Positions 1 through 64,000 of a stretch of 64,000 bases of DNA are shown here, piece after piece. Below the pieces are notes generated by a model. It was not told the DNA's origin and searched no databases. It worked only from the letters and a program-made list of their open reading frames with translations. The position numbers were made by a program, and so were the translations under genes. Source of the DNA: an uncultured delta proteobacterium (lineage in GTDB: Bacteria; Myxococcota_A; Polyangia; Polyangiales; Polyangiaceae); NCBI GenBank assembly GCA_963696385.1, contig CAVOKF010000007.1, forward strand, positions 1,344,001 to 1,408,000, given 5' to 3'. Numbering within the stretch: the first letter of the stretch is position 1; the number at the start of each line of letters is the position of its first letter.

Positions 1-195
1 GCGGCTCGCCGCTTTCTCGCCATCGGCCTCGACCCCTCCTCGTCGACACGCGGCGGCGCCAATCATCCCCCCACTCGCGACCTCCTCAATGCCATGCGCG
101 CTTTACGCAGGCATATCCGCCAATATCGACTCGCCGAGCAGAACGTCGTCGACGGGCGTGACCACAACCACCACGACAAGCCCCTCCCTCGCTGA
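1..195 (+). CDS. 3' end of a small hypothetical ORF (runs off window start)
   Basis: Open frame 1 to TGA at 193-195 (..AMRALRRHIRQYRLAE..); loosely resembles the small ORF downstream of istB in this window. Confidence 0.3.
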   Translation, partial: AARRFLAIGLDPSSSTRGGANHPPTRDLLNAMRALRRHIRQYRLAEQNVVDGRDHNHHDKPLPR

Positions 196-422
196 GCCAT
201 TCTCGTCCGCTGCCCGGCGCCGCCTTCCTCAGGAGGTAGCGCCGGATCGGCGGCGCACTGCTTCCACGTCGCCTTTCCCGCGGATTTACGCGTCCGTCTA
301 CAGGTGAGCGGGCAAGCAGCACTTCTTGAATTTTTTGCCGCTCTTGCAGGGGCAAGGGTCGTTACGTCCAATCGTAGCCACAAAGTTCATCATGGTCGGG
401 TCATCGGGCGATGTCTCGAGTC

Positions 423-1007
423 ATGTGGAACAACGGGACATTCGACGCAAGTTTTTGGCAGCAGCTCACGAGGATCGATCTGGCGCAAGCCGAGCAGGTC
501 CGCCAGCGAGGGTGCGGGGATTGCGGCGGTCCGCTGGACCGGTCCGACTATGCGCGAAAACCGCGGGGCGAACTCGGCCAGGCGGCTGGCGACGACACGC
601 GTCGCGTGAGTTTTTGCTGCCGACGCGATGGGTGCCGGCATCGCGCGACGCCGCCGTCGGTGAGGTTTCTCGGCCGCAAGGTGTACGCCGGCGCGGTGGT
701 GATCGTCGCGAGCATTGTGGGGCGCGTCGCTTGTGCGGGTCTTCGACAGCCCAAACGGGCCATCGAGGGGGTGCCCGCGCGGACGGTGAAGCGCTGGCTT
801 GCGTGGTGGCAGACGGCGTTTGCTCTCGGGTCGTTTTGGCTGGAGGCGAAGAGCTTTTTCGCAACGCCCGTGGAAGTGACCGAGTTGCCTGCGTCCTTGT
901 TGTCCCGCTTTGGCGATGCCGGGGCGGCGACCATGGAGAAGCTTTTGCGTTTCATCTCGCCGGTGACGACCGAGAGCGTACGAACGAGGATTTCGATGGC
1001 TGTATGA
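423..1007 (+). CDS. Cys-rich accessory protein upstream of DDE transposase
   Basis: CGDCGG...CC...C motifs, 'TPPSVRFLGRKVY', HTH-like 'VPARTVKRWLAWW'; directly precedes a transposase. Confidence 0.6.
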   Translation: MWNNGTFDASFWQQLTRIDLAQAEQVRQRGCGDCGGPLDRSDYARKPRGELGQAAGDDTRRVSFCCRRDGCRHRATPPSVRFLGRKVYAGAVVIVASIVGRVACAGLRQPKRAIEGVPARTVKRWLAWWQTAFALGSFWLEAKSFFATPVEVTELPASLLSRFGDAGAATMEKLLRFISPVTTESVRTRISMAV

Positions 1008-1101
1008 GTCCGCGCAGAAGATGGCATTGGCCAGCAAACGTGGGGATTTTCTAGAATCAGCCCTACCGACGCGCAGCACTTGCCAGGTCGGCACGGAAGC
1101 C

Positions 1102-1959
1102 ATGAAGAAGGACGAAAGCATCCCGGTGCGGATGCGATGGGCGCTTTTGCGCTTTTCGGTCATCGGCCCGCTATTGGCCAGTCCGCCCGAATCGGGAGAA
1201 CTGGCCTCGCAGCTCTACGAACTCGCCTCGCGCTCCTACGAGCACCCGACGACGGGCGAGCGGGTGCGCTTCGGGCGCTCGACCATCGAGCACTGGCTGT
1301 ACGCCGCGCGCAACGCCACGACCAATCCGGTGCAGGTGCTCGAACGCAAGCTCAACGCGCGGGCGGGCTCGCACCCGAGCATCGGCGCGCGCCTGGGCGA
1401 AGCGATTGCAGCTCAATACCGAGCCCACCCCCGCTGGAGTTATCTGTTGCACCGCGACAATCTTTGCGCGCAGGCCCGCGTAGAACCGACGCTCGGTGTC
1501 GTGCCATCGCGCGTGACGATCGCTCGGTACATGAAGTCGCACGGGCTGGTGCGCTCGCGGTCCAAGAAGAACGCATCGCAGATCGCGCGCGGCTTGGAGG
1601 TGCGAGAGACGCGCTCGTACGAGGTGACGCACGTGGGCAGCTTGTTTCACCTCGACTTCCACGCGGGCAGCCGCCGAGTTCTCGAGCCCGACGGACAGCG
1701 CGTCGAAGTCCGTCTCTGCGGAGTGCTCGACGACTACTCGAGAGTGGGGTGTCATCTGCAATGGTATCGGGGTGCCGGGGAGACCGCCGAGGCGGTGACG
1801 CATGGTCTGTCACAGGCCTTTCAAAAGCGAGGACTGTCTCGTGCCGTGATGAGCGACAACGGCAGCGCGATGTTGTCGGACGAGATGGTCCAAGGCCTCT
1901 GTCGCTTAGGCGTGAACCATCACACCACTCCGGCTTGGCCGGCAGCAATGGCTGCATGA
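1102..1959 (+). pseudogene. DDE (rve/Mu-like) transposase, C-terminally truncated
   Basis: 'FHLDFH', 'VLDDYSR', 'MSDNGSA' catalytic Asp motifs; frame degenerates after 'HHTTPA', before the expected Glu helix. Confidence 0.75.
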
Positions 1960-2310
1960 CTGCCCAAAGCTCGTCGGGCATCCGCCAGATATCGGACGGA
2001 CGCCACGTGACCCCTGCCTCCTGCGCTGCCTGCATGCACCCGCCGGTGCCCGAACTCGACCGAAAGGGCCAACTTTCCGACTTTCGAGACCGGCTCTAAG
2101 CCATCCGCGATCAACGTCAGCTCACGGAAGACGACGTTCGCGCCCTTCATCGCGTTCACCCCGGCGCGCCACTGCGGCCTTCGCTGCCCTCGCCCGCACT
2201 CCCTTGATCGCGGGCTTCGCGGCAACATCTGACTCGCCGGGAGTGCGGCGGCGTCAACGGGCACCTCGAGCGCCGCGCGAGTCGACAGGTGGCTGGAGCC
2301 CGGTCGTCCC

Positions 2311-2691
2311 TCACGCGAGTTCGAGGATCGCAGCGTCGCGCGTCACGAGAACGGCTTCGCTCGCGAGCGCCGTGGCGATGATCAAGCGATCGGCCGGATC
2401 GCCGTGGCACCTGAGTCCCGCTGCGATAATGGCGATTTCAGGGGTGATCGCCGCGAGATCCCCCGAAACCGTCGCGAGCGCGGCGTCGAACCAGCGTTCG
2501 AGGCGTTCGCCGAGCTTCAGCCGCCCGTCCTGAGCCAAGCGGGCGATCTCCCAGAGCGAGATCGCCGGAATGAGGACGCCGCGCTCTGCCCCCGCAGCGC
2601 GTTCGATCGTCCTGCGTGCACGTTTGGACAGCGAGGCACCTGCCACGAACTCCACCCACACGTGCGAATCGAGGACAAGCACGCTACTCAA
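2311..2691 (-). CDS. vapC: PIN-domain toxin
   Basis: 'LVLDSHVW', 'ISLWEI', 'HGDPADRLIIATA', 'LVTRD' PIN motifs; overlaps the antitoxin stop. Confidence 0.9.
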   Translation of the reverse strand: MSSVLVLDSHVWVEFVAGASLSKRARRTIERAAGAERGVLIPAISLWEIARLAQDGRLKLGERLERWFDAALATVSGDLAAITPEIAIIAAGLRCHGDPADRLIIATALASEAVLVTRDAAILELA

Positions 2692-2920
2692 CGGACCAGC
2701 CGTCGCCGGCCGACAGGAGGTCGTCCGACGTATCAACGATCGTTGTTACGCTCCGAAGCGCCCCGAAGCGGGAGGCCGGCGGCTCACCGACGGGTACGAT
2801 GCGGGCTACGGGTTTACCGCGCTTGGTGACGAGGACCTCCGTTCGCGCTGACGCGACCGTATCGAGCACCTGAAGGCATTCCGCGCGAAATTTCGCGGCC
2901 GTCATGGTCCGTTTCGACAT
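2684..2920 (-). CDS. Phd/YefM-family antitoxin
   Basis: 'MTAAKFRAECLQVLD...VLVTKRGKPVARIVP'; upstream of the PIN toxin. Confidence 0.9.
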   Translation of the reverse strand: MSKRTMTAAKFRAECLQVLDTVASARTEVLVTKRGKPVARIVPVGEPPASRFGALRSVTTIVDTSDDLLSAGDGWSVE

Positions 2921-2930
2921 GTGTACACAT
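2919..2930. promoter_or_regulatory. Palindromic operator candidate ATGTGTACACAT
   Basis: Perfect 12-bp palindrome at the antitoxin start codon. Confidence 0.5.
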
Positions 2931-3146
2931 TATCATGCGCACGGCGAGCACGCCCATGAGGGCCGCCCCTCTGCCGGTGCGGGCCGAGCGAGTTCGTCGT
3001 CACGGGCAAAGCTCCTCGCCGGAGGAAAAAGCCTCACCACGCTGACCTACGCCGCTTCGCATGTCCAGCACACACCGCCCATCGCCGCGTAGCCCGCATG
3101 CGGCATGAGGGCTGACGCAACGCCCCGGTCGTGCTTGGTTGCACCC

Positions 3147-3602
3147 ATGCTGCCGCTCGAAGGAACCCTGCTCGAGAAGTTGCGCAAGATCGAGGCCCTG
3201 CACGCCGGCACAACGGTCGATGGCGAACGAGAAGCCGCGCGGCGGGCCGCCGAGCGCATTCGCGCCCGTCTCGCCGAGCTCCGGGGTAGCGAACAGGACA
3301 CGGAGCTGCTTTACAGCCTTCCCAATCCGTGGAAGCGCAAGCTGTTCCTCGCCCTCTGTCGTCGCTATGGGCTCAAGCCCTTTCGCCAGCCGGGTCGGCG
3401 CTACAGCACGGTGCAGCTGCGCGCGCCCAAGGCGTTCCAGGAGCAGACCTTATGGCCGGAGTTTCTCGCGCTGTCCGAAGAGCTCCATGCCCATCTCGAC
3501 GAGCTCACGACACGCGTCATCCGCGAGGCGATCGATGAGGACATCAGCGAACCGACCGACCAGGCTCCGCCCAAGGCATTGCCTGCCCCAGAAGCCGGTT
3601 GA
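3147..3602 (+). CDS. Hypothetical protein (DUF2786-like N-terminus)
   Basis: 'LLEKLRKIEALHAG...EREAARRAAERI' N-terminus; coding-like composition. Confidence 0.65.
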   Translation: MLPLEGTLLEKLRKIEALHAGTTVDGEREAARRAAERIRARLAELRGSEQDTELLYSLPNPWKRKLFLALCRRYGLKPFRQPGRRYSTVQLRAPKAFQEQTLWPEFLALSEELHAHLDELTTRVIREAIDEDISEPTDQAPPKALPAPEAG

Positions 3603-3849
3603 CGAGCGCCGCGTCGCGCCCTCGTCTGCCTCATACAGACAAGGGCCGAGCTGCACGCAGGACTTCTGCATCACCGTGCGAGAGCAGGACGAAGTGCCGG
3701 ACTTCGCATGCCTCGGGCCGAACGAGCGAAGGGCGGCGGTCGAGCGTCTTCGGAACGAAATCCTGGCGACGTGCCCGGCGGAGAAGCGCGATCGCAAGCT
3801 CGGGATCGGCGAACGGGACACGAATCGGCGAGGCGCCCAGGCAGCCGGC

Positions 3850-3877
3850 TTGCGCGTACACCATACAGGTGTACAAT
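3850..3877 (+). promoter_or_regulatory. Sigma70-like promoter with overlapping inverted-repeat operator
   Basis: TTGCGC-16 bp-TACAAT; GTACACC-N5-GGTGTAC at 3856-3874. Confidence 0.55.
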
Positions 3878-4163
3878 GATCCGAGTGATCAAGCGGGTCC
3901 TTCTGTCCAAGAAGGCAGAGAAAGACCTGGCGACGGTCCCGGTACACGTAGCGTTGAAACTTCAGAACTGGGTGGAGGATGTGGAAGAACGAGGCGTCGA
4001 GGCCGTGCGCAAGATCCATGGCTACCACGACGAGCCGCTCAAGGGAGCCCTGAAGGGGCAGCGCTCGATTCGGCTGAGCAAGGGATATCGCGCCTATTAC
4101 CGGGTCGTGAAAGACGCGGTCGAGTTCCTACGCGTTGAAGGAGTCGACAAGCATGCCTACTAA
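3876..4163 (+). CDS. higB: RelE/HigB-family mRNA interferase toxin (start may be GTG 3885)
   Basis: 'HDEPLKGALKGQRSIRLSKGYRAYY'; toxin-first order before an HTH antitoxin. Confidence 0.8.
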   Translation: MIRVIKRVLLSKKAEKDLATVPVHVALKLQNWVEDVEERGVEAVRKIHGYHDEPLKGALKGQRSIRLSKGYRAYYRVVKDAVEFLRVEGVDKHAY

Positions 4164-4464
4164 GAAGAGTAACGCTCGACGATTTCTCGAAAATCTGACG
4201 GGCGGCCCCGTGACTTTGGGCCGCTTCCTCGAGGCGGTGCGGCTCGGCGAGGAGCTGACGCAGGCCGCGTTCGCGGACAAGCTCGGTCTTTCGAGGTCGC
4301 ATCTCAACGACATCGAGAAGGGCCGCAAGGCGGTTAGCCCGGAGCGCGCAGTCCGGTTCGCCGAGATCCTCGGTTACTCCGAGGCCCGCTTCGTCCAGCT
4401 TGCTCTCCAAGACCTGATCAACCGTGGGGGCCTGAAATTCCAGGTCGACGTGAAGGCCGCGTAA
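4153..4464 (+). CDS. higA: Xre-HTH antitoxin
   Basis: 'LTQAAFADKLGLSRSHLNDIEKGRKAVS' HTH_3. Confidence 0.8.
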   Translation: MPTKKSNARRFLENLTGGPVTLGRFLEAVRLGEELTQAAFADKLGLSRSHLNDIEKGRKAVSPERAVRFAEILGYSEARFVQLALQDLINRGGLKFQVDVKAA

Positions 4465-4598
4465 ACCACCTTGGCCGGGTGAAATGATCGCGGGGGAAAC
4501 GAGCATCACCGGCTGGACCGAGCCGAGTCCAGGTCCCGTCTTGGCTACTTCGCCGATCGGCCGAAAATGCGCTAGGGACAGCGCTATGTTCGCGCACG

Positions 4599-5132
4599 AT
4601 GTTCGCCATCGTGACCGTTCTCGCCGCCGCAGTGGTCGACCTGTTTCGCTCGCGACGGTCGTTGCTCACCGAAATCGCCTTGCTCCGACACCAACTCACC
4701 GTGCTGCACCGGTCGGTCGCCCGACCGCGCGTGACGCGGCTCGACCGGATCGTGCTGGTGGCACTCGCCGCCATCACGCCGACGTGGAGGAACGTGCTGC
4801 GAGTGGTCCAACCCGAGACGCTTCTTCGCTGGCACCGCGCGGGCTTCAAGGCTCTGTGGCGCTGGCGCAGTCGGCCCGGGTGCACGTTGCGCATCGCGGC
4901 CGAGACCGTGGCGCTGATCCGCACGATGGCGCGCGAAAACGCGCTGTGGGGGGGCCGAGCGGATTCGCGGAGAATTGCTCAAGCTCGGAATCAAAGCCAG
5001 CAAGCGCACGGTTCAGAAGTACATGCGCGCTGCGCGAACACATCCGCCTGGAGGGCAGCGCTGGTCCACGTTTCTGCGAAACCATGCCTGCAACGTCTGG
5101 GCTTGCGATTTCTTGCAAGCCTACGACTTGTT
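4599..5132 (+). pseudogene. Integrase-core IS transposase fragment, frameshifted and cut by IS21
   Basis: 'EIALLRHQLTVL', 'VQPETLLRWHR', 'MARENALWG', frameshift at the G-run near 4950, 'WSTFLRNH..WACDF'; ends at the IS21 left end. Confidence 0.75.
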
Positions 5133-5360
5133 CTTCAGCGGCGCCCTCGTCGTGATCCACCGCACGGCGGGATCGTGATCCACGGCACGGCCTGAAGGGG
5201 CGGCCGCGGGCGGCGGGATCGTGATCCAGGGGGGCGCCGTGGAATGCGCGATCGAGGGCGTCTCGCCGGACGCTGGCGTCGATGTCCAGGCGTCGATGCA
5301 GCGAGTGCTGGGCGGCCTGATGAAAACGATCACCGCCGTGACCGAGAGAGCGAGCAGCGC

Positions 5361-6935
5361 ATGACGGTGCACTGGCGCTCTCGCGAGGAATTGATCCACC
5401 AGGTCGTCGTGTTGACGGCCCAGGGGATGAGCCGGCGCGCCATCACGCGGGCGCTGGGGGTCAGTCGGAACACGATCAAGAAGATCCTTCGGACCCACGG
5501 TCGCGAGCGCGACGACGGGCACGCCGCGCTGGCCGCTGCGCCCGTGCGCGCGCCGCGTTCCCGCAAGATCGACGCCTACCAGGGTCGCGTGAGCGAGTTG
5601 CTCGCGCGCTACCCGGACATCACCGCGCAGCGCGTGCTGGAGATCCTCAAGGACGAGGGATTCCAAGGCGGCTACACCGCCGTCAAGAAGCAGATGCGGC
5701 GCGTGCGGCCAGCGGCCAAGCCGACGCCGAGCCTCGAAGCTCCGGTGTTCGGACCGGGTGAGATGGCCGAAAACGATTGGTCGCCCTACACGCTCACGTA
5801 CACGACCGGCCTCTCCGAGACTGTGCAGCTGTTCTCGTATGTCCTGGTCTATTCGAAGCGCAAGTCCTTCGACGTCTTCGGCTCGCCGGACTTGTTCGCG
5901 CTCATGGACGGCCACGAGCGCGCCTTCGCGCGCTTCGGCGGCTGCGCCGCGGGCTGCAAGTACGACAGCCAAAAGCCCGTCGTGCTCCGGTGGGAAGGCC
6001 ACCAGCCCATCTACAATCCTCGGTATCTCGCCTTTGCCGCGCACTACGGCATTCAGCCCGCCGCCGTGCGAGGAAAACCCAACGCCAAGCCGCGCGTCGA
6101 ACGCAGCTTCTGGGAGCACGAGCGATCGTTTCTCAACGGCCGCTCATTTCGCGATCGCGACGACTTCGCCGCGCAGCTCGCCGACTGGCTCGTTCGCGTC
6201 GTCGACCCGCGCAAGCGTCACGGGCTGTCCGCCCTCGATCGGTTTCGCGACGAGGCGCCTCACCTGCGGCCGCTGCCCAAGCATCCGTACGACACCGCCC
6301 GGGTCACGTATCGACTCTGCAGCATCGACGGGTACGTCGAATGGCTCGGTAACCGCTACGCCGTGCCGTACGACCATGTGACCGACTTCCTGCCGCTGCG
6401 CATCACGCAGACGGAGCTGTTCGTCTACGGGCCGAATCTCGCTTGCCTGGCGCGCTATGAGCTGCGACCGCGCGGACGCGGCGACAAGATCGACCCGCTC
6501 GGGCTGCATCCTCGCCCAGAGAGCCGGTCGCCCATCGACGTCGACAAGCTGCGCGCCACCTTCGAGCAGATGGGCGACGGGGCCGCCGCGTTCCTGCTCC
6601 AGCTCTCGGGCGCCCACGTGACCCGTGTCTGGACCCACCACGCCCGGCAGATCCTGCTCTTGCGTGCCCGCTACGACAGCGCCGACGTCGACGCCGCCCT
6701 CGCGCACGCCGTTCGGTTCGGCGCGCTCGACGCGGCCTCGGTCGAGCGCATCCTCGCCCGACGCGCTCCGCCCCGGACCCTCGACGAGTACGTCGCCGAA
6801 GACACCGCCAAGCGCATCGATGACGCGCTCGGTCCCGTCGTCACACGCCCCCGCGATCTGGCCGAGTACGACGCTCTGCCGCTCGCCACCCGCCGCCCCG
6901 TGGAGACCGCCGATGGCCAAGACCAAAACGGATAA
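5361..6935 (+). CDS. istA: IS21 transposase
   Basis: N-terminal HTH, 'PGEMAENDW', 'CKYDSQK', 'AKPRVER'. Confidence 0.92.
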   Translation: MTVHWRSREELIHQVVVLTAQGMSRRAITRALGVSRNTIKKILRTHGRERDDGHAALAAAPVRAPRSRKIDAYQGRVSELLARYPDITAQRVLEILKDEGFQGGYTAVKKQMRRVRPAAKPTPSLEAPVFGPGEMAENDWSPYTLTYTTGLSETVQLFSYVLVYSKRKSFDVFGSPDLFALMDGHERAFARFGGCAAGCKYDSQKPVVLRWEGHQPIYNPRYLAFAAHYGIQPAAVRGKPNAKPRVERSFWEHERSFLNGRSFRDRDDFAAQLADWLVRVVDPRKRHGLSALDRFRDEAPHLRPLPKHPYDTARVTYRLCSIDGYVEWLGNRYAVPYDHVTDFLPLRITQTELFVYGPNLACLARYELRPRGRGDKIDPLGLHPRPESRSPIDVDKLRATFEQMGDGAAAFLLQLSGAHVTRVWTHHARQILLLRARYDSADVDAALAHAVRFGALDAASVERILARRAPPRTLDEYVAEDTAKRIDDALGPVVTRPRDLAEYDALPLATRRPVETADGQDQNG

Positions 6936-7776
6936 ACCAGACTCCAATGACCGGGTGACCGGCCCGGCCTCTGACGAGGCCGTCGTGGTGATCGATCGCC
7001 TGCGCCGGCACCTCGGCTACTTGGGCCTCTCCCATACGCTCTCCACGCTCGACGACTGGCTCGCGTGGGCCACCCGCGAGCGACCCGGACACACCGCCCT
7101 GCTCGAGCACGTCCTGGCCGCTGAGGTCAATCACAAGTCGGCCGCGCGCCTCGACCGGCGTATCCGGGTCAGCGGCCTGGTCGAGCGAAAGACACTCGAG
7201 GCCTTCGACTGGGACTTCCAACCCTCGATCGACAAGAGCCTCGTGCTGGAGCTCGCCCGCCTCGACTTCGTCGGGCGCCACGACGACCTGGTCATCACGG
7301 GAAAGAGCGGCACCGGCAAGAGTCACATCCTCAAGGCCCTCTCCCTGCGCGCCTGCGTGCAGGGCATCTCCCTGCGCTACGCGCGGTGCGTCGACCTGCT
7401 CGCCGACCTGCACGCCGGCCTCGCCGACGGCACCTACCCCCGACGCCTGAAGGCCTGGGCACGACCCGACCTGCTCGTCATCGACGACGTCGGCCTGGGG
7501 CAGGTGCGCCAGCGCGACGACGAGCCCACCGCCGCCCATACTCTCTTCAACCTCGTCGATCGCAGGCACGGCAAGCTCTCGACCGCGGTCACCTCCAATA
7601 TCGATTTGCGCCAGTGGGGACGCTACCTGGGAGACGCGACCGTCGCCGCCGCCATTCTCGATCGGCTCGCCATGCATGCCATTCGTATCGACATCGACGG
7701 ACCGAGCTACCGCCAGCACGTCGCTGCCGAGCGTGCCGGCAAGCCGGTCGCACCCACTCGGGCGACGGCGCCGTGA
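6913..7776 (+). CDS. istB: IS21 helper AAA+ ATPase
   Basis: Walker A GKSGTGKS, 'DLLVIDDVG', 'TSN', 'AAAILDRL'. Confidence 0.95.
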   Translation: MAKTKTDKPDSNDRVTGPASDEAVVVIDRLRRHLGYLGLSHTLSTLDDWLAWATRERPGHTALLEHVLAAEVNHKSAARLDRRIRVSGLVERKTLEAFDWDFQPSIDKSLVLELARLDFVGRHDDLVITGKSGTGKSHILKALSLRACVQGISLRYARCVDLLADLHAGLADGTYPRRLKAWARPDLLVIDDVGLGQVRQRDDEPTAAHTLFNLVDRRHGKLSTAVTSNIDLRQWGRYLGDATVAAAILDRLAMHAIRIDIDGPSYRQHVAAERAGKPVAPTRATAP

Positions 7777-8087
7777 GGCGCCCGCGCCGCGTTCCACCCG
7801 CTCCGCCTCCGCCCCGCGTCCCGGACCTCGTCGTCGCGCCGGAGCTCGCCTCCATCATTCTGCTCGAACACGCGCTCGACGTCGCTGCCGACGCGCTCTT
7901 GGCCGAGCACCAGACGCTCATCGACGACTTCCATAGGCCACGCGACCAAGGCCCTGTCGTCTTCCTCGCCCACACGATCTGCATCAGAGCCGCCACCTTG
8001 CGCCAGACGCTCTGGCGTTACCGCCACGCCGTCCGCGAAGCAGCTATGCCACCCGCGCACGATCCCACCGACGACAACACCTTCTGA
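7773..8087 (+). CDS. Small IS-borne hypothetical protein
   Basis: GTGA overlap with the istB stop; conserved in both copies. Confidence 0.6.
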   Translation: MRRPRRVPPAPPPPRVPDLVVAPELASIILLEHALDVAADALLAEHQTLIDDFHRPRDQGPVVFLAHTICIRAATLRQTLWRYRHAVREAAMPPAHDPTDDNTF

Positions 8088-8934
8088 TAGCCGGACTCCC
8101 GCACTGAGCCGCCGGCCCGAGCGCTCGCGAGTCCTACCGGCGTCTTGGAGGGGTCCCCCTTCGCCCGGCCGAGCATCTCGGGTGCGAGCCACCGGCCCTG
8201 ACGCGCGCCCTTTCCGATAGCAAGGGGTGGGTCACGATCCCGCCGCCGCTGACACCCCGATCCCCGCGACGGGTGGATCACTTCGGTGACCCGAAGTGGA
8301 TCACTCCAAAGGCGCCGCTGAAGGCTCAAGGCACCGTTCGGTACGCGATGGCCGCCGCCACCAAGACGCCAAAGCCTGCAAGCCACACGGCCACCCGGCT
8401 GAAGCCCACCGGCGCCGACGCCCGCCGCGGACGACGCCGATCGCCGGCACAGGACGCAGAAACCATCGGGCCCGCACGCGAGATCGTGCCACGCGCAGCG
8501 CGCGGGTCGATGACGCAGCGATCCGGAGCCCCCACCATGGATTAACCCATGCATCTCACCCGCGCCGTCGCCTCTCTGTCAAAACGCGCGAGACCGCGCT
8601 TTTTCCGAAGGTTTCCGCACAGTGAACAGACGCTCCAAGAGATCGCTCCGGCCTGGCCTGGAGCAAGGGACGCGGAGCGCGCGCAAAAGCCGTGTTTTGC
8701 CTCCACGGGGTGAACTGCGCGGGCGTGACGAAACGTGCGAGGCGGACCCAGGCGCGGACCTTGATAGCAGGCGGAGCAGGTGCGGGAAATAAGTTGCTGC
8801 GGCCGCGCCCGGTCAGGGAAATCTCCCGCTCGCTGTCACCAACTCCGCCGGCCATCGGATTCGGACACGGTACCGTTCCAGCTTCGGGCGGTGTCGTCGA
8901 TGCTCTGCGCTGTCGTCTTCCGATCGCCGGGTCG

Positions 8935-10191
8935 TCACGGCGTTCTGGCACAACGAAAGCCCTCGCCGCTATAGCCGGACGTCGGATTGCCGCTCAAGCG
9001 GTTCTGGGGCAGCAAGTCCAGCGCTTCGACGCCGAAGCTGCCGCCCCGGAACACCCGGGTCAGAGCAGTCGTGAGATAGGCGCAATCTGCACAGGGATCG
9101 ACGTACGCAGCGTACCAATCCAGGTTCCACTCCCACTCTTCGCCCGCCATATCCAGCTGACCCCAGTAGCTTGCTCCCAGGCTTGCTTTCCCCACCGGCG
9201 CGATGTTCGCTACGCCCAAGCAGGAGTCCAACATGCCAGTCGGATAGTAACAATTGAAACCATCGCCATAAATCGCGTACTGGCTCGCTGTCCCGGGATC
9301 CGTCGAGCCCCACGGATACTCTCGCTGCTGGCTCCCTCCCGCTGCCACGTACTCCCACTCTGCCTCGCTTGGCAAAAACCCCCCGTCCCAAATGCAGAAC
9401 GCGTACGCCTCGTACCAGTCCACGCAGTTGATCGGCAGATTCTCTTGGCTGCCCGCTCCGGTCGTCCACGTGCTCAACGGACCGCAAACCGCCGCCACGG
9501 TCAGACTCGCGTTCCACGTGCTCGCCGCGCCAGACCCCGTTGCGATATACGCGTTCCAGTCCGTGTCGTCCCATCCCGTCTCATACGTTCCCGGGCTCCC
9601 GCTGTTGGCCAGCCCCAGGCCGCCGTTCAAGTGCGTATGGATACCGCTACCGTTCGCAGGCGGCGCGCCGCTTGGGCCGGTCAGGTATTTCACGTATTGC
9701 CGAAAACGACTTACCGTTACCAAATACTTGTCCATCCGGAAGCCGCTTACCGTCGCCGGATTGGCACCGCCCGTCGCTCCCGCTCCGTTGTTCGCGTACG
9801 TCCGATCGTACGTACCCCCGATCACCTCCAAGCTCGTGCAGCAACTTTCGCTCCCACTCCCCCCGGGCCCGCAGTTCGTCATGCCGGGACCGCCGGGCTG
9901 GCAGCTGGGCGGTCCGGTGATTGGACCCGAGGAAAGACTCGTCGAATTCGATACGCCCGGACTGCTCGGTGCCGAGCGGGTCGAGCCGGTTGCGACCGCG
10001 TTCTGCGCGGATGCGCCACCATCCACCTCGGTTCCCGGCGCTTCGTCAAGCAGTCCGGTTCTGGCGCCGCACCCGGCCAGAGCCGCGACTGTGGCCGTGA
10101 TCGCTCGCACCCGCGCTTGGAGTCCGACAGGGCTCATTCTCCTGCCGAGAAGTGTCCCGTGGATCGAGAGCGAGCAGGATGGTTCAGGCAT
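8935..10191 (-). CDS. FGE-sulfatase (SUMF1/CLec-fold) domain lipoprotein
   Basis: LAGC lipobox; 'PINCVDWYEAYAFC', 'LPSEAEWEY', 'LDMAG', 'GFRCAR'. Confidence 0.9.
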   Translation of the reverse strand: MPEPSCSLSIHGTLLGRRMSPVGLQARVRAITATVAALAGCGARTGLLDEAPGTEVDGGASAQNAVATGSTRSAPSSPGVSNSTSLSSGPITGPPSCQPGGPGMTNCGPGGSGSESCCTSLEVIGGTYDRTYANNGAGATGGANPATVSGFRMDKYLVTVSRFRQYVKYLTGPSGAPPANGSGIHTHLNGGLGLANSGSPGTYETGWDDTDWNAYIATGSGAASTWNASLTVAAVCGPLSTWTTGAGSQENLPINCVDWYEAYAFCIWDGGFLPSEAEWEYVAAGGSQQREYPWGSTDPGTASQYAIYGDGFNCYYPTGMLDSCLGVANIAPVGKASLGASYWGQLDMAGEEWEWNLDWYAAYVDPCADCAYLTTALTRVFRGGSFGVEALDLLPQNRLSGNPTSGYSGEGFRCARTP

Positions 10192-10246
10192 CAGGACTCC
10201 AGGGCCGAGCCGAGTCCTCGAACTGCAAATAACCTAGCCGTCCTTG

Positions 10247-11464
10247 TCACGGCGTCCTGGCGCACCGGAAACCTCGAATGGTGGAATGCACCGTCGTGTT
10301 GCCTTGTTCGCGAGATGGGACAAGCAAGAAATCCGGGGGGCCGTTCCAGCCGCCGCGGGCCACCCGGCCATCGTGTTCCGTAAGAAAGGCACAATCTGTG
10401 CACGGATCGACGTATGTAGCATACCAATCCAGGTTCCACTCAAAGACTTCCCCGGCCATATCCAGTTGACCCCAGTAGCCGGCTCCCAGCCTCGTCGTTC
10501 CGACCGGCGCAAGCTGCGTCGGGTTGGACCGGTACAGGTTGTCGTATATGGCGTACTGGGTATTGGACCCGGGCTCGGTCGCGCCCCAAGGGAACGCGCG
10601 CTGCTGACTTCCACCGGCCGCCACGTATTCCCATTCTGCCTCGCTCGGCAAGAAGCCACCGTCCCAAATGCAGAACGCGTACGCCTCGTACCAGTTCACG
10701 CAGGTGATCGGCAGATTCTCATAGCTGGCTGCCGTGCTTGTCCATGTGGGCGGGCCCATGTCCGGGGGGTTCAGGTTCGCGTTCCACGTGTTCGCCGCGC
10801 CAGGCCCCGTTGCGATGTACGTGTTCCAGTCCATCGCATCCCAGCCGGTCTCGTAGGTCCCTGGGTTCCCACTATTGGCCAATCCCAAGCCCCCATTCAA
10901 GTGCGTGTGAATGCCGCTTCCGTTCGCCGGCGGCGATCCCCCGGTGCCCGTCACGTAGTTGACGTAACGCCGGAAACGCCCCACCGTCACCAGGTACTTG
11001 TCCATACGGAATCCGCTCACCGTTGCCGGGTCGGCCAAACCAGTGGCTACACCATCCACGGGCGCTAAGGTCTGCCCGCTCTCGTCGAGATCGTAGGTGC
11101 GGTCGTACGTACCTCCGACGACCTCCAAGCTCGTGCAGCAACTCTCGCTGCCACTCCCTCCTGGCCCGCAGTTCGTCATCCCGGGCCCGCCGGGCTGGCA
11201 ACTCGGCGGCCCGTTCATTGAACTACCCGACGGGCTCGAAGCCGAGCCGGTTGGGCTCGTTGCGCCTACGCCTTGTACGGATGCGCCGCCGTCCACGTCG
11301 GTTACGGGCGTTTCGTCGGGTGCACTGGTTCTACCGCCACACCCTTGTAGAACGCAGATCGTGGCCGCGATCGCCCTTATCCTCGTTTGGAATCCGGCCG
11401 CTAACTGGCCCCTGCCGAGCCGTGCGGACGAAAAACTCATTGGGCAATCAAGTGGCTTTCGCAT
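10247..11464 (-). CDS. FGE-sulfatase domain lipoprotein (tandem paralog)
   Basis: Same motifs; N-terminus aligns with 8935-10191 (LQGC). Confidence 0.9.
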   Translation of the reverse strand: MRKPLDCPMSFSSARLGRGQLAAGFQTRIRAIAATICVLQGCGGRTSAPDETPVTDVDGGASVQGVGATSPTGSASSPSGSSMNGPPSCQPGGPGMTNCGPGGSGSESCCTSLEVVGGTYDRTYDLDESGQTLAPVDGVATGLADPATVSGFRMDKYLVTVGRFRRYVNYVTGTGGSPPANGSGIHTHLNGGLGLANSGNPGTYETGWDAMDWNTYIATGPGAANTWNANLNPPDMGPPTWTSTAASYENLPITCVNWYEAYAFCIWDGGFLPSEAEWEYVAAGGSQQRAFPWGATEPGSNTQYAIYDNLYRSNPTQLAPVGTTRLGAGYWGQLDMAGEVFEWNLDWYATYVDPCTDCAFLTEHDGRVARGGWNGPPDFLLVPSREQGNTTVHSTIRGFRCARTP

Positions 11465-11786
11465 AGCGATGGTGACTCCGGCGATTGGGGCACGAGCGAC
11501 GGTAGCGTTCTCGCTCGGCGGTTCGAGTGCGGCCGAGAGGAGCATCCCCGCTGAGCGGCATTGGATGTCGACGACGACGGTATCTTTTGCTGGCGGCGGC
11601 ATCCATTTCACTCGATTGCAACGAACCCACGTTTGTGGCAGCGTTTCCGCGGCTTTCCGTCGATCGGCAGGCGTTGCACTCGGCCGGCGGCGGTCGTACG
11701 CTCCCGGTCCAGGCGGCATGAAGCTCGTCGACTGCACCCTCGCGCAGCACGGAGCCGCGGCGTGGACGAAGCCGTCACCGTGACTG

Positions 11787-12200
11787 ATGGACGTCACGGA
11801 CGCCGACGCCGTTCACAAAGCTGCCTGGAGGAGAAGGACAATGAGCGTCGCAACAACAGGCCCACCACCCACACGACCCATACGATCGCAGGCAGGCGAC
11901 GACGGGCTCCTCGCGCGGCTCAGGGCTCGCTGGCCGACGTCCCTGATGCTCACTCATCCGGACGCGAACCGCGAGACGAGGCTGGCCGACATCGAGAAGG
12001 GGCGCGCGGACATAGTCTCGATTGGCAAGATGCTTCTGGCGAACCCCGACCTGGTTGCGCGCATCCGAGCAGGAGCACCGCCGGCGGAGTTCGCGGGCGA
12101 GTGTGTGCCGGTCTCGAACGAGGGTGTGATGGACCCTGAGCGCGCGTGCGAGCGCGATGGAGACGACGGCGACGGGCGGGGAGAGCACGTCTCCGGATCG
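11787..12200 (+). pseudogene. Old-yellow-enzyme/alkene reductase C-terminal fragment
   Basis: 'IEKGRADIVSIGKMLLANPDLVARIRAGAP'; N-terminal barrel absent. Confidence 0.55.
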
Positions 12201-12202
12201 AG

Positions 12203-12311
12203 CAAATCGGTTTGCCGCTCGGTGACAACGGAAGCCCCTAAGACGCGATATGTTTCCGCGGGGTCTTCCGCGGCTCTTCGTTGACCGATACCCTTTCGAC
12301 TGGCTACTCGC
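12203..12311 (-). repeat. 110-bp site family, copy A (109 bp)
   Basis: rc: GCGAGTAG...ACGAAGAGCCGCGG...GGAAACATA TCGCGTC TTAGGGGC...AACCGATTTG. Confidence 0.9.
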
Positions 12312-12392
12312 CTCGGCGGTGGACGAACGAGTGCGCGTCTGAGACCATGCAGTTCGACCTGCCGCGAGCGTGCGTGGACGCTTAAGTCGCCG

Positions 12393-12875
12393 GTGGCATT
12401 CGCGGAGAGACTCACGGCGGCGACCGACGGGCGGTCCACGGATGCGTACAAGTACAACCTTGTTGACGCCGAACCCGGCGGCCATCACTGCTGCACGAGC
12501 CTCGGGGAGTACCGGGTCATCGTGGGCCGCGTTGAGGCAACCGTCGACGCGCTCGCGGAGATTCGCACGAGCTTCGTGCCGCTGGCCGCCGGCGATCCGG
12601 ACCTGGGATGGGAGCCCGCGTCGGTGGGCGCAGACGACGTCGATGCACGCACGTGGACGGACCTCTGCGCCTTCATCGACGGCATCGTCCGCCGCGGAGT
12701 ACGAGGGCCGCCCCAGTTCATGAACAAGGGGGCGATCGCGGAGTTCCCCAGCTTCGAACTCGCGCGCGCGCTGTGCCGCAGCATCATCGCGCGATCTGGC
12801 TGCAGCCAGGGCCGGCCGGGCTGCGTGGCGATTCCCCCTCTAGCTCCACTACGGGCGCAGCGCCGTCAGTCTTGA
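12393..12875 (+). CDS. Hypothetical protein between inverted sites A and B
   Basis: 160-aa ORF with coding-like composition; may be a fragment. Confidence 0.45.
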   Translation: MAFAERLTAATDGRSTDAYKYNLVDAEPGGHHCCTSLGEYRVIVGRVEATVDALAEIRTSFVPLAAGDPDLGWEPASVGADDVDARTWTDLCAFIDGIVRRGVRGPPQFMNKGAIAEFPSFELARALCRSIIARSGCSQGRPGCVAIPPLAPLRAQRRQS

Positions 12876-12927
12876 CGGACGGACGATCGACTACGGCCTT
12901 CACGAGTTGGCCACGCTCGTCTGGAGG

Positions 12928-13016
12928 GCGAGTAGGCGGCGCAAAGCTTGTCGGCCGACGAAGAGACGCGGAAACCGCCGCGGTCACATAAAAGGCCTTT
13001 GGGGCGCTCGTTGTCA
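12928..13016 (+). repeat. 110-bp site copy B, part 1 (resumes 14967-14987)
   Basis: Rejoined exons give 110 bp; right arm identical to copy D. Confidence 0.9.
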
Positions 13017-14966
13017 GTCGGGTAGGCCGGGGATGTTGTCTCCCCGGCCCCCCTTCGGATCCGGACGTGCGCAATTCACGCATCCGGCTCTTCGGTCACG
13101 GGTTCGCTGCGCGCGGGAGAAATGGGTGAGCGATGCGAGGCGGCGGGAGCGGGTAGCGCTCCAGCAGAAGCCGCATTCGCTTCCAAGGCATATGGCGTCG
13201 TTGCGACCGGCGGTTGAGCCACCGGCGCCACAACGCAATAGTCTTGCGGCAGAAGAGCGCGATGGCGCGGAAATTCCCGGTGATTCCGTAATATCCGTAG
13301 TGACCACGCAGCTTTTGCCCAAGTGCCTTCTGCTGCTCGCGGATGGCGTCGTGCCGGTGCTCCCTGCACCATTGCGCGACCCGCGACACCGCTCTCCGGA
13401 AGCGGTCTTTGGCTGTTTTGCGCATGACAATCCACTTGCCAGAGCGAGCTTTGCCCCAGTAGTGCGTGAAGCCGAGTAGGTCGAAGCTGCCAGGACCTCG
13501 GTCGCCGCCATCGACTTTCGATGAGCGACGGTCAGGGCGCTGAAACTCCACCAACCGCGTCTTCTCGGGATGCAGCGCCAGGCCGTACGCACCCAATCGC
13601 TTCGGCAGCACGTCCAGCACCTTGCGGGCATCCACTTCATGCGAAAACAAAAGCACTGCATCGTCCGCGTAGCGGACGAGCAGCGCCTTGCCCGAAAGCC
13701 TTGGTTTAACTTCGCGCTCAAACCAGACGTCGAGCACCTCGTGCAGGAAAATGTTCGCCAGAATCGGCGAAATCACCCCGCCCTGCGGTGTGCCCGTTTC
13801 CGGATACGCAATGGCTCCGTCTTCGAGCACGCCCGCATTCAACCACTTTCCGATGAGCCGCAGCAGCACTCCGTCGTGCACCCTGCGGCGTAGGACTTCC
13901 CGTAATTTCCCGTGGTCCAGGACGTCGAAGAACTTGCGTACGTCGACCTCGAGGACCCACCCGCCACCCATCATTACCGCTTGATTCTGCAGGGTCTCGA
14001 GCGCTTGATGCGCCGAGCGCCCCGGCCGGAAGCCGTACGAGCAGTCCAGAAAGTCCTGCTCGTAGACCGCCTCCAGCACCATCGCGACCGCGCGCTGCAA
14101 TACCTTATCTTCGAAGCTGGGAATGCCGAGCGGTCTCGTTTCCGAGCCGCTCCCCTTCGGGATATGGACTCGCCGCACCGGCGGTGCTCGGTACGTACCA
14201 GACTTCGCGCGTTCGAGAAGCGACTGCAGGTTGCCCTCCAGGTTTTCCGCATACTCTTGCGCGCTCTGCCCGTCTACGCCACGAGCCCCGTCCTTGCGTG
14301 TGCGTCGGTACGCTTCGCGGAGCCAGTCGGTATCGATGTGATGGGCAAGCGTTCGGAACGCCATATCGGGCGCGTCCTTCGCCAGCTTTGCTATCCGTTC
14401 GAGTTTCGTTGAGATGGGAATTGAGTTCGGCGCCTCGGCCATCGTTCCCTCCAGCGGTTCCGTGTTTTCCGGTGCCGCCCTTTGCTCGGCGGGGTCCCTT
14501 GGGACGGTTCCCCCGCGTCGTCGCTCCTACTGCGGCACTCCGACTTCCCGTCGCCCATCGCGCTTGGCTTCGTTGCCTTCGCCGCGCACTACCGCCGCAA
14601 TTCAACAGCCGGAGGCGCCGGGATATCCCAGGTTCCTGGACCGTCCTTTGCGTACATGCCCTGCTGTTCACCCCGGCAGAGTCGACGGGCCAGGCCTTCG
14701 GGCTCGCCCGACTTTTCGGCACGTCGATGTTGCCTTCCGCGTTTCAAAACGCGTCGGCCTCCGCGAAGAGACGGATTTCGAGGCTCTTTGCACGGCCTGC
14801 ACGCCCGCTGTGTACGCTTCGCAGCCGCGATTGCTCGCGAACCACGCAACACTCGCTTCCGGCTGGCGGCCCCGCCTTGGCCGGTCGGGAATTTCACCCG
14901 CGGACGGTTACGTGAGGTTTCCGCTCTTACATGTCTTCCTCCTCACCCAGGCTTCGCCTGGCGCAC
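13017..14966 (-). mobile_element. Group II intron 1 (probably class E)
   Basis: 5' GTGCG at 14966; DV 'GAGCCGGATGCGTGAATTGCGCACGTCCGG'; 3' ..CCTACCCGAC; intron-free target present at 17153-17262. Confidence 0.93.
13096..14442 (-). CDS. ltrA: Group II intron RT/maturase (no endonuclease domain)
   Basis: 'RPLGIP', '[17 protein letters not shown]', 'RYADD', domain X. Confidence 0.95.
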
Positions 14967-14987
14967 TTGAAAGCGCCGTCCCAATTG
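14967..14987 (+). repeat. 110-bp site copy B, part 2
   Basis: TTGAAAGCGCCGTCCCAATTG, as in copy D. Confidence 0.9.
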
Positions 14988-14988
14988 A

Positions 14989-15190
14989 GTGTCCTGCCTT
15001 TCTGCGAAGTCGTTCACCGGACAGGAATTCCATCGCCTTGCAGCGACGGCGACTGACGCGCAGCTGGAGACGGCGCAGATCGAGTTGGCCCGGGCCGCAG
15101 TGTCGAAGTTCGACCTCGGCACGAATGTGCTCGCGTTCGACACGACGAATTTTGACACGTACATCGCCACAACAACCGAGGGAGCAGCTG
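14989..15190 (+). pseudogene. IS1634-like transposase internal fragment
   Basis: 'NVLAFDTTNFDTYI' resembles the first catalytic Asp region. Confidence 0.5.
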
Positions 15191-15416
15191 CTGCTTCTTG
15201 ACGGGCGCAGAGCTCGAGGGCGCCGGCTCGGTCCGCGTCGAGCCCATCGGGGCACGCGAGCCGTTGCTCGAGCTTTCGGGTGATCTTGCCCGCACCCTTG
15301 GCGATGGGGGTCCCGATCGCGCGCAAGTGGCACGTTGAGTCTCGTCCCCTCGCGCAAGGGCGTTCTCGCTCGCTGCTCGGAGAAAAGCGCCTCGTCGCAC
15401 TTGACGGTCAAATGGA

Positions 15417-15465
15417 AGCCGGTCGAAAGCGTATCGGTCAACGAAGAGCCGAGGAAGCCGCCGCG
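15417..15465 (+). repeat. 110-bp site copy C (partial left arm)
   Basis: AGCCGGTCGAAAGCGTATCGGTCAACGAAGAGCCGAGGAAGCCGCCGCG; no core. Confidence 0.8.
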
Positions 15466-15566
15466 ATGGCCGCGCGACCGGCAAAGCACCTTCCGGCGGG
15501 CTGAACCCAACCCAAGCGGGCACGACAAGTCCAGGTCTCCCCTGCCCCGTCGGGCGTACTTGCGGT

Positions 15567-16778
15567 TTAGGCTGCCCAGGCGCTCGGGGGAACGGCCACA
15601 GGATCGCCTGGAACCAGGGTGGCCACGGATACGTGCGGCCAAGTCAGGCCGGCGAAATTCAGGAACACGACCTGTGAGTATTGGATTTGCGTCGATGTAA
15701 CTGTGATCGTGATCGGTGTCGGAATGTCGCGCGGGGGCTCTACATGGAAGACCGGTGCGAATCGTCCGGACGGACCCGACGCCGGGATCTTCAAAGGGGC
15801 GTCTCCCAACTTGAAGACTGGAACGACAATCTTGTGCTCCACGGTCTCGATCCAGAACGTCGCCGTCATCTTGACAGCGTTGGCGTTCGGGTTCGTCGAA
15901 GTCGGATCGCCCAGCAAGAACGCGATGTCGTCCGTGCCTCCGCCGAACTCCGGCGGCGGGGGTATCGTCGAAACGGTAAAGACAATGGTGTTAGTGATCG
16001 TCTGCCCAGCGATGGCCTCTCGCAGCACGGTATTGGGGTCATTCAGGATGGGCTGGGTGATCGTTCCAGCCGCGATGAATTTCGTCAAGTCCTGCGGGAT
16101 TCTGGGGGTATCTCCATTCGACGCCGTCTGACTGGCAAATTGGATCAGATGTGGCGGGCTGCTTCCAATCAAGAACGGCGTGATGCTGACCGGCGGGATC
16201 GTGGGAGGACCCTTGATTGACGTCGTCGGCTCGAGGGTCTGTGCATTGATGGTGGTGCCGTGCGGGATGGACGCCATACGCACCAAGGAATTGGCCAAAA
16301 CGGGCCGCGTCTTGGTGGCTGGAATATGCATCCACAAGCCAGGCTCGAAATGAATAGCGGTTGCCGGCCCGTCCCCCTTGCCCGTTGCCTGGTTGGTCAC
16401 GTCCTTGATGGCTTGAACGTAGGGCACGCCATTGAGAAAAATGTCGTTCTGATCTTCCAAGCCACGATTGGGCACATTCCCGAGTGGGCTGCTGAAAGAC
16501 AGAGTCTCGGTCGTCAAGTTGAGCTCCAGAACGTTCTCGCTCGGTGGCGTTGGGGGCGCAGGGGTGACAGGGGTCGGAAAGGTGGTGGTGGTTGGCGCCA
16601 CGCTATTGGGACGAAAGATCATGTTGAAGCCGCTGCCGACGAAGGTACCGGTGAAGTTGGCCAGAACGCCAAGCGGCGGTGTCGGAGCTGGACCGACGCG
16701 GCGAACGGGTGCGATTTCATCGATGTGGAAATCAGGCGGCAGAGAGATCTGAGCAGGTTTGGACGTCTCGTCTGACAT
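15567..16778 (-). CDS. Putative heme-binding protein
   Basis: 'GFNMIFRP', 'VPNRG', 'IHFEPGLW', 'RMASIPHG', 'IQYSQ..L.F....WPHVSVATL'; family recalled, not searched. Confidence 0.7.
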   Translation of the reverse strand: MSDETSKPAQISLPPDFHIDEIAPVRRVGPAPTPPLGVLANFTGTFVGSGFNMIFRPNSVAPTTTTFPTPVTPAPPTPPSENVLELNLTTETLSFSSPLGNVPNRGLEDQNDIFLNGVPYVQAIKDVTNQATGKGDGPATAIHFEPGLWMHIPATKTRPVLANSLVRMASIPHGTTINAQTLEPTTSIKGPPTIPPVSITPFLIGSSPPHLIQFASQTASNGDTPRIPQDLTKFIAAGTITQPILNDPNTVLREAIAGQTITNTIVFTVSTIPPPPEFGGGTDDIAFLLGDPTSTNPNANAVKMTATFWIETVEHKIVVPVFKLGDAPLKIPASGPSGRFAPVFHVEPPRDIPTPITITVTSTQIQYSQVVFLNFAGLTWPHVSVATLVPGDPVAVPPSAWAA

Positions 16779-17152
16779 GGCGGTTATCTCCTCGTTGGTA
16801 GCGCGGTTGGCCCGTCTAGAATGCGATTCGAGGAGACAGTGTCCATTTCACTGCATTGCAGCGAGCAGTCCGAGCTTGTGGCTCAGCTTCAGGGCAACGA
16901 GTTTGCGGTTGGGCGGTAAGCGTGCAACGCGCCCCACTGTTTACCTGAGTTCAAGAAAGGTTCAGGGGGTCGGCGTCCGAGCGATCAAGCCACTGCCAAC
17001 GGTTCGGCAAGCTTCTTGCCCCGGTACACCTCGCGAATGTGGGCGAGCACGTTGAGACGGTCGTCGCGTCGACGTCGTTGCCGTGGCGGCAACAGAGCGC
17101 GGCCGTGTTCGGCGACTTCACGCCAGTGGTTTGATGAGGCAGAGGCCAGGCG

Positions 17153-17262
17153 GCGAGTAGCCGGTCGAAAGCGTATCGATCAACGAAGAGCCGCGGAAAC
17201 CGCGGCGGTCACATATAAGGCCTTTGGGGCGCTCGTTGTCATTGAAAGCGCCGTCCCAATTG
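17153..17262 (+). repeat. 110-bp site copy D (intact)
   Basis: GCGAGTAG...GGTCACATA TAAGGCC TTTGGGGC...CCCAATTG. Confidence 0.92.
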
Positions 17263-17349
17263 AGCGCACGTACGCTTACCCGTGCGTGCGCCTTTCTTTA
17301 CATCGCTACCGAAGGCGCAAGTGGTACGCTTGTCTATTGGGGGTGATGC

Positions 17350-17967
17350 GTGAGAGGGATAGGCTGGCTCTTTGCTCTGATATTCGGGGTCGTTCTAGTC
17401 GCCGCCGCAATGGGGTCACGCGATCGGGTCAGCCAGATCCGTGAGACTACGATGGCCTCTCCGGTCTCGCCCGCGACCACGACCGCGGCGGCGCGGGACA
17501 TCGAGATACCCGAGCGCGCCGTGATGCGTGCATGGATCGCAGGTGCGCCGCAGACCGACGAATTGCAAGCGTGTCTGAGCGCGCTCGGCTACGACGTGGG
17601 TCCGATCGACGGAATCGACGGCCCGAAGACGACGTCAGCCCTCAAAGCTTTCGTCGCGGGCGGCGAGCCGTCCGACGAACGCACCCGAGTCTGTTGGCGG
17701 GCCATCGAAACGAGACGAGCCTTCGATGCTATCGCTGTGCAGACTGCGCCGCCCGCGGTCGCCCCTGCGCCGACGTACCTACCGGCCTCTCAACAGGCGG
17801 CAACGGCTGCCCGGCAGACGGGTCCGGGGGCAGAACTGCCCGGACTGCCCGCCGCGGGCTACGGCGACGTCTCGAACACGACGGGCCTGCCGCGGACCCA
17901 GTGCGTGAACGGCTACACGCGGAAAGACGGGACCTACGTTGCCCCGTATTATCGGAGTCACCGCTAG
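17350..17967 (+). CDS. Exported peptidoglycan-binding domain protein
   Basis: N-terminal TM/signal; 'LQACLSALGYDVGPIDGIDGPKTTSALKAF'; C-terminal 'VNGYTRKDGTYVAPYYRS'. Confidence 0.8.
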   Translation: MRGIGWLFALIFGVVLVAAAMGSRDRVSQIRETTMASPVSPATTTAAARDIEIPERAVMRAWIAGAPQTDELQACLSALGYDVGPIDGIDGPKTTSALKAFVAGGEPSDERTRVCWRAIETRRAFDAIAVQTAPPAVAPAPTYLPASQQAATAARQTGPGAELPGLPAAGYGDVSNTTGLPRTQCVNGYTRKDGTYVAPYYRSHR

Positions 17968-18136
17968 GCTCCACGAACGGACGTCGGCCCGCGAACGGGG
18001 CTTCGGCCGGTCGACCGGAAACGCGGGGGAACGTTCAAACGGTCGGCATGGTGAGGGAATGCTACTTCGGGGCGAAGCGCAAGGTCATGGGCGCGGGACG
18101 TTATAATAAAAGGTGGACACTGCCAGTCGGTTCAGT

Positions 18137-18328
18137 ATGCTCTTGAGCATGCACGAGTTCATCCCGGTTGCTGTCCTGGTCGGCGCGACGTGTCAGATCT
18201 GCGGGCGCTACCTAACAGCCGAAGACGCCGCCGATGCTTCCCATCAAGAGACGGTGATTTGCATGTGCGGGAGCCGAGAGTTTCGCTTGCTGAATGGCGA
18301 GTGTTTGATGGACTGTCCAGACGCATAG
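18137..18328 (+). CDS. Small Zn-ribbon-like protein
   Basis: CQIC...CMCG motifs. Confidence 0.35.
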   Translation: MLLSMHEFIPVAVLVGATCQICGRYLTAEDAADASHQETVICMCGSREFRLLNGECLMDCPDA

Positions 18329-18912
18329 CTGCGGCGTAAACCCGCGACCGCCGGCCCCGGCGTCCTACTCACTCCGCCACCCCGGCCAAATGAAAGATGA
18401 GCGCCACGACCAGCTCGCCCTTGGCGTTGGTCTTGATCCCCGAGCGGCAGGCGTAGCCGAGGGCGTGCGCGGCGGCCTTGAAGGCTTCAAGGGCAGAGAC
18501 GAGGGCGATCAGGATGCCTTCCCATCGGGTGGCGCTCATACCTGAACGTATGATCGGTACCGGCACGGCGTCAAGGACCGCTTCCCGCGCATCGCTGAGA
18601 GTGCGGCAATCGTAGCGCCCGGCGAAATTGGCACGGGTAAGTCCCTCAGCGGCGGCAGGACTGCGGAACGTCTCCTTCTAGTCTCTTTGACAGTTTGTTT
18701 GGCCAAATTGTGGCGTTGGCCCGGTTGATCGCGTAGTCCGCGCCGTGTGGAACTGTTCAAACGTTCCGGTTACTTGGACGAGTTGCTATCACTTCAGAGC
18801 CGGCAGACCGCGAAAAAACAGCGATTTTGCAGCACGGCGCGGCGTGCGTATAACATCCAAAGTGTTGGACGGGCGCGTGGACTCGCCCTTGGCCAACCGG
18901 AGTACATGGGGC

Positions 18913-19095
18913 ATGGCTGAAATTGCTGACATGGAGCAAGCGTTTCTGCGCGCACTCGAGGCCCTCAAGCAGATCCAGAACGCACCACGGCGCCAGATCG
19001 TTTACGCGCAAGAGGGCCCGCGGGTGTACGCGTTCACGAAGCGGGATGACCTTGCGGATCAGGTGCCGGCCGCTCGCGAGTTTGCTCGCAGATAA
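18913..19095 (+). CDS. Small hypothetical protein
   Basis: ORF immediately upstream of 19102. Confidence 0.4.
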   Translation: MAEIADMEQAFLRALEALKQIQNAPRRQIVYAQEGPRVYAFTKRDDLADQVPAAREFARR

Positions 19096-19101
19096 CCGCG
19101 C

Positions 19102-20229
19102 GTGTCCTTTTCGAGCCGCCTCCGGGGCGTCTTCGCCGGCCACCTGTTTGCCGGCTTCGTGGCGGCGGCCCTGCTGGTGGCCGGAATTGTGGGCGCTCCA
19201 CTTCTGGGCGCCACTTCACCGGCATACGCTTGGGCGTTCGTCGGAGTCGTAGCCTTCACATTTGTTGTCACGGCGGCACAGCAATTCGCGATTGCCGTTG
19301 AACGGCGCGAAGAGCAAGCACGCCTAACGCTTCAGCTCTCTTCTGCGGAAGCCCACCTCCAGGGCTTGGAGGCGGCTCATCGGCGTCTACCTGACCTTAT
19401 TCGCACAATGCCCGAAGAGGACTTTCTCCATCGGTTGGGGGGCACCGTCGAACAAGTCTTCCTCTTCGACGGACAGGCTGTGTCGAAAGCTGACATGCTA
19501 AAATCTCTTGGACTAAGACTCCATGGGATATCGCGTCTTGCTGCTATGTTCGACAGGGCCGGCGATGGATTCTGTGCCAACGCTATGCTTTTCGTGGAAG
19601 GTGACGAAGCGATTCCATGGTGGTCAAACGTTCTCTTCGATAGTGAAGGGGTCGCTTTGGCCGGACTCAGGGGACTACTAGTTCTTCCTCACGAAATAAC
19701 GTCGACGTCGGATGCCGTTCTAGATCCAAATGTAGCAGAAATAGCGCTACCCGTGCCTTTAGATCCAGGATCGGCCCGAAGTACCGGTGGTAGCGGCTGG
19801 AAAGTACTTCCCGGGGCGCCATTCGTATTCAGCGTTGATACAAGGTTCGAATTATTCGAAGGTTCAAAGGATATCGACGATTGGTGCGAGCGCGAAGGCG
19901 ACCATCCCGCTCACGTTCGCAGGAAACTCAGAGAATACTTCGAGAAGGCGCCATTTAGCGGCTTTCTCTCAATGCCATTGTACCCGCCGAGTGCGGATTA
20001 TAATGTAAAACGCACCCCAATAGGTGTAGTCAACATCCATTGGGGGAAAATCGACCGACTGCGTCAACGCGAAGCCGTCGCGAACTTCGTCGCTGGACTC
20101 TCGCCTCTACGAATTCTACTTGCCAACCGGCTTACCCGCCTGCGTGCGGAGCACGGTCCACCTAAGCCGACGGCAGGCAGGGAACCGCCGCGGGCGTCGG
20201 CTCCGCCTCAATCGAAGAAGACATCATGA
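19102..20229 (+). CDS. Hypothetical membrane protein (2 TM, coiled coil, possible GAF-like domain)
   Basis: Two hydrophobic helices; 'FLSMPL...PIGVVNIH'; visibly lower GC. Confidence 0.7.
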   Translation: MSFSSRLRGVFAGHLFAGFVAAALLVAGIVGAPLLGATSPAYAWAFVGVVAFTFVVTAAQQFAIAVERREEQARLTLQLSSAEAHLQGLEAAHRRLPDLIRTMPEEDFLHRLGGTVEQVFLFDGQAVSKADMLKSLGLRLHGISRLAAMFDRAGDGFCANAMLFVEGDEAIPWWSNVLFDSEGVALAGLRGLLVLPHEITSTSDAVLDPNVAEIALPVPLDPGSARSTGGSGWKVLPGAPFVFSVDTRFELFEGSKDIDDWCEREGDHPAHVRRKLREYFEKAPFSGFLSMPLYPPSADYNVKRTPIGVVNIHWGKIDRLRQREAVANFVAGLSPLRILLANRLTRLRAEHGPPKPTAGREPPRASAPPQSKKTS

Positions 20230-20537
20230 CTCTCCTTATCGTTGACGATACGCTTTTCGATTGGCTCAATATGTGGCACAATTCCTACGCTTGCCATGAC
20301 TTAAGGGCAGAGATCCATACTCTGCCGTTTCAACGCCCCCCGCCACCGCGGCGCTGAAATCTATAGTCATTTCTTCACTGACTTCGGGACATGACCCGTT
20401 TGAAACGCATGGCGCCACGCGGCCCTTTGGCTCTGTTCGACTATTGACAGGCGTAGATGGGAGGGATGACATGCCGGCAAAGCGGTCTGGGGTCGACGCC
20501 CGAGCCGTGGCCTCAACGTTCGGAAGGGGGCGAGTGC

Positions 20538-22064
<1,527 letters not shown>

Positions 22065-22072
22065 GCCTGACG

Positions 22073-23056
22073 ATGAAGCGCCCCCTCGACGGCTTGTGTC
22101 TCGCCCTGGCGCTCGCTCTCGCCTCGCCGCTCACCTCGGCGCAGACCGCGCCGGCGGGCCCCTCCGCGCACGATCGGCCCCTTGACAGCGTGCTTCAAGG
22201 GGCGGCGAAGGATGCGTACGTTTCGGCCCGGATCCTCTTCAACAACGGCGACTTCGCGGGTGCGGCCACCAAGTACGCCCAGGCGTACGATCTGTCGAGG
22301 GATCCGCGGCTGATCTTCAATCTCGCCATCTGCGAGAAAAACGCTCGCCACTACGCCCGAACGCAAGACTTGCTCGAGCAGTACGAGCGCGCGCTGGGCG
22401 CGCGGATCACGGCGGACGACCGAGCGACGGTCGACGCGGCGCTGGCGGCGCTTCGGAACCTGGTCGGAACGGTGCGGCTTGCGGTGACCGAGGCGGGGGC
22501 GTCGGTCTCGGTCGACGGCAAGTCTGTGGGCACGACGCCGCTCGACGCTCCGCTGCGGCTCGATCTCGGCGAGCACGCGCTCCGCGTGAAGAAGGCGGGG
22601 TTCGCGACGCACGATCAGACGGTGGAGGTCTCGGGGGGCAGCGAGACCGCCATGGCCATCACGCTGATGGCGGAGGCGCACGGGGCTCACCTCTTGGTCG
22701 TGGGCGAAGAGGACGCGACGGTGGCGATCGACGACAGGACCGTGGCCCAGGGGCGCTTCGACGGCCGAGTTGCGCCGGGCGTGCACACCGTGATCGTGAC
22801 GGCGCCGGGCAAGGTCGCATACAAGGCGGAGGTCGACCTGAAAGACGGCGAGACGCGCAGCGTGAACGTGACGCTCGAGAGCGACAACCACGGGGCCGCG
22901 GTCTGGCCGTGGATCGTGGGCGGGGTGGTGGTGGCGGCTGCCGGAGCGGCCGTCGGCGGGTACTTTTTGTTCCGGCAGCAGCCCGCGCAGGCGTCGGATC
23001 CGCCGGACAACCTGGGGTCGGCTCAACTTCCGCTCTCGGTGTGGGGGCGGCGATGA
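22073..23056 (+). CDS. TPR + PEGA domain protein
   Basis: Signal peptide, TPR helices, PEGA repeats ('GASVSVDGKSVGTTPL'), C-terminal TM. Confidence 0.85.
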   Translation: MKRPLDGLCLALALALASPLTSAQTAPAGPSAHDRPLDSVLQGAAKDAYVSARILFNNGDFAGAATKYAQAYDLSRDPRLIFNLAICEKNARHYARTQDLLEQYERALGARITADDRATVDAALAALRNLVGTVRLAVTEAGASVSVDGKSVGTTPLDAPLRLDLGEHALRVKKAGFATHDQTVEVSGGSETAMAITLMAEAHGAHLLVVGEEDATVAIDDRTVAQGRFDGRVAPGVHTVIVTAPGKVAYKAEVDLKDGETRSVNVTLESDNHGAAVWPWIVGGVVVAAAGAAVGGYFLFRQQPAQASDPPDNLGSAQLPLSVWGRR

Positions 23057-25899
23057 TCGGGTCGACCCGGTCGAACGACCGAAGCCGCCGATCCGCCAGG
23101 TCGCGTGGGATCGGGTGGGCGCGTGCCCTACCATTGGCCGCGTGCATAGTGACCGTGGGGTCGGCGACGGGCGGATGCTCGAAACCCCCCGCGAAGCCCG
23201 TGGACGGCCTCGAGCTCGTCGTCTCGACCGAGGGGCTGAACGCCCCGCAAGACTTCGACGACATCAAGCTCGAGGTGAGCGACCAGGCGGACGGGGGAGG
23301 CTGGAACAAGATCTGGGACAACGACTACACGCTGCCCTCGACGGAGGTAACGCTGCCGGCGACCTTCACGCTGTTTGCGGGGCAAAGCCCCGACGAGGTG
23401 CTCATCGCCGTGACGGCATATCAGCACGGCCAGGGTGGGACCCCGGTGGTGCAGCGAGTCGCGCAAGTGCAGGTCCCGACCGACCGCCTTGCAGTGCTGT
23501 ACCTCGTCCTGGCGCAGCAGTGCGAGGGGCAAGTGGTCGAGGCCGGCGACGGGGGCGAGCCGATGTCCCTATGCGCGAGCGGAGAGAGCTGCCAGCCGAG
23601 CACGGGCGTGTGCGGGTCGAATATCATCCCGCCATCGGCGCTGCCGACGTATACGCAAGGGCAGAGTCTCGACGCGGGGCCCGACGGCGGGTTGGGCAGC
23701 GTGGTGGCCAGCATGCCGCCGAGTTCGGGCAGCTCAGCAACCAGCAGTTCGGCGTCAAGCAGCTCGGGAGCGGGGGGGACGAGCACATCCACGAGTACGG
23801 GCACCGGCACGTCCACCGGCACGGGCGCGGACGCGGGGCCGAGCGTCACCGGTACCGCCACGGGCACCGGTACCGGGTGCACGGATGCGTGCACCGCGGG
23901 TTTGACCGAATGTATCGACGCGGGCGTGCAGACCTGTCAGACCCAAGGCGGCTGCACGCAGTGGGTCGCGACGGTCACGTGCGGCAGTCACCAGACGTGC
24001 GCGGTCACTGGCGACATTGCCGCATGCGGTTGCACTTCGACGATCTGCACCACGACGGGAGCGGTGTGCCAGGACGCCCAGACGGTTGCGACATGCGCGA
24101 AGGACGCAAACGGTTGCCTCGACGTCGCGTCGACCGTGACCTGCACGTCTCCGGAGACCTGCGCAGCAGGCGATGGTGGCCTCGGCGCCGCGTGCTCGCT
24201 GACGTGCAGCAGTAGCTGCACCAAAGGGCAGGCGTCGTGCGTCTCGGGCGATCTGGCCACCTGTACGCAGGGGATCAACGGTTGCTCGGCTCTCGGCACG
24301 CCGGTCGCGTGCGGCGCCCACCAGAGCTGCACGGGAAGCGCTTTGGCGGCGACGTGCACGTGCAACCCGTCAACCGTTTGCATCGAGATCGGGACCGCGT
24401 GCGACGGGACCGGGACCGTCGCGACATGCGACAAGGACGCGAACGGTTGTTTCTTCGCTGCATCGACGCAAGCATGCGCGTCACCGGAGTCGTGCGTGGG
24501 GGCCCCGCCGAATGCGAAGTGCGCGCTCACTTGCACCAATAGCTGCACGTCGGGCCAGACGTTATGCGTCACGGGCGGCCTCGAGACGTGCACGCTGGGT
24601 ACCGACGGCTGCTGGGCGTACGCGCCGGCGGTGGCGTGCGGGGCGCACCAAAGCTGCACGACGAGCGCCGAGGTGGCGGCATGCACGTGCAACGTTAGCT
24701 CGACGTGCACGGTCGTGGGGAACGCGTGTGAGTCCACATCCACGTTGGCAACGTGCGCACAGGACGCGCAGGGGTGTTTCTTCGAATCGCAATTGACGAC
24801 GTGCACCAACGGCGCGTGCAGCGCTGGAGCGTGTTGCAGCAACGCGTGCACGATCGGAGCCGGTCAGTGTGTTCCGGGTGGGCTGGAGACGTGCACGCAG
24901 CAGCCGAATGGGTGCGCGGCATGGGGAAGTACTGAAGCCTGCCCGGCAGCGATGCCGAATTGCACCGCAGGAGCCTGCGATGCGCCGCCGAGTTGCCAAG
25001 TGAGTGCGGTGGGCACGACGAATTGCGGAACGGCCAGCGAAAGCTGTTGCACGAGTCTAGAGGTGACGGGCGGGACGTACGATCGGACGTACGCGAACAG
25101 CGGCACCGGACCGACGGGCGTAGCCGATCCGGCGATGGTGAGCGGGTTGCGCATGGACAAGTATTTGGTGACGGTGGGTCGTTTTCGGCAGTACGTGAAC
25201 TACCTTACGGGCAACACGGGCGCGCCGCCGGCGAACGGCAGCGGTATCCATACGCATTTGAATGGGGGGCGGGGACTGGCCAATAGCGGAGCTGCGGGGG
25301 CGTTCGAGACGGGCTGGGACGCGACGGACTGGGACACGTACATCGCCACGGGGGCTGGCGCGCCTAGCACGTGGAATACGTACCTGTCCGATTGCGGCCT
25401 ATCGAGCACGTGGACGATTTCCGCGGGCACTCATGAGAACCTGCCAATTAATTGCTTGGATTGGTACCAGGCCTATGCATTCTGTATTTGGGACGGGGGC
25501 TTTTTGCCCAGCGAGGCCGAATGGGAATACGTGGCGGCAGGCGGTAGCCAGGAGTTAGAATATCCGTGGGGTTCTACGGATCCCGGGACCAGCAGCCTGT
25601 ACGCAATTTACGAGAACGACGACATGACCGCGGCGGTTGGCTCAGCGAGCCTCGGCGCTGCCACTTGGGGCCAGCTAGATATGGCGGGCAATGTCGACGA
25701 GTGGAACCTCGATTGGTATGCAACCTACGTCGATCCGTGCGCAGATTGTGCCTACCTTTCCTCAACCTCCAATCGCGTGATCCGGGGCGGCAGTTGCGAG
25801 TCTACCGGCACGTCGCTGTTGCAGCCGCCCAGCCGCAGCGACGACTTTCCTGCAGATATCGAGGAGTGGATCGGGTTCCGGTGCGCCAGAAGGCCCTGA
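23053..25899 (+). CDS. Large lipoprotein with Cys-rich repeats and C-terminal FGE-sulfatase domain
   Basis: ATGA overlap; three ~110-aa Cys-rich units; FGE motifs ending 'GFRCARRP'. Confidence 0.9.
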   Translation: MIGSTRSNDRSRRSARSRGIGWARALPLAACIVTVGSATGGCSKPPAKPVDGLELVVSTEGLNAPQDFDDIKLEVSDQADGGGWNKIWDNDYTLPSTEVTLPATFTLFAGQSPDEVLIAVTAYQHGQGGTPVVQRVAQVQVPTDRLAVLYLVLAQQCEGQVVEAGDGGEPMSLCASGESCQPSTGVCGSNIIPPSALPTYTQGQSLDAGPDGGLGSVVASMPPSSGSSATSSSASSSSGAGGTSTSTSTGTGTSTGTGADAGPSVTGTATGTGTGCTDACTAGLTECIDAGVQTCQTQGGCTQWVATVTCGSHQTCAVTGDIAACGCTSTICTTTGAVCQDAQTVATCAKDANGCLDVASTVTCTSPETCAAGDGGLGAACSLTCSSSCTKGQASCVSGDLATCTQGINGCSALGTPVACGAHQSCTGSALAATCTCNPSTVCIEIGTACDGTGTVATCDKDANGCFFAASTQACASPESCVGAPPNAKCALTCTNSCTSGQTLCVTGGLETCTLGTDGCWAYAPAVACGAHQSCTTSAEVAACTCNVSSTCTVVGNACESTSTLATCAQDAQGCFFESQLTTCTNGACSAGACCSNACTIGAGQCVPGGLETCTQQPNGCAAWGSTEACPAAMPNCTAGACDAPPSCQVSAVGTTNCGTASESCCTSLEVTGGTYDRTYANSGTGPTGVADPAMVSGLRMDKYLVTVGRFRQYVNYLTGNTGAPPANGSGIHTHLNGGRGLANSGAAGAFETGWDATDWDTYIATGAGAPSTWNTYLSDCGLSSTWTISAGTHENLPINCLDWYQAYAFCIWDGGFLPSEAEWEYVAAGGSQELEYPWGSTDPGTSSLYAIYENDDMTAAVGSASLGAATWGQLDMAGNVDEWNLDWYATYVDPCADCAYLSSTSNRVIRGGSCESTGTSLLQPPSRSDDFPADIEEWIGFRCARRP

Positions 25900-25974
25900 T
25901 CGCAGCCGGAAACGGCTTTGGTGGCACTGGCGCGGGCATTCTTGATCGGTGAAGTGCGAGTGCCGGCACGTGCG

Positions 25975-26059
25975 TGGACGCGGTCGTCTCGGAGCGCAGC
26001 CCACAGGAACCCGACGAGCTCGCGTGCGATCGCGATGACGATCTTGTTACTGTTTTTGC
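25975..26059 (-). pseudogene. IS110-family transposase C-terminal remnant
   Basis: 'NKIVIAIARELVGFLWA'; begins at the edge of site E. Confidence 0.55.
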
Positions 26060-26153
26060 CAAATCGGTTCGCCGATTCAGCGATAACGAACGCCCCTAAG
26101 ACGCGATATGTTTCCGCGCCCGCTTCCGCGGCTCTTCGTCGACCGACGCACTT
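26060..26153 (-). repeat. 110-bp site copy E, part 1 (remainder at 36595-36610)
   Basis: Joining both parts gives exactly 110 bp starting GCGAGTAGGCCGTTCA|AAGTGCGTCGG. Confidence 0.9.
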
Positions 26154-26197
26154 GTCGAGTAGCCCCGGGCGCTTACTGGCCCCGGGGCCCTCGCCGG

Positions 26198-28199
26198 GTA
26201 GGGTCGAGGACTGGCGCGGTGGCGTGCAGGGGGGCCAATCTGTTTCCGTCCCTTTCGGTTGACGGTGCCTCACTTGCCTCTCCATCGCTCCGTTTCCAGT
26301 CCCCGCCTCGTCCAACGGAGCAGGCGGATTTCCCGCACTCCGCTGTCCTGCCAGCTTCGCGCCAAGGTTTATGGGACCTATCGTGCTGGGAGCGCTTTCG
26401 GCATGTCCTGCCGCGGAGCCACTCGGTACCCATTGAAGAGCCCGAGCGTTCCGTAGAGCCATGACCTACTCCACCTCTTCCAGCCGAAACCGGGCAGGTT
26501 CCGGGCACGCATCAGATGTCGCCTCACCTTCTTCTCCACCCAGTCCTTGACGAAGCCGAAGCATCGGCTCGAGTGACCCACTCGAAAGTATTGCACCCAT
26601 CCGCGTAGAATCGGATTGATAATCTGCACCACCCGCTCCACCGGCTGGGACTGAAAACGTCGGAACACGTCCTTGAGCTTGCGCAGCAGCGCCGTCCGTT
26701 TCTTGCGTTGCGGCGTCAAATGCGGACGCCATTCACCGCGGAGACTGCGGATGCGACGAAAGTCAAAGCCGAGAAATCCGAAGCTCTCGTCTTTCGAGAG
26801 GTCCACGAGTCGACTCTTGTCTTCGTTGATTTCCACGTGAAGTTTGCTGAATTCTTCCCGGAGTCTACGGTTGACCGCCTGCAGCAACCAGGCATGGCGT
26901 CGGTAGGCGTCCACGAGGACCACAAGATCGTCAGCAAAGCGCGCATATTCGACATATGCGTACTTGCCTTCGGCCGTGACCTGTTTGGCGCGCTCGAGCA
27001 TCCTATCGACCTCATTGAGGTACAGGTTGCTGAGCACGGGTGAAATTACCCCGCCTTGGGGAACTCCCCTCTTACCGGATGCTTTGAGAATCATCGACAG
27101 GAGAGTCATGACCGCATCGTCGTTCACGCGCTTTGCGACTTTTTCGAGCAACACATGATGCCGAACGTTGTCGAAATAGGCTCGCAAATCGATGTCGAGG
27201 ATCCGGGTCTTATTCCTGACGACGGCCTCCGCTACCCGGCGGACCGCGCCATGCTGCGACCGCTTCGGGCGGTAGCCGTAGGACCCCGGTTGGAAGTCAG
27301 CTTCGAAAATGGGTTCCAGAATGAGCTTGAGTGCCCCCTGGACCACACGGTCGCGGATTGCAGGTATCGAGAGGACGCGAGTTTTGCCCCCATCCTTCGG
27401 TATCGCTTTCCGACGGTTCCGCATGGGTCGATACTGATGCGAGACTAGTTCGTCCCGTATCTGCCCGAGGAACTTCTCGACGCCGCTTGCCTCGATGGCC
27501 TCGAAGGTGACGCCGTCGATACCCGGCGCTCCATCGTTCTGCTTAACCATCTCGTAGGCGGCCTCAATCGTTTCCGTCTTGCAGACGTGGACGTACAGTC
27601 CCCAGAAACGCCAGGTTGGTTCAGCCTTCGCCTTCGCGTATATCCTCCGTCTCAGGTCCTGCAGACTAATAGGCGCCTTTATCATATCGCCCCTGCCTTC
27701 CGTTTCGTAAGAGGAATTACCAACAGCAGGGCCGCTTCGCTCCACGGGCATTACCCCGCTTCGACGCTACTACCGGCCCCTCCGCCACCCTTTCGCCTTC
27801 GGCCGACTTCCCGGGGTTGCCGGTTATACGACCTACCTTTTTCCGTCGATTTCTCGTCGGGGCGAGGAGGGCTTCTCCAGTTTCCAGCGCGTTCTTGTCT
27901 CCGTGCCGTCGCTACCACCCCGCCGGAGCGGTCCACCACGTCAACCAGTTTGTGGTGTGCCGTGCTGCCTTCGCCCTCCGGTTGAGGGCTCGGCCTCCGG
28001 GGTTTCTCCTTTTCGGGGCCACCTCTGCGTTCACTTTCGTTACGGCCCGGGGACTCGCTCACCATCCTTGCGATGGCTTTGTCAGTGGGCTTTAGGTCAT
28101 CGATTTCTCTCCTTCCTACCACTCAAGCTACGAGGCCTCTGGTTCTTAGCCTCGGTGGGACTGGCTCCCACAAAACGCGCCAGCCTTAGCTGGACGCAC
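26198..28199 (-). mobile_element. Group II intron 2 (probably class F) inserted in DV of intron 3
   Basis: 5' GTGCGTCC at 28199; 3' ..CGACCCTAC at 26198; upstream exon is DV 'GAGCCGGATGGTGGAAATCTCCTTGTCCGGTT'. Confidence 0.88.
26378..27685 (-). CDS. ltrA: Group II intron RT/maturase
   Basis: 'LQDLRRRIYAKAKAEPTWRFWGLY', PQGG, 'RFADD'. Confidence 0.93.
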   Translation of the reverse strand: MIKAPISLQDLRRRIYAKAKAEPTWRFWGLYVHVCKTETIEAAYEMVKQNDGAPGIDGVTFEAIEASGVEKFLGQIRDELVSHQYRPMRNRRKAIPKDGGKTRVLSIPAIRDRVVQGALKLILEPIFEADFQPGSYGYRPKRSQHGAVRRVAEAVVRNKTRILDIDLRAYFDNVRHHVLLEKVAKRVNDDAVMTLLSMILKASGKRGVPQGGVISPVLSNLYLNEVDRMLERAKQVTAEGKYAYVEYARFADDLVVLVDAYRRHAWLLQAVNRRLREEFSKLHVEINEDKSRLVDLSKDESFGFLGFDFRRIRSLRGEWRPHLTPQRKKRTALLRKLKDVFRRFQSQPVERVVQIINPILRGWVQYFRVGHSSRCFGFVKDWVEKKVRRHLMRARNLPGFGWKRWSRSWLYGTLGLFNGYRVAPRQDMPKALPAR

Positions 28200-28253
28200 A
28201 ACCGGACAAGGAGATTTCCACCATCCGGCTCTTCCGCTGAGCTGGCTCGTGGG

Positions 28254-28793
28254 TTACGTCCCCCAGATTCGGACCTTGATGCGGGGACGCGGGAGAGGAA
28301 GACGCTGCAGAAGCTCGTCATACTTTTCCCAGGTGAGGTGCGCTTGTTGGCTCCGACGGCGGAGCCACTTATACCAAACTCGCCTCGTCTCTTCGGCAAA
28401 CAGAAGCAGACTGCGAAAGTTGCCGCTGATGCCGAAATAGTTGAAGTGACCTTGGATGCGCCTCGTGAGCGCGGCGTGCTGCTCCTTGACCGGAAGGTGT
28501 CGATGGCGACGACACCAGTCCGCGACGGCTTGAATCGACCGTCGTAGGCGCGCACTCCGTGTCTTGCACGTCATTCCCCATCGACCGCTTCGGGAGCGCT
28601 GCCAGTACAGCGTGAATCCCAGAAAGTCGAAGGTGGCCGGACCCTTGCCGCCAACTTGCTCCGCCGGCGGACGCCGGAAGGGCAAGAGGCGGGTCTTGTC
28701 CGGGTGCAGGGTCAGCCCGAAACGCCCCATCCGCTTTCCCAGAACGTTCCATCACACGCTCCGCGTCGTCCTGATGTTCGAATGTCATCACGA
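28254..28793 (-). pseudogene. ltrA: Intron 3 RT, C-terminal exon (+1 frameshift near 28747)
   Basis: 'FVMTFEHQDDAERVM' then 'RFGLTLHPDKTR..FDFLGF' in the next frame. Confidence 0.8.
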
Positions 28794-30672
28794 GGTGAGT
28801 AGGCTGGGGGAATTTCACCCCCAGCCTCTCTCAGAACCGTACTTGAACGTCTCCGCTCATACGGCTCCCATCATCCAACCGCCGGCTTCAGCCCCAGCAA
28901 CTGCCAGTGCGCGAAAAGCCGAGGCTCGCGGCGACCGATGCCTCCGAGCCAATGCTCAGCTCGGCGACGGTGTCGTCGCAGCCTTTTGAATTTCCTCATG
29001 GCCCAACGGACGAGCAATCCGTTGAAGTGTCGGAAGACCGAGTGCAGGGCAGACTTGTAGAACCGACCGTAGTACTGGATCCAGCCCCGAAGGACTGGGT
29101 TCCACATGCGTGCCAAGTCGTCGATGGCCTTGTCGCTCCGCAGAGGAATCCGCCAGCGTCGCATTTCCTGTCGCATCCGCTTCGCCGCGTCGTTGCTGAC
29201 GGCGGGGGTGAAGTTCACGAAGAACTTCCCCCGCCGATTCTTCGACCGGCGAGGACGGAACGTGTACCCGAGGAAGGTAAACTTCTCCTCGGGATAGCGC
29301 CCCTTCCTATCGTCATCTTTGCAGTAGACGATGCGCGTCTTCTCGGGATGCACTTCCAATCGGCAGTGCGCGAGTCGACGCTTGATGTTCGCCAGGACCT
29401 GCTGTGCTTGCTTCTCCGTCTTGCAGTGCGCCACAATATCGTCCGCATACCTCTCGAACGGCACGTCCGGATGCGTTGTGCGCATCCATTCGTCGAACGC
29501 GAGATGCAAGAAGATATTTGCCAGAAGAGGACTCGCTACCCCGCCTTGCGGAGTCCCCTTCGTTCGCGGTACCCGCGTGCCATCCTCCAGTTGCACGGGG
29601 GCTTCCAGCCACCGCTTTACATAGAGAAGGACCCACGGGCACGGCGTGTACTTGCCGACCGCGCGCATTATCAGCGCGTGGTCGAGGTTGTCAAAGAAGC
29701 CTCGGATGTCCAGGTCGATGACCCAGTCGTATCGCCAGCATCGCTGCCGGGTCGCCGCCAGAGCATCGGCTGCAGACTTCCGTGGCCTGTACCCATAGGA
29801 ATCGGGGTGGAAATGCGGCTCCACTTCCGGTTCCAGATACATCTTGACGACCGTCTGGGCGACCCGGTCTGAAACGGTCGGTATGCCCAGACGCCTCTCG
29901 CCTCCGTCTTTCTTCGGTATCGCTACCGACCGAACGGGCGGCGGGAAGTACGTTCCCGACGACATGCGATTCCAAATCTTATAGAGGTTGTTCTTCAGAT
30001 TCTTCTCGAACTCCTCGATGGACTCGGAATCGACTCCGGCCGCTCCGCCGTTCGCCTTCACCCGCTTATACGCTTCCCACACCGCCATTTTGGAAATGCT
30101 ATACGGCTTGGCTTGGCTCGGCGGCTCCTCCCGCTTCCGCGGTTGACCGTCGATACAAGCCGAATGACGCGACCCCCTCGCTCCATCGGGTTTCCCCGGC
30201 TTCTCCGCTACTACGGGCCGCTCCGCCCCTGTGCCTCGCATCGGTACTCTCATCCTCGTGGGGCCTCCACTTGGACTTCTCCCTTAACATCGAGGCGACA
30301 GGTTCCCACGTTCCACACAAGGGCCTGGTCTCGGTTCACGCCACCTTTATGCCGGATGCCGCCCAGGCCAGCTGCAGGTTCCTCCTGGGCTTGTCCCGGG
30401 CAAACGACTCGTCCCGGTTTTGACATCGTTCCTACGCTTTCGACACGTTTCCGGTGGTTCATTCGCTTCGTCTCCCGAGGCCTCACCTGACGCGATCATC
30501 GCCGCGCCTTTTCCATCGACGCGCACCACCCCGGCTCTTTACCGGAGCAGCTCGTGGTGGTTTGGAGCCGGTGCCTGCCGACCGACCCGAGGGGCCTACC
30601 CTCATCCCTTGTGCAGCAAGGCAGCGTTTTAGTTGACCATTTCGGTCTCCCTTCCGCGCCGTCGTGGCGCAC
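28794..30672 (-). mobile_element. Group II intron 4 (class D, RmInt1-like) inserted just after YADD of the intron 3 RT
   Basis: 5' GTGCGCC at 30672; 3' ..CTACTCACC at 28794; splicing restores YADD-F-VMTF. Confidence 0.9.
28871..30123 (-). CDS. ltrA: Group II intron RT/maturase (start uncertain; first ATG 30088)
   Basis: 'VWEAYKRVKANGGAAGVD', 'LYKIWNRMSSGTYFPPPV', 'FERYADD'; CCG sits at the expected start after GGAGGAG. Confidence 0.9.
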
Positions 30673-31453
30673 AGTCGTCCGCATAACGCACGAGGTGAGC
30701 TTCCCCGCGCAGACGCGGCTTGACATCGCGCTCGAACCACAGGTCCAATACGTAGTGGAGATAGACGTTGCCGAGTATCGGCGAGAGCACGGACCCTTGC
30801 GCTGCGCCCGTGTCCGGCTCGGCGTATTCCGAGCCGTCGAGCACCCCAACGTGCAAGCACTTGCCAATCAGCCGCATCAGCGACCCATCGGCCACCCGAA
30901 TTTGGAGCATCTCCTTCAGCTGGGTGCGATCCAAGCTGTCGAAGAAGGACACGACGTCGGCCTCCAAAATCCAGCTCACCTTACCCTGATGCGCAATACG
31001 GTCGAGGGCTCGAATGGCGTCATGGGCACCGCGACCGGGCCGGAAGCCGTACGAGCATTCCAAAAAGTCCTGCTCGTATATCGCCTCCAGCACTTCGCGT
31101 AGGGCGTCCTGGACCAACTTGTCCTCGTACGCAGAAATCCCAATCGGCCGTGTCTTGCCCCTTTCCTTTGGGATGTGAACACGCCGGATTGGCTGATGGC
31201 GATACTGCTTCGCCACCAACCGCTCGTGCAGGCTTCGGAGATTTTCTTCCAGGGCCTGCCCGTACTGCTCCTTCGTGACCCCATCCACGCCGACCGCCGC
31301 ATCGTTGCGCATGCGCTTGTCGGCTCGCATCAAGGCGGGCACATCGATAAGATGTGCCAGCGAGTGGAACCGTCCTTCGGGCTCCCTTTTCGCTCGCTCC
31401 ACTACCTTCAATAGTTTCGGTGACATGTCTTCCAACGTCGATGCGTCGGGCAT
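30673..31453 (-). CDS. ltrA: Intron 3 RT, N-terminal exon
   Basis: 'RFHSLAHLID', 'RPIGI', 'AQGSVLSP', 'RYADD'. Confidence 0.88.
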
Positions 31454-31799
31454 GGTTCCGTCCTGAAGTTCAACTCAGCACGGGCCGCCTTTGCTCGGCC
31501 GGGTCCGGGGTGCCAATCCGTTCCCCGACGTCCACGCTCGTATGCGGCCCTCCGACTCCCCCGCTTCAGCGGCGCCTTTGGAGTGATCCACTTCGGGTCA
31601 CCGAAGTGATCCACCCGTCGCGGGGATCGGGGTGTCAGCGGCGGCGGGATCGTGACCCACCCCTTGCTATCGGAAAGGGCGCGCGTCAGGGCCGGTGGCT
31701 CGCACCCGAGATGCTCGGCCGGGCGAAGGGGGGAACCGCCAAGACGCCGGTAGGACTCGCGAGCGCTCGGGCCCGCGGCTCAGTGCGGGAGTCCGGCTA

Positions 31800-32114
31800 T
31801 CAGAAGGTGTTGTCGTCGGTGGGATCGTGCGCGGGTGGCATCGCCGCTTCGCGGACGGCGTGGCGGTAGCGCCAGAGCGTTTCGCGCAAGGTGGCGGCCC
31901 TGCGGCAGATCGTGTGGGCGAGGAAGACGACAGGGCCTTGGTCGCGTGGCCTATGGAAGTCGTCGATGAGCGTCTGGTGCTCGGCCAAGAGCGCGTCGGC
32001 AGCGAGGTCGAGCGCGTGTTCGAGCAGAATGATGGAGGCGAGCTCCGGCGCGACGACGAGGTCCGGGACGCGGGGCGGAGGCGGAGCGGGTGGAACGCGG
32101 CGCGGGCGCCTCAC
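31800..32114 (-). CDS. Small IS-borne hypothetical protein
   Basis: Copy of 7773-8087. Confidence 0.6.
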   Translation of the reverse strand: MRRPRRVPPAPPPPRVPDLVVAPELASIILLEHALDLAADALLAEHQTLIDDFHRPRDQGPVVFLAHTICRRAATLRETLWRYRHAVREAAMPPAHDPTDDNTF

Positions 32115-32974
32115 GGCGCCGTCGCCCGAGTGGGTGCGACCGGCTTGCCGGCACGCTCGGCAGCGACGTGCTGGCGGTAGCTCGGTCCGTCGATGTCGAT
32201 ACGAATGGCATGCATGGCGAGCCGATCGAGAATGGCGGCGGCGACGGTCGCGTCTCCCAGGTAGCGTCCCCACTGGCGCAAATCGATATTGGAGGTGACC
32301 GCGGTCGAGAGCTTGCCGTGCCTGCGATCGACGAGGTTGAAGAGAGTATGGGCGGCGGTGGGCTCGTCGTCGCGCTGGCGCACCTGCCCCAGGCCGACGT
32401 CGTCGATGACGAGCAGGTCGGGTCGTGCCCAGGCCTTCAGGCGTCGGGGGTAGGTGCCGTCGGCGAGGCCGGCGTGCAGGTCGGCGAGCAGGTCGACGCA
32501 CCGCGCGTAGCGCAGGGAGATGCCCTGCACGCAGGCGCGCAGGGAGAGAGCCTTGAGGATGTGACTCTTGCCGGTGCCGCTCTTTCCCGTGATGACCAGG
32601 TCGTCGTGGCGCCTGACGAAGTCGAGGCGGGCGAGCTCCAGCACGAGGCTCTTGTCGATCGAGGGTTGGAAGTCCCAGTCGAAGGCCTCGAGTGTCTTTC
32701 GCTCGACCAGGCCGCTGACCCGGATACGCCGGTCCAGGCGTGCGGCCGACTTGTGATCGACCTCAGCGGCCAGGACGTGCTCGAGCAGGGCGGTGTGTCC
32801 GGGTCGCTCGCGGGTGGCCCACGCGAGCCAGTCGTCGAGCGTGGAGAGCGTATGGGAGAGGCCCAAGTAGCCGAGGTGCCGGCGCAGGCGATCGATCACC
32901 ACGACGGCCTCGTCAGAGGCCGGGCCGGTCACCCGGTCATTGGAGTCTGGTTTATCCGTTTTGGTCTTGGCCAT
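32111..32974 (-). CDS. istB: IS21 helper ATPase
   Basis: Copy of 6913-7776. Confidence 0.95.
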   Translation of the reverse strand: MAKTKTDKPDSNDRVTGPASDEAVVVIDRLRRHLGYLGLSHTLSTLDDWLAWATRERPGHTALLEHVLAAEVDHKSAARLDRRIRVSGLVERKTLEAFDWDFQPSIDKSLVLELARLDFVRRHDDLVITGKSGTGKSHILKALSLRACVQGISLRYARCVDLLADLHAGLADGTYPRRLKAWARPDLLVIDDVGLGQVRQRDDEPTAAHTLFNLVDRRHGKLSTAVTSNIDLRQWGRYLGDATVAAAILDRLAMHAIRIDIDGPSYRQHVAAERAGKPVAPTRATAP

Positions 32975-34526
32975 CGGCGGTCTCCACGGGGCGGCGGGTG
33001 GCGAGCGGCAGAGCGTCGTACTCGGCCAGATCGCGGGGGCGTGTGACGACGGGACCGAGCGCGTCATCGATGCGCTTGGCGGTGTCTTCGGCGACGTACT
33101 CGTCGAGGGTCCGGGGCGGAGCGCGTCGGGCGAGGATGCGCTCGACCGAGGCCGCGTCGAGCGCGCCGAACCGAACGGCGTGCGCGAGGGCGGCGTCGAC
33201 GTCGGCGCTGTCGTAGCGGGCACGCAAGAGCAGGATCTGCCGGGCGTGGTGGGTCCAGACACGGGTCACGTGGGCGCCCGAGAGCTGGAGCAGGAACGCG
33301 GCGGCCCCGTCGCCCATCTGCTCGAAGGTGGCGCGCAGCTTGTCGACGTCGATGGGCGACCGGCTCTCTGGGCGAGGATGCAGCCCGAGCGGATCGATCT
33401 TGTCGCCGCGTCCGCGCGGTCGCAGCTCATAGCGCGCCAGGCAAGCGAGATTCGGCCCGTAGACGAACAGCTCCGTCTGCGTGATGCGCAGCGGCAGGAA
33501 GTCGGTCACATGGTCGTACGGCACGGCGTAGCGGTTACCGAGCCATTCGACGTACCCGTCGATGCTGCAGAGTCGATACGTGACCCGGGCGGTGTCGTAC
33601 GGATGCTTGGGCAGCGGCCGCAGATGAGGCGCCTCGTCGCGAAACCGATCGAGGGCGGACAGCCCGTGACGCTTGCGCGGGTCGACGACGCGAACGAGCC
33701 AGTCGGCGAGCTGCGCGGCGAAGTCGTCGCGATCGCGAAATGAGCGGCCGTTGAGAAACGATCGCTCGTGCTCCCAGAAGCTGCGTTCGACGCGCGGCTT
33801 GGCGTTGGGTTTTCCTCGCACGGCGGCGGGCTGAATGCCGTAGTGCGCGGCAAAGGCGAGATACCGAGGATTGTAGATGGGCTGGTGGCCTTCCCACCGG
33901 AGCACGACGGGCTTTTGGCTGTCGTACTTGCAGCCCGCGGCGCAGCCGCCGAAGCGCGCGAAGGCGCGCTCGTGGCCGTCCATGAGCGCGAACAAGTCCG
34001 GCGAGCCGAAGACGTCGAAGGACTTGCGCTTCGAATAGACCAGGACGTACGAGAACAGCTGCACAGTCTCGGAGAGGCCGGTCGTATACGTGAGCGTGTA
34101 GGGCGACCAATCGTTTTCGGCCATCTCACCCGGTCCGAACACCGGAGCTTCGAGGCTCGGCGTCGGCTTGGCCGCTGGCCGCACGCGCCGCATCTGCTTC
34201 TTGACGGCGGTGTAGCCGCCTTGGAATCCCTCGTCCTTGAGGATCTCCAGCACGCGCTGCGCGGTGATGTCCGGGTAGCGCGCGAGCAACTCGCTCACGC
34301 GACCCTGGTAGGCGTCGATCTTGCGGGAACGCGGCGCGCGCACGGGCGCAGCGGCCAGCGCGGCGTGCCCGTCGTCGCGCTCGCGACCGTGGGTCCGAAG
34401 GATCTTCTTGATCGTGTTCCGACTGACCCCCAGCGCCCGCGTGATGGCGCGCCGGCTCATCCCCTGGGCCGTCAACACGACGACCTGGTGGATCAATTCC
34501 TCGCGAGAGCGCCAGTGCACCGTCAT
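32952..34526 (-). CDS. istA: IS21 transposase
   Basis: Copy of 5361-6935. Confidence 0.92.
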   Translation of the reverse strand: MTVHWRSREELIHQVVVLTAQGMSRRAITRALGVSRNTIKKILRTHGRERDDGHAALAAAPVRAPRSRKIDAYQGRVSELLARYPDITAQRVLEILKDEGFQGGYTAVKKQMRRVRPAAKPTPSLEAPVFGPGEMAENDWSPYTLTYTTGLSETVQLFSYVLVYSKRKSFDVFGSPDLFALMDGHERAFARFGGCAAGCKYDSQKPVVLRWEGHQPIYNPRYLAFAAHYGIQPAAVRGKPNAKPRVERSFWEHERSFLNGRSFRDRDDFAAQLADWLVRVVDPRKRHGLSALDRFRDEAPHLRPLPKHPYDTARVTYRLCSIDGYVEWLGNRYAVPYDHVTDFLPLRITQTELFVYGPNLACLARYELRPRGRGDKIDPLGLHPRPESRSPIDVDKLRATFEQMGDGAAAFLLQLSGAHVTRVWTHHARQILLLRARYDSADVDAALAHAVRFGALDAASVERILARRAPPRTLDEYVAEDTAKRIDDALGPVVTRPRDLAEYDALPLATRRPVETADGQDQNG

Positions 34527-35440
34527 GCCCTGCTCGCTCTCTCGGTCACGGCGGTGATCGTTTTCATCAGGCCGCCCAACACGCCATGGAGGTTGCTGAG
34601 ATCGGGGCCCACGACGTCGGCGGCGGGTCCCAACGCGTCGAGCGGCATCCCGGCCAAACAGGCCTGAAGTCGCCCCGCGCTCCGTCGAATGGTCGTCACG
34701 TCGAGCGCGATCGTCTCGGCGATGCTCCTTGCCGTGCGTGGGCGGCCGCGGCGCGCAGGCCGACCCCCGTCGCGCCAGCGCGCCAGCACCGCCTCATGCC
34801 CCGGCCCCGAGTCGTCCGCGAGCTCGCGCACCAAGAGGGCCGTCTGCCGCACGGTGAGCCCGCGACGGATGACGACCGCGGAGACCGCCGGCTGGTTGCC
34901 ACGTGGCAACGCGCCGACGAGGATCGCTGCCCGCGGCGCGAGCAGCCCGAGTCGAACGTCGGCTTGGACCGACGAATCGAGCGCTTCGACCAGCATCAGG
35001 CGGCGACAGACCCAGCTCTTGTGGCAACGAAGCAGCGCAGCGATCGCCCCTTGCGTCACGTGATGCTCTCGATGCAGGGCGCGCACGATCCACGCCTCCT
35101 CGAGCGCGGTGAGCCCGCGGCCAGCGTGCAGCTCGCGCATCTGCACGGTGGCATCGACGGCGCCAAGGTCGGTGACGACGGCGCGCAGATCGCGAAGGCC
35201 CAGCCCTCGCGCGGCGCGTAGCCGCTTGAAGCCGTCGAAGATCTCGACGGCGCCATCCCGCTCGAACGCGCGCACGGCGGAGAGCTGGCCGTGCTGCTTG
35301 AGCGACGCGCGCATGGCGGCCAGCGCGCAGGCGTCGGCGAGGCGCAGCCGCGACAGGCCCTCGCCGAGATCGGCGACGGCGACGAGGCGCTCGGCTTGAG
35401 CAGCGGCGGTCACGGCCGCGAATCCACCACGACTCGTCAC
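34523..35440 (-). CDS. ParB/Spo0J-like protein
   Basis: 'SLKQHGQLSAV', 'IFDGFKRLRAA', 'LTALEEAWIV', HTH 'TQGAIAALLRCHKSWVCRRL'; ATGA-coupled to istA. Confidence 0.85.
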   Translation of the reverse strand: MTSRGGFAAVTAAAQAERLVAVADLGEGLSRLRLADACALAAMRASLKQHGQLSAVRAFERDGAVEIFDGFKRLRAARGLGLRDLRAVVTDLGAVDATVQMRELHAGRGLTALEEAWIVRALHREHHVTQGAIAALLRCHKSWVCRRLMLVEALDSSVQADVRLGLLAPRAAILVGALPRGNQPAVSAVVIRRGLTVRQTALLVRELADDSGPGHEAVLARWRDGGRPARRGRPRTARSIAETIALDVTTIRRSAGRLQACLAGMPLDALGPAADVVGPDLSNLHGVLGGLMKTITAVTERASRA

Positions 35441-35907
35441 CCGGCACGAGACCGGCCCGTGACGCTGTCCAGGTCCAGGCCCGATCGGCAGCCGTTTTCC
35501 CCAGCTTCCAGCGCGCAGGGTAGCTCGTGACATAGGCCCGCTCTGTCCACTTTGGCGGGCCCAAAAGGGCCGATTTTCCGCAGAATTCGCCCCAGATCGC
35601 GGCGGAGGGTAGCTCGTGACAGGCTCGCGGCCTTGTCCACGATCTGCTGTACTTTACGCAATAAATCCACGCTGTTGCCGTCCGAGGGTAGCTCGTGACA
35701 TCCGGCTGCCTTGGCGCCGTCCCGGCACCTTTGCTGGCGTGCGCGCTCGTCGGCCCGCTGCTCGTCCAGGTCGTTGCGCCGCCTCCGGCGCGCCTGACGG
35801 TTGCGGCGCTGGCCGCGGCACCCCTCTCCGCACACGACTTGGTGATCGAGCGCGCTCACGGCAGGCGTGAACCACTTCCGGCACTCGCTGCATCGACGCC
35901 TGGACAT
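35437..35907 (-). CDS. Cys-motif hypothetical protein
   Basis: 'CSECRKWF...VCGEGC'; GTGA-coupled to the ParB-like gene. Confidence 0.6.
   Translation of the reverse strand: MSRRRCSECRKWFTPAVSALDHQVVCGEGCRGQRRNRQARRRRRNDLDEQRADERARQQRCRDGAKAAGCHELPSDGNSVDLLRKVQQIVDKAASLSRATLRRDLGRILRKIGPFGPAKVDRAGLCHELPCALEAGENGCRSGLDLDSVTGRSRAG
35517..35700. repeat. Three perfect 16-bp direct repeats AGGGTAGCTCGTGACA
   Basis: At 35517-35532, 35606-35621, 35685-35700. Confidence 0.9.
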
Positions 35908-36594
35908 CGACGCCAGCGTCCGGCGAGACGCCCTCGATCGCGCATTCCACGGCGCCCCCCTGGATCACGATCCCGCCGCCCGCGGCCGCCCCTTCAGGCC
36001 GTGCCGTGGATCACGATCCCGCCGTGCGGTGGACCACGACGAGGGCGCCGCTGAAGCTCCCCCGCTCCCTTCGGCCGTGGCTCCGGTCTCCCCTCGCCAG
36101 CGGCCTACCTCGGCGCGAATGCTTGTTCTGCGCGGAGCCCCTCACGGGGGGGCGCTCGGCCGGCCGTGCGCGCATCCGCGTGCGCTCGGCGCGTCGGAGA
36201 CGGGTGACCGGCTCTCCGTTGCTCCGGGATGTCACCGAGGAAAAGCGAGGGCCTCCCAGGTGTCTGGTTCGTCCTCTTGTGGCGTGCCGTGGTCGTAGAC
36301 CCCGCCGGATGCGGCTCCTGCTCGCCCTGCTGCGCAGCAGCCGCCGTCGCCTTCGCGCCGCCCAAAGCGCTCGGCATCCGGACTGATGTAGTTTTCGTGA
36401 CTGCATTCCCCACGGCCCACTCACTTGCGTGACTACGCATCGCCGAACGCCTTGCGGCGGCCGGCGCAAGCCTCGCTTTCGGCTGGACGGGCTCGGCCCT
36501 TCGCCGGGCGGGGTTCGCACCCGCTGGACGACTCTCTGAATTTTATGAGCTCATCGCATCTCATTCCTTTCAGACCAGCCTTGCCTGGTCGCAC

Positions 36595-36610
36595 TGAACG
36601 GCCTACTCGC
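36595..36610 (-). repeat. 110-bp site copy E, part 2 (5' exon of intron 3)
   Basis: rc GCGAGTAGGCCGTTCA. Confidence 0.85.
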
Positions 36611-36977
36611 CTCCCTTGCGATGGAGGCGGCCGTTCTCGAAGTTGAAGCCATCTCGGGCGAGCCAGCGCGTGAGCCCGTCGAGAGTGCGCCGCCCTAGCT
36701 GGGCGTCGTAGGTCGTGCCGATGCCCTGGCTCACGGTGGTCAGCACATTCTCGTAGACCGCCAGGATCTTCCGGACGTCCTCCCATTTCGTGAAATCGAC
36801 GGCGTGGTAGTAGGTCTCGACGAAAGAGCGGCGCGCCCCGGACTCGGGACACTGGTCGTTCGGCTCGCGGGGTACGTCCGCGGCCTCGAACTCGCGCTCG
36901 ATCTCTCGCAACGTCCAGCCGACGAAGAACTCGCGGAATTCGGTGCGCGTTTTCTTGCTGATGATGTCTCCAGCCAA
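36603..36977 (-). pseudogene. Probable N-terminal fragment of an abortive-infection (AbiJ-like) protein
   Basis: 'ISKKTRTEFREF..WTLREIEREF..RRSFVETYYHAVDF'; stop codon lies inside site E; family is recalled, not searched. Confidence 0.45.
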
Positions 36978-37353
36978 GGCGTCTCTCCTGTTCTCGTGGA
37001 ACGGTCTCCCTCGCGTGCGGTCGTGATCGGCAACCTGACGCCCGGCGGTGTAGATGAGGCAGGGAGACGGACTGATCCTCCCCTTGGGGCGCTTTCGTCT
37101 TCTTCGGGGGAGACAAGCCGGTCTCCCCCAGGTGCCCTAAGTGGTGAAAATTGCGATTCAATCGGCAGCGCGCAACTTACGAAAACCCCAGCGATATTGA
37201 CCTGATACCGACGGGGTGCCACCTTCCCATCAGTCCAAGCACGTCTGCTTCACCGCAGAAGGACCGCCGAAAGGCGAATGTTGCCTGGCCCGTGACCCGC
37301 GAGGGTTCACGGGCCGATTCTTTCTGGGACCCGGTGGCCGTCTACGTCCCCCC

Positions 37354-37848
37354 CTACGGCGGAAACCTAGCGCGCTTCAGGCGCCGCGCATTCATCCACT
37401 CGCCTTCGCTCACCGGGTACGCGGAGACGCAAGTGAAGGCGATCCCTGGCCCAGGACGAAGGACGACTCGCATGTACCCGACGGCAGGCAGAAGTCGACC
37501 GTAGATCATGCTCTTCTCCGCTCCTGCGCGACCGCCAACGGCCGGAACCGACACCGTGTACCCCTCGATCGCCTCGGGCACTCGGTCCATGAGCCGCGCG
37601 CGCTCGACGCTGAACTCACGCACATCAAGCTTCCCCGGCGCAATCGTGCGCACCACGCGAGGCAGCGTCGACGCAGGGCCCTTCAGCTCGGTCGAATAAA
37701 GATGTGTCGCGTCTCGCTCGAAGACGATGGTGACGGGGCGGCCGTCGCTCGTGATGCTCCTGGGGCCCGCCAGTCGCGCGCGATAGTAGTCGCGCGCTTC
37801 GTCAGCGGTCTCGATGAGATCGGAGCGGATGACGATGTACGTCGTCAT
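37354..37848 (-). CDS. Hypothetical protein
   Basis: 164-aa ORF abutting the upstream HTH gene. Confidence 0.6.
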   Translation of the reverse strand: MTTYIVIRSDLIETADEARDYYRARLAGPRSITSDGRPVTIVFERDATHLYSTELKGPASTLPRVVRTIAPGKLDVREFSVERARLMDRVPEAIEGYTVSVPAVGGRAGAEKSMIYGRLLPAVGYMRVVLRPGPGIAFTCVSAYPVSEGEWMNARRLKRARFPP

Positions 37849-37849
37849 T

Positions 37850-38347
37850 TCACTTCTTTACGAGGCGCATCTGCACCGGCCCAGGAGCGCGCGTCTCCGG
37901 AGACATGGCGCGCTTCGCGACGTTCGCCTTCCGCTCTGCGAGCGCCTTATTGGCGTACGGCGTCACCTTCGTGATCAAGCCGTCGAAGTGGTAGGCGTTT
38001 GTGCTCGACCCGCCATACTTCCCCGAGCGCGCTTCGCGCCGAATTAGGCCGACGTTCTCCAAGCGTGTGATCCTGCGCTGCACCGTCCGAGGATCCACGC
38101 CGATCGCCTCGGCGATCCTCCGCTTCGACGGGTGAGGCGGGTTGTTCGCTTGCCACCAGTATTTGGCGAGCTGCAAGAGGATGTTCAGATCGAGCGGATC
38201 GAGCCCTAGCGCCTTTTGGTTGTCGAGGATGATGCTCGGGATCATCGTCCAGCCAGCGTCCATCAGCGGCTTGGTCCACTTCCCTTCGTTGTGTCGGAGC
38301 TGCGCGACTCGGGCGCCGCCGACCGTTGCCTTCGTTGTCGTCGTCAT
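37850..38347 (-). CDS. Winged-HTH protein (replication-initiator/HTH_36-like)
   Basis: 'PHPSKRRIAEAIGVDPRTVQRRITRLENVGLIRR...TNAYHFDGL'. Confidence 0.75.
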   Translation of the reverse strand: MTTTTKATVGGARVAQLRHNEGKWTKPLMDAGWTMIPSIILDNQKALGLDPLDLNILLQLAKYWWQANNPPHPSKRRIAEAIGVDPRTVQRRITRLENVGLIRREARSGKYGGSSTNAYHFDGLITKVTPYANKALAERKANVAKRAMSPETRAPGPVQMRLVKK

Positions 38348-38643
38348 GTCTCTCTCTCCACGCCGCACTCTGCGACCCGGCTGTTTCATCAGCAACGCGA
38401 GGGGGGAGATCCCAGTGTCTCCGGTCTCACAGTTCTGTGTTCGTCCTTGCTCGTGGTGGGTGTGCTTGGCGCTTGTCTACTTTGGGAGGCGCGCACGTCC
38501 CCCTCTCGGGAGACCGTAGCACCTGGGGGGGAAGACCGGCAAATCTCCCCTGACGAAACAATTTCCCCGGCTCGGAGCTTTGACCCGCACTCCCCGTTCC
38601 CGCGCTTGCCTACGACGAGACCGGCGCATCCGTCGCCCCGAGA

Positions 38644-38865
38644 TCAGCCGCGCAGCTTCGCGCGGGCGAACTTGTTCTCCCCGCAAAGGGCGTCGATCAC
38701 GAGGCGCCGGACGAAGGAACCGAAGCGCAGTCGCTGCCCCTGGGCCGAACGACGAAGCTGCTGACTCTCGAAATGCGTGCGCAACGCGTCGTACTCCCGC
38801 TGAGTGAGGCGAAGGGCGATCACCCGGGAGCGTCGTCGTCCCTCGGGCAGTGTCGGTCGAGCCAT
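38644..38865 (-). CDS. MobC-like ribbon-helix-helix protein
   Basis: 'MARPTLPEGRRRSRVIALRLTQREYDAL...SFVRRLV'. Confidence 0.5.
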   Translation of the reverse strand: MARPTLPEGRRRSRVIALRLTQREYDALRTHFESQQLRRSAQGQRLRFGSFVRRLVIDALCGENKFARAKLRG

Positions 38866-38992
38866 CTGACTATTATTGTTTACAACAACGGCCACGGGCG
38901 ACGGGAATTTCAGCCGCATCGTCCCCCGAGATGCCGACCGCCGAGAGCAGAACTCGATCGTCTCTAGCTTCGCCCGCGAAGGGAGAGAACCC

Positions 38993-39286
38993 ATGCCGAA
39001 GACTCGCGACGTGAACAGCCCCACCGACGAAGAGCGCCTTATCGAGGCCGTGGAGACCGCGTTGAAGGGACGGCCGCAACCCGGCGACGTCGGTCACATG
39101 CTCCACGAGGACGAACCGCTCATCGTCGTCCGTCTCGGTGATCTCGGCAGCCTGGTCGTCATGGACGAAGACGGGACACAGTGGACCACCTACCTCACGT
39201 GCTTCGTCACCGGCGGGCCGGACTTGCGGAAGCTAGATGCCGAGGTCGTCGCGCGCCTCCACAGGCGAGTGCTGCTCCTTCCCTGA
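38993..39286 (+). CDS. Hypothetical protein
   Basis: GGAGA RBS, 97 aa. Confidence 0.5.
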   Translation: MPKTRDVNSPTDEERLIEAVETALKGRPQPGDVGHMLHEDEPLIVVRLGDLGSLVVMDEDGTQWTTYLTCFVTGGPDLRKLDAEVVARLHRRVLLLP

Positions 39287-39860
39287 GCCCCTCTGGGGCC
39301 GATGGACCCTATGACGCAGCCGCGGGGTCGTCGGCGAGCGGCGACTCTGACCGCTTCCGAGAAAGAAACATTATCGGAAGTGGTTCCCAAACCGCGATGG
39401 ATGCGATGCGTCAGAGAGATCCGGCAGATCGTCGACGCTGCTGAGGGCAAGAGCCCAGGCGGCGGTGACCACCCAACGGGTCGCGTTGGGCCGACGGAGC
39501 TACGTTATCGAGCGCACGACGCCCCCATCGACGCGGAGAGCGGCTCCATTGGTCGCCGAAGCCGCTTCGCTCGCGACGTAGACGACCATTAGACGACCAT
39601 ACCTTCGAGACCAAGTTGCATCGGGCGACTCCTTAGCTTGTGGCCTTCGTACCCCGGTCCTGCGATGCGAACGACGTCGAAGTCGCAGCCCGTCGACGCT
39701 ACGCGTCGCCCCTCAAGCCCCCACATCCACCTCAGCGGCCATAATGTCCACGCCGCGCTTCCTCGCGTCGACGATTACAGGCGCGAGGGTGGTGATGAGG
39801 ATCAGCACGACCATGAGCAGCGTTTCAAGCAACAGCGGCAGCGGAAAGACATCCTTCGCT

Positions 39861-39982
39861 CAATTGGACGGCACTTTCAATGGCAACGGACGCTCCTAAG
39901 ACGCAGATTAAGACGCGATATGTTTTCGCGCCCGCCTCCGCGGGCTCTTCGTCGACCGGCAGGCTTTGAATGGGCTACTCGC
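39861..39982 (-). repeat. 110-bp site copy F (122 bp; duplicated core)
   Basis: rc ..AAACATA TCGCGTC TTAATCTGCGTC TTAGGAGC...CCAATTG. Confidence 0.88.
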
Positions 39983-39984
39983 GA

Positions 39985-40592
39985 CAACGGCGCATCCGGA
40001 GGCACGACGGGCGGTGGGACGGAGACGGCCGGAAGCGGGGGCCGGCGGCGCCACCATTACCGGGACGTTTTAAGGAACTCCCCTCACCGAAGCTTCTGGC
40101 GGCACCATTGCGCAACTCATAAACACTGTGGGTACTACCCTGCAGTACGGCGGGTACGGCATGATGACCTACACGGTCGCTGTCGCAATCACCAATGTAC
40201 CCAACCTTTGCTCCAATGGTAGCGTCGCCGACCTCGCCAACGTCGCCGACGTACCGAGGACGACGAAGAACATTCGTTCATTGGGGTTTTCCTGGCAGGG
40301 AAATTGGCCGATCGCCGCCGGTACTTATGATTATTTCAATAATGAAGTCGCCGCGAGGTTTTACGCTACCGATTCGAGCTGCAATGTCTCGGTTTCCGAG
40401 ATTACGGACGGCGAAGGCATGGTGACCCTGACCACCGCGAGCAGTACGTTGCTTGTCGGCACCTTCGACTTCTTGCTGTTCGGTACGACTGGGTCCGACC
40501 ATGTCACAGGCGCCTTCAGCGCTCCTTTCCGCGCCGCGCTTCCTTTCGGAGAGCCCGCTATGGACGGGTCGATCCTTTGCGCAAGTTTCTAA
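39985..40592 (+). pseudogene. Secreted-protein fragment lacking its N-terminus
   Basis: Gly/Thr linker starts at the edge of site F; beta-rich ORF 40128-40592. Confidence 0.45.
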
Positions 40593-40606
40593 CTCTGGAG
40601 CATCGC

Positions 40607-41737
40607 TAGTGCACCGCCGTCGAGATGCGATCAAGCATTCGGCGGTGGCTCTTGATGATCGCGTTGGCCGGCTTGGTCCATGCGAATGGCGTCGGGTTTG
40701 AGTTCCAACTCCGCGTGTAGGCGGCGAGATGTTCGCGGAGGCCCTTCTTGGAGGGGAAGTCCGTCTCACTCAAAGCTGCTTGCCCAGGATGCCGAAGAAG
40801 CCCTCCACCTGGTTGAGCCAGGATGCACTGGTCGGGGTGAAGTGAAAGGTCACGCGGGGATGCTGTTCGAACCAGGTCTTGACCTCGGGAGTCGAGTGGG
40901 ACGACGAGTTGTCGAGGATGACGTGAAGCTCCTGCGAAGGATAAGCGCGGTCGACCTTGTTCATGAACGCGAGGAAGTCGGCCGCGGTGTGCGATTCACT
41001 GACGCGGTGAGTTACTTTACCGGTTGCGACTTCGAGCGCCGCGTAGAGGTCGACAACGCCGTGGCGCTTGTAATCGTGCGTGCGGCGCCGCGCGCGTCCG
41101 ACGCGCAAAGGCAAAGGCAGCTGCGTGCGCTCGAGGGCTTGGATCGAGGTTTTCTCGTCAACCGAGAGGACAACCGCATGCTCGGGCGGGGCCACATACA
41201 GGCCGACGACGTCCTTCACCTTCGCGACGAACTCCGGGTCGCGGCTCACCTTGTACGTCCGCGACAGATGCGGCTTCAGTTCGCATCGACGAAGGACATC
41301 GGACACGCACCCGCTCGTGAGACCGACCTGCTTGGCGAGCAGGCGCGTCGTCCAGCGACTGCGTCCCGCCGGCGGAGGCGACATGGCAAGCTGCACCAGG
41401 CGCTCCACTGTGTCGACAGGCACTGCGTGATCTTTGCGACCGGCCTTCGGCCGCTCGAAGATCCCTTCGACGCCCTCGCTGCGGAAGCGGGTCCGGATGC
41501 GTGATACCGCCTCGACGGACAGATCGAGACGGCGCGCATCTCACTGCTCGACACCCCTGCAGCGCTCAGCAGAATCACCCTCGCACGTCGGACAAGCCCC
41601 GCAGCCTCGGACGGCCACGCGACAATTCTCTCAAGCTCCAGGCGTTGTGCAGCATCGATCTTGACCAACGGCGTTGCGGGCATGATGCCAGAACCCGCGA
41701 CGCTCGCCGTTGATTCCATCTCGACGGCGGTGCACTA
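40607..41737 (-). mobile_element. IS630-family element 1 (transposase from 41683, frameshifted)
   Basis: Perfect TIR TA-GTGCACCGCCGTCGAGATG; 'SVDEK', 'ILDNSSSH', 'ASWLNQVE'. Confidence 0.9.
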
Positions 41738-42934
41738 GTACCCCGATTCTACGGAATGGAAGGGTAGAGGCGGCGCAGCTTGATGCGTGCGTCCGCCGTG
41801 GTGAAGCGCCAGTTGACCTTGCGGTCGGGTCGCGAAGCCTGCCACGCGGAGACGATCGTGTGGAGCGCGCCGATGCTGCCGACGCGCTGGTCGAGACACT
41901 GTATCGATAGGGTCGAGAGGAAGATTTCGGCGACGTTGAGCCAACTGCCGTGCTTGGGGGTGTGGTGAACCTCGAACCTCTCGACCAGACGACGAGCCTC
42001 TTTGGGCGCGAATGCTTCGTACAGGCACGAAAGATCGTGGATGTTGAGGTTGTCCATGACCAAGACGATGACGGTCGCGGTTGCGTAGGTCTCGTCGGAC
42101 AGGCGGGCTAAGAAATGCGCCATGTCGACGGCCGTGCGTCGCTCGGTCACTTCGACGACGGATTGCCCGGTCAGCGGTTCCACGGCAGCGAAGATGTTGG
42201 CTGTGCCGCACCGCTTGTATTCGTCATCGACGCGGGCCGGTGTGCCGGGGCTCGCAGGAACGGGCTGGCGGGTGTGCTCGAGCAACTGCTTGCTGGTCTC
42301 GTCGAGACAGACCTGCGGCCGGTCCGGATCATAGGGTCGATGGTAAACGTCGAGCACATCCTCCATGCACTTTACGAACGCCGCGTTTTCCTCAGGCGGA
42401 ATGCAGAAGCGCTCTACAAGCCAGGGCTTGATTTCGTTTTTTTTAGACCGCGCTGGACCGTGCTCGGGCTGACGGAGTCGAACACCTTCAGCTCGACGAG
42501 TCGGTCCGCGAGAAGCGAGATGGTCCACCGTGCCCGCCCTGCGGGCGGCTCACTGCAAGCAATCTGAACCAGCCGCGCCTCCGAGGCCCCGTCGAGCTTT
42601 CGCGGCCGCGACGGGGTGTCTTGGGGCTTGCGCTCCAGGCACGCTTCGACGCCGCGCTCGCAGCAGCGCTTGCGCACGCGCTCCACCGTGACGAGCCCGG
42701 CCTCCAAGTCGTCCGAGATTTCCTGATCGGTCAGCCCTTCGTCGGCTTTCAGCAAAATGCTTGCGCGAAGCCTTTTCAGGCCCGAGACGCGCTCACGCTT
42801 CACGAGCTGCGTCAGCGCCGCCCGCTCGTCCACCGTCAGATTCACTACGTAGCGCTTTTTCATGGCCCACCATGGAGCACGCCCTCGTCGCCATGGAAAG
42901 CAAAACCCGTCGCGTCAATGGATTCGAGGTACTA
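41736..42934 (-). mobile_element. IS630-family element 2
   Basis: TIR TA-GTACC(C/T)CGA(T/A)TC; shares a TA with element 1. Confidence 0.88.
41749..42863 (-). CDS. IS630 transposase, two ORFs joined by a likely programmed frameshift at A8 (~42440)
   Basis: orfA HTH 42414-42863; orfB 'CLDETSKQL', 'MDNLNIH', 'HGSWLNVAE'. Confidence 0.88.
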
Positions 42935-43255
42935 GTTACCGGAGCAGGGTCTTCGGGTTTGCGCCGAGCGCTTCCTGCGCACCAGACCGAACGCGTCGAT
43001 CGCCCAAGCCATGGCGGCCAGAACGGCCTCCGTCGCCATGCCGCGGCCCCACCATGCCCGTCCGATCGCGTAGCCGATCATCGCAGTGTGCGTTGCTGCG
43101 TCGACCTCGAAGTTCATCGTGCCGATGACCATGTGCGGGAGGAATCGCGCGAACTCGGCGTCGTCCCGATAGGCCAGCGCATCGTCGATGTCGCCGATGC
43201 GAAAAGGACGAAGGACGAGGCGTTCGGTCGTGATCGCCGCCGGTATCCCTGTCAT
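42935..43255 (-). pseudogene. RimJ/RimL GNAT acetyltransferase, internally deleted
   Basis: 'ITTERLVLRPF', 'IGYAIGRAWWGRGMATEA'. Confidence 0.65.
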
Positions 43256-43397
43256 CGTCGCCGATGGTATCTCTATCGACGAGCAGATCGCTTGCCGAGA
43301 CGGTCCCGCCTTGCGCAAGAGGTGACGCGCACGCGGAAGCGGCGCGCGCGCGGCGCTATGCTCGCTTTTCCGGGGCCGCTTGTCCCGGGCGATCGCC

Positions 43398-44855
43398 ATG
43401 ACCTTCCCTCCTTGCGAGCCGTCTTCTCCCGGGTCCACCGATGCTCTGGAGGGATGCAGTGTCGTCGTCGCGGATCCTACCGGAGAGGTCCATCGCCTGC
43501 TGGAAGAGGCGCTCGCTGGCCGCGGCGCGAACCTCGTTCACGGGCGCCGGTGGGAAGACGCCCTCGCGGCACTGGAAAGGGGCGCGGCGGACATCCTGGT
43601 CGCAGCTTCTCCTCTCGCCGGTGCCCTCGATTGGCTCCGGGCGTCCCAGGCGCGCTGGCCCGGGATGCCTGTCTTGTTGGTCACCGACCCGGCCTCGACG
43701 CGCGACGTCGCGGACGCGATTGGCGCCGGCGCGGACGACATCCTCGTTCGGCCAGTCACGGCGGGCCAGCTGGCGTTTGCGGTGCACAAGGCGCTCGTCG
43801 TGGCGCGCCGAACCGCGCCCGGGCCCCCGCCTCCCGCCGCGGGTTCGGAGATCGTCTTCGGTCGCTCCCGTGCCATGGCCGCCTTGCGCGTCTTGCTGCA
43901 GCAAGTGGCGCCCGCATCCTCGACGGTACTGGTGCGCGGCGAGAGCGGTACGGGCAAGGAGCTCGTGGCACGCGCACTCCACCGCCTCAGCCCGCGAAGC
44001 CAGCGGCCCTTCATCAGAATCGATTGCACGTCTCTCCCGGAGACGCTGATCGAGAGCGAGCTCTTTGGTCACGAGAAGGGCGCCTTCACGGGCGCGGCGG
44101 CCGCGAAAGCGGGGCGGGTGCAGCTCGCGGATGGGGGGACGCTATTTCTCGACGAGATCGGAGAGCTGGGCTTGCCGATGCAAGCCAAGCTCCTCCGCCT
44201 CCTCCAGGACCGGGAGTTCGAGCGCCTCGGCGGAAAGAAGACGATTCGCGTGGACGTACGCGTCGTCGCGGCAACGCACCGCGATCTGGAAGGCATGGTG
44301 GCGAGTGGTACGTTCCGCCAGGATCTCTTCTATCGCCTGAACGTCGTCCCGCTCTGGATCGCGCCCTTGCGCGCCCGGCGCGACGACATAGAAGAGCTGG
44401 CCGGCCATTTCTGTCGTCAGGTCGCGGTCGCCAACGCCAAACCGGACTTGCGCCTGGAGGACGAGGGCTTGCGGCTGCTCGCGTCGCAGCGGTGGCCCGG
44501 CAACGTTCGCCAGCTTCAGAACTTCGTCGAGCGGCTCGTCGTGCTTTGCGCGGGTTCCCGCATTTCCGAGGCCGACGTGCGCGCGGAGCTGGGGCGTCCT
44601 GTGAAGTTTGCGACGGATACGGGCTTGTCGGTGGGAGGCACCGCCAAGGAATCGAGTCGGGGCGGGCCCGTTGTTCCGCTGGACGAAGCGCGCCGCCGGG
44701 CCGAGCGCGAGGCGCTGCTGCGCGCCTTGAATCACACGGCAGGCAATCGCAGCGCCGCCGCCCGCCTCCTCGGAGTGAGCCGATCGACTTTCTACGCCAA
44801 GCTCGAAGAATACGGCCTCCTTGGAGCGCCGCCGAGTCCGGAGAAGATCGTATAG
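43398..44855 (+). CDS. Sigma54-dependent NtrC-family regulator (degenerate REC domain)
   Basis: GESGTGKE, GAFTGA, 'LFLDEIG', 'WPGNVRQL', Fis HTH. Confidence 0.93.
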   Translation: MTFPPCEPSSPGSTDALEGCSVVVADPTGEVHRLLEEALAGRGANLVHGRRWEDALAALERGAADILVAASPLAGALDWLRASQARWPGMPVLLVTDPASTRDVADAIGAGADDILVRPVTAGQLAFAVHKALVVARRTAPGPPPPAAGSEIVFGRSRAMAALRVLLQQVAPASSTVLVRGESGTGKELVARALHRLSPRSQRPFIRIDCTSLPETLIESELFGHEKGAFTGAAAAKAGRVQLADGGTLFLDEIGELGLPMQAKLLRLLQDREFERLGGKKTIRVDVRVVAATHRDLEGMVASGTFRQDLFYRLNVVPLWIAPLRARRDDIEELAGHFCRQVAVANAKPDLRLEDEGLRLLASQRWPGNVRQLQNFVERLVVLCAGSRISEADVRAELGRPVKFATDTGLSVGGTAKESSRGGPVVPLDEARRRAEREALLRALNHTAGNRSAAARLLGVSRSTFYAKLEEYGLLGAPPSPEKIV

Positions 44856-44871
44856 GATAGCGCGACGCGCG

Positions 44872-46375
44872 GTGAAGTTATCGTCCGGTCTCGTGCTTGG
44901 TGAGCGGTACCGCTTGGATCGTCCCCTGGGCGCCGGGGGTATGGGCGAAGTCTGGGCCGCCACGCACATGGTTACCGGGCGCCCGGTGGCCCTCAAGCGC
45001 CTGCTCCCGGCCCTGAGCACGGGCGCGGACAATCAGGCGCGGGCCCGGTTCGTGCTCGAGGCGCAGGCCGCATGCGCGGTCGAGCACCCCAACGTCGTCG
45101 AGATCCTCGACTACATGGAACCTGAGGACGAGGCGCCGGTGATCGTCATGGAGCTGCTGCAGGGTGAGACCCTCGCGGCTCGGCTCGCGCGCGAGCACGT
45201 GTTGTCGCTCGCGGAGACGGCGAATGTGATTCTTCCGGTGGCCTCGGCGGTGGGGACCGCGCATGCGCGCGGAGTGGTGCACCGCGACTTGAAGCCGGCC
45301 AACATATTCCTGACCCGCCGCGGCGAGGGCGAGCCCGTCGTCAAAGTGCTCGACTTCGGGATCGCCAAGTGGCTGGTCCCGCGCGCCGGGGAGGCTGCAC
45401 CGCGAACGCAGACCGGGTCGACGCTCGGAACACCCTCCTACATGGCGCCGGAGCAGGCCGTGGGCGACCGGCGCATCAATCATCGGGTCGATGTCTGGTC
45501 GCTCGGGGTCGTGCTCTACGAGTGCCTCAGCGGCGCGCGCCCGGTGGAGGGGGAGAACGCCGCGCACATGATGATGCGCCTCATGAGCACCGGGATCATC
45601 CCGATCGGGCAACTCGTCCCCGGCCTTCCGCGCGAGCTCGGGGATCTCATCGGCCGGATGCTCGCGCGCCAGCCTTCGCGGCGGCCTCGGGATATGCGTG
45701 AAGTCTGCGCGGCCCTGGCGCCGCACGCCAAGAGATCGGTCCCGTCCTTTGGAGAACCGCAGGTCCAGTCGGTCGGTGCCGACAATCTCGCCGTCGCGTC
45801 TTCGACGGTGGCCCCTCACGTTTCATGGGGGGAGACCGCATCGCACGCGGGCGCCACACGGGCAGGCGAGCGCGGAGGCCGTGCTTCCGGGCAAGGGCCC
45901 CCGCGCGCGCGCCTGTTCGCGACGGCAATTGCCCTGTGCGGCTTTGCCCTCGCGGCCATGGAGTGGCATCGGGCGGCATCGTCCTCGATTCGTCCCGCGA
46001 TTGCCGCCCCCACGGCGTCGGCGCGGTCCACGGACGTGCGCGACGACCGCGCCGTCGCACCGGCGGCGCCCGGGCCGAGCGCGGAGTTGCCGACGGCAGA
46101 AGTCGACTCCGAGTCCCGTCCGGAGCTCGCCGCGGCAGTCGCTTCTTCGCGAGCGACGGCGATTCTGGGCCTGACCGTACACCCGAACGCAAGACCGTGG
46201 CCCGCGACCTCGGGCCACGTCGAGACGCGGGACGCCCCCCGCGCTGCGCCGCGCAGCCCACTCGCGTCCCCCCCCCGTTGCGCCGGCGGCGGCGAGCGCC
46301 AGCGCGATCTCCGCGGGCAGGACTGTCCCGCCGGCCCCGGCGCCGCACGACCCGCTCGACATTCACCTGAAGTGA
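44872..46375 (+). CDS. Membrane Ser/Thr kinase (frameshift in the C-run near 46270)
   Basis: GAGGMG, HRDLKPAN, DFG, APE; tail 'DPLDIHLK*' in the shifted frame parallels kinase 1. Confidence 0.88.
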
Positions 46376-46390
46376 GGAGGGCCCGCTCGC

Positions 46391-47395
46391 ATGCGCAATC
46401 TCCGCTACGTTCTCGTGGTCGCCGGCCTCTTCGCGTCCGCACCCGCGCGAGCGGACGCGCCGCCGGACCGGACGACCGCGAGCGTCGCCGCGGATCCTCC
46501 CGACGCCGGACCCGACGCCGCTCCCCCCGCGCTCGCAGACGTGCTCGTGGGCCCGGCCCGAGAAGACTACTTTGCGGCACGGCAGCTCTACGGAGACGGA
46601 GAGTTCGCGCGCGCACTCGCTCGATTCAAGGCGGCTTACAATGCCTCTCAGGATCCGCGCCTGCTGTGGAACGCTGCGGTCTGCGAGAAGGCGATGGGCC
46701 ACTATGCGGCGGCAATCGCGCTCGTGCAACGCTACCTCGAGGCGGGAGCACCGCGCGTGACTCCGGAGGCCGAGCACGAAGCCCGGGCCTTCGTGACGGC
46801 CGCCGCCACCCGCACCGGGCGGCTCGACGTGGTCTCGAGCGAAGGGGAAGCGCGGGTCTACGTCGACGGTGTCGCGGTCGCGCAAACACCTCTACGCCCG
46901 GCCCACGTCGTATCGGTCGTCGACGAGGGCCTCCACCAAGTTGCGCTGGAGAAGAGTGGATTCGCCCCGTTCGCGACCCAGGTCGCCGTGCGCGCGGAGA
47001 GCGAGGCGACGGTGGTCGCCGTGCTCGTGCGAGTCGACCCTCACGGCCGCGTCGCGGTGCACGCCGGTCCGGGCGATGCGATTGCTATCGATGGTCGCGT
47101 CGTCGCGGGGGGCACCTGGGAGGGCGAGCTCTCTGCCGACACCCACTCCGTGCGGGTGACCGCCTCCGGAAAGCGGACCTTTCGGACGGATCTGCTCGTC
47201 GGCGAAGGAGAAACGCGGGAGCTCGACGTCAGACTCGAGCCCAGCGCCGCCGGCTCGCTCCCCGCCTGGGCATGGATCGTCGGGGGAACCGTACTCGCCG
47301 CCGGAGCCACGACCGCCGCATACTTTCTCTTCCGCACCGGCGGCGAGCCGGCCACTCCTGCCCAAGGGACCATCGCAACCGTACATTCGCCTTAG
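46391..47395 (+). CDS. TPR + PEGA domain protein
   Basis: Paralog of 22073-23056. Confidence 0.85.
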   Translation: MRNLRYVLVVAGLFASAPARADAPPDRTTASVAADPPDAGPDAAPPALADVLVGPAREDYFAARQLYGDGEFARALARFKAAYNASQDPRLLWNAAVCEKAMGHYAAAIALVQRYLEAGAPRVTPEAEHEARAFVTAAATRTGRLDVVSSEGEARVYVDGVAVAQTPLRPAHVVSVVDEGLHQVALEKSGFAPFATQVAVRAESEATVVAVLVRVDPHGRVAVHAGPGDAIAIDGRVVAGGTWEGELSADTHSVRVTASGKRTFRTDLLVGEGETRELDVRLEPSAAGSLPAWAWIVGGTVLAAGATTAAYFLFRTGGEPATPAQGTIATVHSP

Positions 47396-47401
47396 CCCTG
47401 A

Positions 47402-49136
47402 ATGCCTTCACGGTCCTGCTCCCTGGCTTTCCTAGCAAGCGTCATCGCTTGCGGCGCGGTTGGTTCCTGCAGCCGCGAGCCAGTGGGCGAGCTCCTCCTG
47501 GTCGTCACGACGGACCTGTCCATCCCCAAGGACCTCGATACGCTCCACGTCAGTATAACGCTCCCGGGAGGCGGGACGCTTCTGGACCAGGACTATCGGC
47601 TGGACGTCGCGGACCCGTGGTTGCCGGGAACGATCGCCGTGGTCTCGGGCCCGAAGACGACGGGGCCGGTGACCGTTCGTGCTGCCGGACTTCTCGCGGG
47701 GGTCGAGCGGATTTCGCGAGAGGTGATCGCGACGGTGCCCGACGATCACGTGGTGACCTTGCCGCTCCCGCTCGACTGGCTGTGCATCGGCGTTCCATGT
47801 GCCGAAGGCGAGACGTGCCAGGCGGGCGCGTGCGTTTCTGCGACCGTCGACGCCGCGGCGGCGAGCGGCGTGCCCCCGCTGGCCTCTCCGGGCGCGGGCG
47901 CAGCGAGCGCCGCGGAAGGAGGCGCGGCATGCTTCGAATCCCGCGGCGTGCTTCACCTCGGCGACGCTGTGGCCGTTGCCCCTGGGAGCGGGCTGCTCAT
48001 TGCCCAAGCCGGGCGGAGGCGCGGGGGTCGACGTGGCGCTCCTCGTGCGCGGAGGAGACGGGGTCTGCCAGGGGGGAAGCTGTCTCGTGGTCCTCGAGGG
48101 GGAAAGCGCGGAGGGATGGCGGAGCAGCGCGGACGGGGCGCAGATCGAGCTTCCGCCGGCCGTCTGCGAGAACGCCGCCGTCGCCGCGGTGGAAGTGACG
48201 ACGGCGTGCGCGGGCAACGAAGACAACGTCGTCCTCTGCGCCGGTGATCCCGACCTCGGCACCGGGTGTACCGGAGATGCAGGCAAGGCGTGTCCCGAGG
48301 GCTACGCCTGCGCGAACTTCGGTCGCCAGAGCCGGTGCGTTCCTTCGAATCCCCCGGTCGTCGTCGGTGTCGTCGACGCCGGGTCTGCGCCCGATGGCGA
48401 GGATGGCGGCGAGTGCACCCCGGAGGCGGGCCCGGGAGCGGTCCTGATCGACGACATGACCGGATCAGCCCAGATCAAGCTAGCGATTCCCGCGGGGTCC
48501 GGTACGCCCGGCTTCTGGTTCACGTTCGACGGGGCCGGTGAGGCCGGTGAGATTGAGCCCGCGATGGGCAGTGCTTTCAGCTACGCCGCGGTGACGCCGA
48601 CCGCGGTGTGCGCGCCCCCGGTATCGCGCGCCGCGTGCATGCGCAGCGCAGTGGCCGTCGTCGACTTCGCGGGGATGGGTTTCAATTTCAGGACGGCGGG
48701 GACCAACGCCGACGGCGGCCCGTCGCAGCCGATCCCCCTCGATGTGAGGGCCTACAAGGGCATCCGTTTCTGGGCAAGGGCCGCTGCCGGCGGTATGCAG
48801 AATCTATCGGTCCAGTTCCCCGACGGGTCCAACTACGCCTCTTCCCCTGGCGCCGCGTGCTTGTCCGCGCAGCCGCTCACATGCGGCAACTACTTTCAGT
48901 CGACGGTGGCGCTCACGGACCTCTGGCAGCCTTACGAGGTCGATTTCGCCTCGCTCTCGCTGCTCTTGAACGAAGCGGACGGGTTCTATTCGGCAAGCGC
49001 GTTCGACGACGCCGCGGCGATCGGCGTGGAGTTCTCGCTATTCCCCTCTGGACCGGATGCGGGGGGCGTGCCCGACGCGAACGCCGGGCTGGGCTTCGAC
49101 GTCTGTGTCGCGTCAATCTACTTCGTACCGCAATAG
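47402..49136 (+). CDS. Cys-rich lipoprotein with CBM11-like C-terminal domain (frameshift near 47938)
   Basis: N-terminus 'LLLVVTTDLSIPKDLD' parallels 23053; 'LDVRAYKGIRFWA', 'WQPYEVDF'. Confidence 0.7.
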
Positions 49137-49442
49137 CGGCAGCGGGCTTGCTCTCTGCGACGGGCGAGGTGTCCGGAACGCCGGACAGTGTACGGGCCGC
49201 CGCACGGCCGCACGAGGCCTCACGAGAAGAGCGCGCCCGAACCCCGGCCGATTCGGAACGCCCGCGCGCGACGCCGCACGCGGGCGAAGAGAGCTAGAAA
49301 CGCGGCCTTCACGGCGCCATCATGATCCGAGATTCGAAGGTCCCCCTGCGGTCATCGACGCGGCACGGAAGCTGCGATGACCGAGACCCCGGGGCCACAT
49401 GCTGCCTTGCCGGCAGCGCACGACGGCCAAGAGGAAACAGTC

Positions 49443-50309
49443 ATGTCGAAAAGTCGCATCTCACAAGTGTTGGCGTTTGCCGGAACATCGGGCCTGGCCC
49501 TCGTTCTCGGATGCTCGAGCGCGGGTGGGGCGCCATCCGCCGAAACGGACGGGGGAGGCCTGTCCTCCGGCCCGGATCCGACCGAGGGCGGAGCGCCGCA
49601 GGTCGTGGAAGACGCCGGGGGCAACGCCCCTGTAAGTTACACCCTACTGGACGACATGGAGCGAGCGGACCAGTTCGCGACCTGGGCTCCCCCAGGCTCA
49701 ACGGGCTTCTGGTCTACCCATACGGACCCCGCCCAGGTGGACTCGATTTCGCCCGGAGCGACCTGGTCTTACTCCGCCGTGCCGACGCCTTACGAGACGT
49801 TCCCTGGAATCACCAGTACTCACGCGGCGCGCTTTCGTACCCTCCAGCCCCTCGTGAACACGTTCGGCGGCTCGATGGGCCTCGCCTTCGTCGACGCGAC
49901 CCGCGCGGCCGCGGGGGACTTCAGCATGAGTCTTCCGGTCGACCTGACCAAATACCGAGGCCTCACCTTCTGGGCAATGGCCGATCAGAGCGAAGACGCG
50001 ACGATCCTTCTCGAGCTTTTCGACAAGAATACGTATCCGAGTGGAGGCGTGTGCACGGACAGCGATGGCGGCACCGCCAATTGCTACAATGGGTTTGGGA
50101 CGACGCTGACGCTGACGGGCGCATTCACCCAGTACACCGTGGACTTCTCCACCCTCGCGCAAGACCCCACGTGGGGTTTTCAACCCTTGCCCGACGTGCC
50201 GGATCTGGAGAACACGTACGTGCTGGTCGTGCAGGTCAATACGCCGGCGGGCGCCGCGAGCGTCACGTTCGACGTCTGGATCGACAATCTCTACCTCATC
50301 GACAAATAA
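49443..50309 (+). CDS. Lipoprotein with CBM11-like domain
   Basis: VLGC lipobox; 'VDLTKYRGLTFWA', 'FDVWIDNLYL'. Confidence 0.75.
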   Translation: MSKSRISQVLAFAGTSGLALVLGCSSAGGAPSAETDGGGLSSGPDPTEGGAPQVVEDAGGNAPVSYTLLDDMERADQFATWAPPGSTGFWSTHTDPAQVDSISPGATWSYSAVPTPYETFPGITSTHAARFRTLQPLVNTFGGSMGLAFVDATRAAAGDFSMSLPVDLTKYRGLTFWAMADQSEDATILLELFDKNTYPSGGVCTDSDGGTANCYNGFGTTLTLTGAFTQYTVDFSTLAQDPTWGFQPLPDVPDLENTYVLVVQVNTPAGAASVTFDVWIDNLYLIDK

Positions 50310-50629
50310 CGCCGCGAGCGCGGCCGACGCGCGATTGCGGGCAACTTGTCGAGCGCGCCGCCGCCCGCTCGACGCGCAGCGGCGCCCGCTCTTCAAGAGC
50401 AGTCGGCGGCCCCGCCGACCCGGAGTCGTACCATGAGGCCGACTCGGTCCCAGAGAACGGCGCGCCGGCATCTGCGGAGGGCGGCGAGCAGTCAGCCGTA
50501 GCAGGCTACGCGTGATGGCGGAAGCAAGGGAGCAGGCAAGGCCGCGATTGCGGTCGACGGGAGCGGATTGGAGAAGTCCGGGATGCCTCGGCTGAGGGCA
50601 ATAGCCTCAGAAGAAGGAGGTCATCCAGG

Positions 50630-51080
50630 ATGAAAGCCAAACGTACGTATGCCGCGGTCGATGTCGAGCAATTCGATCTGGCGGCGGTTCTGCCCCTGGT
50701 CGCACTGGGCTTACTACTCGCCCTCCATGTCGCGTGACCTGACTCTGTACCGGCGCTTCGATCAAGGGCGCGGCTGCGACTTTCCCTCTTTTCTTCGTTT
50801 TCTTCGGAGCGATCGGAGTGAGGTGTTTGAGTGGCAGCGTCAGCATCCGTGACCGTGCCGCGCCATGATCTCGACAATCGCTGCCAGTCCGCTCGGGGGC
50901 CAGATCCTCGCGAACGCGAATGGTCACGCCGCCGGCGGTGATCTCGACCTGCTCCGGCCCTCCCGACGTCACCGGGACGGCAACGAACGCCGGCGCCACC
51001 ACCTCGGCTATGCGCTTCTGCCGCCAGCGCCGCTACGGCCACGATCGTGCGCCGAGCGCCGTCCGACGCGAACGGCGCCA
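50630..51080. pseudogene. IS remnants: IS110-like N-terminus (+) and IS66 tnpA/tnpB-like fragment (-)
   Basis: 'MKAKRTYAAVDVEQ'; 'FVAVPV..VEITAGGVTIRV' followed by 'MLTLP'. Confidence 0.45.
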
Positions 51081-51366
51081 TGACGAGAGCGGCCGCCGCC
51101 GCAAGTTGAACCGCCGACCCCTCGCCGAGGGATCGGCCTGACGAAGTCGATAGCCCGTCACATCCTACGTTCCGTGCTACGGTGATCCCCGACGGGCGCT
51201 CACCGGCCCGGCAGCTGGGGGGGCGGCCCATGGCGGAAGCGTGTAGCGTCGAGCCGGTCGCACGAGATGGACATGCGACAGCGCGGTCGCGCCCGGTGCT
51301 CGGGCTGCGCGGTCCCGTGCCGGACGGTGCGGCCAGCAGGGCGAGACCGAAGGGTTTCGCGCCGGA

Positions 51367-53517
51367 GTGGACGTGACCTCGCCGGAGGATGCGACGGTCC
51401 GACGTCTCGAGGAGAGACTCCGGTTCCTATCCGGCGCGTTGCGGACGTTCGCCGAAGCGACGAGCCATTACGAACAGCTGCTGGACGTGATCGCCCGCAC
51501 ACTGGGCGGCCAGGATGGCTGCGTGCTCCGCCTTCTGTCCGACGGGGGATGGCTCTCCGCGGTCGCCACCCATCTCCCTGTTCAGGATCACCTGGGTGAT
51601 GCGGAGGCCGTTGCCCGGATTCGAGCGCACGTTGCCGCTTCCCACAACGTGGCCGAGCACGCCGGCTTACGGCGCGTGGTCGAGACGGGAGAACCGGTGC
51701 TCGTCGCAGTCGTGGACCTGGACCAGCTGCGAACTGAGGCCACACCCGAGATGGTGCAGATCTACGAGCTTCTAGGCATTCACAGCCATCTGCTCGTTGC
51801 CCTCCGCGCCCGAGGCAAGTCCATCGGATCGCTCGCCATACTTCGGTTCGATCCGACCTTGCCGCCCTTTGACGCGTACGATCTGGACATGGTGCAAGCT
51901 CTGGCCGACCACGCTGCGCTCGCTGTCGGCAACGCCCGCTCGTTCGCCGCCGAACGAGCCGCACGAGATGCTGCCGAGAGGGCGAAAGAGGACTTGCGGG
52001 CGTCGGAGGCCCGCTATCGATTGATGTTCGAGAACAGCCCCTTACCCAAGTGGTTGTACGACGTGGAGAGTCTCCGGTTCCTGGAAGTCAACGACGCCGC
52101 CGTTCGCAACTATGGATACTCGCGCGAAGAGTACCTGGCGATGACGATCGAGGACATTCGTCCGCCGGAGGAGGTGCCCACCTTGCTCGAGTCCGTGCGT
52201 CAACCGACCCTCCAGTCCAGGACCCAAACGTCGAGGCACCGAAGAAAAAGCGGCGAGGTTTTCCCCGTCGAGATCACGGTGCACGGCATCACGCTCGGAG
52301 GTCGCTCATGCGCACTCGCGGTCGGCAAAGACATCACGGAGCGACTTGGGCTGGAGGAGCAGCTCCGCCAATCGCAGAAGATGGAGGCCGTGGGGCGGCT
52401 AGCCGGGGGAGTGGCGCATGACTTCAACAACGTGCTGTCGGTCATCCTCAGCAACGCAGAGATGCTGCTGGCCGACATGAAGCCCGACGACCCCATGCAC
52501 GAGGATATCGAGGAGATCAAAAAGGCCGGTCTGCGCGCAGCCGATCTCACGCGGCAGCTTCTCATGTTCAGCCGCCAGCAGGTGCTCGCACCGAAGGTCC
52601 TCGACCTGAACGACGTGCTTACCAGCATGGACAAAATGCTTCAGCGCATCCTGGGGGCAGACATCGATCTCCTTTCGATCCCCACGCGCCCGCTAGGCAG
52701 GGTGCGTGCCGACCCGAGCAGCGTGGCGCAGGTCATCCTGAACCTCGTCGTGAACGCGCGCGACGCCATGCCTACCGGCGGCAAGCTCACCATGGAGACC
52801 GCCAACGTCGTACTCGACGAGGTTTATGCGCAAGCTCATCTAGGGGCGGCGCCAGGCCCGCACGTCATGCTCGCGGTGACCGACACCGGCACGGGAATCG
52901 ACAAGTCCATTGTGGCGCACATCTTCGAGCCGTTCTTTACGACCAAGGAGAGCGGCAAGGGTACGGGGCTTGGACTTTCGACCGTCTTCGGAGTCGTTCG
53001 GCAGAGCGGCGGCAGCGTCTGGGTCTACAGCGAAGTGGGGAAAGGGACGACCTTCAAGATCTACCTGCCGCGCGTGGATGCGGCCGTCGAAGTGGCCCGC
53101 GAAACCCAACCACCCGCTTCACTGCGAGGCTCCGAGACGATATTGCTCGTCGAGGATGACGATCAAGTGCGGCTCGTGGCTCACAGCATCCTCAGCAGAA
53201 GCGGTTATCACGTCATCGAGGCGCGTAACGCTGGAGAGGCGCTCCTGCACTCCGAGGAGCATGCCGGCACGATCGATCTGCTGCTCAGCGATGTCGTCAT
53301 GCCGCGGATGAGTGGCCCTGCGCTTGCGAAGCGGCTCGCGAGCGCCCGACCCTACATGAAGGTGCTCTGCATGTCCGGCTACACCGATGACAGCATCGTC
53401 CGCCACGGCGTCCTTGAAGCCCACATCGCCTATCTTCAGAAGCCCATCACCCCGGAGGCGCTGACCACGAGGGTGCGCGAGGTGTTGGACGAGGCGTCGA
53501 CCGGACAGGGTGGGTGA
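51367..53517 (+). CDS. GAF-PAS hybrid histidine kinase with REC domain
   Basis: 'AHDFNN', 'NLVVNARDAM', 'DTGTGI', 'GTGLGL', C-terminal receiver. Confidence 0.95.
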   Translation: MDVTSPEDATVRRLEERLRFLSGALRTFAEATSHYEQLLDVIARTLGGQDGCVLRLLSDGGWLSAVATHLPVQDHLGDAEAVARIRAHVAASHNVAEHAGLRRVVETGEPVLVAVVDLDQLRTEATPEMVQIYELLGIHSHLLVALRARGKSIGSLAILRFDPTLPPFDAYDLDMVQALADHAALAVGNARSFAAERAARDAAERAKEDLRASEARYRLMFENSPLPKWLYDVESLRFLEVNDAAVRNYGYSREEYLAMTIEDIRPPEEVPTLLESVRQPTLQSRTQTSRHRRKSGEVFPVEITVHGITLGGRSCALAVGKDITERLGLEEQLRQSQKMEAVGRLAGGVAHDFNNVLSVILSNAEMLLADMKPDDPMHEDIEEIKKAGLRAADLTRQLLMFSRQQVLAPKVLDLNDVLTSMDKMLQRILGADIDLLSIPTRPLGRVRADPSSVAQVILNLVVNARDAMPTGGKLTMETANVVLDEVYAQAHLGAAPGPHVMLAVTDTGTGIDKSIVAHIFEPFFTTKESGKGTGLGLSTVFGVVRQSGGSVWVYSEVGKGTTFKIYLPRVDAAVEVARETQPPASLRGSETILLVEDDDQVRLVAHSILSRSGYHVIEARNAGEALLHSEEHAGTIDLLLSDVVMPRMSGPALAKRLASARPYMKVLCMSGYTDDSIVRHGVLEAHIAYLQKPITPEALTTRVREVLDEASTGQGG

Positions 53518-53592
53518 CGTGTCCAAAGCGGCGACCGTACGCTTCGCGCGGGGCGATGGTCCACGAGCGAGCCAGGCCGCCTCGACGGTTGA

Positions 53593-53664
53593 GCGAGTAG
53601 GCGCTCCAAAGCTTGTCGGCCGACGAAGAGACGCGGAAACCGCCGCGGTCACATATAACCCGTT
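53593..53664 (+). repeat. 110-bp site copy G, part 1 (resumes 55151-55188)
   Basis: Left arm nearly identical to copy B; rejoined length 110 bp. Confidence 0.9.
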
Positions 53665-55140
53665 CATAAGTTGGTACTTAGGGATTCGGGATGGCGCTCG
53701 CTACCACACAAGTGCGAGTGGCTCGAGGCCCATAGCGAGACGTCCGCGCTTTCGATCGCGAGCAGGATGAGCGCGGCGCGCGTTGGAATCGAGGAACTTG
53801 AGCGTTTCGGCGAGGGCACGACGTAGTTGGCGCGGCGAGTCGAGAAGGCCGCGGAGGACATCGTCGAAGTAATGCTTGCCGGACGCGGCGGCTCGCTGGG
53901 TCGAAAGCTCCACCCCCAGCGACGCTTCCGCGAAGTGTGCGAGCGAGCGTTTCAGAAGGGCTGCGAGCAGGCTCGCCCATATCATCGCTTTCGCGATAGC
54001 GGCCTTGCCCGTATCGAAGGCATGAAGGTTGGCGTGGGATTTGAACTCTTTGAACAGGAGTTCCACCTGCCAGCGGAGGCGATACAAGCCGGCCACGTCG
54101 GCGGCGGAGAAGCGCTTGCGGGCGAGGTTGCTGTGCAGGTACACGAACGTCTTCGCGTTGCGCTTGCCGCGCTTGTAGATCGCCACAATTCGCCCGCGAT
54201 ACACGAATGAATTCGCCTGCCATTCGATGTCGAGATCGACCGTCTGGGCCGGAAGCAGGTCCCAGTTCAACTTCTGGCCGAGCAACTTGGGGATGGATTT
54301 GCCGGCGCTGTCGAAAGCGGCCCGAATGGTGGGTCGAATGTTTTTGGTTCCGCGGACGATGAAGGCGCCGCCCGCTTGGTCGACGTCGAAAAAGAATGTT
54401 CGCTCCTCGTACCCTCGGTCGGCCAGAAAGAGCCGCTCGCGAAGACTCGCGGCCTCGGGACGGTAGGTTCGCTCGGTCTCCTTGTCGGCCGTCAGGGCGA
54501 CGATGCGCACATCGTCTTGGAGCAGACTCATCGTGACGTGCAGTTCCACGGCGGCTGGCGAGATTTTCGTAAAGCGGCCCGGCCATGTGCCTTTCAAGTC
54601 GTCCTTGAGCGCGAACGACGTCCCGTCGTGAATGACGATGTCCCGAAAGGTCGACAGTTTGGGGGACACGGCGTGCAGAACCGGCTGGCTCATCTTCTGT
54701 ACCGTCGCTTCCAGCAGCATCCGAAACATCTCTGGAAAGGACGCTTGCGCGAGCCGGTTGTGAAAGGGCTTATATCGCAGCGAAAGGCCCGCGAATTTCC
54801 GGAACGTCCGCAGAATATCGGCCAACCACTTGGCGTGGCCCGACCCGAGCGTGGACAGCACCGCCACGACCATCGCCAGCGGCATCACCTTGCGCACTCG
54901 CCGTAGCCAGCCGCTACGTCTCGCGATCGCGGTCACCTGCTCCTCGCCGAGTACTTCCGTAAGCCGTTTCGCATACACGCCGACTCCGGCGCGTGTACTG
55001 TTTGATCCGTGCATCGGGGGTCTCCTTTCGCGTTGTCTCACAACAGCGTCTAGAGAATCCCCGATGCCTTTGACTATCCAATTCGTGCACTATGCACGTA
55101 AGTGATCGAGATCACTCGGGAAATAAAGATCCTACCTATG
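53665..55140 (-). mobile_element. IS4-family element inserted in the core of site G
   Basis: Ends CATAAGTTGG/CATAGGTAGG; 10-bp TSD ATAACCCGTT (53655-53664, 55141-55150). Confidence 0.92.
53701..55014 (-). CDS. IS4-family transposase
   Basis: 'HDGTS', 'ADRGY', YREK 'YRLRWQVELLFKEFK'. Confidence 0.92.
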   Translation of the reverse strand: MHGSNSTRAGVGVYAKRLTEVLGEEQVTAIARRSGWLRRVRKVMPLAMVVAVLSTLGSGHAKWLADILRTFRKFAGLSLRYKPFHNRLAQASFPEMFRMLLEATVQKMSQPVLHAVSPKLSTFRDIVIHDGTSFALKDDLKGTWPGRFTKISPAAVELHVTMSLLQDDVRIVALTADKETERTYRPEAASLRERLFLADRGYEERTFFFDVDQAGGAFIVRGTKNIRPTIRAAFDSAGKSIPKLLGQKLNWDLLPAQTVDLDIEWQANSFVYRGRIVAIYKRGKRNAKTFVYLHSNLARKRFSAADVAGLYRLRWQVELLFKEFKSHANLHAFDTGKAAIAKAMIWASLLAALLKRSLAHFAEASLGVELSTQRAAASGKHYFDDVLRGLLDSPRQLRRALAETLKFLDSNARRAHPARDRKRGRLAMGLEPLALVW

Positions 55141-55150
55141 ATAACCCGTT

Positions 55151-55188
55151 AGGGGCTTCCGCCGTCGCTGTAATGGCGAACCGATTTG
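55151..55188 (+). repeat. 110-bp site copy G, part 2
   Basis: AGGGGCTTCCGCCGTCGCTGTAATGGCGAACCGATTTG. Confidence 0.88.
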
Positions 55189-55249
55189 AACAGATCCAAA
55201 GCGCACGTCGCCCGCGCGGCGCCGCATCAGCGCGCCGCAATCGGGGCTC

Positions 55250-55580
55250 GTCGTTCCAGGCGAGCTGCAGCTCGAGTTGATCTGGCCGCTCGGCGTCTTC
55301 TGCGTCGGTTGGGTCGCGCGCCCGGGTGACGGGCGGCGCCTCGGTCGGCAGGCCGAGATGGGCGAGGATCTGGCGCACGGGCTCGCGCTCGGTGATCACG
55401 GCGAGCACCCGCAGTCGGCCGTGGCACTTCGGACATTGCAGAACGTCCACGTCAAAGGTCCGTTTCAAGAGCGTGGGCCAGTCCACGCGAGGGGAGGCCG
55501 CGTAGATGGCGCCGCCAAGCAGCCGTTCCCAGTGGCTGACAGCAAGCACATTGGGCGTGAGCGGGATGACCTCGCTCCGA
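55250..55580 (-). pseudogene. IS91-family transposase C-terminal remnant
   Basis: 'DWPTLLKRTFDVDVLQCPKCHGRLRVLAVITE..ILAHLGLP'. Confidence 0.7.
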
Positions 55581-57420
55581 TGCGCGTTGAGCGTGGAGGC
55601 TTTCGCCGGCTGGTGACGGACGTGTCGCTGGGTCAGGTGGGTGCTGTCGCGGCACGCGAGGTATCCCGTTTCGCGCGCAACAGTCGGGACTGGCAACAGC
55701 TGATCGAGATTTGCCGCGTCGTAGATACGCTCCTCGTCGATCACGACAGCGTCTACGCCCCACGACTCAGCAATGATCGACTATTGCTCGGACTCAAAGG
55801 AAGTCTGAATGAATATGAGCTCGAGCTCTTGCGCTTGCGCGGCGCAGAAGCTCGCCGCGAGAAAGCGGCTCGCGGAGAACTGTTCGCGAGAGTGGCGGTC
55901 GGTTACCGCTAGGGGGACGATGGGGGCATCGAAAAGAGTCCCGACGCCCGCGTCGGACAGGTCATCGACTTGGTGTTTGCCAAATTTTTCGAACTGGGCA
56001 GCGCACGACAGGTGATGCTTTGGATGCGCGGCGCGGGCATGAAGCTCCCGGCCAACCGCTCTCGCCGACAAGTCGTATGGAAAGAACCAAATTACGATGA
56101 CGTATATCGGATATTGACGAATCCTGTCTACGCGGGCGCATATGCGTATGGGCGAACAGTCCAGCGCCAGCGCGTGGTCGAGGGTCAGTTGCGTTCCGAG
56201 GTGGTCAGGCAGCACCGGGCCGACTGGTCGGTCTTGCTGCGCGACCATCACGAGGGGTACATCAGTTGGCAGCAGTTCGAACGGATCGAGCAGATGCTAG
56301 CGAAAAACACACAGGGTCGAGGAGGACACGGGGCCGCGCGCCGCGGCTCGACGCTGCTCACGGGGCTCGTGTCCTGCCGGCGTTGCGGTCACCGTCTTGG
56401 CGTCAACTACAGCGGGACGTCCCAGAGCGTGCGTCGCTACACCTGCGACGGGCGGAACGCCAAGTTTGGCGATCCGAAGTGCATATCGTTCAGCGCAATT
56501 GATGTGGACGTGCAGATCGCAAAGCGAGTGCTCGCGATAACGCGACCGGCCGCGATCGAGGCGGCGCAGCGCGCGTGGGTAGAGTTCGCTGGTGCACGCG
56601 ACCAAGCAATTGAAGCACTCGAGCTCGAGTTGGAGCAGGCGCAATACCAAACGCGCCGCGCCGAGCGTCAATTCGATGCTGTCGATCCCGAGAACCGCAC
56701 AGTCGCTCGTGAACTCGAAAAGCGCTGGAATGCCGCTCTCGAACTCGAGCGCTTGATTGAAACTCGGATCGATGCAGCACGCGAAATAAACCGTCGTGTG
56801 GATCCGCCCAGCGTCGATCACTTCACGGAGCTGGCGAGCGATCTCGAACTCGTCTGGAACGCGGCCACAACCGATATGGCACTCAAGAAGCGCATCGTAC
56901 GTGCCGTCATTGAACAAATCTGGGCAGACGTCGATGAAGCGCGCTCCGAAATCGTGCTCACCGTGCACTGGAAGGGAGGCGCGCATACGGATTTGCTAGT
57001 TCCGAAGCGCCGCAGCGGGGAGCGTGGCCGAACGACATCGTCGGATGTCGTCGAAGCCGTGCGCGTCCTCGCGCGAATCTTTCCCGATCACGAAATCGCT
57101 GCGTGGCTCGGCAAGGCCGGGATCCGAACGCCGAACGGTGCAAACTACACGCGTGCATTGGTTGCTTCGCTTCGCCATACAAGAGGGATCCCCGCGCACT
57201 CGATCGAGCGTCGTCGCGCCGACGGCTGGTTATCCCTCGAGGAGGCGGCCGGGCTGATGGACGTATCCACCAGAACGCTGCGCCGTGCCGCTCAGGCCAA
57301 CGAGGTGCCCGCATGCCACCCCCTCGCAAACGGCCCTTGGATCTTCGCAAGGAGCGATCTCGAGAACGAGGTCGCCAAGCGAGTCACGACGCACGTGCGG
57401 GTGCGAGAGCAGCCACGGAC
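55581..57420 (+). pseudogene. Large serine recombinase, N-terminally truncated, in-frame TAG at 55910
   Basis: 'EVSRFARNSRDW', 'NDRLLLGLKG', 'ILTNPVYAGAY', Zn ribbon CRRC, 'VDPENRTVARELEKRWN'. Confidence 0.85.
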
Positions 57421-57774
57421 GCTCGAACACGCCCATTTTCGTGCCATGCTCATGCGACTGGATTTCACGGCGAAAGCCGTTCGCCTCGGGTGCCCCGGTC
57501 ATGTCCGGGGGGTGACGCGGCCACCGCCGCAATCAGCCCCGCTGGAAGGGGGCCTTCTCACGGTCGGGACCGATCCGACTCGCCTTTGGCGTGACCCATC
57601 GCGGCGGATTCGGCCACCGCGGCGAGCTCGCCTTCGTCGCCGATCGCTTCGTGCGGCAAGTCGTCGAGGAAGCGCTGGCCGCCAGAGAACTGTTCGGCGA
57701 CGTGCTCGACGAACCGCCGGTACCGGCTCTCGGCGCTCGCGCGAACAGAGCCCTTCGCGGCTTCGGGGATCGCC

Positions 57775-58552
57775 GGCGTATGCGGGTGTCCTTCTCTCCG
57801 GCGGGGTCGACGAGCAGATCGGCAACGTTCTGGGCGTCGCGCACCTCGTTCCAACCTTTCCGGATTTCCAGGAGCGGATTGAAGCGGAGCGAATCGAGGG
57901 CCGTCGGCTCGAAGCGCCAGACGCGGCTGAATTGGCGGCGCCAGCCCGCGGTAAGCGCCCAGTTTTCCTTCTTGATATCGTAGACGAGGACCGAGTGCGG
58001 CCAGCTAAGGAGCGTTGGGACGACCAGGCCGACGCCCTTACCCGATCGGGTGGGGGCGAAGCAGAAGACGTGCTCGGGGCCGTCCTGACGGATGAGGTGA
58101 CCCGCTTTGCGAAAGGTGGTCTGCGTTCGGCCGGCGGCGTCGACGGTGTGTCGAAAGACGGCGTCGCCCGTCTGGCCGAGGACGACGCCGGCCTCGCGCA
58201 AGAGTCCCGCGCGTCGCATCTCGGTCGTCGTGGCCCAGCGAGAACTCCCGTGCGAGCGACTCGGGCCGGTGGGCTTGCGGCATACGGCTGCGAGGGCGGC
58301 AGCCGCGCAGCCGGCGATCGCCCCGATCGTCGTGATGCCCCTCGCGTCGCGAAAGACGGTGGGTGCACGCGACTCGGCGATCGGATCCCATAGGAGCCAG
58401 CCCCAGGGCGGGTAGAGAGGCCACGATCCGACGACGGCCCAGGGCACCCCGATCTCGGGTGGGTCGTGAAGCTTGGCGGCGACGTACTCGGTCGAGGCCC
58501 AGAGGCCGGCCAGAGACAGCACGAAGAGCGACAAGAGCGCCAACACACGCAT
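57775..58552 (-). pseudogene. virD4: VirD4/TraG coupling protein, N-terminal fragment
   Basis: 'HGSSRWA', 'APTRSGKGVGLVVPTLL', 'YDIKKENW', 'FNPLLEI'; breaks after 'VDPAG'. Confidence 0.85.
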
Positions 58553-59129
58553 GGGTCCTCCGCTCGGCCTGAAAACACGTGCCCCGCGTCCGGGCACCAT
58601 TCGCGGGAAAGCGCCGGTGCTCGGGAGCCGCCAACATGAGTCCGATATTCAAACTTGTCAAATCGGATATCGACCGATTCTCTCCGATCCGTCGGGCATA
58701 GGCTTTGGGGCAACCGCCGGAGTCGCGCTCGCTCGCTCCCGCGAGCGGCAGACCCGAGCGCGTCTCGCGGGACTCGTCCGGTCGCTGATTCACCTGTGCC
58801 GGTCAACAATCAACCGGATGGGTGTTCCGACGCCTCAGTCCACACTCAAGCATTTCAAGCAGTTGGCGATCTCGGCGCCCCGAACATGGGCTGGCGCCGT
58901 TTGCCTATAGGCGCATGATGCCCCAAAGCGCGATTCGCGGACCCCCATCCGCGTAGCGATCTTTCGAGCCCCCACCCCACCAGGGCCGCCCTGATCCTGC
59001 ACGCTGTCGAATACACGAGCGGTGTGTCGATCAAGCGTAGTGTGAATAGGCGTGTTCGAACGCTGAACGGTGGCTTATGGCCTTTTTTCAATCGCAAGAT
59101 CGATCGACCGCAGACGGAAGTCCCGCACC

Positions 59130-59786
59130 ATGCTCCGCGCCGGACAATTTATCTGGTTCGTCTCTGAATGCCTGACCCTCGTGTCGTGTTCTCGGCGGCA
59201 TGAATCGGCGTCCGACGTGGATGCCACGACGGATACCACCGACGTCGTCTGCGAGCCAGGGCCGTGTTTCTGTCTTCCCAAGGACGGTGCGGCCGCGTGC
59301 CGGGTGGATGGCTCGGCAGGCGGCGATTGCACCTGCAGAGCCGGTGCGGAGGGCGCCGGCGACGACACCAACGATGCGCCAGAAGCGGACCTCACGGACG
59401 CGACCGGGGCGGAGAGCGCGTCAGAGCCCTTCGTCGGCACCTGGACGCTGAGCGGAACCGAAACCTTCGTCTGCTCCACCGAGTCCGCCCAGGCGGCGCC
59501 GATCGCCGCCGCGGTGACGTTCAGCCGGGGGTCCGAAGCGAGCGACGCCGGCGAGGTGGACTTGCTCTTCAACGCGGGCCTCGGCTGTTCGCTCGCGATG
59601 TTCGTGAGCGGCGGAGTCGCCCGGCTCGTCTCCGCTCCCCAAACGTGCGCGCCTGCCGGTCAACCCGTCGACCGCGAGTTCACGGCCGTGCAAGCGCAGC
59701 CCTCTGGCGCATCGCTCGACCTCACCGAGACGTTCACCGATGCCCCGGGCTACCAGTATCAGGTGCAAGGCACCCTCACGCGCTGA
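59130..59786 (+). CDS. Putative Cys-containing lipoprotein
   Basis: 'LVSC' N-terminus; 'FVGTWTLSG' beta domain. Confidence 0.6.
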   Translation: MLRAGQFIWFVSECLTLVSCSRRHESASDVDATTDTTDVVCEPGPCFCLPKDGAAACRVDGSAGGDCTCRAGAEGAGDDTNDAPEADLTDATGAESASEPFVGTWTLSGTETFVCSTESAQAAPIAAAVTFSRGSEASDAGEVDLLFNAGLGCSLAMFVSGGVARLVSAPQTCAPAGQPVDREFTAVQAQPSGASLDLTETFTDAPGYQYQVQGTLTR

Positions 59787-60489
59787 CCGCGCTCGGCGAT
59801 AAAAAACCTGGCCGGCCGCCGGATCTCGTTCGCTCACGCATTCGCTTGCCACTCACCACATGCGAGGAGATCGAGCCACGGTCTCGAACGTGGCGCCACC
59901 TCCACCGTCGCAAGGGCGAATCCGTCTCCCGGATGGATCATTCGAGATCGCGTGGGTCTGGCCTCGGTTCCTCTCGCGCGTTTGAGGTCCGAAAAATGGG
60001 GCGCCCTCGCACATTTCTATCGGACAACTGTAGTTTGCCGTGGTGCGGGGACGACGACGAACGCGCACTTATCGATCGCGTAGTCGAGCCGCTCGGCGTC
60101 GTCCTGAACAACCAGAACCTTGCAGGCGAGGGTTGCCGCTACTGGTTCGAAGGCCCCAACCGTGGGCATCCATTCGACGGGGCGCTCAAGCGGCAGGTGT
60201 ACCAAGCGCTCGCCGAGACAAGCATTACGCGATGGCTAGAGCAAGCGCACGGAATCGAAGTGGGTTGACGCCCGCCGAAACGCGTTCGCAAGGGCGCGTC
60301 TGCCGGGACTCGAACGCCCAGCACTGAACGACGAACTACAAGCAGGGCCGAAAGGCTCGAGAGCGTCGTCGGCCCGACGCAACTGCATGCGCAGCAATCG
60401 CAGGCGCAAGGTCCGGCAACGAGGCCGAGCCCCCCGCGCCCCTCCGCCGATGAACTCGAAAAGTACCTACGGGGCATAAGCCCCTCGTC

Positions 60490-60759
60490 TCAGCGGCAGC
60501 GTCCGGGACTCGACGGACCGCGGCGACGTTCACACACGGGACAAGCTCGGCGCGGTTCTGGGCCGGCGGCGAGAGACCGGAGCTTGTCCTCGGCGACGTC
60601 CACGGGGATGAGAGCGCTCTTGCCCACCCGCACGACGAAGCCGCGACACATGGGCACAAGCACCTCGCGAAACTTGCGGGGCGCAATGCCCAGGACGGCG
60701 AAGGCCGTGTCTTGGCTCACAAACAGAGGGCGTACGACGAGCGGCGGTCGCGTCTTCAT
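60490..60759 (-). CDS. Possible excisionase/DNA-binding protein
   Basis: 'VSQDTAFAVLGIAPRKFREV..VRVGKSALIP' MerR-like pattern near the integrase. Confidence 0.45.
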   Translation of the reverse strand: MKTRPPLVVRPLFVSQDTAFAVLGIAPRKFREVLVPMCRGFVVRVGKSALIPVDVAEDKLRSLAAGPEPRRACPVCERRRGPSSPGRCR

Positions 60760-61129
60760 CGCGCGCGCGTCCTTGAAACGGTTGAAGAAGGCACGGTGTC
60801 CTCGTGAAGGGCCCGGAGTTCCTGCCCTTGGAAAAGCCGCAACGGCGGCGTCCGGCATCGGCCAAACGGTGATGCGAAAGCGAATCGTTGAAACACCCAC
60901 GACGGAGAAATGCCCCCGTCAGAACTTGTCGGGATGGAAGCGCGAGCGGCTATACGGCTATCGGGGTGCCGATCGTGCCTATTGCGACGGCGTGCGTCTC
61001 GAGGTGCTCGTCGCCCGGCTCGACTGACTGGCTTGGCCGTGATCGGTGGCGCGACGCCTCCGGAAGGGCGCCGTCCGATGCCGCGGGACGCGGGCGTTCC
61101 AGCCTTCGGACACCAAAGGTCGGACCACC

Positions 61130-61399
61130 CCAAATCCAGTGACGAAAATGACGAAACTCGGACCGGTGGGGGGTCTCCCCCCTCATGAGGTACTTGTCGG
61201 GTCCCGAGACCGGGGCGAGGTACGCCGAATCTAAAGATCAGTCCCCTCCAAATGCAGTGACGAAAATGACGAAACTCGGATCGTCGTGGGTGGAAGCCCC
61301 CATCCAACGACGGTCCGCCCAGTCCGACGCCCCCGTCCGAGGGCCTCCATCGCCCCAAGCGAAGAATCGGCCTCTCCAGATCCTTTGACGAAAATCGGA
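61130..61399. repeat. 33-bp direct repeat pair plus a partial third copy
   Basis: CCAAAT(C/G)CAGTGACGAAAATGACGAAACTCGGA at 61130 and 61248; partial at 61376. Confidence 0.85.
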
Positions 61400-61915
61400 T
61401 CGACATGGGCTCACTGCCTCGCGCGGGGGTTGATTGGTCGTACGTTTGGAGCATGCCCTTTCTTAGGCAATCACCGCGCCAGAGCCGCGCCCCAAGCTAA
61501 GTATTGGAAACCATGGACTCCCGGATCCGGTTTTCCCACCCAAACGGTCGCTCGTTGACCTGTACCGGTCAATCGACGCCCGGCTACCTCATGAGAAGGC
61601 GTCGACGAGGAGCACGACCGCGAGCTCATGGAGGACACACCGGATGACGAACAACCGCAAACGGCCGACGCCATCCTGCACGCCTTGGGGCGTAGGAGGG
61701 CAAAATGACTGCCCTTATTTGCCATTTCGCACCGAAGCGAAGGAGCAAACGTCGTGAGCGGGAAACCGAGCAGGGCCGGGAGGAAGCAAAGAACAACGCG
61801 CTCGATGAGCCCCTGCGTCTTGATTTGCACGCGTGCGTGGGAAACAAACCAAAGGCTTCCGAGCAAGACGACGATGGCCTCGCAACGATTTCGACCCATA
61901 GCCGACAGGTAAACC

Positions 61916-63396
61916 ATGGCCAGACAAGCCACCGGAGAGCTGCGACATTTGTCCGACGGGTTCGCGGCCGTCATCACGATCGAAGGCCGGGCGCGTCGCG
62001 CGTTCCGCCTCAGCGCGTGCCGAACCGACGACGAGGCCCGGGCACCTGCAAGGCGCTCTCGGCGATGGCCGTACGGCTCCGCCACGCGGGGCATGGCGGC
62101 CAGATCGAACAGGTGCTCGGCATCGGCGCAAAGGCGCGTGCTGGCCGGCCCTGGGATGCCGTTTGCGCGGCGGTGGATGCACTCTGCTCGGGACAAACGC
62201 GGGAGTGCGCCGAGCAGGTTCCGACGTTCGAGGATTTCGCGCACGAATGGACGAGCGGACGGCTTGCCCGCAGGCACCCCGACCACGTCCCGACGAAGAA
62301 AACGTCGGATGACGATGAGCGGCTGCTCAAGCTCTACGTCAATCCGGTGCTCGACGGGCTTGGCCTCGATCGAATCACGTTGTCGGAAGCCGACCAGGTG
62401 ATGGCCAATCTGCCCGAGCACCTCTCTCCTTCGTCGCGCCGGCACGTCGGCCAAGTCGTGCGGCGTGTTCTTTCGCTCGCCGTTTACCCGGCGCGGCACA
62501 TCAAGGAGAACCCGATCCCCCGCGGATGGCTTCCTCGGGGCCGAAGCGTCAAGGCCTTCACGTGTCTGTGGCCCCAAGAAGAGACCGCGCTCATGGCCAC
62601 CCAGAGCGTCCCTCTCGTGCGCCGGCTCTTTTTCGGGATGCTCGCGCGGGAGGGCATGCGCCGAGACGAGGCTGCCAGTCTTCGTTGGTGCGATCTGAAC
62701 CTCGATCGCGGAGTTATCCGCCTCGACGAGAACAAGACGGACGACCCTCGTGCATGGGCGTTGGATCCGGGCGTTGTGCGTGCGCTCAAGGCGTGGCGCT
62801 CCGGTCATGGCGTGCGCGATAGGCCCCAAGACCCCGTCTTTCAGGAGGAAGGACGCCGGCTGTACGTCGATCAACTCGCGAGGCAGTTGCGGGGGGACCT
62901 GAACGCCGCGGGCGCGACGCGGGCGGAGCTCTTCGAGCGCAGCGCGGTTCGCCAGCCCATCCGCGTTCACGATCTCCGCGCCACTTTCGTGACGGTGTCG
63001 CTCGCCAACGGCAAGACCGAGACGTGGGTCGCCGACCGACATCGCTCTAGCGCGATGATCAATCGATATCGGCGGGCCGCCCGGACATGGGCTGAGCTCG
63101 CTCTCGGATCGCTCGCGCCCCTCGACGAAGCCCTCCCCGAACTGTCATTGCCACTCGAGGCGCCGTCCGGCGTGGGTCCGACCACCGCTAAGTGCAGCGG
63201 AGAGCAAGGGATTCGAACCCTTGGTACCCTTGCAGGTACACCTGATTTCGAAGCGACCAAGCATGTGCGAGCCTTCCGCGATAAGCGAGAAATCAAGGGT
63301 GATCGGCGATCCGAGTGGACCCCAGATCGACCCTGTTGGACCCGACGCGGGGCAATATTGGGGCAATCCGGTAGGGCAGAACAAGGAGTCTACTGA
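61916..63396 (+). CDS. Tyrosine integrase (frameshift near 62050)
   Basis: 'GMRRDEAASLRWCDL', 'ENKT', 'RVHDLRATF', 'H.SSAMINRY'. Confidence 0.85.
63198..63252 (-). tRNA. 3' fragment of tRNA-Ser(CGA) (att core, not a full gene)
   Basis: rc TT-CGA-AA-TCAGG, long variable arm, CAAGGGTTCGAATCCCTTG, CTCTCCG; 5' half absent. Confidence 0.8.
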
Positions 63397-64000
63397 CCCT
63401 GTGGAGTACTCACTCGCCAAGGCGCTGGAGGCGGCTGCCGCGGCCGGGCACTTTGAGGTGGTGATGCAACTTGCGAGAGAGCTTGAGGCACGCCGGTTGG
63501 CACGTATTGTCGACGCCGTCGGCAACCGATCTCGAGCCTGATAGACCTACCAAGTACTTCGGCGTCAGGCCGCTGGAGTCTGGCCGCCCCGGCGGGGGGG
63601 GTCGCGATCAACGGTACGTTCCGACGTCGTAGCAAGTAAGTCCGGTGGCGTTGCTCGCACGCAGGATCAAGGAAGCCATTAATGCCCTCGTCCGCCTCAC
63701 TCCGTGTGACTCCAGTGTCGATGACGCGTCCCGTCGTCTGTGACGCACCGCGATTTGGATTCCGTCCTCACTGTCGCGAGAAGGCTCGCTGAAGTGAGCT
63801 CGGCCGTGGCTGCCCGGGGATTTTCAAAATCAGAACCCGAGAAAATAAATGACACAAATGACAAAACTCCGCTTCGGGGTCCCGAGGCTCGCGGCGCGAC
63901 GAAAGAATCCGTGCTCGCGAAGATCAAACGCCCTCGGCAGGAATCGCGGTAAGCCGCGCATCAAGTCCTGGTGCACGCGGAGCTGAGGTCACTGATCCTT

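Follow-up and report, generated by a model that had tools for sequence, protein, structure and literature searches.

The window, the whole 64,000-nucleotide stretch of DNA from a soil myxobacterium analyzed here, contains copies of a 110-bp repeat that may be a Xer-type recombination site with accessory arms, bounding gene modules and attracting site-specific parasites. We give this reading, which draws on sequence comparisons, a probability of roughly 45%. If it is true, the cell's own XerC/XerD probably shuffle blocks of genes via dif-like repeats. The 110-bp unit would be a tyrosine-recombination site built around a mimic of the host dif, at whose spacer the host XerC/XerD pair would exchange DNA. 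Gene stretches between copies would be excised, inserted, or inverted as modules, and such shuffling could build the cassette-like arrays of the mobile islands. Its conservation and abundance would also have made the unit a favored landing site of parasites with site-specific insertion, namely an IS4-family element that cuts around the spacer, a group II intron entering between positions 16 and 17 (16/17) and between 89 and 90 (89/90), and an ISCR/IS91-like element whose origin end joins the repeat 3′ end at a GNNC tetranucleotide. That Xer proteins bind the repeat, that strands are exchanged at the spacer, that modules move, and that the arms play a part is inference from the observations given below.

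Repeat copies and insertions in the window

The initial annotation listed six full copies (A, B, and D–G) and a partial one (C), and all of them lie where it placed them. Copies B, D, E, and G do measure exactly 110 bp each, as it had claimed. The genome scan that it proposed, with a profile built from the six window copies, gave 90 matches, including 40 over the full length, in the 6.94-Mb genome; this is far in excess of chance, and the matches are concentrated in mobile islands. Homology ends sharply at GCGAGTAG on one side and at CCGATTTG/CCCAATTG on the other. The 40 full-length copies have no inverted termini, target duplication, or conserved flanking tetranucleotide, and a purine is favored beside them (37/40 at −1, 38/40 at +1). 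Features of the window are as follows, with positions numbered along the repeat.

12203..12311 (−): copy A, full length, 109 bp, spacer CGCGTC
12928..13016 (+): copy B, positions 1–89, core intact, spacer AAGGCC
13017..14966 (−): group II intron in copy B, at 89/90, on the strand opposite to copy B (Rfam RF02005, RF00029)
13096–14442: reverse transcriptase (RT) ORF of the copy B intron (RVT_1)
14967..14987 (+): copy B, positions 90–110 (whole copy B, 110 bp)
15417..15465 (+): copy C, left-arm fragment, model positions 7–57, lacking the core
17153..17262 (+): copy D, full length, 110 bp
17207–17216 (+): copy D XerD-like arm, GGTCACATAT
17217–17222 (+): copy D spacer, AAGGCC
17223–17233 (+): copy D XerC-like arm, TTTGGGGCGCT
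26060..26153 (−): copy E, positions 17–110 (whole copy E, 110 bp)
26154..36594 (−): insertion in copy E at 16/17 (Rfam, Pfam, inverted repeats I1 and I4, junctions)
26378–27751 and 28871–30253: RT ORFs of two further group II introns within the copy E insertion
30629–31453: truncated RT within the copy E insertion
31564–34582 plus 35878–36056: IS21-family copy within the copy E insertion
36595..36610 (−): copy E, positions 1–16
39861..39982 (−): copy F, 122 bp, extended by a 12-nt tandem duplication across its spacer
53593..53664 (+): copy G, positions 1–72 (whole copy G, 110 bp)
53655–53664 (+): copy G, first copy of target duplication ATAACCCGTT (positions 63–72)
53665..55140 (−): IS4-family element in copy G, 1476 bp (NF033592, 181.5 bits, over cut-off; DDE_Tnp_1)
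53701–55041: IS4-family transposase ORF
55141–55150 (+): copy G, second copy of target duplication ATAACCCGTT
55151–55188 (+): copy G, positions 73–110
55189..55586 (−): ISCR/IS91-like remnant, palindromic oriIS region and transposase C-terminal part (BLAST)
57397..57527 (−): 5′-side piece of the same element, query positions 1–131
61705–63396: phage-integrase family match

The three split copies are explained by insertions: group II introns interrupt B and E, and the IS4-family element interrupts G. The intron in copy B starts with GTGCG at 14966 and ends with ...CCCGAC at 13017, and its 89/90 junction recurs in most parts that end at positions 88–91 (own genome, 3/4; locus parts, 19/21). The outer group II intron of copy E runs from GTGCG at 36594 (5′) to ...CTACTCGAC at 26154 (3′), and the nesting order would be a group II intron holding two introns and the IS21-family element. 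The IS4-family element sits in the core of copy G, flanked by a 10-bp target duplication that is exactly positions 63–72; its staggered cut takes in the spacer and 2 nt to either side of it. Other copies are hit at this position too: across the genome, all 5 right parts and 5 of the 10 left parts adjoin the ends of the element.

Core anatomy and match to a candidate host dif

The core consists of a XerD-like arm (positions 55–64), a variable 6-nt spacer (65–70), and a XerC-like arm (71–81); the variable center that had been annotated as 7 nt is better read as this spacer between two arms. On its left lies a conserved 54-bp flanking arm with a CGCGG...CCGCG hairpin, and on its right a conserved 29-bp arm with a terminal hairpin. 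Conservation within the repeat is lowest in the spacer, which has 21 variants. Three further blocks (GCGAGTAG, AAAG, and ACGAAGAG) equal the core arms in conservation, and the dif reading gives no account of them.

Of the 41 occurrences of the pattern ACATAW-N6-TTWGGGGC in the genome, 40 are in repeat copies and one is at C3:50574. That single-copy site aligns to the repeat over model positions 49–81 only. A looser pattern of it has exactly one match in 14 of the 31 genus genomes and 0 control matches, and the cumulative GC-skew maximum of the contig, at 60–70 kb, is near the site at 50.6 kb. We take C3:50570–50594, single-copy and conserved in the genus, to be the host dif candidate. A generic dif pattern from general knowledge, allowed at most one mismatch, occurred in only three places: at this site, in one of the repeat copies, and at a dif-like site adjoining a repeat remnant.

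Comparison of the core with the host dif, as suggested in the initial annotation, gave a match of repeat positions 55–81 to the candidate in both arms and in the 6-nt spacing. Arm identity among 64 unique copies has a median of 14/19 and a best value of 16/19, whereas shuffled 110-mers averaged 10.1 and reached at most 14. The commonest subtype, with a GGAAACATAT arm, has 6/10 identity to the dif XerD arm, and its total of 14/19 equals the best shuffle. In G000 and G003, the two most repeat-rich genomes, the XerC-like arm TTAGGGGC matches the corresponding arm of the dif candidate letter for letter. The host carries both a XerD-like gene (314 bits to TIGR02225) and a XerC-like gene (310 bits to TIGR02224). 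The dif match weighs against dismissing the Xer reading.

Junctions, half-sites, and mosaics

Hybrid half-sites break at the border of arm and spacer. Left arms ending in ...CACATAA are joined to one foreign partner at three places in this genome and at seven fetched loci, and at least four different left arms are involved. At locus L082 a 165-bp insert separates a good XerD arm from a good XerC arm, the arrangement expected after integration at the core. Left-arm and right-arm types are found in differing combinations. Mosaic junctions among copies fall in the hairpin loop (positions 40–52) as often as in the core, and general gene conversion could be their source.

The initial annotation expected synteny breaks at the central core. 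This holds for one copy pair with an identical left flank, which diverges from about position 79 on, but not for others. In two sets of loci the left flank and the entire repeat are identical and the right flanks then differ, so the break lies at position 110 and not at the spacer; one pair of loci breaks at position 1; and flank homology frequently stops at one or the other of these positions rather than at the core. Truncated genes adjoin position 1, e.g., an IstB fragment. In G044, compared with five relatives, a conserved gene is cut 8 bp from position 1, and the far flank of the repeat is not the continuation of the cut gene; G044 also has four 100%-identical copies whose flanks are unrelated on both sides. 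None of 74 joined flanks matched an empty site in the small, biased sequence set searched.

An ISCR/IS91-like element beside the repeat

In all 14 genuine copies of an ISCR/IS91-like element, from three genomes and metagenome contigs, the oriIS region adjoins the repeat 3′ end, with GTTC, GGTC, or GCTC between the two. The window remnant at 55189..55586 is 93% identical to the intact copy C4:36322–38202 (BLAST), meets copy G via the tetranucleotide GAAC (55188–55191), and is parted from the piece at 57397..57527 by an insertion bearing a serine recombinase. The transposase is a Y2 HUH enzyme (PF04986 over cut-off) whose best NCBIfam match is ISCR clade Ia. A second, unrelated element likewise starts exactly at repeat position 110.

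Distribution, arrays, and cargo

The repeat family is present in 4 of the 31 genomes of the genus and in 0 of 150 other genomes of the family, and copy number differs widely among close relatives (85, 48, 4, and 1 matches). Copies are found in chromosomal islands and on a 143-kb contig of the myxobacterial genome, in arrays with copies 0.5–4 kb apart. Their varied cargo includes a ParE toxin pair, a SIR2-like protein, a Uma2 nuclease, hydrolases, FGE-sulfatase paralogues, and many small unknown ORFs. Adjacent copies have the same orientation 27 times and opposite orientations 22 times. Among 40 copies, 14 have a co-oriented ORF as their nearest upstream neighbor, and for 6 of these the ORF stop codon is within GCGAGTAG; upstream of copy E, the stop of ORF 36603–36977 (−) is the TAG within this block.

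Alternative explanations

The initial annotation proposed a dif/pdif-like site with accessory arms. The core match, the Xer genes, and the half-sites agree with that proposal; the loop mosaics, the breaks at positions 1 and 110, the constant ISCR/IS91-like neighbor at the 3′ end, and the non-alternating orientation accord with it less well. The main rival, doubtful in our judgment, is that the repeat is an end-module of an ISCR/IS91-type rolling-circle element. Its 3′ hairpin with GNNC would be a terIS-like termination signal for the HUH transposase, repeated one-ended transposition would have left the arrays and gene fragments, and the dif-like core would be either fortuitous or a resolution site acquired in addition. 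Such a role accords with the oriIS region adjoining the 3′ end in 14/14 copies, the sharp ends lacking target duplications or inverted termini, and the truncated genes at position 1. According to passages of PMC13181058, IS91-family elements have a target tetranucleotide beside oriIS and a subterminal palindrome beside the terIS cleavage site, make no target duplication, and frequently undergo one-ended transposition, all in keeping with an end-module. However, there are only four transposase loci against 90 repeat matches, and IS copies that are 92–98% identical adjoin different right-arm types, which targeted insertion at pre-existing repeats fits better. The repeat also lies beyond oriIS, on the side that, under the IS91 model, rolling-circle copying would not carry, and the two copies located upstream of transposase genes are oriented opposite to what a termination signal needs. 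An end-module gives no account of the dif match, the half-sites at the spacer border, or the second unrelated element starting at position 110.

Both sharp ends, the four identical G044 copies in unrelated flanks, and the uneven copy numbers (85, 48, 4, and 1) would also suit a small non-autonomous mobile element, mobilized in trans by some transposase. We consider this improbable: the unit has none of the termini, duplications, or flanking tetranucleotides noted above, empty sites numbered 0/74 in the small, biased set, the far flank in G044 does not continue the cut gene, and half copies broken at the core are common. There is similarly little likelihood that the unit is the site of a dedicated island-borne tyrosine recombinase other than XerC/XerD, with a dif likeness that would reflect only descent from a dif-targeting element. 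The genome has 32 phage-integrase family matches, many in the same islands, and the commonest subtype has a divergent XerD-like arm, but no recombinase consistently adjoins the arrays, and the TTAGGGGC arm equals that of the dif candidate in G000 and G003. Least probable of all is a structured RNA (terminator, 3′ UTR element, or small RNA) or an integron attC site, despite the internal hairpins, the co-oriented upstream ORFs (14/40, 6 with a stop in GCGAGTAG), and the inserted group II introns, which we take to be of the kind that targets hairpins and attC sites. Folding z-scores are −1.74, −0.88, −0.54, and +0.21, the consensus fold is weak, and copies face both ways. The sole Rfam match to the repeat had E = 0.88 and 16.8 bits versus a gathering score of 50, and the search for an integron integrase gave at best 68.5 bits versus a cut-off of 265. 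A known IS end, a MITE with target duplications, and an Rfam RNA, identities of the kind that the initial annotation had set against its own proposal, all fail to fit the repeat.

Comparison with known systems

Read as a Xer-type site, the repeat resembles the pdif/dif modules of Acinetobacter Rep_3 plasmids. As described in parts of the literature on them, many dif-like 11-6-11 sites with variable spacers and a dependence on host XerC/XerD bound gene modules, including toxin-antitoxin pairs (PMC6449649, PMC13141974, PMC10132070, PMC7399989), and insertion sequences target the Xer sites (PMC10132070). The likeness extends to dif-like sites, varied spacers, module cargo, and IS targeting. In contrast, the conserved unit here spans 110 bp rather than 28 bp and has a fixed arm to either side of the core, lies in chromosomal islands and on the 143-kb contig of a myxobacterium, does not alternate in orientation (27 same vs. 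22 opposite), and has gene fragments adjoining its ends; its modules are putatively mobile.

The ColE1 site cer and the pSC101 site psi carry accessory DNA of about 180 bp, confined to the XerC side, that binds PepA with ArgR or ArcA, and occur once per plasmid, whereas the repeat has short arms on both sides and about 90 copies. They are alike in that accessory DNA flanks a dif-like core, and at plasmid Xer sites this DNA controls the reaction, according to parts of bioRxiv 10.64898/2026.02.23.706985.

With IS91/ISCR elements, as portrayed in passages of PMC13181058, the neighboring element shares a Y2 HUH transposase, a palindromic origin after the gene, a GTTC-type tetranucleotide, and the lack of target duplication. 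The 110-bp unit differs in lying outside oriIS, outnumbering transposase loci by about 20:1, and varying in type beside near-identical IS copies. To our knowledge a dif-like core is not a feature of IS91/ISCR ends, whereas the unit here has one.

Integron attC arrays differ from those described here, which have no integron integrase, have copies facing both ways, and have a dif-like core and not one of the R″/R′ type. They are similar in that a conserved, structured site roughly 100 bp long stands between short modules, often after a co-oriented ORF; attC sites are targeted by group II introns and site-specific insertion sequences, as is this repeat.

Anatomy of the Repeat

The genome under study comprises 6.94 Mb in 8 contigs at 65% G+C, and the window corresponds to C7:1344001-1408000 (contig C7). 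Repeat detection in the window recovered the repeat family directly (families D3, D5, D10, and D11; inverted pairs I9–I13), and the six copies (A, B, and D–G) and left-arm fragment (C) reported in the initial annotation were all read back from the sequence, the six with lengths of 109, 110, 110, 110, 122, and 110 bp. A profile built from these six copies gave 90 matches when scanned over the genome, of which 40 were full length.

Alignment of the 40 full-length copies together with 60-nt flanks revealed a sharp loss of similarity before GCGAGTAG and after CCGATTTG or CCCAATTG, with neither inverted termini nor a target duplication. Flank bias is restricted to purines (37/40 at −1 and 38/40 at +1). 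The unit is a mosaic in which constant blocks (GCGAGTAG, AAAG, ACGAAGAG, a CGCGG...CCGCG stem, ACAT, TTAGGGGC, CGT, and CCGATTTG) alternate with variable blocks of few types, and the 28-bp core has two main subtypes, GGTCACATAA... and GGAAACATAT.... In the commonest type the 3′ end forms a hairpin, AATCGG-CGAA-CCGATT, followed by G and a variable NNC; the flanking tetranucleotide was not conserved across the 40 copies, and no duplication was seen.

In 14 of the 40 copies, the nearest upstream open reading frame (ORF) runs in the same direction as the repeat; in 9 it runs in the opposite one, and in 17 it lies at a distance of more than 400 bp. Its stop codon lies inside GCGAGTAG in six copies. 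The TAG of GCGAGTAG is not systematically a stop codon: of 68 copies, 23 have an open frame of at least 80 codons terminating at it, vs. 20 and 15 for the other two frames. At C4:1140055-1140303 (contig C4), two full-length copies are convergent, and a small hairpin lies in the mere 30 bp that separate their 3′ ends.

Similarity to the Candidate Host dif Site

The initial annotation proposed that the repeat is a dif-like tyrosine-recombinase site with long accessory arms, and comparison with the candidate host dif bore out the likeness. Model positions 55–64 (XerD-like arm), 65–70 (spacer), and 71–81 (XerC-like arm) align to C3:50570-50596 on contig C3 with the same 6-nt spacing. The candidate host site was located with a generic dif pattern, with at most one mismatch allowed. 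Of its three matches in the genome, the first falls within a repeat copy, the second is a dif-like site adjoining a repeat remnant, and the third, at C3:50570-50594, has the sequence GTTCACATAA-TGTTCC-TTAGGGGCC. The last is single copy and has only model positions 49–81 in common with the repeat. When the spacer was left free to vary, the pattern matched exactly once in 14 of the 31 genomes of the genus, and a reversed-pattern control gave 0 matches. The cumulative GC skew of C3, a contig of a draft assembly, is maximal at 60–70 kb, 10–20 kb from this site. By sequence logic, C3:50570-50594 is taken as the candidate chromosomal dif.

Among 64 unique copies, the arms of the repeat are identical to those of the dif candidate at a median of 14 of 19 positions (best 16/19), vs. 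10.1 on average and no more than 14 in 1280 shuffles. Of the 41 genomic occurrences of the motif ACATAW-N6-TTWGGGGC, 40 fall within repeats and the remaining one is at the dif candidate. The spacer is the most variable stretch of the repeat, with 21 variants among the 64 unique copies. Two paralogous recombinases, each slightly below its equivalog cut-off, are encoded on the same contig:

Contig C3, 311 aa: XerD-like protein, 314 bits to TIGR02225 (cut-off 329.6); passes the PRK00283 subfamily cut-off
Contig C3, 306 aa: XerC-like protein, 310 bits to TIGR02224 (cut-off 335)

Two arms and a central region resembling the dif candidate, together with host-encoded XerC- and XerD-like proteins, match what is expected of a Xer site, and we consider that it is possibly of this type, with a probability of about 0.45. 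Because of the dif match, we rank this reading above derivation from a rolling-circle element, even though the association with insertion sequences (ISs) was confirmed.

Evidence for the Point of Exchange

Sequence comparisons bearing on where DNA was exchanged are mixed, with some in favor of the core and some against it. Left arms ending in ...CACATAA are joined to one foreign sequence at three places in the genome and in seven fetched repeat-bearing loci, involving at least four different left arms, and the hybrid half-sites break at the border of the XerD arm and the spacer. In one locus (L082), good XerD-like and XerC-like arms enclose a 165-bp insert, and the arm paired with each of them is poor; integration at the spacer would leave such an arrangement. 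One pair of copies with identical left flanks diverges from approximately position 79, and arm types combine freely.

Against the core, mosaic junctions are equally frequent in the hairpin loop (positions 40–52). Two sets of loci have the left flank and the whole repeat in common and differ from position 110 onward, and one pair differs from position 1 backward. An IstB fragment and a conserved gene in another genome (G044) are truncated at position 1 or no more than 8 bp away from it. G044 also contains four identical copies whose flanks are unrelated to one another on either side. Breaks at the ends of the unit neither exclude nor support exchange at the spacer, since the ends of a constrained site always resemble breakpoints when arm types are few.

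Mobile Elements at Fixed Positions of the Repeat

Three unrelated parasites dock precisely at the repeat: the spacer receives an IS4-family element, two fixed positions receive a group II intron, and the 3′ end receives an ISCR-like element. Such docking offers a natural setting in which to study the recognition of a recombination site by mobile elements. The insertions, and a further multi-copy element discussed below, are as follows:

13017-14966, strand opposite to the repeat: group II intron in copy B, inserted between model positions 89 and 90
Copy E, the repeat's own strand: group II intron of the same family as that in copy B, inserted between positions 16 and 17; starts GTGCG, ends ...CTACTCGAC
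Copy G: IS4-family element, 1476 bp, with a 10-bp duplication, ATAACCCGTT, equal to positions 63–72
55189-55586: ISCR/IS91-like remnant, after copy G
57533-58694 in the window; L180 4110-5240; C8:3786-4390; C4:33614-34736: multi-copy element of approximately 1.1 kb

The group II intron domains that Rfam identifies in the window lie on its minus strand. The intron 3′ end precedes four of the seven repeat parts in the genome that begin at positions 15–18, and the intron adjoins three of the four that end at 88–91, as well as 19 of 21 such parts in the fetched loci, which overlap and are not independent sites. The intron in copy E has itself been invaded by two further introns and an IS21-family element, and we infer the nesting order of these insertions. 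Stacked as a single insertion in the interval 26154-36594 are the IS21-family element and three group II introns that differ in Rfam D1-D4 class; the reverse transcriptase of the outer intron is truncated (30629-31453). Across four metagenome runs from peat, the intron at 13017-14966 has a contig depth approximately 5–12× that of flanking unique DNA, which indicates that it is multi-copy in those communities.

The IS4-family element occurs at the same position in other repeat copies, in both orientations. In copy F (39861-39982) and at C4:46443-46563 and C2:103537-103657, an 11–12-nt tandem duplication spans the spacer (ATCGCGTCTTA twice), and this may be the footprint of loss of that element. 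An IS110-family transposase gene at L195 1233-2705 (C4:1018233-1019705) adjoins a repeat copy truncated at model position 101 and may represent a fourth site-specific guest.

A Y2 HUH transposase is encoded at four loci; among NCBIfam models it matches the ISCR clade best, with a score below the cut-off. After its stop codon come a 66-bp palindromic region, a tetranucleotide (GTTC, GGTC, or GCTC), and then the repeat in reverse complement from its 3′ end. IS91 relatives carry the origin end (oriIS) after the gene, adjoining an essential target tetranucleotide, and make no duplication, and the layout here agrees with theirs (PMC13181058). Upstream of the transposase gene, homology differs from copy to copy and does not delimit the left end of the element. 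In two copies (window 55587-57396 and C2:127405-129999), the transposase gene is interrupted at an identical point by an element that carries a large serine recombinase.

This association raises the alternative that the repeat is itself the terminal sequence of the IS91/ISCR element. A fuzzy search for the origin motif returned 20 contexts, of which 14 are genuine IS ends, and all 14 adjoin a repeat; the other six were not IS copies by BLAST. However, the four transposase loci compare with 90 repeat matches, a ratio of approximately 20 to 1, IS copies that are 92–98% identical are flanked by different right-arm types, and the repeat lies outside the oriIS tetranucleotide, on the side that is not copied. 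The repeat does not behave as a part of the element that moves with the Y2 transposase gene. The varied arm types beside near-identical ISs, the 20:1 excess, and the position on the uncopied side lead us to regard the element as a guest docking at the 3′ hairpin and tetranucleotide of the repeat. One-ended transposition with the repeat as terminator would place upstream copies in an orientation other than that observed, and was rejected. The 3′ end of the repeat may mimic a termination signal. In the C3 copy, position 110 is also the exact start of a second, unrelated element, the multi-copy one of approximately 1.1 kb; this element carries a truncated ORF resembling a T4SS coupling protein and occurs in many of the genus's genomes.

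Other classes of repeat fit less well. A MITE or small non-autonomous transposon is opposed by the lack of inverted termini and duplications; none of 74 joined flanks was an empty site, in a search confined to DNA chosen for holding repeats, and at the G044 locus the far flank does not continue the cut gene. Nor do the units serve as 110-bp inverted termini of larger transposons (copies D and E, B and F, or pairs around ISs), as the six pairs examined have no target duplications. An integron attC site was rejected because no integron integrase is encoded (best TIGR02249 score 68.5 bits vs. a cut-off of 265) and orientations are mixed. Apart from the intron domains, no Rfam family reached its gathering score in the window; at E ≤ 1 the single match was a chance snoRNA (16.8 bits). 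Folding is no better than that of shuffles (z from −1.74 to +0.21), and a consensus RNA or single-stranded DNA fold is weak and unlike between arm types. REP/RAYT-type sequences consist of GTAG plus a palindrome, and that assignment was set aside because the copies here are confined to islands.

Comparison With Known Systems

The nearest described system is the dif modules of Acinetobacter plasmids, which include insertion sequences that hunt such sites. Sites of the Acinetobacter type alternate in orientation, with inverted sites flanking each module, whereas the 49 neighboring pairs of repeat copies within 8 kb comprise 27 in the same orientation, 14 divergent, and 8 convergent (22 opposite in all) and depart from that arrangement. 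The mixture fits a one-way integron array no better. Accessory DNA next to a Xer core has a precedent in the plasmid sites cer and psi. Among the literature matches listed, none dealt with dif-like repeat arrays in myxobacteria or with the docking of ISCR elements at Xer sites outside Acinetobacter.

Provided that the sites are active, the shuffling of modules by Xer, a universal machinery, would not be peculiar to Acinetobacter plasmids and would occur also in soil myxobacterial chromosomes, with a longer and more elaborate site, whose accessory arms could reveal how Xer reactions are steered without FtsK. A bolder and rather improbable extension is a chromosomal gene-cassette system of Myxococcota run by housekeeping XerC/XerD, integron-like though lacking the integron integrase, in which the 110-bp sites would take the role of attC, circular modules would be excised and inserted, and ISCR-like elements docked at the 3′ end would supply the arrays with new gene fragments. 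Even should the Xer-type assignment fail, the family remains a marker for the seams of these genomes' mobile islands.

Distribution of the Repeat and Associated Cargo

Copies are clustered in islands, often close to contig ends, where insertion sequences, integrases, and conjugation genes abound. The C3 copy could not serve as an isolated, clean test case, as it too lies inside an island, beside a tRNA gene. With the sequence-only model (A1, R1), the family was found in 4 of 31 genomes of the genus (85, 48, 4, and 1 matches; the tally includes the unpublished G010 and G042, neither with a match) and in 0 of 150 other genomes of the same family. A strict pattern search of species-representative genomes returned 26 stretches, 24 in one Polyangiaceae MAG and 2 in one contig of a MAG labeled Acidobacteriaceae; among metagenome contigs it returned at least 133. 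The region is present in 20 public runs from peat, wetland, and soil metagenomes, and the family should be useful in annotating peat-soil metagenomes, where it is abundant. When window positions 11500-18500 were compared with contigs from 4 of the 20 runs (X1, X4, X7, and X9), the joints were accounted for by other repeat copies.

The IS21-family element is present in the window as two inverted copies, 5133-8323 and 31564-36056, that are 99% identical. An additional 1.3 kb in the second, with one ParB-HTH and one NinG-like ORF, is found in most other genomic copies as well. Paralogues with an FGE-sulfatase domain (8692-11797 and 22909-25899) form a tandem 1.27-kb duplication plus an inverted third copy, approximately 80% identical, and genes with this domain recur as cargo between repeats elsewhere.

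Follow-up and report, generated by a model that had tools for sequence, protein, structure and literature searches.

The 64,000-nt window, a stretch of the genome of a soil myxobacterium, carries six full copies (A, B, D, E, F and G; 671 bp in total) of a repeat unit of ~110 nt, here termed the site, of the form (R)GCGAGTAG...GATTTG/CAATTG. Sites A (12203..12311, minus strand), D (17153..17262, plus strand) and F (39861..39982, minus strand) are intact and were located with nhmmer; site F measures 122 nt and contains a 12-nt internal duplication. A preliminary description of this DNA had claimed that half of the full sites are hit by mobile elements, and this was confirmed (3/6): site B is split by group II intron 1, site E by intron 3 and site G by an IS4-family element. 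Partial site C, limited to profile positions 16-66 (15417..15465, plus strand), and a weak match at 11608..11679 were also detected with nhmmer. A diverged IS66-like end (16913-17152) adjoins the outer end of site D, and the window further contains two IS21 copies, IS630-like ORFs, four introns and recombinases.

Across the 6.94-Mb genome analysed (G000; 96% complete), nhmmer returned 93 full or partial matches to the site, which make up 0.13% of the sequence (fraction 0.00126) and eight of which fall inside the window. Forty-nine of the 93 are full-length sites with sharp ends and unrelated flanks, and the sites are distributed in clusters within mobile-element-rich islands. The site is a discrete interspersed repeat. 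For the flanks of sites D and F, a contiguous counterpart was found in none of 30 other genomes of the genus, and a search of the window against Rfam returned group II intron matches only, with no known RNA family for the site. The neighbouring FGE-sulfatase genes prompted the idea of a DGR template repeat, which was rejected on inspection of the alignment because the sites do not vary specifically at adenines and do not lie at gene 3′ ends. A coding element or common stop codon was likewise rejected, since no ORF of at least 100 aa terminates at the TAG of GCGAGTAG in sites B or D.

Group II introns in opposite arms of the site

Intron 1 (13017..14966, minus strand; 1950 nt) lies in the right arm of site B, antisense to the site. 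The left arm, core and start of the right arm (12928..13016, plus strand) form its 3′ exon on the minus strand, while the remaining right arm (14967..14987, plus strand) is the end of its 5′ exon; the intron is preceded by ...GGGACGGCGCTTTCAA and followed by TGACAACGAG. Rfam models recognize D1-D4 (14662-14894; RF02005) and D5/D6 (13017-13092; RF00029, 40.5 bits against a cut-off of 40), the RF02005 scores of introns 1 and 3 being 127.4 and 103.6 bits (cut-off 49). The boundaries GTGCGCC...CCCGAC fit the 5′ GUGYG and 3′ AY rule. The ORF at 13099-14442 encodes a 448-aa RT/maturase (TIGR04416, 337.8 bits; cut-off 300) in which a domain profile search found no endonuclease domain; the RT/maturase match covers residues 40-412, and there is no room for such a domain. 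A tblastn search against plasmids gave only unnamed 'ltrA' matches, and no plasmid-borne intron RT among them exceeded 59.5% identity to the RT.

Intron 3 (26154..36594, minus strand) lies in the left arm of site E, sense to the site, and its nested insertions extend it to 10.4 kb. The first 16 nt of the left arm (36595..36610, minus strand) end its 5′ exon, so that the intron start at 36594 is preceded by ...GGCGAGTAGGCCGTTCA, and the rest of the left arm, the core and the right arm follow 3′ of the intron (26060..26153, minus strand). Its own segments are 26154-26252, 28200-28793, 30673-31565 and 36057-36594, all on the minus strand. Between them, also on the minus strand, lie intron 4 (~26253..28199; RT ORF 26381-27751), nested directly after the D5 of intron 3 and with a 3′ boundary approximated from the Rfam D5/D6 match; intron 2 (28794..30672; RT ORF 28874-30253), nested in the YADD-coding stretch of the RT gene of intron 3; and a 4.5-kb insert (31566..36056) with an IS21-type pair (32114-34526) and a ParB-HTH ORF (34526-35533). 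The 3′ end falls at 26154 rather than near 36000, beyond introns 4 and 2 and the IS21-bearing insert. A fragment of the RT gene split by intron 2 (30632-31453) matches RVT_1, the intron's own D5 was recognized by eye, unscored, at 28201-28232, and the boundaries GTGCGAC...CTCGAC again fit 5′ GUGYG and 3′ AY. No intact, un-nested copy of intron 3 was seen in G000. Ribozyme domains, RT/maturase, boundaries and EBS1-IBS1 pairing are present in both introns, as in bacterial group II introns. The arms assigned to the two introns in the preliminary description were correct, and the junctions are now located.

In both introns, EBS1 is located in the terminal loop that the RF02005 model leaves variable. 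EBS1 of intron 1 (UUGAAA, 14742-14747) is complementary to the 5′ exon at 6/6 positions and that of intron 3 (UGGGC, 36360-36364) at 5/5, the window copy of the latter including two G-U pairs. Among five usable relatives with other exons, the loop complements the respective exon, as judged by eye, at 6/6 positions in L022, L031, L032 and L034 and at 5/6 in L021; this comparison shows covariation of the EBS1 loop with the 5′ exon. Candidate EBS2 elements, CCGUC in intron 1 (14770-14774) and ACUAC in intron 3 (36388-36392), are 5-nt matches (CCGUC/GACGG and ACUAC/GUAGU) in a homologous internal loop, without a consistent register in the relatives, and both assignments are putative. Pairing of EBS1 and EBS2 with the two 5′ exons, which the preliminary description had put forward for checking, was upheld for EBS1 and goes as far as candidate 5-nt stretches for EBS2. 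According to the proposed mechanism, intron 1 would target one right-arm subfamily, retrohoming into its antisense strand with GACGG-CGC-UUUCAA|UGACAAC as the insertion point and pairing with it via EBS1 UUGAAA and probably also via EBS2 CCGUC. For intron 3, retrohoming would be directed to the left arm on the sense strand, with GUAGU-AA-GCCCA|AAG as the insertion point (the window copy has the wobble-compatible variant GUUCA|), and the pairing would involve EBS1 UGGGC and probably also EBS2 ACUAC.

Further copies occupy the same positions. In G000, all three readable 5′ junctions of intron 1 and three of its four readable 3′ junctions fall at one right-arm position on the antisense strand, the exception (C1:356974) lying outside any site. 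For intron 3, the 5′ junctions (4/4) and 3′ junctions (4/4) fall at one left-arm position on the sense strand. These counts leave out the more distant intron matches C7:480388, C7:155788, C6:238928, C2:102420 and C1:340946. The copies of intron 1 in G000 occupy two clearly different site variants, one represented by window site B, C6:111773 and C7:1421803, and the other by the copy on C2, which has a wobble-compatible IBS2. The 3′ exons of the four intron 3 copies differ internally and derive from different right-arm subfamilies. The pattern recurs in a second genome, G003, with four more 5′ junctions of intron 1 (the intron 100% identical), each with a different flank. L030 (G003) and the 87-93% identical relatives L035 and L038 (G003) and L033 (G044) occupy the left-arm position of intron 3 in other left-arm variants. 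Empty targets also coincide with sites: those of intron 1 lie within or beside sites in 6/6 cases, site D and site F among them, and those of intron 3 in 23/25, site F being one.

An IS4-family element in the core

The element in the core of site G (53665..55140, plus strand; 1476 bp) has imperfect terminal inverted repeats and the ends CATAAGTTGG / CATAGGTAGG. Its transposase ORF (53704-55041, minus strand) matches NF033592 (181.5 bits; cut-off 115) and PF01609. An IS4-type DDE transposase, terminal inverted repeats and a fixed-length target duplication together place it in the IS4 family. The left part of site G (53593..53664, plus strand) terminates in one copy of the target site duplication ATAACCCGTT (53655-53664), and the second copy (55141-55150) precedes the right part of the site (55151-55188; together 55141..55188, plus strand). 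Both copies of the duplication that had been reported for this insertion are therefore in place.

The 20 IS4 loci in G000 provide 31 readable ends (13 left, 18 right). Fifteen of them lie in sites (5 left, 10 right; 11 recognized by nhmmer and 4 by eye) and 16 elsewhere. The site-borne ends always fall at one 10-bp core, in both orientations, and adjoin at least five different left and at least eight different right halves, the duplication being one of two core variants, ATCGCGTCTT or ATAACCCGTT. Eight of 11 full copies have an identical 10-bp duplication on both sides; two copies have non-matching flanks, which points to recombination between copies. The copies outside sites have the motif T|A-N8-T|A in common, and empty cores lie within or beside sites in all 27 cases. 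The ATAACCCGTT core accounts, in a by-eye tally, for 5 of ~10 site-borne loci versus one of the 27 empty cores matching a strict pattern. In G003, one of nine ends examined, among 12 of 20 matches, lies in a site. The element would insert in the site core, which suits its loose target motif, T|A-N8-T|A.

Enrichment in the repeat and its possible causes

Within the repeat, introns 1 and 3 and the IS4 element each occupy a fixed position of their own, and all three are enriched there. For IS4, the binomial P is ~1e-35 for the 15 of 31 ends, not all of which are independent events, and ~1e-24 for the 10 of 20 loci in sites. The outcome that the preliminary description had named as contrary to its claim, other copies showing no enrichment for the repeat, did not materialize: the other copies of all three elements are strongly enriched, at identical positions. 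Judging by the site variants, independent insertion events are fewer than copies, because some occupied sites represent one sequence variant. We consider it likely that the repeat is the main insertion target of three unrelated mobile elements, each with its own sequence recognition, and that the many copies and the dispensability of this target let insertions accumulate and nest. We infer continuing retrohoming and transposition activity, and that sites are harmless when interrupted.

IS91-like transposase genes also have the site as a neighbour. A remnant of the C-terminal part of an IS91-family (Y2) transposase (55259..55597, minus strand; 91% identical to residues 465-578 of P0001, with a weak ISCR match) lies close to site G, 70 nt away from its inner end, and all examined 3′ ends of IS91-like tnpA genes adjoin a site (6/6 in G000, 1/1 in G044), which lies in the same orientation 63-70 nt past the stop. 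The Y2 transposase gene (PF04986) is followed by ~65 nt of palindrome-rich sequence ending ...G(T/G)TC, and the site starts at the next base. This constant position beside a Y2 gene is that of an IS91-family end; co-evolution of site and transposase as one unit was not found, the IS side (220 nt) being 91-99% identical versus 72-95% for the adjacent site, with different subfamilies (C4a versus C2: IS side 99%, site 80%). The site, which varies independently of the IS91-like element, may be either a part of that element or its target. A speculative extension, which we regard as rather unlikely, is that the 110-nt unit exists on its own as a 'landing pad' repeat shared by at least four unrelated elements (the two introns, both endonuclease-less and on opposite strands, IS4 in the core and the IS91-type element at the inner boundary) because rolling-circle machinery periodically makes it single-stranded, and that intron-laden sites are themselves then carried to new places.

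The preliminary description had proposed a safe haven or an accessible, bent or single-stranded target as the cause. A multi-copy dispensable target fits the data. That DNA accessibility rather than sequence is the main draw appears unlikely. On this reading the site passes through a single-stranded or bent state, for instance when the IS91-type transposase next to it carries out rolling-circle transposition, and is thereby open to endonuclease-less introns and IS. The lack of a detected endonuclease domain in the RT/maturase of intron 1 and the site beside every examined tnpA 3′ end agree with this, as do reports that endonuclease-less RmInt1 enters single-stranded DNA at the replication fork by reverse splicing (PMC8914252) and that IS91 moves via single-stranded circles (PMC13181058). 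However, RNAalifold gave no consensus fold for the 49 sites on either strand with RNA or DNA parameters (energies ~0 to -1 kcal/mol), and three single sites folded as DNA on both strands had non-significant z-scores of -2.1 to +0.1; on these folds, the reading of the site as a structured RNA or single-stranded DNA was also rejected. Moreover, introns 1 and 3 target opposite strands, and every insertion point is accounted for by EBS1 pairing or by the motif common to the IS4 copies outside sites. Accessibility could still modulate insertion efficiency.

It is very unlikely that there were few true insertions and that the process which mobilises or recombines sites later copied those already interrupted, in which case the apparent recurrence would reflect inheritance. 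The one site variant that bears intron 1 in B, C6:111773 and C7:1421803 would fit such copying, as would the right half of site G, which is identical to that at C4:1147417, the recombination between IS4 copies, and the stretches of 100%-identical DNA that G000 and G003 have in common. Against it stand the many left and right halves beside IS4, with two core variants in both orientations, the internally different intron 3 3′ exons from different right-arm subfamilies, the copy of intron 1 on C2 in a clearly different variant with a compatible IBS2, and the 87-93% identical relatives, which share the position yet occupy other variants. The alignments suggest that the occupied sites do not group together but are interspersed with empty ones from many subfamilies. 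Coincidence within a region dense in mobile elements, such as the IS21, IS630-like, intron and recombinase content of the window might invite, is already refuted by positions identical to the base over many copies in two genomes and by the degree of enrichment.

Comparison with known systems

The repeat as main target of several elements has several counterparts, the closest being RmInt1 in ISRm2011-2 and the IS elements that target REP. RmInt1 of Sinorhizobium meliloti is described as encoding a protein without an endonuclease domain and as having its homing site in the multi-copy element ISRm2011-2 (PMC1802570). Here too, an endonuclease-less intron homes inside a multi-copy element and spreads to many copies in one genome. 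Unlike in RmInt1, the target is a ~110-nt non-coding repeat rather than a transposase gene, and one and the same unit is entered by two intron lineages, on opposite strands and in opposite arms.

ISPpu9, ISPpu10, ISPa11, ISPsy8, ISRm19 and ISRm22 are reported to have REP sequences as their specific insertion targets (Tobes and Pareja 2006, PMC1525189). As in those cases, a transposase repeatedly strikes one position of a short interspersed repeat, creating a transposition hot spot. The present repeat, however, is ~110 nt long without a predicted hairpin, whereas REP is a 20-40-nt palindrome, and while ISPpu9 belongs to the IS110 family (PMC12288879), the IS here is an IS4-family (DDE) element that duplicates 10 bp and has about half of its copies outside the repeat. 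A REP/BIME reading with a RAYT was rejected on the unit's length, its lack of a hairpin and the absence from G000 of any match to PF01797, the Y1 (RAYT) transposase.

Group IIC-attC introns and IS1111-attC elements occupy integron attC sites. In attC systems, as here, introns and IS both exploit one repeated site, there a recombination-type site that bounds gene cassettes. The introns described here would differ from group IIC-attC introns, whose group is associated with integrons (PMC7923331), in their candidate EBS2-type loop and RF02005-type D1-D4. The attC analogy drawn in the preliminary description fails as a statement of membership: the site has no attC-like imperfect palindrome fold (R''-L''/L'-R'), and in the 96% complete genome the best match to the integron integrase model TIGR02249 reached 68.5 bits against a cut-off of 265.

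In the IS91 family, oriIS contains subterminal palindromes and is followed by a target tetranucleotide (PMC13181058). The palindrome-rich ~65 nt ending ...G(T/G)TC after the Y2 gene matches this layout of oriIS and tetranucleotide. For canonical IS91, however, the tetranucleotide suffices and there is no long conserved target, whereas the ~110-nt unit follows in 7/7 cases here, though diverged; the locus bears on the relation of a rolling-circle transposon to its adjacent repeat. It is a clean natural case in which several mobile elements have converged on a single short repeat and in which base-pairing rules predict the site variants open to each intron, and close relatives with different EBS1 loops in different site variants are material for testing group II intron retargeting. 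In other respects it is ordinary nesting of mobile DNA in mobile DNA, and the homing of mobile DNA into other repeats, of which it is a clear case, is not unprecedented.

The 110-nt site and its distribution

The window (C7:1344001-1408000) belongs to a 6.94-Mb assembly in eight contigs and carries myxobacterial-looking genes (Ser/Thr kinases, PEGA, FGE-sulfatase, sigma-54 activators). Read in the sense orientation, the consensus of the repeated site is (R)GCGAGTAG ... TCGGTCGACGAAGAG ... CGCGG ... ACAT-ATCGCGTCTT-AGGGGC ... CGTTGTC ... CGATTTG, and one subfamily terminates in CAATTG instead of CGATTTG. A profile built on the three intact window copies (cut-off E <= 0.01) returned 93 matches in the genome, covering 8,749 bp (0.126%) and clustering on C2, at both ends of C4, on C6 and at both ends of C7. 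Forty-nine matches were full-length, and aligned copies end sharply on both sides within unrelated flanks. The six full window sites sum to 671 bp, slightly more than the approximately 660 bp of the preliminary description. Readings of the site as an integron attC site or as a REP/RAYT element both fail.

A degenerate, weak site-like match (11608-11679) was observed within the second of two tandem FGE-sulfatase-domain paralogues (8938-11797; DNA repeats 78-86% identical). Separately, 388 bp of the window (17513-17900) are 100% identical to a stretch of another genome of the genus (G003:C181:8149-8536), although the sites are absent from most genomes of the genus; the identity points to mobile DNA that was shared recently.

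Fixed insertion positions of introns 1 and 3 and IS4

The three insertions reported in the preliminary description, into sites B, E and G, are all real and their coordinates exact; the range given there starts at the first base of B (12928) and finishes at the last base of G (55188). When other copies were collected, the check suggested in that description, intron 1, intron 3 and the IS4-family element were found to recur in sites at fixed positions in the source genome (G000).

Intron 1 (13017-14966, minus strand; RF02005 127.4 bits, RF00029 40.5 bits; RT/maturase TIGR04416 337.8 bits) lies in the right arm of B, antisense to the site, between a 5′ exon ending in GGGACGGCGCTTTCAA and a 3′ exon beginning with TGACAACGAG. 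All three readable 5′ junctions in G000 (window, C2:77973, C7:1421802) and three of the four readable 3′ junctions (window, C2:76034, C6:111773) fall at this one right-arm position, the exception (C1:356974) leading into the 5′ end of another intron-like sequence. The site hosting the C2 copy is a clearly different variant. In G003, the intron is 100% identical at four 5′ ends, whose flanks all differ from one another and all end in GGGACGGCGCTTTCAA; a relative at 92% identity (L020) is preceded by CGGTTCGCCGCTGCAG, which by eye marks the equivalent position in the other right-arm subfamily. One right-arm copy (C7:1421593-1421868) stops after its first 100 nt at the outer end (GCGAGTAG) of a second site, which adjoins an IS91-like tnpA remnant (C7:1420967-1421413); four G003 contigs likewise terminate at intron nucleotides 94-101.

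Intron 3 lies in the left arm of E. Its 5′ boundary (36594) is preceded by GGCGAGTAGGCCGTTCA, and the intron extends over 10.4 kb to a 3′ end at 26154, beyond which the remainder of the site runs from 26153 down to 26060. All four 5′ junctions in G000 read GCGAGTAG(TAAGCC/GCCGTT)CA and all four 3′ junctions continue with AAGTGCGTCGGTCGAC. Internal differences among the four 3′ exons, and their membership of different right-arm subfamilies, mean that no fewer than three or four distinct sites were invaded. The same left-arm position, in other left-arm variants, is occupied by L030 (G003, 100% identical) and by 87-93% relatives in G003 (L035, L038) and in a further genome, G044 (L033); relatives at 71-82% identity are located in unrelated DNA. 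The window copy (26154-36594) is a four-deep nest. Relative to a simpler copy (C6:18186-22244), in which intron 4 is the only nested element, it has gained intron 2 (28794-30672), inserted exactly in the YADD-coding motif of the intron 3 RT gene, and an insert of 4.5 kb (31566-36056) that carries an IS21 pair and splits domain IV of intron 3; intron 4 directly follows D5 in both copies.

The IS4-family element (53665-55140; transposase NF033592, 181.5 bits) interrupts the core of G and is flanked on both sides by its target duplication, ATAACCCGTT. BLAST located 20 IS4 loci in G000, of which 13 left and 18 right ends had readable flanks. Five left and ten right ends lie inside sites (11 identified by nhmmer, four short halves by eye), all 15 at one 10-bp position, ATCGCGTCTT or ATAACCCGTT, and with the element in either orientation relative to the site. 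At least five distinct left and at least eight distinct right site halves are represented, and mismatched flanks at two copies indicate recombination between IS4 copies. Given a site fraction of 0.00126, 15 of 31 ends has a binomial probability of approximately 1e-35, although not every end counts as an independent event; the other 16 lie outside sites. In G003, which is also site-rich, one of nine examined ends is in a site (12 loci listed of 20 matches), with a further case probable at C305, and thus the preference of IS4 for sites is strong in G000 and weaker elsewhere. At one IS4 copy outside sites (C7:1416005-1417480), the left flank GGACTCGAACCTGCGACC resembles a tRNA T-arm by eye, and the copy may interrupt a tRNA gene.

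The core is also a recurrent breakpoint for something besides IS4. Five sites (G000:C2:119382, C6:58553, C2:75397, C7:94447 and C6:48263) are broken at or near it (profile position 74-83) and run on into another common module of approximately 100-160 nt beginning TAATAGGCGATTGTGCGAC.

How insertion positions are set

Empty copies of the target strings in G000 occur almost exclusively in sites: 6/6 exact intron 1 targets, 23/25 exact intron 3 targets and 27/27 IS4 cores. EBS1 lies in the approximately 9-nt D1 terminal loop that the model leaves variable (Rfam alignment). In intron 1 (loop UUUUGAAA), UUGAAA (14742-14747) pairs at 6/6 positions with UUUCAA at the very end of the exon. In intron 3 (loop UUUGGGCG), UGGGC (36360-36364) is complementary at 5/5 positions to GCCCA, as present in the common left arm, and pairs with GUUCA of the window copy through two G-U pairs. 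Among relatives located in other exons, the five that keep the loop region (six fragments ending before it were left out) have a loop complementary to their own exon, with pairings read by eye as 6/6 in L022, L031, L032 and L034 and 5/6 in L021, and this covariation supports the EBS1 assignment. The complementarity anticipated in the preliminary description stands for EBS1. Tentative EBS2 candidates are 5-nt stretches in a homologous internal loop of both introns: CCGUC in intron 1 (partner GACGG at -14 to -10; GAUGG of the C2 variant is wobble-compatible) and ACUAC in intron 3 (partner GUAGU at -12 to -8). No EBS2 pairing was confirmed in the intron relatives. The intron 1 protein (448 aa) matches RT/maturase over residues 40-412 with no further domains found, and by inference lacks an endonuclease domain.

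For IS4, the five full copies outside sites have targets such as CTT|AGAAGGCCCT|AAG and GTT|AACGCGCATT|AGG, all conforming to T|A-N8-T|A, and the site core agrees with this motif. The EBS1 pairing and the IS4 motif together indicate that introns 1 and 3 find their position in the site through base pairing, and IS4 the core through its target motif. It had also been proposed that the repeat is an accessible target because it is bent or single-stranded; folding analyses of the site supported neither a folded nor a single-stranded form, and such a property is possible as a modulator.

Other elements beside sites, and precedents

Y2 transposase genes were identified in G000 as PF04986 matches and with the IS91-like protein P0001. 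Beyond each of the six tnpA 3′ ends, including a remnant next to site G (55259-55597), a site is present 63-70 nt past the stop codon and is antisense to tnpA in every case. A 93% identical gene in G044 has this layout. Four other genomes have homologues that are 60-69% identical, with no detectable site beside them. The stop-to-site stretch is palindrome-rich and terminates in GCTTTGGAT-N-TG(T/G)TC, thereby matching the canonical IS91 arrangement described in PMC13181058, in which oriIS precedes a target tetranucleotide. Between copies, the IS side is 91-99% identical whereas the adjoining sites are just 72-95% identical and of different subfamilies. Thus, either the IS91-like element inserts next to sites, which would bring the elements that target them to four, or a site serves as an end module that can be exchanged.

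An IS1634-family element (C6:97156) and an IS66-family element (C4:49574) adjoin a truncated site in one case each. The window DNA directly adjoining site D at its outer end (16913-17152) shares approximately 80% identity with one end of an IS66-family element 2.8 kb long, copies of which lie at C4:49574-52399, C4:1140414-1143239 and C7:160551-163375. A stretch of approximately 90 nt (40606-40696) beside IS630-like (DDE_3) ORFs (40773-42528) has many copies in many other searched genomes of the genus and probably represents either a small repeat in its own right or a terminal repeat. The DNA to the right of site G encodes a large serine recombinase as two ORFs (55277-55909 and 55970-58390), a fragment of a type IV coupling protein (57536-58600, minus strand) and a tyrosine integrase (61705-63393); an integrative or conjugative element may include this region.

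The recurrent targeting of the site is real and well supported, its mechanism is ordinary, and it is a fresh example of already known behaviour; added interest comes from the convergence of three or four element families on a single 110-nt unit and from the nature of that unit itself. Among the papers listed on group II introns with IS91 or ISCR and on myxobacterial insertion sequences, none describes this target. Introns and IS1111 elements occupy attC sites and are among the closest precedents. The others are the intron RmInt1, which homes into ISRm2011-2 (PMC1802570), and IS elements that target REP sequences specifically (PMC1525189).
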